NCBI GenBank assembly: GCA_951406725.2
Contig: OX597822.1
Span: forward strand, 55,490,001 to 55,554,000
Length of the DNA: 64,000 nt
Direction: 5' to 3'
Source: Octopus vulgaris
Lineage: Eukaryota
Shown: piece by piece, positions 1-64,000 of the stretch
How the letters are laid out: each line of letters opens with the position of its first letter
Numbering within the stretch: the first letter of the stretch is position 1
Translations under genes and position numbers: made by a program
The notes under the pieces: generated by a model
What the model saw: only the letters and a program-made list of their open reading frames with translations
Databases searched by the model: none
Told to the model about the DNA's origin: nothing

Positions 1-904
1 TTGATTAATTTTTGTAGATTTATTTTTACTAAACACTTAGATTGGGGAGGGGGGAGGGGGTGCTTAGGCGTCGATATCGGTTCATTGTTGTTTCTATAAC
101 GATATCTGAACAGACGGAAAGCATTGGTGACCCTATAAGACAAAACTATTAAAATTCCAAGGAGTAGGCCATGGTGTTTTTTTTTTACCTCATATAGCCA
201 CATATAATTTTGATTACTAGTACCGAGACAGTAAAATATCATTTAATTTTGTGTCAGTTCCAAATCAGAGCCAAAATTTTCTTTGCATATCATCCTAAAC
301 GAAGTCGACAAAATAAATACCAGTAATACACTGTTTTCCATTAGTTTGTCTGTCTATATAATCGATTGTCTTTCATTTCAACAAATGCTTAGAAGTCAAA
401 GTCAAATGCATAAGTTACTTAAAATTTGATGGTATTTGAACACTTCTCTCAATATGTCCCAATCATTTTCTAGAATTAATCTGTTACCCTGATCAACACT
501 ACCACATATCCTTTGGCTAACTTTAACGGAGGCCGCTCCGCTATTAACATTTGCGTTAAGTCTCCAGTCAGAACATAATTTCTTTTCTTTTGTCTTGGTG
601 GTTTTTCAAAGTACCGCAATCACTTTCTGTACCTTTGTAGTTTTCGGGCTCCACCATAAAAAAAGAGTTCATAAATTTCTCCTACATACATCTATATGTG
701 AACCCATAAAACATTATTGTAAACAATAATATCTGTGTTTGCTTGTAAGTAGTCAAAATTATAAAACACGTTGACCTAATCTTGTCAGTTCAAATCAATT
801 AAAGGAATATGTTTATTCAGTGTTCCCTGTGGCAGTCGGTGCACATAATACTTCATCAAAATTATTCCACTTCAATAACAATGTTGTACGAAGTAGTATC
901 ACAA

Positions 905-1585
905 AGCTCCAGAACTATTTATGTTTAATAAAAAATAACTCATTTACTTAGTTTTAACATCATCTCCTTCGAAATATTTTCCTTGTACAGCAATACACCG
1001 TCCTCAGCTTTCCTGCTACTTTTGGAATCCGGCCTGGAAGTAGTTTTCCGTAAGCGAGCCAAGGACCTGCTGCGATTCGCTCTGGGTCTCGACAACGGTG
1101 TTAATACGGTGACCATTCAGCTGTATTTTCATCTTGGAGAAGAGATGAAAGACCGTAGATGCTAAATCTTGCAAATAGAACGGGTGCGGAAGCGATACCA
1201 TGTTGCTTTTGACGGGATACGCACGAATGATGAGAGCTCGTGAAAGAGTGCACTGTTGTCATGAAGAATCCAATTCATGGCGCTCCACATATCCGGTCAC
1301 TTTCACCGAATGACCTTCTTCAAACGCTTCAAAACGTCGCAGTAGAACTCTTGATTGGTCCTGGGGAACGAATTTTCGATGAACAATATCGCAGATATCG
1401 AAATAGACGATGAACATGCTTTTGACTAAGCTGAGGCTCTATTGTGCTTTTTGAAGCGCCACTCGAAACTGCGTACGATCCATTGCCTCGTCGCCGTAAG
1501 CTTGCTCAATGTCTCTGTAGCAGACTTGCCAAGTTTAATGCAAAATTTCACGTTGGCTCTTCGTACCTCCTGCCCATGACAAAAA
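905..1585 (-). mobile_element. Decayed mariner (Tc1/mariner) transposon remnant, transposase C-terminus
   Basis: ORF 1016-1201 MVSLPHPFYLQDLASTVFHLFSKMKIQLNGHR.. is a degenerate HPPYSPDLAP.DF.LFPKMK..LKG.RF motif. Downstream, the minus strand reads RCIAVQGKYFEGD, the typical mariner C-terminus. Confidence 0.85.
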
Positions 1586-2139
1586 TATTTCGTCTGCTGC
1601 TACATTCGGAGTTCAAATTCCGCCGAGGTCGACTTTGTCTTTCATTCTTTCCGGGTCGATTAAATAAGTACCAGTTACGCACTGGGGTCGATATGATCGA
1701 CTTAATCCGTTTGTCTGTCCTTGTTTGTCCTCTCTGTGTTTAGCCCCTTATGGGTAGTAAAGAAATAGGTATTTCGTCTGCCGCTACGTTCTGAGTTCAA
1801 ATTCCGCCGAGGTCGACTTTGCCTTTCATCCTTTCCGGGTCGATTAAATAAGTACCAGTTACGCACTGGGGTCGATATGATCGACTTAATCCGTTTGTCT
1901 GTCCTTGTTTGTCCTCTCTGTGTTTAGCCCCTTGTGGGTAGTAAAAAATAGGTATTTCGTCTGCCGCTACGTTCTGAGTTCAAATTCCGCCGAGGTCGAC
2001 TTTACCTTTCATCCTTTCCGGGTCGATTAAATAAGTACCAGTTACGCACTGGGGTCGATATGATCGACTTAATCCGTTTGTCTGTTCTTGTTTGTCCTCT
2101 CTATGTTTAGCCCCTTCTAGGCAATAAAGAAATAAGAAA
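1586..2139 (+). mobile_element. Three head-to-tail ~183-bp bodies of a tRNA-derived SINE (A box missing)
   Basis: Units start at 1586, 1770 and 1953. Each has a B box (GAGTTCAAATTCC) and the core GCCTTTCATCCTTTCCGGGTCGATTAAATAAGTACC. Same family as 4347-4760. Confidence 0.85.
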
Positions 2140-2588
2140 TCCCATCTTTATGTAAAGCAGTACATCAACTACTGTTTGTAACTATCAAAGAAGTTAGAAA
2201 TTTGTATTTTCTTTTTGCTTTTACTGTGTTTATCTTTCAGGACTAAAATCATTACAATATATGATTAGTATATTTTAAGGCTTTAAACATTTATTTGTAT
2301 AAATAAAGTTATCGACATGTCCTTAAAATCAATGCAAACAACAAAATATGCTTTTATGTTTTGCTGTTTTTTTTATATTTCAGCTACCCTACGACAACTA
2401 ATTTTAATAAAAGTTTTAATTTCTGTCATTAGCATTCATAGTATTTAATATTATTTATAATTATTTTGTATTAAATATACTGAGGAGGAAACATTCTAAA
2501 TTTGAATGTTTTTGGAATGCGGCTAACTTACATGATATTGTTACAACTTAATTCGGATTCTAAACTATCATGTGTTGAATTACATCAG

Positions 2589-2619
<31 letters not shown>

Positions 2620-2633
2620 GTATTAGTATTATT

Positions 2634-2721
<88 letters not shown>
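2589..2721. repeat. (ATT)n microsatellite
   Basis: Seen directly. Confidence 0.97.
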
Positions 2722-2723
<2 letters not shown>

Positions 2724-3379
2724 CCTTCTCATGCTGTAGACTTAACATTTTTAAACAATGGTGACTAAAATTACTTCTGGAGTCTCTCAGGGAATAAAGA
2801 ACTTGACGCTCAGGCTTCTTTAGTTTCATAGCAGTTCCACCCCTGGCTGTGAATATGGTAAAAAAATAGTTAACATATAAATATGCATCATATACTTCAC
2901 AGAGTCACACCCAATCCTCTAAAAAATTGCATTAGTAAGCAAAACTCATATTTTACATGTTGACTGTTCCATAAACATCTGGTCAATGCATTTGGTTGAA
3001 GAAGGAAGTTGGATATGTCTTCGCTGAGGAGCTGTCAACAAATCTTGAAACGGTCCGCGAGGAGACTACATCCCTCTTTTCTCTGCACAACAATAGTGTA
3101 GAAAGAATGTGCTTACATTCTTATTGAACCGACAGTGAGTCTATAAAATATTTAAACTTATCTTATTCCTTCTGTGTTGGGAATAAATAAACATAGTTCA
3201 ATAACACATATTTTAAGATCCTTTACGTTCTGAGATTCCCTTTCTGGGATCTATAAAATAAAAGAAAGCCATATAATCGATTATATTTTTAGTGGATTAT
3301 TATATTTTCATAACTTTGTTATACTTTTTTCATGGTTCAGTGAAGAAGGAATGACACTATCTATAACTGCCGTAGCTTC

Positions 3380-4322
3380 CTCGAAGCAATGCATGCACTA
3401 AAAAAAAACGATACAAAACAAACAAAAACTGGCGAGGAGGGAGATGGCTACAGCGAACTGATGTTCCTGTGAAGATGTCCAAGATTCTTGTCACAGTCTC
3501 CTTCATCTTATCAAGGTCTTCAGAACGACTGCCTTCAGGTTCTCTTTCAGCTTGGGGACCAACTAGAAGTCACAAGGAGCAAGGTCTGGACTATAGGGAA
3601 GGTGAGGGACAGCTTTTTGATGCCCTTTTCTGTCAAGTAGTGTGTTACCAGAATGGAAGTGTGGCTTGGTGCATGGTCCTGATGCAGGTACCACTGATCC
3701 AAATAGAAGAGCTCTAATCATTTTGCGTCGAAATTGCTTTCTGAACTCCCTCAAAACTGCCACAAAGTATTCTTTGTTGACCTTCTGGCCACAGATAACC
3801 CAGTGGATGTAGATGATGCCTTTGCTGTCGGAAAAGGGGATCATCATGAGCTTCTCGGAAGTCTTGCTTTGCCTGGCCTTGAGTTTGGAGGAGTCAGGAT
3901 ATTTCCAATGGACACTCTGTCTCTGATCATAGACACCTCTCATGGTCTGTCATCTCCCCCTACTGTCCTTGAAGCTTTGTGCCAATGAAAAGCAGATGCT
4001 AGGTTCATACAAGTTAATCCATAAGAAGTCTGGAGTTTTTAAGTTTCTATTGCGTTTTTTCCCAGTTTAACAAAACTTTATTGCGTAGCAAGCTTTTTCA
4101 TGTCCCAACTGCATTCTGCAAACTAGTCAGCTGTGTCATGCAGTGTTTAGTAGGATGTATTCAAAATGCTGTTATAACCCTCTCCTTCAATCTGGAATTA
4201 AAAAGCAGGCAGTTCAGTTTATTTGATGTGTAATAATGGTATACTAAAACGACAGTAATCTTAGACATTTGTAACTGCTTCTCACAAAAAAGTCTCAAAA
4301 CATCTGGAATACACATCGTATA
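3380..4322 (-). mobile_element. Decayed mariner transposon with 5' terminus near 4321
   Basis: ORF 3563-3943 contains PKKARQSK-like, FSDSKGIIYIHWV..GQKVNKEYF..VL and HLPYSPDLAPCDF motifs. The minus-strand end TA-CGATGTGTATTCCAGATGTTTTGAGACT resembles a mariner TIR with TA. Confidence 0.88.
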
Positions 4323-4346
4323 TAATTTTATCTGTCTGTCATTTCT

Positions 4347-4760
4347 TATTTCTTTACTGCCCACAAGGGACTAGACATAGAGGGGACAAACAAAGACATA
4401 CAAACGGATTAAGTCGATTGTATCGACCCCAGTGATTAACTGGTACTTATTTAATCGAGCCCGAAAGGATGAAAGGCAAAGTCGACCTCGGCGGAATTTG
4501 AACTCAGAACGTAGCGGCAGACGAAATACCTATTTCTTTACTACCCACAAGGGGCTAAACACAGAGAGGACAAACAAGGACAGACAAGCGGATTAAGTCG
4601 ATCATATCGACTCCAGTGCGTAACTGGTACTTATTTAATCGACCCCGAAAGGGTAAAAGGCAAAGTCGACCCCGGCGGAATTTGAACTCAGAACGTAGCG
4701 ACAGACAAAATACCGCTAAGCATTTCGCCCGGCGTGCTAACGTTTCTGCCAGCCCGCCGC
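4347..4760 (-). mobile_element. tRNA-derived SINE with full head plus one tandem extra body, and 15-bp TSD
   Basis: Head GGCGGGCTGGCAGAAACGTTAGC..GAGTTCAAATTCC. TSD CTGTCTGTCATTTCT at 4332-4346 and 4761-4775. Confidence 0.88.
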
Positions 4761-5429
4761 CTGTCTGTCATTTCTATGATTCGACAAACGTGCAGCCAGC
4801 ATTATAATATCCATTGATAATGATTATCGTATAGCGGATGAGAAAAAAAAAACCTTGTTCTACGTGTTGAGTTTAAATAGCTCTGGAATTGAATTCGCAC
4901 TTCATAGGTCAAAAGATCGATAATGACTACCTGAATCGAATAGAGTTGATTTAGTCGATTGTCTCGCGCTCTTGTCGTCTTATGGCTGACTCGTTTCTCT
5001 GCGAGTTTATGCGGCGTTGGGGATACGAAAATTGTAATTCGTTTGACAAACTCCTAGAGTGCATCGCAAACTTTCGTTTCCGTATTTGCAAAACAAAATG
5101 TGCATTGTTTGCATGAACAAACTGCAGTTCGTTTTTTCGTAAATTAACGTTTATTCTTCTTTTCTTTGTAATTTTTTACAAAATAAAATAAAATAAAATG
5201 AAATAAAAGCTATCGCACAGAAAATGCCAGATTCCAAATCCTGTTCACTGATTGAGTAAAAATAATCAAACCATAAACACCTGTAACATTTTTCTAAAAT
5301 TTTTCTGGGACAAGTGAATGACAGCATCAAATATGGCGTGAAAAATTACATCAACATACCAAATTTGAAAATTTTCGCTTAATATTAAAATTTCATAAAG
5401 TGTGAACCAAACAGAAGAGATAGATCATC

Positions 5430-5516
<87 letters not shown>

Positions 5517-5535
5517 TGTTGTTGTTGTTGTTGTT

Positions 5536-5587
<52 letters not shown>
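5430..5587. repeat. (GTA)n/(GTT)n compound microsatellite
   Basis: Seen directly. Confidence 0.97.
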
Positions 5588-5590
<3 letters not shown>

Positions 5591-5934
5591 CGGCGAAGGT
5601 GGCAGTAGTCGGGGCAAGAAGTAGTAGAGGAAGTTGTGGCAATAGGAACTATAGAAGTTTGTGTTGCTGGTGGTGAAGATGGTGGTGATACTGGTGATAA
5701 TGGTGGTACGGTTGCTGTGGCGCTGATAGTATAGTAGTAATGATGCTACTAATAGTTGTGATGGAAACAGGGATTGGCTGATGTCATTAGGGTCGAGAGG
5801 GTGTGGGTGTCGGTAATTGTAGTGAAGATAATAGAAGGAAGTTGTGGCAATAAAAGGAAGGAGTGGCGGTCTTCTGTTTAAATGTTCATCTTTATTGTTT
5901 TTATGGTCTCATGATTATAATAGCGTTGTTTTTC

Positions 5935-6058
<124 letters not shown>

Positions 6059-7200
6059 CTGATACTGCATCTTCAACAACAAAGTAAAACTACTCCTTGC
6101 ACCATTGCTTATGGTTTCAGAATAAATTATAATCCAAATTTAGTTATTTTTCTTTAGTCGTTCATCTGTAACTACATCGGTATGTAGCAAAAAAAAAAAA
6201 AAAAGAAAAAAAAGTATATTCTGGTAAGGCCTTAATACATCAGGCATATGGTCGAAGTTGTCTCCCGTATTTTTTTTTTTGTTATTAATAACTTAGTCAG
6301 AGGTGGAAAGATAGCGAGTTAGTGTATTCTTTGCTCTGATGATGTCATAACACAATTTTATCATTTAGTTTATTTTCTAGATTTCTTGCCAATGGAATAG
6401 AAGCCACGTTCTAATTTTGAGTCGAGGAATTTCAAAAATATCGACAAAGTAGTTGCGTAGATTTGCGTGTGCAAGTATTTGGAATCAGTGTATGTCGTGA
6501 TCAATATGTTTAGTTTTATCTATCTATACACATACGAGTAGTTGAGTCGTGTGTGTGTATATGTGTGTGTGTGTTTGTGTGTATGTGTGTGTGTGTGTCT
6601 GTGTGTGTTTGTATGTGTGTACGTATGTATGTACTCTGGGGTTTTGAATAATCATCCACCACAGAGTACAAACTATAAACCCCTGTAACATTTTTCTAAT
6701 GTTTTTTCTGGGACAAGTGTATGACAACATCAAATTCAGCGTGAAAAATTACATCTATATACCAAATTTTAAAATTTTCACTCAATTTTTCATACATTTT
6801 CCGACCCACCACCGCTTTTATTCCAGCCTTCACGCTTATTAAGTTTTCAGAGCCCCGCCCCGCTTATTAATTTTTAAGATTCCACCCCACCCCCGCTTTT
6901 ATTCCAACCTTCTTCCCTTATTAAATTTTACTAATCTGTCTCCAATGAAATTTTATTGCAATCTATTCATATTTGATACAACAGCTGGGATTGAACTCAG
7001 AACGTAATGGGCCATAACTCTATGCTGCAAGGTACGTTGCCCGATGCTTAGGTACAAGGCCAGCAATTTAAAGGGTAGTGGGAAGTCGATTAAACTGACT
7101 CCGTTACTAATATAAAAAGAACAAACTGTGGAATTCATAATTATTTTGACTGATACAAATTGTGAATCAGCATGACAAGATAATAATAATAATAATGATG

Positions 7201-7259
<59 letters not shown>

Positions 7260-7260
<1 letters not shown>

Positions 7261-7815
7261 GCCCTGATGCAGTATCAGGCAGTGGCTCTCGTGGCTTCTG
7301 ATCTTAACTGATTGGAAGTGTTATCATGTACATTGTTTTGTCTTGGTATAAAAGAGGGGCTACAGCAAATATTCTGCTCATTACCACAGATTTGCTTGTC
7401 ATTTGTTTGACCTTAACCAGTTGAGCATGTCCCTTAGTGGCTGACGATATGTGCATCTCTGATCACGAGCAGAAGTAGTGGGGAAGCATCATAGCCAAGT
7501 GCTGAGAGGAATTCTTTGGGGTTTGAATAATTCACCTCTGGAAACATGGGTGGTTTTTTCAACATCCTTAAACAATCCTTATTCAGGGACCGTTTGAGCG
7601 GGATGGGCTACTCAACCTGAAGAAAATTCTAACTGGGCCCCACCTGCAAGGTCATGTGCTGTTTATCTTGATATGAGATCACCATGTCACGCACATATGG
7701 TTTGATGCATGTGCCTGGTGTACCCTTATCAAACGGGTAGTCATGATGGGTATATTGGGCTTCGTATATTTTACCCCAGTGTCACTTTGATGGCATGAAC
7801 TGCTCTCTCACTCAA
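7260..7815. mobile_element. Putative non-coding interspersed element embedded in (TAA)n, possibly R4/Dong-related
   Basis: GC-richer block flanked by (TAA)n on both sides (7180-7259 and 7814-7822). Dong/R4 elements are known to target TAA repeats. The family assignment is inference only. Confidence 0.35.
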
Positions 7816-7909
7816 TAATAATAAAATAGATGACAGAAATGGGAAGAATACCTGGAGTGTTCTATTTGTTTTTAGAACGTATGGAAGAAAATACTTATCC
7901 ACAGTACAT

Positions 7910-8160
7910 GTACTCTTTTACTTGTTTCAGTCATTTGACTGCGGCCATGCTGGAGCACCGCCTTCAATCGAGCAAATCGACCCCAGGACTTATTCTTTAG
8001 AAGCCTAGTACTTATTCTTTCGGTCTGTTTTGCCGAACCGCTAATTTACGAGGACGTAAACACTCTACTATCGGTTGTCAAGCGATATTGGTGGGGGGGG
8101 ACAAACACAGACAAACAAACATATATATACATATATACGATGGGCTTCCTTCAGTTTCCG
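7910..8160 (-). mobile_element. 3' half of tRNA-derived SINE (same family as 29599-30012)
   Basis: Reverse complement of ..TTAGCGGTTCGGCAAAA..GGCGGTGCTCCAGCATGGCCGCAGTCAAATGACTGAAACAAGTAAAAGAG. Confidence 0.85.
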
Positions 8161-8564
8161 GAACTGTAGTCAATATTCATGCGGGTGAGCATTCAACATT
8201 TTAGCATTCAACATTCAGCGAGTCATTAAGAACCTCATTCCACCGAAAGGGGACAAGCGTGCAAACAATACTGAAGGCTCAGATGGTGACGGCATTGCGG
8301 AAAAAGCTGCCGAAAGTGAGTCGGCAGATGAAAGCAAGCCATCTGGGAATCTTTTGGAGGTGATTGACCCATCTGGAGAAATCCCCAATGAGGTTTCGCT
8401 GGAGCCAATGCACGGTCGGTCAAACATGAAGACGGGAAGGAATCAACAGTGATGATCAGTTTAATAAAGATGTCCTGTTCCTTGAAAAATACAGAAGGTG
8501 TTGGATGAAAACAAGACCCCTACACTTTTCTTGCCATATCGAAGCGAACTCGTGTCAACTGTCA

Positions 8565-8753
8565 GTGTCTTTGTGTCTGTGTTTGGTCTCCAACACCGCT
8601 TGAGAACCAGTGTTGGTGCGTTTACTACCACGTAACTTAGCAGTTCGACAAAAAATTGAAAAGAATAAGAACCGGGCTTAAAAGAAAATAGTACTGGGCT
8701 CGAGACCTAAAAAATATTTCAATGCCGTGCACCAGCATGGCCATAGTAAAAGG

Positions 8754-8755
<2 letters not shown>
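8565..8755 (+). mobile_element. Diverged SINE 3' fragment, related to the 29599-30012 family
   Basis: Similar to the SINE body (GTGTCTGTGTTTG..CGCTTGAGAACC..CGTAACTTAGCAGTTCG..CCAGCATGGCC). Confidence 0.65.
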
Positions 8756-8829
<74 letters not shown>

Positions 8830-9158
8830 CAAAATGGGACAAAAACGCAAAACATCCGGACAGCTAGGTGATACAAAAATGGACAACAAAACATCCAGAT
8901 AGAAGATACAATGAAAACAAGGACGAGTCATTCGAAGTTTTCTTTCCTCAGTCAACTCCAGATTATCCTCGCAATTTCGGCTGATTATTCTTGAGATTGC
9001 TCCAACCTGGCCGGCCCCAAGGAAAAAACTAAGCTAAGAGCATTAGATTCCTTGGAAGAAAGCAGCAAATATATACAAAAACAAGGATGGTAAAAACGGA
9101 CAATGTGACACAAATATAAATACAAAAAAATACAATATATATATATATATATATATAG

Positions 9159-10046
9159 ATTAATAAATAAATAAAATATATGCATATACACATACATATA
9201 TGTACGTACCTACCTCTACATGTATATATACATGCATATATGGGTACAGGACACCAAAAAAACGTCGAACATAATGAGAAACGAAAACATAAACACAAAG
9301 CCAAGGAAATGGACATTTTTTTTAAACAACGAAAAAATAGAGTACAGGACATACAAAACAAGGAAAATTCCTCTTCTTCAGTCGCTTTAATTTCATCTAC
9401 TCCACGTTTCGAAGGTCAAGGCGATACATGTCTTCAATGAAATTTTCCTTCCCGCGAAAATCAAATTAAATAAAATTTGAGGTTTTTTTGCGGAGGTAAC
9501 AAAAACAGGATAGTAACGACAGTACAAAATATAAACAGTAAAAGACAGGACACGGAGAATAACAGTAGCACAAACAAGAAGGGCTGTTAAGCCAAACGAG
9601 ATAAAAAAAATTTTACGAACGCTATTGTTTGAGACGCGAGAGAGAACAGGTTAACGTCTCTACTTGACGGAGTTCAAGAAAGAAAAAACAGAAATAGCCA
9701 TCTCATCACGTGACCGCGACGGGAGGGAGGAGGAGGAGTAAGAGAAGGGGAGAGAAAAGAAGAGAGAAAAAAGAAAAGAAGGGGAATGGTGGTAGAGAAA
9801 AAGAAAAGAATGAAGAATGAGAGAGAGACAGTAGGTGGAAGAAAAGGAAAGCCCAAATAATGAAGGCTGAGAAAGGTTAAGAGTGCGCATCAATTAATAT
9901 TAAGAACAATCTTACTTAGAAAGCGATGCATGCGTTCTGTCATATAATAAATTAATAAATAAATAAAATATATGCATATATACATACATATATGTACGTT
10001 CCTACCTCTACATGTATATATACATGCATATATGGGTACAGGACAC
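9159..10046 (-). mobile_element. Non-autonomous PLE-like element with ~95-bp direct terminal repeats, inside (TA)n
   Basis: 9159-9254 is repeated at 9952-10046. The minus strand near 9400-9440 has an HHR-like remnant TTGAAGA..CGAAACGT. Confidence 0.55.
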
Positions 10047-10270
10047 ATATATACATATATATATATTATATTAGATTAGAGATAAAATCACTATTAGGCA
10101 AATCAAACAGTGAAAATCATAAGCCAATACATAGAAATAAAATTAATTAAGAAAAATATAAAATATAAAATATAAAAAATATAAAATTCCAAATTAAAAT
10201 ATTTGAATTAAAGTTAAAATTTTTAAAATTATTTAAATAATTTAAACTTTAAATAATTTAAACTTATAAA

Positions 10271-10340
<70 letters not shown>

Positions 10341-10731
10341 AATGTCGTGTCGGTATTACTGACGCATAAACAAAATCAGGACAGTTGAAATACTCTGTGT
10401 CAAATCTACCACATGAAAACAAAAACGAACTATGTGTGTGTGTGTACATGCACACGTTTCGTGTGTAGTTACCATACAAGAAATACCAGGTACACCCTTT
10501 GTCAGTACATGAATTTCATTGTTATTTTAAACCGGAAGAAAATAGAATGATATTAAATAATTTCACTAAGGCGCAGGAGTGGCTGTGTGATAAGTAGCTT
10601 GTTTACTGACCACATGGTCCCGGGTTCAGTCCCACTGCGTTGCACCTTGGGCAAGTGTCTTCTACTATAGCCTTGGGCCGACCAAAGCCTTGTGAGTGGA
10701 TTTGGTAGATGGAAACTGGAAGAAGCCCGTC

Positions 10732-10797
<66 letters not shown>

Positions 10798-10854
10798 CAT
10801 ATATATATTATAGGCAATCAACATCGCCTTATAGGCAATCAACATCGCCTTATA

Positions 10855-13398
10855 GGCAATCTTTCGTCTCTAGTAGACCTTTCCGTCGATTTCTGTAAAA
10901 AACTTCTTTTTTTTTTACATATGGGCTTGCGGGAACTTTTGAAGTAATGAGAGCGAAAGAGACTAAGAGAAAGCGATTGTATGACGAGGGAAGTTCTTTT
11001 GAAGTTACCGTGCATGGGAAGCATTGATGTACATGTGTGTGTGTGTGTGCGTGTGTGTGTATGTGTGTTTGATGGGGTGTGGGAGACAGAAAGTATGTTG
11101 TGTAAGTGAAGTGCTTCTGTTAGTGTGTGTGAAGAGACAGAGTAATGTGTGAAAGAGAGAGATAACTGAAATTTTTTACTCGGTGTATGTGTATATGTAT
11201 GTATGCATGTATGTGTGTGTGTGTGTGTGTATGTATGTGTGTGTGTATGTATGTGCATGTGTGTGTGTGTGTATGTATGTATGTATGGCCGATTCAGTGT
11301 TTACATTATTTCGATTTAAAACGAAAGATTACCTTTGCCTGTTTATGTAACGGTCTGCTATGTAGAAAATAATGAGGTTGACTCAATGGAATAATGACAG
11401 TGATCGAAGATATAGACAAATTTTTTTTTTAATCGTTATACATGCCTTGTCGACTGCTACTGTGCAGCCTTAATGTCTCTGTTGATGTGACGATGGTGAA
11501 ATGGTAAGAAAAAGACGGGAGAGTTACAAAATGAGGAGGAGATATTCTTCTCATGAGAAAAGAGTTGCATGCAAAGGAAAAAAAAAGTTAATAGTCTATA
11601 GATGTGCACAGAAACTGGGTGAAAGCATGCATATATATATGCATGTGTACACATTGTGTTGTGCAGCAAAAGGGACGAACAGTACAAAATGTGTAACGAA
11701 AAGTGACAAAATCCTATTGGTAATGTCCTGTGTGAAAAGTCTATGCTGAAAAGTGAGAAAAGGTTAGTTCTCTTGGTTGGGTAGCTGTCCTAAGTGTTGC
11801 ATTTATGTATGGCAACTGTTTCCCTCGTAGATCTGTGCATCGGGTTGCAGTACATGTGGAATGTAATTGGTGACTTCATTCCTTTCGTGTTGTGTTGGGC
11901 ATGTGACGATGGAACTGAAAACTATGCGTTGTGAAAGTTCGTGTCCTATAATTCTTGTTGATGCGACTGGCATGGACTGTAATTGTTTTCAAGAGTTCAT
12001 GCGATGCTAAAGCAGTAAGTCTTTGAAGTCGAGCTCACCAAATGTAATGGATAAGGTAATGAAGACTGCAGTTCTGTGGCTCGAGGGTCAGCAATTGTGG
12101 CAGGGTTGTTGTGTTCGAATCACGTTGTGGGTAACCAGTTGTATCGTTGTATCGTTGTGGTTGATGTATTCTAATAACGTCGGTCTGTCACCAATTATCG
12201 ATGCTCGATGCCGACAATAGAGAATGTGAAGGTGGCATTGTCACTTCTTCATTTCGGCCAACTGTAGAAAAAGAGGTATATCACTGTGACACCTATTGTT
12301 TTCGTGTGGTGTCTGTGTAGACGCGGAAAAATTTTAAGTCAAACGGAAAACACATCAATTGACTTAGCAAAGCCATGTTGATTCTTAAGTTTGGATGAGT
12401 TCGTGTGCCGTGGGGAGAAGAGGAATTTGGCATTTCGGAACTGTCCCTTCGTCTCAAAACAACACAAATCACTGTACCGACTAGACTGTCGGATGTTGCT
12501 ACATATGCTGGTCACAATGCGCTTCCACGCATTGTTGTAGCTTCTGAGTGATGCCACCCTGAGGCTAGACGGATAGGGTTGCCCATTTAAAACTGTGTCG
12601 ATCGTAGTAACGTGATACGAAGCCTTTTGCTCAAAGCCTTTTCCTTTGCATGCAACTCTTTTCTCATGAGAAGAATATCTCCTCCTCATTTTATAACTCT
12701 CCCATATTTTTCTTATCATTTCACCATCGTCACATCAACAGAGACATTAAGGCTGCACAGTAGCAGTCGACAAGGCATGTATAACGATTAAAAAAAAAAA
12801 TTTTTGTCTATATCTTCGATCACTGTCATTATTCCATTGAGTCAACCTCATTATTTTCTACATAGCAGACCGTTACATAAACAGGCAAAGGTAATCTTTC
12901 GTTTTCACTCGAAATAATGTAAACACTGAATCGGCCATACATACATACATACATACATACATACACACACACACATACACACACACATACACATACATAC
13001 ATACATACACACACACGCATACATGCATACATGCATATACGCATACACCGAGTAAAAAATTTCAGTTATCTCTCTCTTTCACACATTACTCTCTCTGTCT
13101 CTTCACACACACTAACAGAAGCACTTCACTTACACAACATACTTTCTGTCTCCCACACCCCATCAAACACACACACACACGCACACACACACACACGAAC
13201 ATGTACATCAATGCTTCCCATGCACAGTAACTTCAAAAGAACTTCCCTCATCATACAATCGCTTTCTCTTAGTCTCTTTCGCTCTCATTACTTCAAAAGT
13301 TCCCGCAAGCCCATATGTAAAAATAAAAAGAAGTTTTTTACGGAAATCAACGGAAAGGTCTATTAACGGAAATCGACGGAAAGGTCTACCAGAGACGT
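10855..13398. mobile_element. Non-autonomous DNA element with ~715-bp terminal inverted repeats
   Basis: 10864-11580 is the near-perfect reverse complement of 12640-13398. The ~1.06-kb spacer has no recognisable ORF. Confidence 0.85.
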
Positions 13399-13543
13399 AT
13401 ATATATATATATGTATGTGTGTGTAGTGTGTGTATATGTTTGTGTGTCTGTGTTTGTCCTCCCAGCATCGCTTGACAACCGATGCTAGTGTGTTTACGTC
13501 CCCGTAACTTAGCGGTTCGGCAAAAGAGACCAATAGAATAAGT

Positions 13544-13600
13544 GGCGATGTTTCGCTTGTCGTAGCACAAGTTTCCGTCGATTTCCGTAAAAACATCGCC
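13544..13600. mobile_element. 57-bp micro-MITE, Merlin-like (GG termini, 8-bp TSD)
   Basis: TIR GGCGATGTTT/AAACATCGCC. TSD GAATAAGT at 13536-13543 and 13601-13608. The intact SINE at ~29887 has a single GAATAAGT. Confidence 0.85.
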
Positions 13601-13964
13601 GAATAAGTAGTAGGCTTACAAAGAATAAGCTCTGGGGTCGATTTATTCGACTATAAGGGCGGTGCTCCAGCATGGCAACAGTCAAATGACTGAAACAAGT
13701 AAAAGAATAAAATAAAAGAATTAAGATTCAATAGATATATTTCAACAGGGTACAAATGAGTTAAAAATTAATTAAAAGACATTAGATGAGTGTTATTATT
13801 GCAGCACAGCTGGATCAATGCTGGCAAGAAGATAAACTGTGACTAGTTGCGAACATATGTAAATACGTACGTATAAACAACCGAAGGGATTCCACTCAGT
13901 TTTCATCAACTAAATTTACTCACAAAACATTGGTCGGCGCAAGGTTCAGCACGTTGTGTGCTTT

Positions 13965-14003
<39 letters not shown>

Positions 14004-14011
14004 ACACGCGT

Positions 14012-14068
<57 letters not shown>

Positions 14069-14182
14069 AACGAACCTGTTGAGCCGACAAACTGTTGAAA
14101 CTATGTACACTCTAGGTGATTTCATATTTCTTTTAGACGAATCTTAATAGTATTGTGTGTGCGTCTATCTACTCTCTCTCGC

Positions 14183-14238
<56 letters not shown>

Positions 14239-14364
14239 CATACATATATATATGTATATATATATTCATACATATAGATACACACACATATAAATGTATA
14301 TATATATATATAATATAAAAAAAGGAACCAAGAAGTGGACCGAAACGACGAATCGGAACGATCA

Positions 14365-14413
<49 letters not shown>

Positions 14414-14419
14414 CAAAGA

Positions 14420-14547
14420 AACAAAAGTATTAAGGAATGACCCTGACAGGTCGTTCAACTCACTTGAAAAGAGCAGCCAAACTCAAACCGCTGCTCTTTT
14501 CAAGTGAGTTGAACGACCTGTCAGGGTCATTCCTTAATACTTTTGTT
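14420..14547. other. Perfect 58-bp-arm hairpin within a (TA)n-flanked insertion (about 14412-14658)
   Basis: Arms 14420-14477 and 14490-14547 with a 12-nt loop. Absent from the paralogous copy near 18560-18597. Confidence 0.9.
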
Positions 14548-14655
14548 GAATATATTATATAGTCTGTGACTATTTCTATTTTCTCACTTGACCGCTGGCT
14601 GCAGAAAATTTTTCTTGAATTTTTCTTGAATTTTTTTGCTACCCTATATTGATTG

Positions 14656-14732
<77 letters not shown>

Positions 14733-15126
14733 CGGAGATGTACTTGCATAGCGAGTGACTTGATCTGAGATCGTTTGCTGGAACGAAAACAATTGCAGCG
14801 TGGAAGGTGTTTATGAGCCATTTAAGAAACAGATTCACTGCAGCACGAAGTTTTGTCAGTGAACAGGTCGTGGTCTCAAAGCGACAAAAATACTTTGAGA
14901 AATTAAATTTAAATGTTGAAGTGTATATATACATACGAGCTTCCCCTTATTGTTTTGTCCTTGTCTTTTTTCTCCGTTTTCTTTTAAAATAATTATATAT
15001 ATATATAATTATATATGTGTATGTGTATACATATATTTATATATATGTGTATATATATGATATATATATATATGTATAAGTATGTATATATATGTGTGTG
15101 TGTGTATATGTTTGTATATATATGCA

Positions 15127-15177
<51 letters not shown>

Positions 15178-15272
15178 CATACATAGATACATACATACAT
15201 ACATACATACATACATACATACATACATACATACATACATACATACATACATACATACATACATACATACAT

Positions 15273-15318
<46 letters not shown>

Positions 15319-15674
15319 GAGTTAAACACAGGTGTTATTCAAATTCTTTTACTTCCCAAACGTTTCAGAGTTTATACCTATAAAAACAAGGTGCCAATCC
15401 CTTTTTACTTGTGCGATTTTTTGCTACCCTGGTAACACTTTATCTACTTTTTCCGTGTTAATTGTAAACAAGGCGGAAAATACACACATCTATTTCTATA
15501 TATGTATGTATGCATATCGTTAATCAAATATATTCAATGAGAATAGTATATACTGAACTTCTAATAAGTGCCCTTAGCAGTGAACTGTGTATAACATTAA
15601 AGGTTTTAGACATTTAATAAGAGCGATTATATATCATATAAAATAAGAGCAGGAAAATTTTATAATATAATATG

Positions 15675-15705
<31 letters not shown>

Positions 15706-15722
15706 ATATGTATGTATGTATG

Positions 15723-15808
<86 letters not shown>

Positions 15809-15839
15809 ATATGTATTTATGTATGTATGTATGTATGTA

Positions 15840-15917
<78 letters not shown>

Positions 15918-16214
15918 TGTATGTATGTATGTATGTATGTATGTATATGTGTATATATATATAAAAGTTTATATATATAAAAAGTTTTCTTTTCACCTTA
16001 CAATTCTTGAAAAGTCGCATTGCGACGAAAACCGTTTTGAATTTATATATATATTTAAAAAAAAATTTTTTTTTAATTTTCCATACACCCATTTTCATTA
16101 TTTCCATACACCCATTTTCATTAAAATTTACCTTCAATTTAGCATTCTGCCTTTTTATAATTTTTCTTTGCCTATCATTTCTCCACGTGCGGTCAACACA
16201 ACCCCACCATTTAT

Positions 16215-16256
<42 letters not shown>

Positions 16257-16342
16257 AATCCAAACGGGAAAACAGAAAAAACAACAACACGTGGAACAAT
16301 ACAGTATTATTATTAATAGGCGCTCAGGAAAGATGGAAGCAG

Positions 16343-16419
<77 letters not shown>

Positions 16420-17065
16420 TATATATATGTATGTAAATATATATATGTATGTACATATATATATATGTATGTACATATATATATGTATGTACATATATAC
16501 ATGTATGTATGTATGTATGTATCTGTGTGTGTGTGTGTGTATGAATACATATTTAAATACGCACACACATATACACATACTTATACATACCTTTCATGTT
16601 TCGGTCAGCTAACTGTCGGAGATGTAAAGGTACCAAAACCGGGTGGTTCGGCGGTGGTTGGGGACACAAACACCTGCACGCATGCACGCGCGCGCACACA
16701 CAGACACACAAATACACACAATTACAAAGACTCACACACACATTACAGAAAGGCACACGCTCACACACAGATATAGTAAGACATTTTTTTTTTTAAATGA
16801 ACAATAGAAATATTACAGATAATAAAAAATTAAACATTAAAAAAACATAGACAAAAACTGGATACCTACGTTGCGGGCATAGTTCATCAGTTCGATATGA
16901 ATCCGAGTAGTATGAATATTAATATTCCAACGATTTTAGACTGATAACGAGAGACGCTATTTCGATGAGTGACAGGAGCGATTGAGGTTCAATTTGACAG
17001 GTAACAAAAGAATCTTTAGCTATGTCATCGTGTTTGTTCGAGCGTAGCTATGTACTTTTTGTGAG

Positions 17066-17097
<32 letters not shown>

Positions 17098-17099
17098 AG

Positions 17100-17127
<28 letters not shown>

Positions 17128-17131
<4 letters not shown>

Positions 17132-17335
17132 ATCCAAACAAGAAAGCACAAAAAAAACACAACAACCCGAGAACGTGGAAAAAATATAGTATTATTGGAC
17201 GCTCAGGAAAGAAGGAGAGAAGGAGGGATTAACGTTTCGAGCGGAGCTCGTCGTCGGAAACATAGGAGAAGGAAAGATCCAGAGAAGGGAAGACAGAGGA
17301 AAAAACATCACCAACGGTACACACGAGGTCACATA
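17128..17335 (-). mobile_element. Solo Penelope pseudo-LTR fragment with a minimal HHR variant (17227-17261)
   Basis: Homologous to 47812-47985, which lies 5' of the Penelope ORF. Minus strand reads GTTT-CCGACGA-cGAGCtccGCTC-GAAACGT-T-AATC. A shorter related piece lies at 16253-16345. Confidence 0.7.
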
Positions 17336-18215
17336 TATATACATATATATGCATATATGTACGTATGTATGTATGTATGTATGTATGTATGTATGTATGT
17401 ATGTATGTATGTATGTATGTATGTATGTGTGTATGTATGTATGGATGTATGCGCGTGTAGGGGCCGGTGATTTTTCAAATTATTATTTTCTTTTTTTTTT
17501 TATCTGTTCGGGTTTGCGAAAGTTTTCCGATTTCTTATATTTGTAAGAGGTGTCCGTTGCATACGTTCGTAGGTGTGATTTCTGTTGAACTGCGATAGGA
17601 ATTTCGGCCTTTCATTTAGAGTGGCTTGGGGAAGGGTGGGGAGAGGAGCAGGTATGTATTATACATAATAGTCTCGTGATTAACTGTCACATGACATTGT
17701 TTCCATTTAGGCGAATCGCATTACATTAATTTCACGAGGTTATTCTTCTTTAATTGTTTTTTAAAAAGTTCAAACTGCATTGTTCAGGCATCAGCGCGCG
17801 ATTGTGTGCGTATGTGTATGTGTGTGTGTGTGTGTGTGTGTGGAGGGGTTTGCGATTGCTGGTTAATCTCAGGTCAGACCACAGCAGGCAGACTTTGTTC
17901 AGATACAACGTATATTGCTTTCACAAAACACACACACACACACACACACGAACACATACACTCACACACACACACATACACACACACTCATACACGAACA
18001 CACACACACCACCGTATTACTGCAGCACAGCTGGATCAATGCTGGCAAGGAGATAAACTGTGACTAGTTGCGAACATATGTAAATACGTACGTATAAACA
18101 ACCGAAGGGATTCCACTCAGTTTTCATCAACTAAATTTACTCACAAAACATTGGTCAGTGCAAGGTTCAGCACGTTGTGTGCTTTTATGTGTGTGTGTGT
18201 GTGTGTGTGCGCGCG

Positions 18216-18253
<38 letters not shown>

Positions 18254-18379
18254 AACGCACCTGTTGAGCCGACAAACTGTTGAAACTATGTACACTCTAT
18301 CTAGGTGATTTCATATTTCTTTTAGACGAATCTCAATAGTATTGTCTAGGTGTGTATGCGTCTATCTACTCTCTCTCGC

Positions 18380-18457
<78 letters not shown>

Positions 18458-18556
18458 CATACATATATATATATGTATATATATATACACACATGTATGT
18501 ATTCATACATATATATCTATATATACATTCATACATATACATACAAACATATATAA

Positions 18557-18598
<42 letters not shown>

Positions 18599-19052
18599 CG
18601 GAGATGTACTTGCATAGCGAGTGACTTGATCTGAGATCGTTTGCTGGAACGAAAACAATTGCAGCGTGGAAGGTGTTTATAAGCAATTTAAGAAACAGAT
18701 TCACTGCAGCACGAAGTTTTGTCAGTGAACAGGTCGTGGTCTCAAAGCGACAAAAATACTTTGACAAATTAAATTTAAATGTTGAAGTGTATATATACAT
18801 ACGAGCTTCCCCTTATTGTTTTGTCCTTGTCTTTTTTCTCCGTTTTCTTTTAAAATAATTATATATATATAATTATATATGTGTATGTGTATACATATAT
18901 TTATATATATATATGTGTATATATATGATATATATATATGTATAAGTATGTATATATATGTGTGTGTGTGTATATGTTTGTATATATATATATGCAATGT
19001 ATATATATATATATAGATATATATATACATATACATATATACATACATACAT

Positions 19053-19107
<55 letters not shown>

Positions 19108-19462
19108 AATGGAGTTAAACACAGGTGTTATTCAAATTCTTTTACTTCTCAAACGTTTCAGAGTTTATACCTGTAAAAACAAGGTGCCACTCCCTTTTTG
19201 CTTGTGCGATTTTTTGCTACCCTGGTAACTCTTTATCTACTTTTTCCGTGTTAATTGTAAACAAGGCGGAAAATACACACATCTATTTCTATATATGTAT
19301 GTATGCATATCGTTAATCAAATATATTCAATGAGACTACTACATACTGAACATCTAATAAGTGCCCTTGGCAGTGAACTGTGTATAACATTAAAGGTTTT
19401 AGACATTTAATAAGAGCGATTATATATCATATAAAATAAGAGCAGGAAAATTTTATAATATA

Positions 19463-19530
<68 letters not shown>

Positions 19531-19543
19531 ATATGTATGTATG

Positions 19544-19584
<41 letters not shown>

Positions 19585-19742
19585 ACGAGAGAGGCTATTT
19601 CGATAAGTGACAGGAGCGATTGAGCTTCAATTTGACAGGTAACAAAAGAATATTTAGCTATGTTATCATTATTGTTCGACCGTAGCTACGTACTTTTTGT
19701 GAGTATATATATATATGTGTGTGTGTGTGAGTATATATATAT

Positions 19743-21066
<1,324 letters not shown>

Positions 21067-21079
21067 TATATATATATAT

Positions 21080-21645
21080 ATATACAAAGAGTAAATATAT
21101 GGCACAACGAAGTACCGATATTTACTGGAAATAGCGAACGTAATAATACGACGCTAATGTATAGCTTCACCGCGTATGTACTAGCAAAAATGTTTGTGTG
21201 CAACAAACTAGAAAAAATCGTCTTACCTCCAGGGAGAACATCTGAAAGATGAAATACCTGGAAAAGGATAATGTGGGACCTGCGCAGGTTTCAGATTTTT
21301 CAAGATATGTCTGCCACCCATAAACTTGATCTATCTTCATCAGCCAAACATATACCACGACAACCTTTCAGATGTTACCACATTAATGCCATTACACTCG
21401 ACTGAAACGCCGAAACGCTAACAGCACGAGAACGGTGAAGAAGTTTCAATAAATTAGTAATGCAATACTAGAGTATTGCTTTCCAGTAAAGAATAGCCCG
21501 TGAGGGAAAAATATACAAAGAGTAAATATATGGCACAACGAAGTACCGATATTTACTGGAAATAGCGAACGTAATAATACGACGCTAATGTATAGCTTCA
21601 CCGCGTATGTACTAGCAAAAATGCTTGTGTGCAACAAACTAGAAA
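21080..21645 (-). mobile_element. Retrozyme-like element: 431-bp monomer with 135-bp partial tandem repeat
   Basis: 21080-21214 matches 21511-21645. Contains one complete HHR and no coding ORF. Abuts (TA)n. Confidence 0.8.
21274..21346 (-). ncRNA. Type I hammerhead ribozyme, canonical core
   Basis: Minus strand: TGG-CTGATGA-AGAT..ATCT-GAAAC-CTGCGCAG-GTC^CCA. Stems I, II and III pair, stem III is palindromic, and the triplet is GUC. Confidence 0.88.
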
Positions 21646-21820
21646 CATTGCACACACACACATTGCCATTGTTAACTTATTATTTCAGTCTTATTTTACT
21701 AAAGGGCGGGTAATATGTTCCAAAATCTATATTTTGAATTTAGTTTTATTCAAAATTACATCTCTCAACAGTTTAAAGCACATTTATTTTTCATTTGGTC
21801 AAATACTTGAAATGATACAA

Positions 21821-21914
21821 TAACCACTACGCCATATGCCCACGGACATATGGCGTAGTGGTTAAGAGCGTGAGCTACTAGCCCCAAGATTCCGAGTTCG
21901 ATTCCTAGCAGTGA

Positions 21915-21970
<56 letters not shown>

Positions 21971-22126
21971 GTAACAACATCGAAAAATACCTTAGGAATG
22001 AGAACCCAGGTTCGAAATTTCCCCAAGACACCTGATGAAGACTGGAGAGTATATCAGCCGAAACGTTGTTTTAACAACAAACAAGATGAAGACAAATATC
22101 CGTCAATTGTAAATAATGGAAATAAT
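21821..22126 (+). mobile_element. tRNA-headed element with 5' fold-back, (AAT)n linker and HHR-bearing tail
   Basis: 18-bp inverted arms at 21821-21838 and 21847-21864. A box TGGCGTAGTGG, B box GAGTTCGATTC. CTGATGA (22032) ..CAGCC-GAAACGTT (22060). Possible TSD ATACTTGAAAT at 21803-21813 and 22127-22137. Confidence 0.75.
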
Positions 22127-22391
22127 ATACTTGAAATAACTACAGGGGAGTGGAGTAAAATTGGTAACTGGGGCAAAATGAGTAATTACCAATTTCTCGT
22201 TATTTTTTCACTACCTGCTTGGAACCTTTACATTGCAAGTGTTGCATCACCATTTTGTACTCTTGCATCATCTGTGGGAGTAAAAATTACCCACCATAAT
22301 TGTTGTTGCAGTCGAGACAGTTTGAAACAGTCAGGTAATATGTACTTCTCTTCAAGAAATTTGTCCTCATCTTTGACCCAATTGTAATTAA

Positions 22392-22690
22392 GATGGCCTA
22401 GTGGTTAGAGCAGAGGACTCTCGGTCGTGGGATCACGTGTTCGAATCTCAGACGGGCCATGTGTGTGTTTATGAGCGAAACACCTAAGCTCCACGCGGCT
22501 CCGGAAGAAGGTAATGGCGAACTTCTGCTGACTCTTTCGTCACAACTTTCTCTCACTCTTTCTTCCTGCATCTTGCAGCTCACCTGCGACGGACTGGCGT
22601 CCCTTGCAGGTGGAGAACCTAAACGCCAAGGAAACCGGGAAACCGGCCATTATGAGCCAGGCGTGGCTCGAGAGGGAACAAGCAATAACA
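22392..22690 (+). mobile_element. tRNA-derived SINE
   Basis: A box TGGCCTAGTGG, B box GTTCGAATC. Head and body are related to the truncated SINEs at 30587-30833, 37040-37285 and 44044-44232. Confidence 0.8.
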
Positions 22691-22896
22691 TATCTAGATA
22701 ATTTTGGTGTTTAACAACCCAAATCCTTTTTTCTGTAGGATTGTAAGTCAGTTTTCTTTGACACTAATGTCTAATCTGATAATTTTCAATTTCCAAAAAC
22801 TGATGTCTATACTGGGACAAAATGGGTAATGACTAATTTCAATAATCTCATGGTGTGTAAATGTATCAGGAAGAGAGCCAGGGGGCGGGTTCTGCT

Positions 22897-23338
22897 TTAA
22901 GTACCCCATATAACATCTCATAAGTTTTTCTAGTTTTTTTTAATTTTCAGAAAATTTTTGTAAATTTGTATTCTACACATGGGAATTCATACACCTATGA
23001 ATAAACAAAACAAAACAACAAAAAAAGATTTTGTGTCTGATTTAAGGGCTAGTTAGATGTTACTTTTAGCATATCTCACGGCCATCTGGTACCCTCCTTC
23101 TTTCTTTGTGACTCTTCTCCCCACAAACAAGTTTAATGGTCTATTGCTGGGATTTAATTCAAAATTTTGGACTGTCTGTAATTAAAAAACTAAAAAATTC
23201 GATGGACTGTCTGTAATTAAAAAACTAAAAAATTCGAAAAATCAAAAAGAAATTTTTTTTCATAGTTGTATGAATCCTCGTGTGTTTTGAAAATTCCAAA
23301 AAATTAAAAAATTACGATCGGTTATATAGGGTGCTTAA
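22897..23338. mobile_element. MITE with imperfect long TIRs
   Basis: TTAAGTACCCCATATAAC pairs with GTTATATAGGGTGCTTAA. The inner ATTCATACACCTATGA pairs with CATAGTTGTATGAAT. Confidence 0.65.
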
Positions 23339-23498
23339 ACAAGAATTTTGCAGAGAGCCACTCCAGCAGATCGTGAGGAAGCTACAGGGAATATTTTATG
23401 TTGAATTTTTTGATTAACATTATACCATTTTCCCATGATTCCTTTTCATTTGACTTAGGTATCTGTGTGTATGAGTTTATGTATATATATATATATAT

Positions 23499-24290
23499 AA
23501 TAGTTATCGCCATACTAATATGGCGATAACTATTATTTTCCGGAAACGCTGCCGTTGTTCTCTTTTAGAGAGACTTAGTAATTTTAATATTTCTATTATA
23601 TATATATATATATAATTAGTATACATTTGTATATATAATGCGTACACACACACACAAACACACATATATATAATGCGTATATATGTACATATATATATTT
23701 AATGCGTATATATATATATATATTGTGTGCATTATGTGGTCAGTTGAGCTGAAAATATGCGCACCTATGTTAAAAGTGCTGGCGAGTTTGCATGGCAACT
23801 ATTGTTTTCCTCAAATGAAAGGTGTGACCACTAGGACAAAATTCCTCATCTTATAAAATGTGGCCCAAGTAGACCCGAATGAAATCGGGTTATATTAACC
23901 AAAATGTGAAAAGAGGTCTAAATGAGGCTGAAAGGAGATTAAAATTTACAGGAGCGGATGTTTAGGAATTCTGTGTTACATCAAGCTAAAAAGTTTGCGC
24001 CAGCCTTTAAATCTTCAATGTGTTGCCGTCCATCATGAAGAAGTTTTGAATGCTTGCCATGGTGAGTCTACTATCGTGAGAAAGAACCACCTCAAAACTT
24101 GGTGTTTAGGAATTTTCTTTTACATCAAGTTCAAAATTTTACACGAATATAAATACAAAAAACAAAAAGTAATACGAATATAAATACAAAAAACAATAAT
24201 AATAATAATAACATGACAAAATCAACAGGCGTCTTTCGACTTTAGACAGTTCGACTTAGCTGGCGTATTTGAAAAATAATGCCTTACGGC
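23499..24290 (+). mobile_element. Interspersed element with 5' hairpin, possibly Helentron-associated (DINE-1/HINE-like); second copy at about 57158-59605
   Basis: Hairpin ATAGTTATCGCCATA..TATGGCGATAACTAT at 23499-23533. 23615-24142 matches 57158-57277 plus 58720-59152. The second copy ends with a hairpin plus CTAGTTTT at 59545-59607. Confidence 0.5.
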
Positions 24291-24345
24291 AGATATGTAT
24301 ATATATATATGTTTATATATATATGTATATATATATGTGTGTGTG

Positions 24346-24970
24346 TATTAGAAGAAATGAGGTACTCAGAAATTCGGATGGTTTTATATTTACAGAAATT
24401 TATTTGTATATTACATGTTTTTATACATCATATAACTTAGATCATGTATTAGCGCTTTCTCCCATTCTAGTGGGGTTTTGAAATCGAACTAAGTTCCTGT
24501 AAAAAAGTTTTAACCATTTTATAGTGTCATTGAGTGTGTAGTGGTGGGGAGGCATATAAGACAGTACAAGAGAATGGTGGATGGGGAGAAAGTGAGAGAG
24601 AGAGAGAGCATGTGTGTGTTTTTGTATTTGGAAGAAGTGTTAAAGAAAAAGAAGGGAAGGGAGAGGGAAGAAGAAAAAATATTTGGTCTGCTGGACAGGA
24701 TGGTTACTCCAGGGGGGGGTCTAAGATCTTGGGGGAAAAGAATTTAAGTTTTGACCATTTTATAGTGTTATTGAGTGTGTAGTGGCGGGGAGGACATAAG
24801 ACTGTGCAAGAGGAAAAAAGAGCACTCAAATATCAGAGGTAGAGTAATATGCTTTATTTAAAAGCAGCAGAAATTCAACAAAAGCTGTTACTCGGAGTTT
24901 CACGTTCCCGTTTGTCGGACAGTTTTGTTAAAAACAGTTTTTGTTGAATTTCTGCTGCTTTTAAATAAAG

Positions 24971-24975
<5 letters not shown>
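24346..24975. mobile_element. PLE-like terminal fragments, including a fold-back end (24849-24889 / 24933-24973) enclosing a variant HHR on the minus strand (24885-24922)
   Basis: Minus strand CTGT-CCGACAA-ACGggaaCGT-GAAACTCcGAGTA^ACAG. 24346-24535 is homologous to 48971-49250. Confidence 0.6.
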
Positions 24976-25051
<76 letters not shown>

Positions 25052-25189
25052 GTATATATGTATATATGTATATATATTTTTTTTTCTGTTTGGGTTCTTT
25101 TTTTCTTGTTTCAGCTCAGAGCTGCAGCCATGCTGATGCACCGCCGTTTTGTGCTACACTGTTATTACTAAGAGCCTCCTCTAATATGT

Positions 25190-27900
25190 GGCACTGGTGA
25201 AGAATGGAGTTTGATATAGCTACTCTCATTTGCACCTCTTGCCGTGAGGTAGGTTCATCTGGGACTCTTCGACAGGAAGATGTCCAGCTTTGATTTAAAA
25301 CCGCTACATCTACTTTGTGCAAGTTCCTCAGACTCTTTGGAAGAATATTAAAAAGCTGTGGGCCCTTGAAACCTGGGCTGTTGCAGTAGCTGGTCCTGAA
25401 GCGTGATGGCATTGCTGGGATCTTTGGCACTATGCAGTGTCGTCCCGTTCTGGCATTGGTGTAGCTTACAATGCCAAAATTTGGCACAATTCCTTCCAGG
25501 ATTTTCCAGATATATATTACTGCATACCTCTCCCGTCTTCTCTCCAGGGAGTAGAGTCTTAGCTGTTTCAACCTTTCCCAGTAGCTGAGCTGTTACAAAG
25601 AGACGATCTTCTTTGTGAATCTTCTCTGGATTGCTTCAAGGTCCGCTGTTAATTTCACACTGGTGGGTGACCATAGCTGTGAGCAGTAATCCAGGCGGCT
25701 GAGGACGAATGTCCGCCAGAGGACCATCATGGTTTCCTTATCTCTGGTTCTGAATGTTCTTAGGATTCATCCAGCCAGCCGTCTGCACTTTGTCGCCATC
25801 CTGGTAATGTGCACTTGGAAAGAAGTATCACCACTCATGTCGATACCCAGGTCCCTCACAGACTTAGGCTCTGGGATTGAAATTCCCTGTGGACCGGTGT
25901 ATCCTATAAGTTTAATATTCAGTTTTGGATGCTGGTAGCGCAGTGCCTGGAATTTTCAGCATTAAACTGCATATTATTATCTTCAGCCCATCTGTAGATT
26001 GAGTCCAACTCCTGCTGCCGGTGTGCAACATCACTGGTGTTCTGTATTTTCTGCGAGACTTTCGTATCGTCTGAATATCTTGCCAGAGTGGCTATCTGGG
26101 CATTTGAGGGCATATCTGAGAGGGCCACTATAAAAAGCACTGGTCCCAAGACAGTGCCCTGTGGAACACCGCTCACTATTTGTGTGTTCATAGAGGTGGC
26201 TCCATTAACAACTACTGCCTGACCCCTATCTTTCAGGAAGTCATGTAACCACACTCCATGTTTTCCAGCTATGCCGAGGTCACGCAGTTTGTGGCATATC
26301 ATACCATGATCCACCTTGTCAAAAGCTTTTGCAAAATCAAGGTATATTATGTCCACGTTTGATTTGTTGAGTAACTGCCTCAACACCCAGTCATAATGTT
26401 GTAAGAGCTGGGTCAGGCAGTTCCTACCTGGTCGAAAACCATGCTGTGTATCACTCAGCAAGTCATTTTCCTCAAGGAATGCGATTAGTTTCCCTCTGAC
26501 TATCCGTTCCATGACTTTGCTGATGTGTGAAGTCAGAGAGATAGGCCTATAGTTTTTGGCATCTGCTCTACTTCCCCCTTTATGTATTGGGCATATTATT
26601 CCCTCCTTCAGCTTGCTAGGCAGTTTGCCATTTGTAAGAAAACTCTGGAAGAGAATCTTGAGGGGTTTTGCCAGGGCATGCTTACACGCTTTTAGGAGGA
26701 TTGCTGAGAAACCATCAGGACCAGCAGTTGAGCTTGTATCCACTTCATCTATGGCTAGTAGTACATCTTCTTCGCTAATGTCAATGTATTCTATTGTAAC
26801 TGTCTCGCTAGTTATAGGTGAGGCGGCAAAGAAGTCCACTGGTTCGTTCACTTGTCTGTGTTCCAACGGGGTGGTAAAGACACTTTTGAACTGGCCATTC
26901 AGTATCTCACTGATCTTAGTTGGACTGTCTGTGAGGGAGCCATCCTTTTGGAGGAGGGGTCCTATCTTTTAGTGTACTGAGGCTGTTTCTTTCGCATAAT
27001 GAAAGAATGCCTAAAATTTCTGGCATACGGCTTGCACAGAAGACATGAAACATTCTAGTTTCAAGTCAATGTCTAGTGTGGAAAGACATTTCGGCCAGTC
27101 CTCTCTGAGAATCTCTTTTTGGATCGATTTCCAATCTGCTTTGTGGAAGTTCAGATTAGAGAGATTTCGGGTGCTTCCTTTAGGCTGTATGTCTCTGGTC
27201 ACTTTCGGCCCAAACATTGACAGCTCTATTATGTTGTGATCCGAGACTAATGTCGGTGTCACTTTCACATCATGAATGATGTCCATATAGTTCGTGAAGC
27301 AGAGATCCAGAATGTTATTCGCCCCAGTTGGTTTGAGTACAACTTGCTCCATGAATAAGGCATTGGTGAGGTTGAGCTGGGACTCCACCTGTACTTGCTT
27401 GCAATGATTCATTCCTGAGAGTATGAGACCTTCGGGCCATTTGACGTTGGGGAAGTTGAAATCACCCATAAGAAATATGGTCACGTGGTGTTCCAGATTC
27501 ATGGGGATTTCTTTAATAATTGTGAGGCAATCTTCAAACTTGCCTATGTAATTTGGAGCATCCGGTGGGCAATATGTATTGCATATGACTATATTATGTT
27601 GTCTTATGTATACAATTAAAGTGTCACATACCGAACTTGAGTATGTCAGTAAAACCTGGGGTGTGAGGTCATCCCGGATGTATACAGCAACTCCACCATA
27701 GCTCCTTTCCCTTCTGTCTGTTCGCAGTGTGGTATAGTTTGGTACATGTACTTCTGCGTCCTCTATATCAGGGCTGAGGTGAGTTTCCACGAGTGCTATG
27801 CATAGGGCTTGATTGCATGCAGTAAGATCTCTCAGGAAAGAAATTTTTATTTTTATTTTGATGCAACAGGCCCCCAATATTTAGTAAAAGTATTGGGGTG
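25190..27900 (-). pseudogene. LINE ORF2 (endonuclease plus reverse transcriptase), frameshifted and internally deleted
   Basis: ORF pieces 27011-27877 (APE), 25919-26866 (RT) and 25116-25571 (C-terminus). Confidence 0.9.
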
Positions 27901-28829
27901 ACGGCTGAGCAGGTGTTAGGGGAGGTCATCCCGTGTCTGTTGACTGTAATGGCCTGGCATAGTGGTGGGCAAGGTTCCTTTGTGCTTGGTGTAGCCAGGT
28001 TAGCTGCTGGACAATCCTTTGCGCCATGCACAAAAAAGACTCTTGCTCAGCTGCTGCGTTGCGCAGAACATCTGAGGAGCACACTTCTTTTCTGAATGTT
28101 TTCCTGGAAGACATTTCTTGTCTTTCCTCAGTAAAGCTTTTCTCTTTGAGTCCCCTGAAGTTCTGGCGGGGTGTCGAGTGGGCGAACCGACAGTTTTTTC
28201 CGTCCTCCCCATGTCAACATTTGCCCCGCAGGTAGAATTTACAGGTTCTTGGATGCCTTCAAGATATCTTCGTTCCTGAAGTGTAGTGGGTGGCGTTGGA
28301 TCCTCCATGGGGTTTTCAGCTGTTTGTGTGGAGGTTGGGGTTTCAGCTTTGGTGGTTTTGCCTTTTCCTTCCTTTCCTTCTTTATTTTTGTTTTCCGTCC
28401 TTTTTCCTTCTGTTTTTCTAATTTCTCATTTCTTTGTAGGATTACTGGTACACGGGGGCTTCCATTTTCTGCTCCCTTGGTTCCCCTATCCTTCTCTGCC
28501 TGGTCGTTCACTGGGGTAGGTGATCCATTTTCTTGAGGAACCTCTGGATTACAGAGACTTCCGGGTTCTTTTTCTTTTTCGTCCTCTTCATCCTTATTAG
28601 CCTTGCCGCAATACTTTTCAATTATGTTATCCAAGGTGTTGATGTGTGGTTTTATAAGTATGTAAGACCGGATAATTTCACTTTTATTCCGCTCTATTTG
28701 TTCAATGGTTCTATGAAAGCCATTGTTCTTTAGCGCAGCAATGATGATGTTGTTTGGTGGATCGCCACTAGCAATCATCTATGCTCGTAGTAGAAGATTT
28801 AACTCTTTCTTTTCCCACTTTGGTGCCAT
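27900..28829 (-). pseudogene. LINE ORF1 with Myb/SANT-like N-terminus and degenerate CCCH finger
   Basis: MAPKWEKKELNLLLRAW..ALKNNGFHRTIEQI, which is open in the copies at 35121-35711 and 41512-42102 but has W>stop here. An alternate frame reads CKFYLRGKC*HG..CRFAH. Confidence 0.65.
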
Positions 28830-29598
28830 CTTCGTTTTTAAAGCCCAGAGGGGGAGTAGAGGCTAGAACGGTAAGGAGAGATAGAGAGAAACAGAGACGG
28901 AGAAACACAGAGGGGAGAAATAGGGAAAGAGAGAGGGAGATATGAAGGAAAGAGAGAGATGCTATGAAAGAAATAGAGAGGGTGATATGAGGAAAGCAAG
29001 GGGGTGTGGCGTGTTAAAGAGATAGACAAAGGTAGAGAAGGGGGAGAGAAAGAGAGACAACGTGAGGGAGAGGAGAATAGAAAGAGAGACAGAGTGAAGG
29101 AGAAGAGGGGAAGAGAAAGAGAGACAGAGGGAGGGATAGGATAGCAAGAGAAAGAGAGACAAAGTGAAGGAGAGACAGGAAAGGATGAAGGATGTGAGAG
29201 AGAAGGAGAGACGGAGTGAGAAAAATGGGCAAATGAGAAGTATATGAGAGAGAGGGTGATGTGACGAGAGGAGAGGTAGATGTGAGATGGAAAAGAAAGA
29301 GAAGTGAGAATAGAGGAGGATATGAAAGGGAGGGAGAGAGATGAGAGAAAGTGTAAGATATGCAAGAGAGAGCGAAAGAGTAGGCGTAAAGAGAGATAAA
29401 GGAAGGGAGCGAGGAGCTGGAAGTGGAGGAATATATGTAAGGGAGGGGAAAGGAAGAGGGTAGATATGAAGAGAGTGGGGAGACCAAAGAAATACATAAT
29501 TCTAAACTAATTACGATTATATTTCTAACTCAGTCGTAACTCAGATCTTAACTTAAATTACAAGAAAATAAACAAATGAAAAGAATTTTAAATATTAT

Positions 29599-30012
29599 AG
29601 GCGCAGGAGTGGCTGTGTGGTAAGTAGCTTGCTAACAAACCTCATGGTTCCGGGTTCAGTCCCACTGCGTGGCATCTTAGGCAAGTGTCTTCTGCTATAG
29701 CCCCGGGCCGACCAATGCCTTGTGAGTGGATTTGGTAGACGGAAACTGAAAGAGGCCTGTCGTATATATATATATATATGTATGTGTGTTTGTGTGTCTG
29801 TGTTTGTCCCCCTAGCATTGCTTGACAACCGATGCTGGTGTGTTTACGTCCCCGTCACTTAGCGGTTCGGCAAAAAGAGACCGATAGAATAAGTACTGGG
29901 CTTACAAAAGAATAAGTCCCGGGCTCGATTTGCTCGACTAAAGGCGGTGCTCCAGCATGGCCGCAGTCAAATGACTGAAACAAGTAAAAGAGAAAGAGAA
30001 AGAGAAAGAGAA
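29599..30012 (+). mobile_element. Full-length tRNA-derived SINE, present only in unit U1
   Basis: GGCGCAGGAGTGGCTGTGTGG..GGTTCAGTCCC head and (GAGAAA)n tail. The empty site AAATATAAGTTTT is seen in U2 (~36475), with an equivalent site in U3 (~42848). Confidence 0.9.
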
Positions 30013-30550
30013 TAAGTTTTATAGAGATAAAATGAAAGATAGATTGAAAGCGAAGTGGACGCTGAAACAGAAATTGAAAGAAGATTATTCTCAGAATGTA
30101 AACGAAGATTGAGTGTAACTCGTAACTCAGATGCTAAAGTAAAATAAACAAATGAAAAGGATACTTATTCGCAAAAGGCAAAATCCGAATCCTCGTGCTT
30201 ATACAAAGAAGTTTTCTTTCAAAAAAGAAAAGAGAACAATTCCTTTTCCTTCTTACATTTGGCTGGAGATAAATTATAGACTTGCCACCAGGTACTTTTT
30301 CGGCGAAGAAACTCGCATACGTAACAAAATTTAATGTATTATATTTAGCTTCAAGCGAAATGTATTACAGTTTTCAATTAAAATATTTTAGTAGACCGTT
30401 ATGAGTTGACAAGTTCTACGTTTTGTTAGTTTTAGTAGATTATTTCGTCGATTTATGCAAACCTTTTTGTTTTTTTTCACAGAGTGAAAGCAAACACGTC
30501 CTTCCTCTATGAAACCGGAAGTATATAGGTATATATATATGTATATATAA

Positions 30551-30586
<36 letters not shown>

Positions 30587-30588
<2 letters not shown>

Positions 30589-30833
30589 CGGTTTCGATTC
30601 CCAGACCGGGCGTTGTGAGTGTTTATTGAGCGAAAACACCTAAAAGCTTCACGAGGCTCCGGCAGAGGGTGGTGATCCCTGCCGTACTCTTTCACCACTC
30701 TTTCTCCCAATCTTTCTTCTGTTGGCCTGCTCGCTTAGCCAGCGGGGTGGAGTCATTCGAAGGCTAAAACAATGCGAACGCATTGTGACCAGCGATGTGC
30801 AACTACATCTGATGGACTGGTCGGTCACGTGAT
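30587..30833 (+). mobile_element. 5'-truncated tRNA-SINE in (TA)n (paralogs 37040-37285, 44044-44232)
   Basis: B box GTTTCGATTCCC, body related to the 22392 SINE. Confidence 0.7.
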
Positions 30834-30969
30834 ATATATATATATATGATTTTAAACTGAATTCTAAGAACAAGGAAAGAGTCCACTCCACATTTAGCAC
30901 AAGTTGACAACATATTGCAGATGTGCTTAGTTGTCATTCTATTCAGCCCTTTTCAATGAATTTCATTAA

Positions 30970-31630
30970 CAGTGAAATCCTAGTCATGGCCAATGGCAGT
31001 GCCGCCTTGCTGGCACCTGTGCAATTGGCATGTTAAAAGCACCATTCAAGCGTGGCTGATGCCAGTGCCACCTGACTGCTTCCCATACCAGTGGTACTTA
31101 AAAAGCACACACTACACTCTCAGAATAGCTGGTGTTAGGAAAGGCATCCTGCTGTAGAAACCTTGCCAAATCAGATTGGAGCCTAGTGCAGCCACCTGGC
31201 TTGCCAGCTTTCAGTGAAACCGTCCAACTCATACCAATATGGAAAGTGGATGATTAAGATGATAATGATTATAATCATAATAATTTATCATTAGAATTAC
31301 TTTCTACAAATTGAAATTTAATGTGCTGAGCTATTAGCAAGTTTAACAACTTCCTGTAAGACAGCTCTACATGGGACTATATTTGTCAGCCAATGTGAAA
31401 TGTAAGGTATCATAAGATATTATAATCATAATAATTTATCATTAGAATTACTTTCTACAAATTGAAATTTAATGTGCTGTATGGCAGCTGTACATGGGAC
31501 TATATATCTATATATATATATAGGCATTATTAAATCTCAGAGCGAGATGTAAACAGTAACCGCTCAACAACGTAAAGTATAAAAGCCATCTCAATATGGC
31601 TAACCACAAAGTTGGGGTGTTACTGTATAT

Positions 31631-31697
<67 letters not shown>

Positions 31698-32395
31698 CAG
31701 AGACAGAGACAGAGTTAACAGACCTTTACTTTGTCTGAATTTCATTCACAGTGTGTTACTGAAACTTGTTTTTGACTTCGCATTTGAATAGTCATTGTAT
31801 TTGATTGATACTTTTATACACATTACAGCAAACATTCATTCAAGGATAGGTTACTGACATGAATTGGTTCCAATAGGTTGATTATGAGTCAATTTGGGTG
31901 CATCAGCCTATAGGTCAACATAGTTTTGATTTATCTCTTTAAGGTATATTCTCAGGTAAAAGTCCCGCACAGTATTCTGTATTATACTATATATTGGTAA
32001 TAGTCAAAAGTTTTGGAGTGTCAAGTCAAATGAAGATCATAGAAGTCAAGTGAGTCATTGGGCAATATACTGTACTTGTGAAGACCTGTTGAACTGAGTA
32101 AAATCCTAGTCACGGCCAATGCCAGTGCCGCCTGACTGGCAGCTGTGCATGTGTTATGTTAAAAGCACCATTCAAGCGTGACTGATGCCAGTGCCACCTG
32201 AATGGTTCCCATGCCAGTGGTACTTAAAAAGCACCCACTACAATCTCAGAGTAGTTGGTGTTAGGAAAGGTATCCTGCTGTAGAAACCTTGCCAAATCAG
32301 ATTGGAGCCTAGTGCTGCCTGTTGACTTACCAGATCTCAGTCAAACCGTTCAACCTATACCAGTATGGAAAGTGGATGATTAAGATGATGATATT
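30970..32395 (+). mobile_element. Two 3' fragments (30970-31270, 32095-32395) of a SINE-like repeat with (GAT)n tail, repeated in U2 and U3
   Basis: GGTGTTAGGAAAGGCATCCTGCTGTAGAAACC..CCGTCCAAC..GGAAAGTGGATGATTAAGATGAT occurs twice per unit. Confidence 0.7.
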
Positions 32396-33379
32396 ATAAT
32401 CATAATAATTTATCATTAGAATTACTTTCTACAAGTTGAAATTTAATGTGCTGTAAGACAGCTGTACATGGGACTATATTTGTCAGCCAATCTGAAATGT
32501 AAGGTATCACAGCAATTATAATTTTGTGAATGTTCATTTTGAAGGAAGTGACCTTTTTTCTGATCGAAAAGGAGAAAACTCTTCTATTCTTCATTTATCC
32601 ATTACCGTTCGATAATAGCAAAATCACTACAAAGCTGAATTTTTCACTGAGAAAACATTCAACAGACTGTTAAGACTTAATTAAAAGTTGATATGCATTT
32701 TTTTTAATGATTGTATCTGTTTAATATATCTTAACTTAATTTCTCTTGATTGAGCAGATCTCTGAACAAAGGCGTTCCTGCCATGAACATTTTATTTCAT
32801 TCCAATTATAATGCATCAAGTGCTATATCATCCAATATGTCCTTGCTTTAAGACAGAATAATGTGATTGGAAGTAGATTTGGTTGCTATTTCTGGTATAG
32901 CAACCACATAACTTCTCTCATAAGATCAAAATGTATCGTCTGTTCTCATAAGCTTTACCCTTTCCTTATTGTATTTATTTTGAGACGCTCTGTGTTTCTT
33001 TCAATTACTTTAAATATAACAAAGAATTTAGTAAAATAGCTTGGTTATCATTCAGCTAATGTTAGGAACATAAATTGTATCTAAGGTTCGGTGGCAGCTT
33101 TTAATTGAAAACTTATGTAAACAAGACATTTGTACCCAGTGCCAGAGCCGGTTTCAGCTGGGTTGGTAATGAAAGGGTTAATATGGGAACTTTGATTTTA
33201 AACTGAATTCTAAGAACAAGTAGAGATAGAGTCCACTCCACCTTTAGCACAAAGTGGGGGTGTTACTGTAGCTTTTAGCCTCAAGAGATCGACGTCTCAA
33301 GGTGGCTTTAGACACACTTTCTCTGCCCTTCATGTATTTGCAAAGGGAAGTCATCCCTTCCTCGTAAGCCTTAGTGATA

Positions 33380-33425
33380 CGCACCGGACCGCGGTTTCGA
33401 GATTATTGTCTCTTATCAACGGGCG
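33380..33425 (-). ncRNA. Variant hammerhead ribozyme (paralogs 39769-39814, 45681-45727)
   Basis: Minus strand CGCCCG-TTGATAA-GAGAcaataaTCTC-GAAAC-CGCG-GTC^CGGTGCG. The core has C3U and G8A changes. Confidence 0.65.
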
Positions 33426-33544
33426 GTAACCACCAGGTTACGATGAAAGGCAAGGCTTGCTTTGCAAATATATAAGAGTTTTTCTAGTGACGTCTGCCAC
33501 AGATTTCGAAAAACTGACTGTAAGCATTTTAAAATATCAGAGCG

Positions 33545-33990
33545 TGAAACAGTTGAGGGTGAGGACGAGCTCTGCCAGGCGGAGAAGGGTGGGGGTGCCG
33601 AGGGTGGGGTCGGGACGACGGTCGAGGAAGTGTTGGAGGGCTAAAAGACCCTCATTGTGGGGAATTAACGTTTACATGGATTTTATGTCTAAGGTGAAGA
33701 GGAGGTGTGAGGGGCTGGAAGGAAAGGAAAAGGAATTGAAGGGATGGGAAGGCTGCGACTAAGAGGGACAGGATGCGGTCGAGGTATAGGGAAAGGTGTT
33801 CAGTGGGGCAATTACAGGCGGAAACGATGGGGTGGCCAGGGTTATTGTGTTTATGAATTTTGGGAAGGAAATAGATGGTGGAGGTGCGGGGTGTGCGGAC
33901 GATGAGGTTGGTGGCGGTGGGGGGGAGAGCAGAAGAAGAGATGAGGTCGTGGATGGTGGAGGACACTCGCTGTTGGTAGGAAGAGGTGGG
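33545..33990 (-). pseudogene. Penelope RT fragment (paralog 39935-40382)
   Basis: DPTSSYQQRV..YFLPKIHK.NNPGHPIVS..CPTE.LS.YLD.IL. Confidence 0.85.
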
Positions 33991-36380
33991 ATCTCTTTTT
34001 GGATCGATTTCCAATCTGCTTTGTGGAAGTTCAGATTAGAGAGATTTCGGGTGCTTCCTTTAGGCTGTATGTCTCTGGTCACTTTCGGCCCAAACATTGA
34101 CAGCTCTATTATGTTGTGATCCGAGACTAATGTCGGTGTCACTTTCACATCATGAATGATGTCCATATAGTTCGTGAAGCAGAGATCCAGAATGTTATTC
34201 GCCCCAGATGGTTTGAGTACAACTTGCTCCATGAATAAGGCATTGGTGAGGTTGAGCTGGGACTCCACTTGTACTTGCATGCAATGATTCATTCCTGAGA
34301 GTATGAGACCTTCGGGCCATTTGACGTTGGGGAAGTTGAAATCACCCATAAGAAATATGGTCACGTTGTGTTCCAGATTCATGGGGATTTCTTTAATTCT
34401 TGTGAGGCAATCTTCAAACTTGCCTATGTAATTTGGAGCATCCGGTGGGCAATATGTATTGCATATGACTATATTATGTTGTCTTATGTATACAATTAAA
34501 GTGTCACATACCGAACTTGAGTATGTCAGTAAGACCTAGGGTGTGAGGTCATCCCGGATGTATACAGCAACTCCACCATGGCTCCTTTCCCTTCTGTCTG
34601 TTCGCAGTGTGGTATAGTTTGGTACATGTACTTCTGCGTCCTCTATATCAGGGCTGAGGTGAGTTTCCACGAGTGCTATGCATAGGGCTTGATTGCATGC
34701 AGTAAGATCTCTCAGGAAAGAAATTTTGCTTTTATTTTGATGCAACAGGCCCCCAATATTTAGTAAAAGTATTGGGGTGACGGCTGTGCAGGTGTTAGGG
34801 GAGGTCATCCCGTGTCTGTTGACTGTAATGGCCTGGCATAGTGGTGGGCAAGGTTCCTTCTTTGTGCTTGGTGTAGCCAGGTTAGCTGCTGAACAATTCT
34901 TTGCGCCATGCATAAAAAAGACTCTTGCTCAGCTGCTGCGTTGCGCAGAACATCTGAGGAGCACACTTCTTTTCTGAATGTTTTCCTGGAAGACATTTCT
35001 TGTCTTTCCTCAGTAAAGCTTTTCTCTTTGAGTCCCCTGAAGTTCTGGCGGGGTGTCGAGTGGGCGAACCGACAGTTTTTGCCGTCTTCCCCATGTCAAC
35101 ATTTGCCCCGCAGGTAGAATTTACAGGTTCTTGGATGCCTTCCAGATTTCTTCGTTCCTGAAGTGTAGTGGGTGGCGTTGGATCCTCCATGGGGTTTTCA
35201 GCTGTTTGTGTGGAGGTTGGGGTTTCAGCTTTGGTGGTTTTGCCTTTTCCTTCCTTTCCTTCTTTATTTTTGTTTTCCGTCCTTTTTTCTTCTGTTTTTC
35301 TAATTTCCCATTTCTTTGTAGGACTACTGGTACACGGGGACTTCCATTTTCTGCTCCCTTGGTTCCCCTATCCTTCTCTGCCTGGTCGTTCACTGGGGTA
35401 GGTGATCCATTTTCTTGAGGAACCTCTGGATTACAGAGAATTCCGGGTTCTATTTCTTTTTCGTCCACTTCATCCTTATTAGCCTTGCCGCAATAATTTT
35501 CAATTATGTTATCCAAGGTGTTGATGTGTGGTTTTATAAGTATGTAAGACCGGATAATTTCACTTTTATTCCGCTCTATCTGTTCAATGGTTCTATGAAA
35601 GCCATTGTTCTTTAGCGCAGCAATGATGATGTTGTTTGGCGGATCGCCACTAGCAATCATCCATGCTCGTAGCAGAAGATTTAACTCTTTCTTTTCCCAC
35701 TTTGGTGCCATCTTCGTTTTTGATGCCCAGCGGGGGAGTTGAGACTAGAACGGTAAGGAGAGATAGAGAGAAACAGAGACGGAGAAACACAGAGGGGAGA
35801 AATAGGGAAAGAGAGAGGGAGATATGAAGGAAAGAGAGAGATGCTATGAAAGAAATAGAGAGGGTGATATGAGGAAAGCAAGGGGGTGTGGCGTGTTAAA
35901 GAGATAGAGGAAGGTAGAGAAGGGGGAGAGAAAGAGAGACAACGCGAGGGAGAGGAAAATAGAAAGAGAGACAGAGTGAAGGAGAAGAGGGGAAGAGAAA
36001 GAGAGACAGAGGGAGGGATAGGATAGCAAGAGAAAGAGAGACAAAGTGAAGGAGAGACAGGAAAGGATGAAGGATGTGAGAGAGAAGGAGAGACGGAGTG
36101 AGAAGAATGGGCAAATGAGAAGTATATGAGAGAGAGGGTGATGTGACGAGAGGAGAGGTAGATGTGAGATGGAAAGGAAAGAGAAGTGAGAAAAGAGGAG
36201 GATATGAAAGGGAGGGAGAGAGATGAGAGAAAGTGCAAGATATGCAAGAGAGAGCGAAAGAGTAGGCGTAAAGAGAGGTAAAGGAAGGGAGCGAGGAGCT
36301 GGAAGTGGAGGAATATATGTAAGGGAGGGGAAAGGAAGAGGGTAGATATGAAGAGAGTGGGGAGACCAAAGAAATACATA
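33991..36380 (-). mobile_element. Duplicated 5' part of the CR1-group LINE (5'UTR, ORF1, APE), unit U2
   Basis: ORFs 35121-35711, 34536-34913 and 33759-34382 are near-identical to U1. Confidence 0.9.
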
Positions 36381-38052
36381 ATTCTAAACTAATTACGATT
36401 ATATTTCTAACTCAGTCGTAACTCAGATCTTAACTTAAATTACAAGAAAATAAACAAATGAAAAGAATTTTAAATATAAGTTTTATAGAGATAAAATGAA
36501 AGATAGATTGAAAGCGAAGTGGACGCTGAAACAGAAATTGAAAGAAGATTATTCTCAGAATGTAAACAAAGATTGAGTCGTAACTCGTAACTCAGATGTT
36601 AAAGTAAGATAAACAAATGAAAAGGATACTTATTCGCAACAAGGTAAAATCCGAATCCTCGTGCTTATACAAAGAAGTTTTCTTTCAAAAAAGAAAAGAG
36701 AACAATTCTTTTTCCTTCTTACATTTGGCTGGAGATAAATTATAGACTTGCCACAACGTACTTTTTCGGCGAAGAAACTCGCATACGTAACTAAATTTAA
36801 TGTATTATATTTAGCTTCAAGCGAAATGTATTACGGTTTTCAATTAATATATTTTAGTAGACCGTTATGAGTTGACAAGTTCTACGTTTTGTTAGTTTTA
36901 GTAGATTATTTCGTCGATTTATGCAAACCTTTTTTTTTTTTTTTCACAGAGTGAAAGCAAACACGTCCTTCCTCTACGAAACCGGAAGTATATAGGTATA
37001 TATATATGTATATATAAATATAAATATATATATATATATCGCGGTTTCGATTCCCAGACCGGGCGTTGTGAGTGTTTATTGAGCGAAAACACCTAAAAGC
37101 TCCACGAGGCTCCGGCAGGGGGTGGTGATCCCTGGGGTACTCTTTCACCTCTCTTTCTCCCACTCTTTCTTCTGTTGGCCTGCTCGCTTAGCCAGCGGGG
37201 TGGAGTCATTCGAAGGCTAAAACAATGCGAACGCATTGTGACCAGCGATGTGCAACTACATCTGATGGACTGGTCGGTCACGTGATATATATATATATAT
37301 GATTTTAAACTGAATTCTAAGAACAAGGAAAGAGTCCACTCCACATTTAGCACAGGTTGACAACATATTGCAGATGTGCTTAGTTGTCATTCTATTCAGC
37401 CCTTTTCAATGAATTTCATTAACAGTGAAATCCTAGTCATGGCCAATGGCAGTGCCACCTTGCTGGCACCTGTGCAATTGGCATGTTAAAAGCACCATTT
37501 AAGCGTGGCTGATGCCAGTGCCACCTGACTGCTTCCCATACCAGTGATACTTAAAAGGTACACACTACACTCTCAGAATAGCTGGTGTTAGGAAAGGCAT
37601 CCTGCTGTAGAAACCTTGCCAAATCAGATTGGAGCCTAGTGCAGCCACCCGGCTTGCCAGCTTTCAGTCAAACCGTCCAACTCATGCCAATATGGAAAGT
37701 GGATGATTAAGATGATAATGATTATAATCATAATAATTTATCATTAGAATTACTTTCTACAAATTGAAATTTAATGTGCTGAGCTATTAGCAAGTTTAAC
37801 AACTTTCTGGAAGACAGCTCTACATGGGACTATATTTGTCAGCCAATGTGAAATGTAAGGTATCATAAGATATTATAATCATAATAAAATTTAATGTGCT
37901 GTATGGCAGCTGTACATGGGACTATATATCTATATATATATATAGGCATTATTAAATCTCAGAGCGAGATGTAAACAGTAACCGCTCAACAACGTAAAGT
38001 ACAGAAGCCATCTCAATATGGCTAACCACAAAGTTGGGGTGTTACTGTATAT

Positions 38053-38112
<60 letters not shown>

Positions 38113-40382
38113 TTAACAGACCATTACTTTGTCTGAATTTCATTCACAGTGTGTTACTGAAACTTGTTTTTGACTTTGCACTTGAATAGTCATTGTATTT
38201 GATTGATACTTTTATACACATTACAGCAAACATTCATTCAAGGATAGGTTACTGACATGAATTGGTTCCAACAGGTTGATTATGAGTCAATTTGGGTTCA
38301 TCAGCCTATAGGTCAACATAGTTTTGATTTATCTCTTTAAGGTATATTCTCAGGTAAAAGTCCCGCACAGTATTCTGTATTATACTATATATTGGTAATA
38401 GTCAAAAGTTTTGGAGTGTCAAGTCAAATGAAGATCATAGAAATCAAGTGAGTCATTGGGCAATATACTGTACTTGTGAAGACCTGTTGAACTGAGTAAA
38501 ATCCTAGTCATGTCCAATGTCAGTGCCGCCTGACTGGCAGCTGTGCAAGTGTTATGTTAAAAGCACCATTCAAGCGTGACTGATGCCAGTACCACCTGAA
38601 TGGTTCCCATGCCAGTGGTACTTAAAAAGCACCCACTACAATCTCAGAATAGTTGGTGTTAGGAAAGGTATCCTGCTGTAGAAACCTTGCCAAATCAGAT
38701 TGGAGCCTAGTGCTGCCTGTTGACTTACCAGCTCTCAGTCAAACCGTTCAACCTATACCAGTATGGAAAGTGGATGATTAAGATGATGATATTATAATCA
38801 TAATAATTTATCATTAGAATTACTTTCTACAAATTGAAATTTAATGTGCTGTAAGACAGCTGTACATGGGACTATATTTGTTAACTAATCTGAAATGTAA
38901 GGTATCACAGCAATTATAATTTTGTGAATGTTCATTTTGAAGGACGTGAGCTTTTTTCTGATCGAAAAGGAGAAAACTCTTCTATTCTTCATTCATCCAT
39001 TACCGTTCGATAATAGCAAAATCGCTACAAGGCTAAATTTTTCACTGAGAAAAATTCAACAGACTGTTAAGACTTAATTAAAAGTTGATATGCATTTTTT
39101 TTAATGATTGTATCTGTTTAATATATCTTAACTTAATTTCTCTTGATTGAGCAGATCTCTGAACAAAGGCGTTCCTGCCATGAACATCTTATTTCATTCC
39201 AATTATAATGCATCAAGTGCTATATCATCCAATATGTCCTTGCTTTAAGACAGAATAATGTGATTGGAAGTAGATTTGGTTGCTATTTCTGGTATAGCAA
39301 CCATATAACTTCTCTCATAAGATCAAAGTGTATCGTCTGTTCTCATAAGCTTTACCCTTTCCTTATTGTATTTATTTTGAGACGCTCTGTGTTTCTTTCA
39401 ATTACTTTAAATATAACAAAGAATTTAGTAAAATAGCTTGGTTATCATTCAGCTAATGTTAGGAACATAAATTGTATCTAAGGCAGCTTTTAATTGAAAA
39501 CTTATGTAAACAAGACATTTGTACTCAGTGCCAGAGCCGGTTTCAGCTGGGTTGGTAATGAAAGGGTTAATATGGGAACTTTGATTTTAAACTGAATTCT
39601 AAGAACAAGTAGAGATAGAGTCCACTCCACCTTTAGCACAAAGTGGGGGTGTTACTGTAGCTTTTAGCCTCAAGAGATCGACGTCTCAAGGTGGCTTTAG
39701 ACACACTTTCTCTGCCCTTCAGGTATTTGCAAAGGGAAGTCATCCCTTCCTCGTAAGCCTTAGTGATACGCACCGGACCGCGGTTTCGAGATTATTGTCT
39801 CTTATCAACGGGCGGTAACCACCAGGTCACGATGAAAGGCAAGGCTTGCTTTGCAAATATATAAGAGTTTTTCTAGTGACGTCTGCCACAGATTTCGAAA
39901 AACTGACTGTAAGCATTTTAAAATCTCAGAGCGTGAAACAGTTGAGGGTGAGGACGAGCTCTGCCAGGCGGAGAAGGGTGGGTGTGCCGGGGGTGGGGTC
40001 GGGACGACGGTCGAGGAAGTGTTGGAGGGCTAAGAGACCCTCGTTGTGAGTAATTAACGTTTACAGGGATTTTATGTCTAAGGTGAAGAGGAAGTGTGAG
40101 GGGCTGGAAGGGAAGGAAAAGGAATTGAAGGGATGGGAAGGCTGCGACTAAGGGGGACAGGATGCGGTCGAGGTATAGGGAAAGGTGTTCAGTGGGGCAA
40201 TTACAGATGGAAACGATGGGGTGGCCACGGTTATTGGATTTATGAATTTTGGGAAGGAAATAGATGGTGGAGGTGCGGGGTGTGCGGACGATGAGGTTGG
40301 TGGCGGTGGGGGAGGGGAGAGCAGAAGAAGAGATGAGGTCGTGGATGGTGGAGGACACTCGCTGTTGGTAGGAAGAGGTGGG

Positions 40383-42752
40383 ATCTCTTTTTGGATCGAT
40401 TTCCAATCTGCTTTGTGGAAGTTCAGATTAGAGAGATTTCTGGTGCTTCCTTTAGGCTGTATGTCTCTGGTCACTTTCGGCCCAAACATTGACAGCTCTA
40501 TTATGTTGTGATCCGAGACTAATGTCGGTGTCACTTTCACATCATGAATGATGTCCATATACTTCGTGAAGCAGAGATCCAGAATGTTATTCGCCCCGGT
40601 TGGTTTGAGTACAACTTGCTCCATGAATAAGGCATTGGTGAGGTTGAGCTGGGACTCCACCTGTACTTGCATGCAATGATTCATTCCTGAGAGTATGAGA
40701 CCTTCGGGCCATTTGACGTTGGGGAAGTTGAAATCACCCATAAGTAATATGGTCACGTGGTGTTCCAGATTCATGGGGATTTCTTTAATTATTGTGAGGC
40801 AATCTTCAAACTTGCCTATGTAATTTGGAGCATCCGGTGGGCAATATGTATTGCATATGACTATATTATGTTGTCTTATGTATACAATTAAAGTGTCACA
40901 TACCGAACTTGAGTATGTCAGTAAAACCTGGGGTGTGAGGTCATCCCGGATGTATACAGCAACTCCACCATGGCTCCTTTCCCTTCTGTCTGTTCGCAGT
41001 AAGGTATAGTTTGGTACATGTACTTCTGCGTCCTCTATATCAGGGCTGAGGTGAGTTTCCACGAGTGCTATGCATAGGGCTTGATTGCATGCAGTAAGAT
41101 CTCTCAGGAAAGAAATTTTGCTTTTATTTTGATGCAACAGGCCCCCAATATTTAGTAAAGGTATTGGGGTGACGGCTGTGCAGGTGTTAGGGGAGGTCAT
41201 CCCGTGTCTGTTGACTGTAATGGCCTGGCATAGTGGTGGGCAAGGTTCCTTCTTTGTGCTTGGTGTAGCCAGGTTAGCTGCTGAACAATCCTTAGCGCCA
41301 TGCACAAAAAGACTCTTGCTCAGCTGCTGCGTTGCGCAGAACATCTGAGGAGCACACTTCTTTTCTGAATGTTTTCCTGGAAGACATTTCTTGTCTTTCC
41401 TCAGTAAAGCTTTTCTCTTTGAGTCCCCTGAAGTTCTGGCGGGGTGTCGAGTGGGCGACCCGACAGTTTCTGCCGTCTTCCCCATGTCAACATTTGCCCC
41501 GAAGGTAGAATTTACAGGTTCTTGGATGCCTTCCAGATTTCTTCGTTCCTGAAGTGTAGTGGGTGGCGTTGGATCCTCCATGGGGTTTTCAGCTGTTTGT
41601 GTGGAGGTTGGGGTTTCAGCTTTGGTGGTTTTGCCTTTTCCTTCCTTTCCTTCTTTATTTTTGTTTTCCGTCCTTTTTTCTTCTGTTTTTCTAATTTCTC
41701 ATTTCTTTGTAGGACTACTGGTAAACGGGGGCTTCCTTTTTCTGCTCCCTTGGTTCCCCTATCCTTCTCTGCCTGGTCGTTCACTGGGGTAGGTGATCTA
41801 TTTTCTTGAGGAACCTCTGGATTACAGAGACTTCCGGGTTCTTTTTCTTTTTCGTCCACTTCATCCTTATTAGCCTTGCCGCAATAATTTTCAATTATGT
41901 TATCCAAGGTGTTGATGTGTGGTTTTATAAGTATGTAAGACCGGATAATTTCACTTTTATTCCGCTCTATCTGTTCAATGGTTCTATGAAAGCCATTGTT
42001 CTTTAGCGCAGCAATGATGATGTTGTTTGGCGGATCGCCACTAGCAATCATCCATGCCCGTAGCAGAAGATTTAACTCTTTCTTTTCCCACTTTGGTGCC
42101 ATCTTCGTTTTTGAAGCCCAGAGGGGGAGTAGAGATAGAGAGAAACAGAGACGGAGAAACACTGAGGGGAGAAATAGGGAAAGAGAGAGGGAGATATGAA
42201 GGAAAGAGAGAGGTGCTATGAAAGAAATAGAGAGGGTGATATGAGGAAAGCAAGGGGTTGTGGCGTGTTAAAGAGATAGAGGAAGGTAGAGAAGGGGGAG
42301 AGAAAGAGAGACAACGTGAGGGAGAGGAGAATAGAAAGAGAGACAGAATGAAGGAGGAGAGGGGAAGAGAAAGAGAGACAGAGGGAGGGATAGGATAGCA
42401 AGAGAAATAGAGACAAAGTGAAGGAGAGACGGGAAAGGATGAAGGATGTGAGAGAGAAGGAGAGACGGAGTGAGAAGAATGGGCAAATGAGAAGTATATG
42501 AGAGAGAGGGTGATGTGACGAGAGGAGAGGTAGATGTGAGATGGAAAGGAAAGAGAAGTGAGAAAAGAGGAGGATATGAAAGGGAGGGAGAGAGATGAGA
42601 GAAAGTGTAAGATATGCAAGAGAGAGCGAAAGAGTAGGCGTAAAGAGAGATAAAGGAAGGGAGCGAGGAGCTGGAAGTGGAGGAATATATGTAAGGGAGG
42701 GGAAAGGAAGAGGGTAGATATGAAGAGAGTGGGGAGACCAAAGAAATACATA
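40383..42752 (-). mobile_element. Duplicated 5' part of the CR1-group LINE, unit U3, with an uninterrupted APE domain in the 477-aa ORF 40148-41581
   Basis: The ORF track shows the complete APE motif set in one frame. Confidence 0.9.
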
Positions 42753-43415
42753 ATTCTAAACTAATTACGATTATATTTCTAACTCGGTCGTAACTCAGAT
42801 ATTAACTTAAATTACAAGAAAATAAACAAATGAAAAGAATTTTAAATATAAGCTTTATAGAGATAAAATGAAAGATAGATTGAAAGCGAAGTGGACGCTG
42901 AAACAGAAATTGAAAGAAGATTATTCTCAGAATGTAAACAAATATTGAGTCGTAACTCGTAACTCAGATGTTAAAGTAAAATAAACAAATGAAAAGGATA
43001 CTTATTCGCAAAAGGCAAAATCCGAATCCTCGTGCTTATACAAAGAAGTTTTCTTTCAAAAAAGAAAAGAGAACAATTCTTTTTCCTTCTAACATTTGGC
43101 TGGAGATAAATTATAGACTTGCCACCACGTACTTTTTCGGCGAAGAAACTCGCATACGTAACTAAATTTAATGTATTATATTTAGCTTCAAGCGAAATGT
43201 ATTACGGTTTTCAATTAATATATTTTAGTAGACCGTTATGAGTTGACAAGTTCTACGTTTTGTTAGTTTTAGTAGATTATTTCGTCGATTTATGCAAACC
43301 TTTTTGTTTTTTTTCAGAGTGAAAGCAAACACGTCCTTCCTCTACGAAACCGGAAGTATATAGTTATATATATATGTATGTATAAATATAAATATATATA
43401 TATATATATATAAAT

Positions 43416-44020
43416 AAAATAAATATAAGAGAGTGGTCACTATATTGCTCACTCTAGCACCAGTTAATCCAAAAGGTTTCAACCACAAAAATACATGTTT
43501 CCCATGAAAGTCAGTACGATTGTTAGCTCACACGGACAGGGCAAATAAAAAATAACAAAAATACAGATTATTTTGGGACAATTGTTTCGCTATTAATGAA
43601 TTAAATGTAATTTTACTTACAAAAAAATCCACTTGTAGCTCGTCAGCCAAAACTATCTGGATGAAATCCACTCAATCACACGCCAGATTTTACCATAACG
43701 ATAAATACACGTGTGGTTCAATTGATTACATCCGACGTTATAATTCAAATGCCCCAACTAACAGCGCGCCAAACTTTCACGGAAAACAAATACTGCATTT
43801 AGAAATAAATGCAGCATAATTATAATTAATTAATAAGGGTGAGAGAATTAGATACTAATTTAATAGTATATCTATTCAACACCAAGTGGCCTAGTGCTCC
43901 GAGAAACCTGGATTATTATAATATTTTATAATATATTATAATATTTTTACAAAATAAATATAAGAGAGTGGTCACTATATGTCTCACTCTAGCACCAGTT
44001 AATCCAAAAGGTTTCAACCA
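43416..44020 (-). mobile_element. Retrozyme-like element: 535-bp monomer with 70-bp direct terminal repeat, inserted in (TA)n of U3 only
   Basis: 43416-43485 matches 43951-44020. U1 (~30560) and U2 (~37030) have plain (TA)n at this site. Confidence 0.85.
43571..43652 (-). ncRNA. Type I hammerhead ribozyme, canonical core
   Basis: Minus strand TTTTGG-CTGACGA-GCTA..TAGC-GAAAC-AATT-GTC^CCAAAA. Confidence 0.9.
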
Positions 44021-44850
44021 TATATATATATATATATATATATCGCGATTTCGATTCCCAGACCGGGCGTTGTGAGTGTTTATTGAGCGAAAACACCTAA
44101 AAGCTTCACGAGGCTCCGGCAGGGGGTGATGATCCCTGCCGTACTCTTTCACCACTCTTTCTCCCACTCTTTCTTCTGTTGGCCTGCTCGCTTAGCCAGC
44201 GGGGTGGGGTCATTCGAAGGCTAAAACAATGCACCTGTGCAATTGGCATGTTAAAAGCACCATTTAAGCGTGGCTGATGCCAGTGCCACCTGACTGCTTC
44301 CCATACCAGCGGTACTTAAAAAGCACACACTACACTCTCAGAATAGCTGGTGTTAGGAAAGGCATCCTGCTGTAGAAACCTTGCCAAATCAGATTGGAGC
44401 CTAGTGCAGCCACCCGGCTTGCCAGCTTTCAGTCAAACCGTCCAACTCATACCAATATGGAAAGTGGATGATTAAGATGATAATGTTTATAATCACAATA
44501 ATTTATCATTAGAATTACTTTCTACAAATTGAAATTTAATGTGCTGAGCTATTAGCAAGTTTAACAACTTCCTGTAAGACAGCTCTACATGGGACTATAT
44601 ATGTCAGCCAATCTGAAATGTAAGGTATCATAAGATATTATAATCATAATAATTTATCATTAGAATTACTTTCTACAAATTGAAATTTAATGTGCTGTAT
44701 GACAGCTGTACATGGGACTATATATCTATATATATATATATAGGCATTATTAAATCTCAGAGCGAGATGTAAACAGTAACCGCTCAGCAACGTAAAGTAT
44801 AAAAACCATCTCAATATGGCTAACCACAAAGTGGGGGTGTTACTGTATAT

Positions 44851-44949
<99 letters not shown>

Positions 44950-45844
44950 CAGAGAGAGACAGAGACAGAGTTAACAGACCTTTACTTTGTCTGAATTTCA
45001 TTCACAGTGTGTTACTGAAACTTGTTTTTGACTTCGCATTTGAATAGTCATTGTATTTGATTGATATTTTTATACACATTACAGCAAACATTCATTCAAG
45101 GATAGGTTACTGACATGAATTGGTTCCAACAGGTTGATTATAAGTCAATTTGGGTGCATCAGCCTATAGGTCAACATAGTTTTGATTTATCTCTTTAAGG
45201 TATATTCTCAGGTAAAAGTCCCGCACAGTATTCTGTATTATACTATATATTGGTAATAGTCAAAAGTTTTGGAGTGTCAAGTCAAATGAAGATCATAGAA
45301 ATCAAGTGAGTCATTGGGCAATATACTGTACTTGTGAAGACCTGTTGAACTGAGTAAAATCCTAGTCATGTCCAATGTCAGTGCCGCCTGACTGGCAGCT
45401 GTGCAAGTGTTATGTTAAAAGCACCATTCAAGCGTGACTGATGCCAGTACCACCTGAATGGTTCCCATGCCAGTGGTACTTAAAAAGCACCCACTACAAT
45501 CTCAGAGTAGTTGGTGTTAGGAAAGGTATCCTGCTGTAGAAACCTTGCCAAATCAGATTGGAGCCTAGTGCTGCCTGTTGACTTACCAGCTCTCAGTCAA
45601 ACCGTTCAACCTATACCACTATGGAAAGTGGATGATTAAGATGATGATATTATAATCATAATAATTTATCATTAGAATTACGCACCGGACCACGGTTTCG
45701 AGATTATTGTCTCTTATCAAACGGGCGGTAACCACCAGGTCACGATGAAAGGCAAGGCTTGCTTTGCAAATATATAAGAGTTTTTCTAGTGACGTCTGCC
45801 ACAGATTTCGAAAAACTGACTGTAAGCATTATTAAATCTCAGAG

Positions 45845-47985
45845 CGTCAAACAGTTGAGAGTGAGGACGAGCTCTGCCAGGCGGAGAAGGGTGGGGGTGC
45901 TGGGGGGTGGGGTCAGGACGACGGTCGAGGAAGTGCTGGAGGGCTAAGAGACCCTCGTTGTGAGGAATTAACGTTTACAGGGATTTTATGTCTAAGGTGA
46001 AGAGGAGTTGTGAGGGGCTGGAAGGGAAGAAAAAGGAATTGAAGGGATGGGAGGGCTGCGACTAAGGGGGACAGGATGCGGTCGAGGTATAGGGAAAGGT
46101 GTTCAGTGTGGCAATTACAGGCAGAAACGATGGGGTGGCCAGGGTTATTGGGTTTATGAATTTTGGGAAGGAAATAGATGGTGGAGGTGCGGTGTGTGCG
46201 GACGATGAGGTTGGTGGCGGTGGGGGGGGAGCAGAAGAAGAGATGAGGTCGTGGATGGTGGAGGACACTCGCTGTTGGTAGGAAGAGGTGGGATCGGAGG
46301 GGAGGAGGCGATAGAAGAGGGGATTTTGAAGCTGGCTGAGCGCTTCCTCCCTGTATAGATCTGCGTCCCACACCACCACTGCTCCGCCTTTGTCCGCCGG
46401 TTTGATGATAATGTCATTGCGGCGACGGAGGTGGCGAAGGGCAATCAATTCAGCCCGAGTGAGGTTGGCTCGGAGAGGTGTTTTTTTAAAGTTAAACTGG
46501 TTGACCAACGCGTTGTAGTCGTTCACGAACAAATCTAGGCTACTGAATTGGCCTGGGGGCGGCGTCCAGTTGGATGGGTAGCGCCCCAGCTCCAAAAAGC
46601 AATCCTGATTGTCGTGACGCTGCGGGGACGCGTGGAAGAATGCGCCAAGTTTGAGGCGGCGCAGGAACTGGTTGACGTCGGTCCGAGTCTCGAATTCGTC
46701 ACAGTGGCGCGTGAGAGGCGTGAAGCGGAGTCCCTTACTGAGGAGAGAGCGCTCGGCAGCGGAGAGGGGGAGATTGGGGGTGTATAGTGACAACAGTGCG
46801 AGGAAGCGGGGTGGTGGGTAAGGAAGAGGGGGTGCAGAGGTGTGCGGAGGAGAGTGAGGGTGGTTGGGTGAAGATGGGGTAGGCGTAGGAAGGTCAGGGT
46901 GGGGTGTGTGTGGGTCCGTAGAGGGGGAAAGGGGAGGGGTGGTGGGTGCGGGATAGGAGGGAGTCGGAGGAGCTGGAGGGGGAGGATGTAGGGGATGGGG
47001 ATGGGGGGAAGGAGTCGAAGGGTTGAGGAGGTGGTGGAGTTTTTTGTGTGTGTGAGGAAATTGTGAAGTTGGTGGTTGAGATTAAGAATGAAGAGGAGAA
47101 TAGGTTGGGTGAAGAGTGGAGGGCAGTGGAGGGCAGAAGGAGGTAAGCCTGGGGATGTTGGTGGTCAAGGGAGTGAAGGAGAGAGCGGGTGGAATAGATG
47201 GTTGCACGGATGAGGAGGCGGGAAGTGCGGGCGAGGGTGGGTTCGATGAGGGGAGAGGAATAGGGGGTGGCGTGGAACTTCAAGAGGAAGCCACGGGGTG
47301 TGACGTGATGGCGGAGGCAACGGCTGAGGAAGGAGAGATAGCTAGTGTGGCGAGTTTTTTTAAAAAGTAAGTGAGAAAGTATTTTTGCGGGTTGTAAACA
47401 TTGGGCGGGGAAAAAAGCGAGAAAGCGGCTAAGAAGGGATTGAAGGTGTTGGACGAACGAGTGCAAGTCAGGCATGTTGCGAAGTGGTGAATGTTTGTGT
47501 AGGTGTAAGTGGTGGCGACACAAGTGGAAAAATGGAGGTAGAAGAAGAAAGGTAAAGAAGGAAAAAGAACGAGGAAAAAGTTCGAGGAAAAAAAAAGTTC
47601 GAGGAAAAAAAAGTTCGAGGAAAAAAGAGTTCGAGGAAAAAAGAGTTCGAGGAAAAAAATTATTGTAGAGTCACGCGGACAGATTTTTTTTGATTTCCAA
47701 TCACGATTTCAGTGGCGTACTCCGGAAGAATGGTAACAGTAATCCGTAGGTGTAAAAATCCAGGAATTGGTATCCAAGACACTCAGTATCCGTGTGAGCG
47801 TACGGTATATAAAGTTAATCCAAACAAGAAAACACAAAAAAACACAAAAAACACAACAACGCAAGGACGTGGAACAAATAAAATATTATTGAACGCTCAG
47901 GAAAGAAAGGAAGAAGGAGAGTTTAACGTTTCGAGCGGAGCTCTTCGTCGGAAACATAGGAGAAGGAAAGATCCCGAGAAGGGTG
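45845..47985 (-). mobile_element. Penelope-like retroelement, 5' part (pLTR, N-terminus, DKG region, RT start), 3'-truncated
   Basis: LS.AERSLLSKGLRFTP, NLTRAELIALRHL..DIIIKPADKGGAVVVW, LPKIHKPNNPGHPIVS and LFTLDIKSL motifs. pLTR at 47812-47985 has a minimal HHR variant at 47921-47955. Confidence 0.9.
47569..47660. repeat. ~17-19 bp tandem repeat (GTTCGAGGAAAAAAGA), about 5 copies, in the Penelope 5' region
   Basis: Seen directly. Confidence 0.85.
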
Positions 47986-48494
47986 GAATTTACCTATGAT
48001 TTTTCGAAGTACATTCCATTCTATATTTTATAAATTAAAATTGGTTTTTAATTTACTTTCTGTCGCTAAGTTTTGGTAGTATTAATTTGCGGGCGTACTT
48101 CAGTTGTCAATTGTTGCAAGAAAGAAATTGTAAGCTAAGAAGGTGTATGTCTGCGTGTGTGTGTGTCTGTGTGTGTGTGAGTGTGTGTGTGTGTGTGTGT
48201 GCTTTTTCTATGAAAATCCCATTTACTTTCTGTCGCTAAGTTTTGGTAGTATTAATTTGCGAGCGTACTTCAGTTGTCAATTGTTGAAAGAAAGAAATTG
48301 TAAGCTAAGAAGGTGTGTGTGTGTGTGTGTGTGTGTCTGTGTGTGTGTGAGAGAGTGTGTGTGTGTGTAGGAAGTGAAGGATAAAAATATGGCAAGAAGT
48401 GGACAGATGTACATACATACATACATACATACATCCATACATACATACATGTGTGTGTGTGTGTGTATGTATGTGTATTAATGTGTGTGTGTTA

Positions 48495-48880
48495 TCTCTC
48501 TATATAAAGCTGAAGTTGTTTGTGTGCGCCAGGTTTGGTAGCCTTCAACTAACACCATCTCCTCCGAGACCCTGCGGCGCAAGTTGACCAAAATTGAGAG
48601 TATGATAGGAGGGTTGCTCTTCCTTCCGTACAAGATAAAATTCAAATCGGACCATGTTAACACCAAAAATTATTTACATCAAAAACGTGCTTTTTTCTAT
48701 GAAAATCCCTATTTTTTACGATTTTTTCACTGCTGTGTCGCCACTTTTCGGTGTATTTCAACCTGAAAAATGTTCACTTGAAGAGAATAACAAGCTACAT
48801 AATGCAAAATTTTTACTTTTCAAAAATTCCAATTCCAGCGAGTCGAAACAAACCCGAGCAACGCCGGGCGATACTGCTAG
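48495..48880 (+). mobile_element. Non-autonomous Helitron (~385 bp)
   Basis: A|TC 5' end, 3' hairpin CCCGAGCAACGCCGGG, then CTAG|T. A reverse copy lies at 56495-56858. Confidence 0.88.
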
Positions 48881-48883
48881 TAC

Positions 48884-48942
<59 letters not shown>

Positions 48943-48970
48943 GTGTGTGTATGTGTGTTCAGGTATTTTA

Positions 48971-49248
48971 TATTAGAAGAAATGAGATACTCAGAAATAC
49001 GGCTGGTTTTATATTTACAGATATTTATTTGTATATTACATGTTTTTATACATCATATAAGCTCAATAACACAATAAAATGGTCAAAACTTTTCACACAG
49101 GAACTAAGTTCGATTTGAAAATCCCATTAGAATGGGAGAAAGCGATAATACCTGATCTGAGTTATATGATGTATAAAAACATGTAATATACAAATAAATA
49201 TCTGAAAATGTAAAACCATCCGAATTTCTGAGTACCTCATTTTTTCTA

Positions 49249-49251
<3 letters not shown>
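48971..49251. other. Fold-back structure with ~90-bp inverted arms (48971-49060 / 49161-49250), PLE-like end
   Basis: TATTAGAAGAAATGAG..CATCATATAA pairs with TTATATGATG..CTCATTTTTTCTAATA. Confidence 0.75.
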
Positions 49252-49304
<53 letters not shown>

Positions 49305-49354
49305 GTATATATATATGTGTGTGTGTGTATATATTTTTTAAAATTTTATTTTTT

Positions 49355-51078
49355 ATTTTATCTAGTTTCAGGTCACAAACTGTGGCCATGCTGGGGCACC
49401 GCCAATTGGTGTTGCTACATGATTTTACTTCACGAATGCTTTTTAGCAAAACCCATCTGGTGCATGAGAGAGTTCGATGCATCTGCCCTCATCTGCACCT
49501 CCTGCCGTGAAGTTGGTTCATCTGGGACACCTGATAGGAAGAAATCCAGTTTTATTTTAAAGACATCTGCATCCATCCCATGCAGGTCTCCCAGGTCCTT
49601 CGGGAGGATATTGAAGATCTGTGGGCCTCGGAAGCCCAGGCTATCACAGTATCTTGTCCTATATCTTGATGGCAAATTTGGAGTCTTTGGCACTATGCAG
49701 TGGCGCCCAGTTCTAGCATTTGTGTAACTCTCGATGCCAAAGCTTGGGACAAGTCATTCTAGGATCCTCCAGATGTATATTATGGCATATCTTTCTCGCC
49801 TACGCACTAAGGAATAAAGTCTTAATCTCTTGAGTCTTTCCCAGTAGCTTATATGCTGCACAGAGGCTATTTTCTTCGTGTAGCTTCGTTGGATCGCCTC
49901 AAGTTCTGTGATTAACTTGACACTGGATGGTGACCATAGCTGGGAGCAATAGTCAAAGTGGCTTAGGATAAGTGTCCTCTCCAGAGGACCATCATGATTT
50001 CCTGGTCTCTTGTTCTAAAGGTTCTAAGAATCCATCCGGTCAGCCGCCTAAATTTCATTGCCAATTTAGCAACATGCACATGAAAAGTTGCATCATCACT
50101 CATGTAAATACCCAAATCTCGCACTGATTGTGCCTCTGGGATTGCAATCCCTCCGGGTCCAGTGTATTTATTGGGTATTGCATTTAGTTTTGCATGCTGA
50201 TAACATAGAGCTTGAAACTTTTCAGCATTGAACTGCATGCTATTCTTTTCAGCCCACTTGTATATTTTGTCCAGCTCACATTGCAGGTGCACAGTGTCTT
50301 CAGGGTTCTGTATTGCCCGTGAAACTTTTGTATCATCTGCATAACTTGTGATCGTGGCTCTCTGCGTGGCTGAGGGCATGTTTGAGAAGGCCATTATAAA
50401 CAGTAGTGGTCCCAAAACAGTGTCTTGCGGAACACCGCTCACTATTTGCGTGTTATTGGAGGTGGTCCTATTGGCTACAACTTCCTGACTTCTATCCTTC
50501 AGAAAGTCATGAAGCCATTCTCCCAATTTTCCAACTATGCAAAGATCACGCAGTTTGTGACATATCATTCCATGATCGACTTTATCAAAGGCCTTTGCAA
50601 AGTCGAGATATATTACTTTCACATTTGAGTGGTTGAGCAGTCGTTTCAGCACCCAGTCATAGTGTTGTAGGAGCTGAGCTAGGCAGCTTCTTCCTGGTCG
50701 GAAACCATGTTGGGTGTCAGGCAGCAAGTCATTTTCTTCAAGGAAGGTGATTAGTTTCCTTCTGACTATTCGTTCCATGACCTTGCTGATGTGTGAGGTC
50801 AGAGAGATAGGTCTGTAGTTCTTGGCCTCCGCTCTGCTACCTCCTTTATGAATAGGGCATATTTTACCTTCCTTCAGTTTTCTTGGAAGTTTGCCAGTTG
50901 CAAGGAAGCTCTGAAAGAGGAACTGCAGTGATCTTGCTAGGACTCTCTTACATACTTTTAGAAGGATTGCTGGGAATCCATCGGGGCCAGTAGCTGAGTT
51001 TGTTTTCATTTCATCTATAGCCTCTATTACATCGTCTTCCTTTATATTGATGTAATCATTCATCGTTGCCTCTGATTC
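49355..51078 (-). mobile_element. 5'-truncated CR1-group LINE (second subfamily), RT ORF 49963-51063
   Basis: GPDGFP, NYRPISLTS, YLDFAKAFDKVDH and YADD motifs. The 3' tail is homologous to that of the 25095 element. Confidence 0.92.
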
Positions 51079-51084
51079 TATATC

Positions 51085-51159
<75 letters not shown>

Positions 51160-51340
51160 ATTAGGGCTTAGTAAATTAATTACTTTGCCACATACTGAAC
51201 TTAGTAGAAATAGCAGCCAAAAAAAATTTTTTTACCCATTTCTACTACTTAAAGAAAATTTCTCTCAGATAATGTTTACTCCAGACAGCTCACGAAGGTT
51301 TGGAGGTAAATACAGAAAAATATCACAAGTACATAGATCG

Positions 51341-51403
51341 TTTGAGTACGTCAACGTTTCAAGATTAGCCAAATAAAATCAGCATTTCTTTCGTCAGCTC
51401 AAA
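51341..51403 (-). ncRNA. Type I hammerhead ribozyme, inverted copy
   Basis: Reverse complement of 51944-52006, with one substitution in the stem II loop. Confidence 0.85.
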
Positions 51404-51943
51404 ATTTCTTAATTTGGATTTGGAAACACTAAAAAGAAGGAACTTTACCTATCGGCGAACTTGTCGCTTCAAATGAACCAGCTCCAACTGCCAGTGCCAA
51501 CAAATTCAAAATGCGCAGGCGTAAATTTCTGCACTCCTTTTCCACCCACGTGGTCTATCTAGCAAACATTATATTTTAACCGCGAGAACCAAGGCATGGC
51601 AAAGTAATTAATTTACTAAGCCCTAATTATATAATGTAATATTTTGAATTCGCCTTAAATGGTCCTTTTACATACTGAACACTTGGTGAAATTGATTAAT
51701 TAATTTTACCCTCAATTGTTGATATTATAATTCATTTCTCTCTGTCATACTGCCTTGGTTCTCGCGGTTAAAATATAATGTTTGCTAGATAGACCACGTG
51801 GGTGGAAAAGGAGTGCAGAAATTTACGCCTGCGCATTTTGAATTTGTTGGCACTGGCACTTGGAGCTGGTTCATTTGAAGCGACAAGTTCGCCGATAGGT
51901 AAAGTTCCTTCTTTTTAGTGTTTCCAAATCCAAATTAAGAAAT

Positions 51944-52006
51944 TTTGAGCTGACGAAAGAAATACTGATTTTATTTGGCTAATCTTGAAACGTTGACGTA
52001 CTCAAA
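51944..52006 (+). ncRNA. Type I hammerhead ribozyme, canonical core
   Basis: TTTGAG-CTGACGA-AAGA..TCTT-GAAACGT-TG-ACGTA^CTCAAA. GUA triplet, predicted cut after 52000. Confidence 0.9.
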
Positions 52007-52281
52007 CGATCTATGTACTTGTGATATTTTTCTGTATTTACCTCCAAACCTTCGTGAGCTGTCTGGAGTAAACATTATCTGAGAGAAATTTTCTTTAAGT
52101 AGTAGAAATGGCTAAAAAAATTTTTTTTGGCTGCTATTTCTACTAAGTTCAGTATGTGGCAAAGTAATTAATATACTAAGCCCTAATTATATAATGTAAT
52201 ATTTTGAATTCGCCTTAAATGGTCCTTTTACATACTGAACACTTGGTGAAATTGATTAATTAATTTTACCCTCAATTGTTG

Positions 52282-52337
<56 letters not shown>

Positions 52338-52602
52338 TATATATATATATATGTATATATATATGTATATATAAATATATATATGTATCTATATATATCT
52401 ATATATGTATGTATGTATGTATCTATCTATCTATATATATACATACATATATATATATATATACGTATATATATATGCATAGATACATATATATATATAT
52501 ATATATATTATCTATATATATATATCCATATACATACATATGTATATATATATATACATATAAATATATTTATATGTATATATATATAAACATATATATA
52601 TG

Positions 52603-52739
<137 letters not shown>

Positions 52740-52813
52740 GGGAGTATATCCAAACTTACAGGGAAAAATTAGATTTAGGATATAATCAAATTTCACAGTT
52801 TAAATAATTTAAT

Positions 52814-53599
52814 GGATCTTTTCCTTTTGAACGATAGATGTCAACACAATTTCTATTTAACTAAACACTTTTAAACTTTGTATACTTGTAGAATGTATTT
52901 ATAAAACATCATTTTTTCTTGGCTTTATTGAGAAAATTTTATAGTTTGTAAGATATTTCGTCTGAAAATCCGAGCATTTCGGCAATTTTAACCAATCGAT
53001 TACCTCCATTCAACTAAAATCATTTACTGCGTCTAAAACTGAGACATCTTCCTGTAACTAACTCTAACCCTCCCCCTAACTCTAACCCTAACCCTAATTT
53101 TTTTTGTTAATTGTTACGCGTGTAAAAAAACCCGAAAGCAATGGAAAATGATTTAAACAATTAACAAATAAAATAATTCTATAATTTTATACACACGCTT
53201 TCCGTACGTATATGGAAAGCGTGTGTTACAGAAAGCGTGTGTATAAAATTATAGAATTATTTTGTTTGTTAATTGTTTAAATCCTTTTCCATTGCTTTCG
53301 TTTTTTTTTTACACGCGTAACAATTAAATTAATTTAATAATTAAGAAAAAAAAATTAGGCTTAGGGTTAGGTTGAGGGGTAGTGTCTCAGTTTTAGACGC
53401 AGCAAATGATTTTAGCTCAAAAGAGAGCATAGGATTGGTTAAAATACGAAAAAATAAACTACGTGAAACAAACAAATTACAATTTTCTCAAGAAAGCCAA
53501 GAGAAAAAAATGTTTTATTTTGACACATTCTACCAGTATACGAAGTTTTAAAGTGTTTAGTTAACTAGAAATTGTCTGCCGTTCAAAAGGAAAAGATCC
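52814..53599. mobile_element. Palindromic Merlin-like MITE (786 bp) with 8-bp TSD and internal CCCTAA/TTAGGG repeats
   Basis: TIR GGATCTTTTCCTTTTGAACG/CGTTCAAAAGGAAAAGATCC. TSD AATTTAAT at 52806-52813 and 53600-53607. Confidence 0.9.
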
Positions 53600-53692
53600 A
53601 ATTTAATTTATATATATACTAGCAGAGATACCCGGCGTTGCCCGGTTACATTCAATAGAAGAATTAGACTTTTCTGTTATATATATATATGA

Positions 53693-53751
<59 letters not shown>

Positions 53752-53851
53752 TATATGTATATTAATATAAATACATGAAAGTACATGAAGTTTGTTAAAA
53801 AAAGGGGATCATGTATATACTTCCTGGCTGTTGAGATTATAACACCTCGTT

Positions 53852-55290
53852 TTAAACAATGTTTCTTGTTTTTCCTTGTGGAGCATATGCAAAAAGGTTT
53901 CTTTTGGTTCCTACTCTTGAGCAGCCAACATACAGTTGCCTATGCGAGAAGCAGGGCTCTTCCAAGAGAAGACCAGCTACAGAGAGGGTTTGACCCTGAG
54001 ATTTGTTAATGGACATGGCAAAGCTGACACGAAGGGGGAATTGCAGTCTTCTGAATGTAAATGGAATTTGTGCTCCTGATGGAGTAAGAGGAAATCTTGG
54101 AATAAAGACGTCATCACCTTTTCCACATCCAGAAAGAATGATCGCCTCGATAACGTGTGACATCATTTTCTTTATCACCAGTCGTGTTCCATTGCAAAGT
54201 ATTGGTGGTTCCAGATTGCGGTGTAGCATTACAGGAGTTCCAACTTTAAGTGGTAATATGTGTGGAGGTAGTCGAGGAGGCTCCAGTGAATTGAGAAATT
54301 CAGGAGAATAGTTCACAACTTCATTTATATCTGGAATTGTATCAACAGACTTGTAAGTGTGTATAGTGCCGGGAAGAGAATGCATTAGCTGTTGATTAAT
54401 TTTGTTAACAATGACATTTTTTGGAGCTAATATTGCTCTTTCACACAGCCAATTGTGATTTTGGTAGTTTTGTGTGAAGTTAGGAAAGACTTTGTTTTTG
54501 AGGTCATCTACAGAATTAACAGAGGAAAATGACCACACTTCCATTTGTCCTGCAGCATCAAGAGGCATCTTGCCTTCACCAAGTGTCCAAATGTCCTGTG
54601 CAAACTTTGTGGACATTTTGTCGCCGTGTAGCTGAGCTCTCATGTTAGTGGTGAGACTAAAGATTGTAACATGATGCCACAGGGTAGAGGACTTTAGGCG
54701 TGCTTGAACTTCATCAGCTCTAGTGCATTTCGGAATGACAGGAAGAGTTTGCCTGAAATCACCTGACAACAGAAGCGTTACACCTCCCATTGGAGCCTGA
54801 CAGTCTCGGATGTCTTTCAGGGCTCTATCTAATGCTTCCAAAGCTTCCTTGTGAGCCATAGTGCACTCATCCCAGACAATTACATAACACATTTTAAGTA
54901 CTTGTCCCTGATCTGAGCTTTTGTTGATGATGCATGAAGGCATTTCGGATGCTGCTAAATTGAGAGGGAGTTTAAAAGTTGAGTGTGCTGTCCTGCCACC
55001 GGGTAACAAAGTAGCTGCAATGCCAGAGGAGGCTACAGCTACTGCAATGTCCTGATGCTACCTAACTTCTGCAAGGAGAAGCTTTGTAATAAATGTTTTT
55101 CCCGTCCTTCCAGGAACATCGAGGAAGAAGATTCGTCTCTTGCGTTGGCGTACACTGTTAAGAATAGTTCAGTAGGCCTGCAGCTGGTCCGGAAGTAATA
55201 TAGGCTCATTTTCAACAATGTACTTTGAGAGCGCTTGAGTGTCGTAGGTTGTTTCACGAATGACAGCAGTGGGAAGGCTATTTGACCCTG
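53852..55290 (-). pseudogene. Helitron PIF1-family helicase (385-aa open segment 53852-55009; motif I region frameshifted)
   Basis: GGRTAHSTFKLP, IVWDECTM, LLSGDFRQTLPV, LCNGTRL, RRLQFPLRVSFAMSINKSQGQTL, FSH.QLYVGCSRV. Confidence 0.92.
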
Positions 55291-55319
55291 ACCTGAATGT
55301 ATGTATGCCTGTATATATG

Positions 55320-55456
55320 TACAAAATCCACTGAAAAGGCTTTTGTTGGTCTGAAGCTACAGCAGAAGACACATGCCAAGTCACCACACAGTGGGGCTGA
55401 ACCCAGAACCATGTGTTTGGAATGTAGTTTGTTACCACACAGCCACACCTGCCCCT
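55320..55456 (-). mobile_element. SINE 5' fragment (29599 family) inserted in the Helitron
   Basis: Reverse complement GGGGCAGGTGTGGCTGTGTGGTAAC..GGGTTCAGCCCCACTG. Confidence 0.7.
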
Positions 55457-56494
55457 ATGTATGTGTGTGTGTGTGTGTGCGTATGTGTGTATGGGTAGAT
55501 ATATTATGCATGTATATATGTGTATATATATGTATACATATTACATGTACATCTATATATATACATCTACACATAAAATACAAGATACAAAGTTATATCT
55601 TGATATCGCTAGTGATAACAATACTCAAAATATATAACAGACTGGAATTGTAGGCCCCTCTCTTGCAATTTCGATCAATTGGATCTTGTCCTCCCTCTTG
55701 TATAGAAGTGTACGGCTGCAGCGAAATTCATTTTTGGACTTTCTTCTATCGAAGGCATTTTAAGAAAAATGCTTCCGTAAAGACGGTGAAAATATTGTTA
55801 ATTTCCCCAAACAGGGACACAATTCAATTTTTAAACAATAACCAAAGCCCCTTCTCCGAAAGGGGGAGGGTTACGGTTTGCAATTATTTAACAAATGCAA
55901 CACAACAACATTTCCCTGACGAGGAACCAACAAATGTGATTTCAATAGTCAAACAGTAATAATAATAACAACAAACATTTTTTATTTATCCCCATTTATG
56001 TGAACCCACTTATTCAAGTTCAAGTCATTGATGCAATTTTATACGAATTGCTAATACACACACACACACACATAATAAGGGTTAAATTGAATATTAATTT
56101 GATTAATATGAATTGAAAACCAGTGGTGTAGCATATAAGACATTAGCGATCTTCCTCTAGCAAAAAGGACGACCACTATTAATGGCTCATCCCTGTTATA
56201 TAATACTTTCACTTTAACAGTTTCACACTTGCAAAGAGAAAGTAGGAGAAAGTGTGGTGGTAATGGAAGGAGTGAAGCACTTGAAATGAGAGAGGCAAAT
56301 CGTAAAATATTGAGTTTTCTCGAATTTTTGCTTAATTGGGGGTCAAATTGAAAAAAACTTTACATGCCATGACCCAATCGAATCTACTTGGAAAAATCAT
56401 AGGTAAATTCCAATTGAAGAAATTCTATATTGTAGAATTGTATTAAAAAGAAACATGGGAACAGGCAGATAAGAATCTGCCTTTTATCATAAGA

Positions 56495-56858
56495 CTAGCA
56501 GTATCGCCCAGCGTTGCTCGGGTTTGTTTCGACCCGCTGGAATTGGAATTTTTGAAAAGTAAAAATTTTGTGAACATTTTTCTGGTCGAAATACACCGAA
56601 AAGTGGCGACACAGCAGTGAAAAAATCGTAAAAAATAGGGATTTTCATAGAAAAAAAGCAGCTTTTTGATGTAAATAATTTTTGGTGTTAACAGGGTCCC
56701 ATTTGAATTTTATGTTCTACGGAAGGAAGAGCAACCCTTCTTCTATCATACTCTCAATTTTGGTCAACTTGCGCCGCAGGGTCTCGGAGGAGATAGTATT
56801 AGTTGAAGGCTACCAAACCTGGCGCACACAGACAACTTCAGCTTTATATAGAGAGAGA
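56495..56858 (-). mobile_element. Non-autonomous Helitron, copy of 48495-48880, abutting the 5' end of the helicase Helitron
   Basis: Sequence matches 48495-48880. Junction on the minus strand reads CTAG|TC. Confidence 0.88.
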
Positions 56859-56913
56859 TAACACACATATATATATATAGAGAGATAACACATGTATATA
56901 TATATATATATAT

Positions 56914-56993
<80 letters not shown>

Positions 56994-57277
56994 AACAGGC
57001 CTTTACTTTGACGGAATTTCATTAACAGTGAGTTACTGAAACTTGTTTTCCACTTACACATTACAGCAAACATTCATTCAAGTATAGCTTATTAAACAGA
57101 ACTGGTTACAACTGACTGATTATAAGTCAGTTTGGGCGTAAATCAGCCTATAGTATAATTAGTATACATTTGTATATATAATGCATACACACACACACAT
57201 ACACACACACATATATATATATATAATGCGTATATATGTAGATATATATATTTAATACGCATATTTATATATATATA

Positions 57278-58717
57278 TTAGCAGTATCGCCCGGCGTTGC
57301 TCGGGTTTGTAAGGGAAATAACTATATAAGCATTTTTAGAGAGTTATAGCCCAAAAATAGCAAAAAAATGCATTAAAAATGGAAAAAAAATTAAGGTAAA
57401 TTTTTTTTTAAATCGTTGACACATCGTAGATATTTTTAGAGAGTTACTTCCCTAATATAATAGCGAAAAAAATGCATTAAAATGGAAAAATATGATGGTA
57501 AATTTTTTTTAAATCGTAGACTCATCGTAGACGCACGCTAATGCCCAGAAGGGCTCGATATGAATCACGACTATAATATACCCGGTTTTGGTTACACTGC
57601 ATCGCAAAATGTGGGAGGAGTTAGGAATCTAAATCGTAGGAGACAGACACACAACTTCACTTTTATATATAAAGATATAAGCCACGTAGTTATATACACA
57701 TACTTTGTTATATACACATTCTTAAAAGAAAATGTTATTTTGAACACAACATTTATAAAGAATAAAATATTTTTTGGTTTTTCTTTTAAACGGATGCATA
57801 CATTTATTAATAACTATATATAAGTGTCGTCTGTTTATACATAAACACTGTTTCATACTGCAAGCTCGGCTCGCCAATTAATACTACCAAAATTTAACGA
57901 CAGAAAGTAAAATAAAAACCAATTTACCTTTTCTGTATTGTTATAGCAATTCGACCGTCCGTGTGTCTTTGCAAATGTGTTGGAATGAGAAGTGAGTTGT
58001 GTTTTGGCGCCTTTTTTACTAATAACAAACACACACGTGTTTGTATGTAGTTGTTTGAAACGTTTGTGTTTGTCACTGTCATATATGTATGTGTATGCGT
58101 GTGTGTGAGGAATGACACACACACACTCACGCACGCACACATGTACATCAATGCTTTCGGAGTGAAATGTTAAAATATTGAGTTTTCTCGAATTTTGTCT
58201 TAATTGGGGGTAAAATTGAAAGAAATTTTGTATGGCATGACCCAATGGAAGTACTTTGAAATATCATGGGTAAACTCTAATTGAAGAAATTGCGTGAGGA
58301 GTAAATCGTTATGTATTTATTTGTTTCTGTTTGCTGTGTTTTTTTTTTTTAGTAGTGGTTTAAGGTACACCTCTCGTTTTATCGAAATAGTTTCACTTTA
58401 ATCGTTGCAAACTTGCAAAGAGAAAGTCGTAGAAATTAGAGTGATAGCGTGAGTGAATCAGATCGCTCCCTTTTTGTGTGTGTGTGTGTGCGTGTGCTAT
58501 AGCCCACACTAAGAAAAGCACTTGACTCACACACCACAATGTGAGTTTTCTCTAAATTTTGCTTAATTGGGGTTGAAATTTTAAAAACTGGACCTGGCAC
58601 GACCCGATGCATTCTACTCTTAAAAATGCTAGGTAAATTGTAATTGAAGAAATCCTATATTGTAGATTTCTATAAGAGACAAAGGGAGGCAGATAAAATC
58701 TGCCTTTTATAATAAGA
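57278..58717 (-). mobile_element. Composite non-autonomous Helitron (mini-element 57278-57675 plus 5' module to 58717)
   Basis: 3' hairpin as in 48495-48880 with a CTAA end. Internal TC start at 57675. 5' TCTTATTATAAAAGGCAGAT at 58717 matches the 56494 end. Confidence 0.7.
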
Positions 58718-59849
58718 TATATATATATAATGTGTGCATTATGTGGTCAGTTGAGCTGAAAATATGCGCACCTATGTTAAAAGTGCTGGCGAGTTTGCAT
58801 GGCAACTATTGTTTTCCTCAAATGAAAGGCGTGACTTCTATGACAAAATTCCTCATCTTATAAAATGTGGCCCAAGTAGAGCCGAATGAAATCGGGTTCT
58901 ATTAGCCAAAATGTGGTTATATTAGCCTAAATGAGGCTGAATGGAGATTAAAATTTACAGGAGCGGATGTTTAGGAATTCTGTGTTACATCAAGCTAAAA
59001 AATTTGCGCCAGCCTTTAAATTTTCAATGTGTTGCCGTCCATCATGAAGAAGTTTTGAATGCTTGCCATGGTGAGTCTACTGTCGTGAGAAAGAACCACT
59101 TCAAAACTTGGTGTTTAGGAATTTTCTTTTACATCAAGTTCAAAATTTTACGCCAGCCGTTAACTGCCACTACGTTGCTGTCCGTCGTTAAGAAATTCCA
59201 GCCATTGTGATTCTACTATCTTCAGATTCTATCCCTTCAAAGTTTGTCTCTTTTAAATGTTAGTGTTTTGCTGTCTGCCTTGAAGCAGACCTTTCCGTTG
59301 TCACTGCCTGATATTTATGATTGATCTTTGAAAATATTTTCCTTCTCAACTTACTTAAGATCTTTTGTTGTTTATAAATGGGAGAGAGATAGATAGAGAA
59401 AGATAGAGAGTAAGAGAAAGCGAGGGAGAGTTCGAGAGAAAGGAAGAGTAAGAGAGTGGGAAAGTGAGAGAGAAAGGATAGAGAAACAAAGAGGTAGAGT
59501 GTTGTGATAAAAAAACAGAAAAGAAGCAACAGAAAGTACGACCACACTCTTACACGCGCGTAGGGCGGGTCACCTTAAGCTAGTTTTAAATATATTTCTG
59601 GAAAACTGAAGAGGCAAATTTACCTTGTCTTACTCATTTTGCCCCATCTAAATTTGTCTTTTATATGCTGAAAGAGAACGGAAGTAATTTTCTGAAAGAG
59701 TGTTCTGAATATGTTATAGATTTTCAATGCATTTAGAGAAGCTCATTTGCTTAGCTGATGTGGCATTTGTTGGATAGTGAATATGTATAAAAATATCTTT
59801 TTTTCTCAAAATAAAAAAAATGCAGTAAATATTTCTCATTGTGTCCAAT

Positions 59850-61798
59850 TACTCCTTACTGGAAACAGGAAACACAAACTTTCGGAATATTATTTATTAT
59901 TACGGCCAGGTTATTTATTACGGCAACAAAGTCTACCTGCCACATTTCTCGGATTATCATCACTGATTCGAAGTTCTGGATATATTCTAGGCCAGTGTCT
60001 GCAATCAAGTTGTCGATGTGTGACGATGTTTTTCTCTGCTTAAATCACCATGAGATGGGTTCCGCAAGACTAATTTGGATGCTCCTAGCTAGGATGGCGC
60101 ACGAAGTAATGAGATAGTCGCAGCCGTCTTTGTGTGATCTTCTCGCTAATCTTCGGCAGGTCTCCATAAAGGCAATTCATTTGTCATTTGTTGCTGCCAT
60201 TTAAGATTTAAAGCCATTTGTAGCATCCCTGTGTAGCATCTGAAGTTATCAAGAGCTGATGTGGCATTTGTTGGATAGTGAATATGTATAAAAATATCTT
60301 TTTTTCTCAAAATAAAAAAAATGCAGTAAATATTTCTCATTGTGTCCAATCAGATGAAATAATACTTGATTTTATAAATGTCTAGATCAGTGGTCCGAGA
60401 TTAGCTTGATACCATTTGATAATTTCTTTGTCAGTGTCCATGTATATTTGTTATATAATTGCACTGATTCAACAGTTGCAATGAACAACTTCACTTTGAT
60501 TTACATTATTTACATTATTTACAATTGACGGATATTTGTCCTCATCTTGTTTGTTGTTAAAACAACGTTTCGGCTGATATACCCTCCAACCTTCTTCAGG
60601 TGTTTTGGGGAAATTTCGAACCTGGGTTCTCATTCCTAAGGTATTTTTCTATATTATTATTATTGTTGTTGTTGTTGTTGCTGTTGTTATTGTTGTTTTT
60701 GTTGTTGTTGTTGTTGTTCAAGTCACTGCTTGGAATCGAACTCGGAATGTAAATAATGTAAATAATGTACATAATTCCTCATCTCTTTAATATAGAACTG
60801 TTTCATTTTCATTTGCCTGGCAGTTTGGTGTTTCAGACTTTCTTTAGTTTGTGACAAACTGTCCATGCTTGTGTCTTCCTGATCTTGATGTCTGCTTCCA
60901 AACTGCTTACCCAAAAACCTAAGTACTTGAAAACTTCAGCAACATTCAATTTGGAACCACTCGGAGCAAACAATTCAGTATCACTCGATTGGTTGAAAGA
61001 CATATATTTCGAATTCTTGACATTTGTGTGCAGTCCTATCTTTGCAGCTGATGCTTCTACTCAGCTGAACAGCTGTTGAGCTTGATCTAGTAAATATGAC
61101 TGATCTATTAGATAAGAGTGCTGTATCATCTGCGAAGTCCAGGTTTGTGTTGGTTACTGCTGGCACTTTCTATGATCATTGCTGGTCTATGACGAAATTA
61201 AGGTCTTCGTCACTGTTGTCTATTGGATTATGCATTGCATACTCAAATACAATTACAAACAGATATGGTGCAAGTGTATCTCCTTGTAGCACCCCAGCTA
61301 GCATTTGAAAGAATTCAGAGAACCAAAAATTGTCTGAAACCTCTGAAGTTATCAAGTGGTGCCATCCAAATGAAATAATACTTGATTTTATGAATAAATC
61401 TAGATCAGTGGTCCGAGATTAGCTTGATACCAATCCCAAGGTCAGGAAATATCAGTAATGAAACTAACTACAGAGGAATTGCACTGTCCAATATCTCACT
61501 GAAAGTCATCAACCGAATGATCCTCAACAGGATTCGACAGGTGCTTGATAGCCATCTGAAACCAAGCCACATCTCAGACCTTAGTCCTGAGGCATATATC
61601 ATAGGAGTTAAATCAAAACCACTACCTGCCGTTATAACCTTCGTGGACTTCAGCAACGGGCTTGACAGCACCCATCGTTACAAAATACTGAAGATCCTTT
61701 TAGCATTTAGCATTCCAGAAGAACTAGCTTTTGCTATTGCAAAGAGCTATGAGAAGACCATAACTCGTATATTGTCACCTGATGGAGAAACGGAATTC
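59850..61798. mobile_element. Decayed RTE-group LINE with inverted 5' segment (minus 59850-61318, plus 61320-61798)
   Basis: Minus: GVLQGDTLAPYLF, LDFADDTALLS, LFIATVESV.LY..TWTLT, RRLRL. Plus: IPIPRSG..NYRGIALS..FVDFS..SPDGETEF. Confidence 0.85.
60499..60801 (-). mobile_element. Second copy of the tRNA-headed HHR element, 5'-truncated, with an inverted tail piece
   Basis: Reverse complement of 21890-22125. CTGAAGA..CAGCC-GAAACGTT at 60559-60605. Tail repeat GTAAATAAT appears in plus orientation from 60749. Confidence 0.75.
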
Positions 61799-62863
61799 TC
61801 TCGGAATAGCTGTCCCATATAAGTTGGAATTTCGCAAATTTTGTCAAGATTTTCTCTTTTATTCATGCATTGCAAAAACAATAAAGGGAAGCTTTTTTAA
61901 GACAAAAGTTTTAAAAATTCATGTCTTTTCAATGCTTGTCTCTCTCCTCCCACAAACATACCCATCGAACCTGTGGAATAACAACCACTAAAATTATATA
62001 TTTTTCTTTTTCGTAATTTTCTGTCATTTTGTCGTATTCTACATTTTGAAACATTTGTTAAAGGAAAAAAATGTCTTACTCCCTCTTCCTTCCTTCATTG
62101 TACTTTTCGCAATGAACAAAAAGTCAAACACTGCAAGTGAATGTGTGAGAAAAAAATTTGAATTATGCAAAGTGTATCTATAAAGTGACATTTTCAGTCG
62201 TTTATTTATACTTTCACTGCTACCTCGTCAAATAAAAATACACGCAATAGATGGGTTTGAGATATAAATTTACTAATTTTCCAAAATTATATTTCTTGTG
62301 CATGAGGGACCCACCATATTTGACGTGCCCCTTCCCATGGTTTACATCGAGTCCTGGTATCGACTGTGGTTTTTGTGTTGTTCAAAAGGAGTATATAGTC
62401 ATATTCCTGTTGTAGCGAGTTATAGAGTGTTATTCAGAATTGAGAGGGCACAGATTTTGCAATTTTCGCCCTCGATAAATGTATTAACTATTTTCCCTTA
62501 ATAAGTATAATGAGGAAAGCGCAGGTAGTGCAAGTATGGAGTGCTATTTCCATTTTGTGTGAGGATGACGTCAGTGTGCAAATAATTAAGGAGTTAACGA
62601 ATAATAAAATCATCTACGTAGAACTGATAGCGTACAGAATTATTAACAGTGAGGTCTTGAACATAGAAAAGAAAGCATGATAGCAGAGCTAATACAAAGA
62701 ATGTGCGCTAGATATATATTCTTATGGTAATTTCTACTGCGAAATTTTAGAGGGTTATTTTATCCATTTCAAATGAATAATTGATTAAATTTATATGTCT
62801 AAAGAAAGTGTAAAACTAATATGTAAAACTAAATATGTACAAATGCTGGAAGCAAATACTTAC

Positions 62864-62936
62864 CTTCGTCTCCGAAAAAGACTCAAGCAGAACACTTTAC
62901 ATGAAAATATCATATTTGATTTGTCGATGAAATTAC
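62864..62936 (-). other. Candidate 73-nt exon of an unknown gene
   Basis: Polypyrimidine tract plus TGTAG acceptor, and AG|GTAAGT donor. One open frame: NFIDKSNMIFSCKVFCLSLFRRR. Confidence 0.3.
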
Positions 62937-63480
62937 CTACAAGCAGATAAAAGAAGAAATACATAAGAAAAAATATTAACAAGTAATTTTAATTTACATT
63001 AAGTTTGGGATAATATCAATGGCGATTTAAATCAGGAACATGGCTTTCAAATTTGGTATACATGTTCTTTCCGGGCGTAGATAAAAGTTTCTGGGTTGTA
63101 TTTCAAATTGTTCTCTCCGTCGAGATGAGTTAGAATAGATTTTCTTCATGTTTATCTTGCTGCGACTGTTCACCCCCAGTTTTCTTTGGATATTTCAGGG
63201 AAACACATTCAGAGTAGTTCGAACCCGTGGTGTGCTTCTATTACAAAGAACTGAATTAAAAATTTTTTGCTCTATTTTTTTTTTTACTTCAAAATGTGGC
63301 GACAACCATAAACTGTAATCGATTTTAAGCAAGGAATAAATTTTTGAGATTGAAAAGAAATACATCGATGAGCAAGTGATGTGTTATATTAATGACGAAT
63401 GAGTGCAACATGAAATATCAGTGGCAGACGTGGATGATCCTACTTCCATTGAATCTCAACTTGTTTGTACATGTTTGCAA

Positions 63481-63543
<63 letters not shown>

Positions 63544-64000
63544 CTCTCTCTTTCTCTCTTTCTCTTTTCGTTTCTCTTTTCAAATCTATATGTGCAATTG
63601 AGAATTCGCAGAAAAGTGATAAGTTCTATTGTTGTGAAGAGTGTAAAATCTAGTGTTTCGAGATCTTGTCAGTGAATAGAAAATAATGAAAGATGAAAAT
63701 TACGTTAGCCTAGCTGGAGTTAGTCAATGAAAGTAAATATCGCGAAAATTTGTGTCGATGGCAGAAGAGTCTTATAGATACCGAACCTGAGTATCAAACT
63801 TAGCGGGCCGATCTAAGTTTTTGGCCATTCAGCGTTTAGAAAATAAAGACCAGTATCAATCCAAGGGGTTGGATATGTTTGATTGAGTTGATCCCAATAT
63901 ATTGCTGGTATAACAGTCCATGTAGAGATGAAAAGAATAATCAACTTGCTAGATTTGAAATTTAGAACGCTATGGGTCATAGTCAAATATTACAAAATAT

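Follow-up and report, generated by a model that had tools for sequence, protein, structure and literature searches.

In a stretch of the Octopus vulgaris genome (64,000 nucleotides of contig OX597822.1, assembly GCA_951406725.2; hereafter called the window), three non-coding repeats, E1–E3, carry a hammerhead ribozyme motif and touch TA microsatellites, which raises the question of what these repeats are and how they were inserted. Movement of animal retrozymes is still a matter of hypothesis, with Penelope-like elements (PLEs) as the suspected helpers and circular RNAs as the suspected templates. Circular retrozyme RNAs were reported in mussel, with Mytilus units of 350–390 bp (Cervera & de la Pena 2020, PMC7229834), and animal retrozymes have been proposed as non-autonomous PLEs by Li, Clavereau & Pollet (2026, bioRxiv 10.64898/2026.07.22.740005), whose sample comprised 31 vertebrates, 3 insects and 1 coral, whose argument is homology to pLTRs, and who prefer arrays to have grown locally. 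In the library of papers searched, we found no description of cephalopod retrozymes, and only Craig 2021 joins cephalopod, Penelope and hammerhead ribozyme. The features of E1–E3 in the window are as follows.

21085..21645, minus strand: E1, a 431-bp monomer with a 130-bp 5' partial repeat, 3' site A on (TA)n
21270..21350, minus strand: E1 type I hammerhead, C3 at 21343, predicted cleavage after 21277 (GUC)
30522..30586, no strand: empty (TA)n target in triplication copy 1, orthologous to the insertion site of E2
36989..37039, no strand: empty (TA)n target in triplication copy 2, orthologous to the insertion site of E2
43416..44020, minus strand: E2, a 535-bp monomer with a 70-bp partial repeat, inside (TA)n of triplication copy 3
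43568..43655, minus strand: E2 type I hammerhead, C3 at 43646, predicted cleavage after 43577 (GUC), long stem II hairpin
51144..51596, minus strand: E3 inverted left arm, short 3' site on (TA)n, second hammerhead with C3 at 51397
51597..52289, plus strand: E3 right arm, a 560-bp monomer with a 133-bp partial repeat, long 3' site (tail) on (TA)n
within 51597..52289, plus strand: E3 right-arm type I hammerhead, C3 at 51950, predicted cleavage after 52000 (GUA)

As the initial annotation had it, these are unrelated, non-coding monomers with a partial repeat. The periods are exactly 431 (E1), 535 (E2) and 560 bp (E3), the repeated parts of 130, 70 and 133 nt are identical at 129, 68 and 132 positions, respectively, and the best cross-family BLAST match has an E value of 0.13. 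The GC content of the monomers is 0.39, 0.32 and 0.34, in each case under 45%, and no stop-free frame of 120 aa or more lies over them among the frames listed. The identity of a tRNA-derived SINE was rejected for E1–E3, in which a simple-pattern search found no pol III A/B boxes; ARAGORN returned 0 tRNA genes within the 64-kb window. E3, furthermore, is larger than first described because its inverted arm with the second hammerhead, ~99% identical to the right arm, had been overlooked, while the monomer with its partial repeat stands. Contact with (TA)n, ascribed to all three repeats, holds on both sides for E2 and E3 but only at the 3' end for E1.

Each unit of E1–E3 has one type I hammerhead with a conserved core, and the complete cores and (near-)palindromic stems III described at the outset are unlikely to be chance motifs; a strict descriptor matched at 4 places in the window but nowhere in 100 dinucleotide-shuffled versions of it (2-kb blocks). 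Stem III is CCUGCGCAGG (palindromic) in E1, CAAUUG in E2 and CGUUGACG (a near-palindrome) in E3; stem II spans 44, 51 and 30 nt, and stem I of E1 adjoins the core with 3 bp only. Among 150 listed of the 221 Rfam matches in the window, mostly microsatellite false matches to miRNA models, no hammerhead match fell on E1–E3, and a genome-wide RF00163 search gave 6 matches among 73 scored candidates, all of other hammerhead families and none matching E1–E4 (E4 is described below).

Across genomic copies, the core is more conserved than the remainder of the monomer: substitutions number 4/607 in E1 (1.74% in the rest of the monomer, P 0.02), 6/1282 in E2 (1.26%, P 0.003) and 8/829 in E3 (2.34%, P 0.003), these P values being optimistic because the aligned rows are related copies. 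N7 is variable in E2 and E3. The search for stem covariation had a divided outcome; the E1 stem III palindrome is kept through double changes (U-A to G-C in 9 aligned rows), and its central 4 nt are swapped for another palindrome in one insertion, whereas the compensatory pairs over the whole predicted rod (2 in E1, 0 in E2 and 1 in E3) do not exceed the 0–1 of slid controls. The monomers are predicted to be highly self-paired, with circular fold z values of -5.1 (E1), -9.7 (E2) and -4.4 (E3) in the hammerhead sense and -2.6, -7.1 and -3.0 in the antisense (25 shuffles each). The local fold z is 0.42 for E1, 0.58 for E3 and -5.57 for E2, in E1 and E3 a fold other than the hammerhead has the lowest local energy, and constraining the monomer to the hammerhead costs 6.8 (E1), 5.6 (E2) and 2.9 kcal/mol (E3) relative to the free fold.

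Two further hammerhead families in the window, E4 and E5, had escaped the initial annotation, and a broken Penelope element also lies there.

21845..22135, plus strand: E5, with a tRNA-like head, (AAT)n, a minimal hammerhead and Penelope-type ends
33250..33545 (extent approximate), minus strand: E4, hammerhead with U3-A8 core at 33419
39640..39930 (extent approximate), minus strand: E4 duplicate in triplication copy 2, core at 39808
45679..45845, minus strand: truncated and decayed E4 duplicate in triplication copy 3
45841..47475, minus strand: broken 5' part of an autonomous Neptune-type Penelope, from the N-terminal region to the start of the RT
about 60502-60662, minus strand: second window copy of E5

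The period of E4 is ~358 bp as judged from other copies, its core is present in 19/20 loci, and the copy at 33250..33545 adjoins the broken end of a Penelope-like RT fragment. Among the Rfam matches listed, E4 alone scored as a hammerhead, weakly (HH9, below the gathering score).

E1–E3 have each spread as dispersed, independent families with no associated ORF, as had been supposed, with more than 1,000 first-look candidates per family in the 2.8-Gb genome (1517 for E1). E2 is the youngest, its best genomic matches reaching 98–100%. It lies in copy 3 of a 6.4–6.9 kb triplication with the tree ((c2,c3),c1), in which copies 2 and 3 are the closest pair (459/465 identical). The placement of E2 inside (TA)n was confirmed, but the two empty orthologous sites in the sister copies 1 and 2 had been missed; the site in copy 3 is thus filled where both of its sisters are empty.

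The anatomy of these insertions was examined in 140 genomic samples, which are the best-scoring candidates and not a random draw; 3/140 extended beyond the sequence analysed and were excluded from end counts. The 5' ends of the copies vary, and each 3' end falls on (TA)n at either of two fixed sites, namely about q426-q5 and q63-68 in E1, q14 and q140-146 in E2, and about q472 and q4-8 in E3, although the single-arm counts and the classes of 3' ends depend on BLAST end trimming in AT-rich sequence. TA follows the arm end in 68/81 (E1), 50/55 (E2) and 65/85 (E3) cases. When an insertion consists of two inverted arms, the arms end at different sites, A and B, in 30/32 (E1), 19/21 (E2) and 25/27 (E3) cases, 74/80 in total, and pairing of like with like (A+A or B+B) was seen in 0/80; the inner junctions are variable and the outer ends unlike. 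Fixed 3' ends, an optional tail on one end and an inverted, 5'-truncated arm are thus all present, and PLE copies are described with a tail on one end only and an inverted 5'-truncated copy (Craig 2021). The two ends also agree with the two internal RT start sites reported for PLEs (Frangieh 2024, PMC11167929), and the strict A+B pairing suggests how these two sites are used in vivo.

Candidate helpers of this kind are present in the genome. Neptune-type open frames of 1008 and ~784 aa occur in many near-identical copies and match RT, with a weak GIY-YIG match below the cut-off, and their homologues among the matches listed are gastropod and coral proteins of 47–50% identity. The co-resident autonomous family (frames up to ~784 aa) is a young, intact PLE that shares the (TA)n targets; it has a ~31-nt tail, A+B inverted arms at four loci (L253, L268, L277 and L279) and a U3-A8 hammerhead in 27/30 loci. 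The proposal that ribozyme RNAs are mobilised in trans by PLEs is partly supported by the A+B ends, the inverted 5'-truncated arm and the (TA)n target shared with this family, but gains nothing from sequence similarity, as none of the three Neptune-type families sampled shares sequence with E1–E3. As hammerhead repeats that have spread into TA microsatellites with the marks of Penelope insertion, E1–E3 therefore most likely belong, as new members, to the retrozyme parasites already known. More specifically, they are probably non-LTR retrozymes that a Neptune-type Penelope RT/endonuclease copies in trans.

A cycle of four steps can be envisaged for such retrozymes. Read-through of a tandem copy would give RNAs whose hammerheads fold as dimers via the palindromic stem III, and the monomers cut out would be ligated into highly paired circles. 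The Penelope protein, as suggested by Frangieh 2024 and the genomic ends, would then nick both strands of (TA)n, and its RT would start inside the RNA, ~160–200 and ~260–290 nt downstream of the cleavage site, each time at a short TA-like motif. The two products would be those visible at the DNA level, which are variably 5'-truncated, often extend over more than one unit through the cleavage site, and often stand head to head, so that site A ends one arm and site B its partner. The arrays would afterwards be reshuffled by unequal exchange, as the genomic copies partly indicate.

What form the template takes is less clear. The 5' ends show no pile-up at the cleavage site, as those within 10 nt of it number 3/81 in E1, 4/59 in E2 and 0/85 in E3, where 4.0, 2.3 and 3.2 are expected, and the arms read directly through it, often exceeding one unit length. 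The template is therefore either circular or uncleaved. As a tentative proposal, to which we give somewhat less than an even chance, at least five unrelated ribozyme RNAs (E1–E5) would serve as true circular templates for a dimeric Neptune protein that needs no pLTR homology, one strand starting at site A and its counterpart at site B, and rolling round the circle would write multi-unit arrays in a single event. Single A+B insertions do hold up to ~13 tandem units; L131 and L132 have ~13 and ~12 units and are mosaics (two alternating haplotypes; a 4-unit repeat that is imperfect), for which recombination after insertion is as good an explanation as rolling copying. In a public run (X1), furthermore, E2 was found as one closed, unbranched 565-nt (535+30) contig at depth 15 with no loose ends. 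This is only a hint of an E2 circle, because such a loop would also arise from a tandem array that had collapsed, and X1 is only guessed to be RNA; none of the public runs listed is on record as RNA, and the four examined were read as contigs only, from which ends, strand and level are unreadable.

Alternatively, Penelope-driven insertion might proceed from linear, uncleaved read-through of a tandem master, with the hammerhead as a conserved passenger or acting at another step and circles absent or irrelevant, which we regard as unlikely on the whole. Anolis PLE uses unprocessed RNA in vitro and hammerhead mutants still insert (Frangieh 2024, PMC11167929), so that a linear multimer template fits equally well; the uninterrupted arms across the cleavage site agree with it, mosaic masters could give mosaic arrays by copying, and the local hammerhead fold is disfavoured in E1 and E3. 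Cleavage of retrozyme dimers in Xenopus was reported for only 1/9 (bioRxiv 10.64898/2026.07.22.740005). Against a linear template, however, three families of unrelated sequence have kept their cores and the stem III palindrome, and in several arrays (L174, L180 and L189) every unit of both arms carries the same diagnostic variants. Also, 5'-truncating copying of linear masters would presumably shorten arrays unless they were regrown, and the closed E2 loop in X1 speaks weakly on the same side.

It is more doubtful still that E1–E3 represent pLTRs, solo or truncated, that belong to autonomous Penelope families outside those sampled. Only three autonomous families were examined, whereas one endonuclease query alone gave 17,390 first-look candidates genome-wide; 24/57 retrozyme families in Xenopus were reported to match known transposable elements, nearly all PLEs (bioRxiv 10.64898/2026.07.22.740005), and one E3 copy abuts a Neptune ORF fragment (L214/L215). 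That apparent chimera was nonetheless dismissed because a (TA)n spacer separates the Neptune piece, which is on the opposite strand, from E3. The initial annotation had named ordinary solo pLTRs as the outcome fatal to its reading, but none of the 140 sampled insertions was seen running into a Penelope ORF, and E1–E3 are therefore not considered solo pLTRs. The three Neptune-type families sampled show no homology to E1–E3, and in the sampled E1–E3 insertions no coding 5' extension common to different copies was seen. The sequence upstream of each 3' end is the same monomer at a fixed period, even in samples chosen only by 65–83 nt near the 3' end, and 52 single-arm 5' flanks gave 4 pairs with shared abutting sequence: two resemble terminal pieces of the element itself, one is a host repeat found next to the empty sites as well, and one is a 75% match of uncertain nature. 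Least probable of all are satellite- or MITE-like DNA repeats spread at the DNA level with incidental hammerheads, for, despite tandem arrays with higher-order patterns and terminal inverted repeats in many copies, the varying 5' truncation point, the variable inner junctions and unlike outer ends of the inverted arms, the absence of the motif from shuffles, and the fold stability favouring one strand speak against them, and the A+B end rule shared with an autonomous retroelement largely refutes them already.

Trans-copying by a Neptune-type Penelope thus remains our preferred reading, and E1–E3 provide countable DNA evidence for the helper in the form of two fixed ends, the A+B rule and a shared target. 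Very young E2 copies beside young, intact Neptune-type ORFs make trans-mobilisation and circle templating testable with the published in vitro PLE assay. If circles are indeed copied, the circular-template model of retrozyme/Penelope insertion would gain direct support from the genome, and E2 would be a still-active test case.

Compared with metazoan non-LTR retrozymes as described in PMC7229834, E1–E3 are likewise non-coding, low in GC (32–39%) and tandem, with one type I hammerhead per unit, predicted strong self-pairing, co-existing PLEs and about a thousand copies per family. Their 431–560 bp monomers with long stem II inserts are nonetheless larger than the ~170–400 nt given there, and a single 64-kb window contains at least four unrelated families; the present analysis maps (TA)n targeting and two-ended inverted insertions, whereas circles are shown there and predicted here, and the words "microsatellite" and "cephalopod" are absent from the main text of that paper. 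With EN+ Neptune/Nematis PLEs, as portrayed by Craig 2021, PMC11167929 and Cervera & de la Pena 2014 (PMC4209133), the shared features are partial tandems, an inverted 5'-truncated copy, a one-end tail, two internal RT starts, AT-rich or microsatellite targets, palindromic helix III hammerheads and the U3-A8 variant, but E1–E3 have no ORF, their tails are ~65, ~130 and ~90 nt instead of 30–40 nt, and their hammerheads exceed the minimal pLTR motifs in size. Schistosome Sm-alpha/Sj-alpha (PMC2770079) offers in its tRNA-derived head joined to a hammerhead a precedent for E5, which differs in its (AAT)n and Penelope-type inverted ends, as do E1–E3 in having no pol III boxes by simple pattern. Finally, PLE mobilisation, the occurrence of monomers, dimers and multimers, and sizes within the range of 51–972 bp agree with the account of Li 2026 (bioRxiv 10.64898/2026.07.22.740005), unlike which the link is drawn here from insertion anatomy, with no homology to the three sampled PLE families, and multi-unit arms lie inside single A+B insertions. 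This kind of retrozyme is already published (PMC7229834; bioRxiv 10.64898/2026.07.22.740005), and the genomic evidence of its Penelope-driven insertion is unusually clear here.

Three non-coding tandem elements bearing a hammerhead (E1-E3) and members of two additional hammerhead families (E4 and E5) lie in the window as follows.

E1, 21085-21645: hammerhead on the minus strand, period 431 bp, repeated part 130 nt
E2, 43416-44020: hammerhead on the minus strand, period 535 bp, repeated part 70 nt
E3, 51597-52289: hammerhead on the plus strand, period 560 bp, repeated part 133 nt
E4, 33250-33545, 39640-39930, and 45679-45845: minus strand, core positions 33419 and 39808, with a decayed copy near 45720
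E5, ~21845-22135 (plus) and 60502-60662 (minus), also sampled at loci L280-L293: tRNA-like head, (AAT)n, minimal hammerhead

The initial annotation had placed E1-E3 correctly and had rightly described them as unrelated sequences with periods of 431, 535, and 560 bp and a complete type I core each; indeed, the best cross-family E value was 0.13. The predicted cleavage sites are GUC after 21277 (E1, minus strand), GUC after 43577 (E2, minus strand), and GUA after 52000 (E3, plus strand), and a strict hammerhead descriptor matched four times in the window, against no match in any of 100 dinucleotide shuffles made block by block. The fourth match falls in an inverted arm of E3 at 51144-51596, which had been overlooked while the monomer and partial repeat at 51597-52289 were recognized; E3 is therefore a single two-armed insertion flanked by two (TA)n tracts.

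Core conservation across genomic copies, on which the retrozyme-like reading had been made to depend, was indeed found: substitutions at the 11 core positions (4/607 in E1, 6/1282 in E2, and 8/829 in E3) were rarer than elsewhere in the monomer (1.74, 1.26, and 2.34%), with P values of 0.02, 0.003, and 0.003 that are optimistic because the rows are related. N7 is variable in E2 and E3; at this position another letter accounts for about half of the depth in the public run X7, and all 21 variable sites listed leave the invariant core untouched. The covariation looked for in the stems was seen in stem III of E1, where U-A is replaced by G-C in 9 rows, whereas covariation over the whole predicted rod was not above slid controls. 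In one E1 insertion, furthermore, both arms have the central four bases of stem III replaced by another palindrome, a change needed by a dimer and not by a hairpin; other E1 variants disrupt the palindrome, which counts against selection on the ribozyme, as do the rod-wide covariation result and the predicted position of the monomeric hammerhead, 2.9-6.8 kcal/mol above the free fold. Circularly folded monomers are predicted to greatly exceed shuffles in stability, with a larger margin in the hammerhead sense.

Throughout the genome (2.8 Gb, 227 contigs), first-look candidates with whole monomers numbered 1517 (E1), 1160 (E2), and 1630 (E3), which are not copy numbers, and the best full-length matches among the 40 scored per family reached 96-99, 98-100, and 95-99%, respectively. 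To avoid picking full monomers alone, a second search used 65-83-nt queries taken close to the 3' end, and the loci from both searches were pooled into 53, 39, and 48 insertions. In all three families, the 3' ends fall at two fixed positions (sites A and B), which are ~65 (E1), ~130 (E2), and ~90 nt (E3) apart and coincide with short TA-like motifs, and the 5' ends vary in position; (TA)n follows 68/81, 50/55, and 65/85 arm ends, respectively. Inverted insertions combine one end of each type (A+B) in 74 of 80 cases, with one odd end in six and two like ends in none; the remaining pooled insertions are 57 single-armed ones and three extending off the fetched stretch.

According to the accessible text of Craig 2021, insertions of Penelope-like elements (PLEs) are partial tandems that frequently include an inverted copy truncated at its 5' end and a tail confined to one end. 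In the available part of Frangieh 2024 (PMC11167929), reverse transcriptase (RT) is shown to start at two internal sites, the interval between which constitutes this tail; cleavage and extension occur on both strands of the target, and insertion in vitro proceeds without need of hammerhead cleavage. Young PLEs with RT, Cys-rich linker, and GIY-YIG are present in the genome, one of which has a 1008-aa frame and many near-identical copies (L121-L124, e.g., G000:C1:32236500-32244000); this very young element has kilobase-long CA-rich pseudo-LTR (pLTR) repeats and, by eye, a hammerhead-like motif of unusual core upstream of the ORF. A second young family (L250-L279; 17,390 first-look candidates) has frames up to ~784 aa, two end sites on (TA)n ~31 nt apart (a tail of ~31 nt), and inverted arms of A+B type, and 27 of 30 loci carry a U3-A8 hammerhead. 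The 5'-truncated 3' end of a third family, similar by eye to the end of the L125 ORF, lies at ~19700-20360 (plus) of the window. Because of the linker motif these PLEs would be Neptune-type; Nematis may apply instead.

As to the template, 5' ends lie within 10 nt of the cleavage site in 3/81 (E1), 4/59 (E2), and 0/85 (E3) arms (expected 4.0, 2.3, and 3.2); with no pile-up there among those arms, cut linear monomers are ruled out as the main template. Single A+B insertions hold up to ~13 units, and several arrays (L174, L180, and L189) have identical diagnostic variants in every unit and in both arms, the pattern expected of rolling on one monomer. Two E2 arrays, namely L131, in which two haplotypes alternate, and L132 (G000:C28:10731500-10740000), in which a four-unit repeat occurs almost three times inside one A+B insertion, are compatible with a multimeric template and also with subsequent unequal exchange. 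E2 is also present in 19 public runs (7 studies, 5 organism labels), and none of these runs is recorded as RNA. In one of them (X1), E2 is one self-closing 565-nt contig with no loose ends, as expected from a single circle, and a collapsed array could give the same; in the other three runs examined, E2 was broken into 67-709 pieces.

The elements might alternatively be solo pLTRs, and those of PLE clades outside the three families sampled are a possible source; no sequence shared with E1-E3 was found in the three Neptune-type families compared. As ordinary solo pLTRs, a reading the initial annotation had set against its own, E1-E3 are rejected because upstream of the 3' ends the same monomer continues at unchanged period until the inverted arm or flank. 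A tblastn search with one Neptune protein matched at 7 of 180 loci, the closest case (L214/L215) having the Neptune piece on the opposite strand beyond a TA spacer, and abutting sequence was common to four pairs among 52 single-arm 5' flanks. Two of these pairs resemble element end pieces, one is a host repeat also bordering empty sites, and the fourth is a 75% match.

A triplicated region (~27 to 46 kb) provides a relative chronology of insertions. It consists of three tandem segmental copies (~27100-46300; 6.4-6.9 kb, 95-99% alike) built of nested LINE and Penelope fragments. E2 sits inside (TA)n of copy 3, where a target duplication is unreadable within the TA tract, and the equivalent tracts in copies 1 and 2 lack the element. 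Since copies 2 and 3 resemble each other most (459/465 identical vs 454/466 and 454/464), the sequence comparison dates the E2 insertion after the last duplication. E4 is older than the triplication.

E4 (unit ~358 bp; 1167 candidates) has the tandem and inverted layout of E1-E3, flanks that are not always (TA)n, and in 19 of 20 loci a U3-A8 core, which the accessible part of PMC4209133 describes for schistosome PLE hammerheads. In E5 (1988 candidates), the hammerhead is complete in 12 of 14 loci and the head pattern is present in 10 of 14; one trimer, several inverted copies, and a variable (AAT)n were seen. The head is tRNA-like by eye alone, with no ARAGORN call. E5 is possibly a pol III-driven, Penelope-mobilized SINE-like retrozyme, for which Sm-alpha, a tRNA-derived head joined to a hammerhead in the available text of PMC2770079, is a precedent. 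Among other sampled loci, L225, L226, and L229 represent another hammerhead family whose stem II carries a long insert and whose stem III is palindromic, L224 has a schistosome-like compact motif, and L227 and L228 have minimal motifs.

The window also contains LINE fragments with AP endonuclease and RT domains (25116-27880, 33759-34928, 40148-41698, and 49457-51057, minus), the last terminating at the (TA)n bordering E3; a 401-aa PIF1 helicase frame, probably a Helitron fragment (53852-55057, minus); a Mariner-type transposase fragment (3563-3949, minus); and a near-perfect inverted repeat of ~128 bp (14420-14547), probably a MITE or collapsed inverted insertion.

No report of a cephalopod retrozyme was found in the literature searched, and cephalopods are possibly a new host lineage. 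Non-LTR retrozymes are known in coral, mussel, and axolotl, where circles were shown and PLEs proposed as helpers (PMC7229834, in its accessible part), and the available portion of a 2026 preprint links retrozymes to PLE pLTRs in Xenopus (bioRxiv 10.64898/2026.07.22.740005). What is added here is the insertion anatomy tying ORF-free, pLTR-unrelated families to the PLE machinery. E1-E3 have every sequence-level feature of non-LTR retrozymes, with cleavage and circles being predicted here, and, judged by these features, belong to this already known kind.
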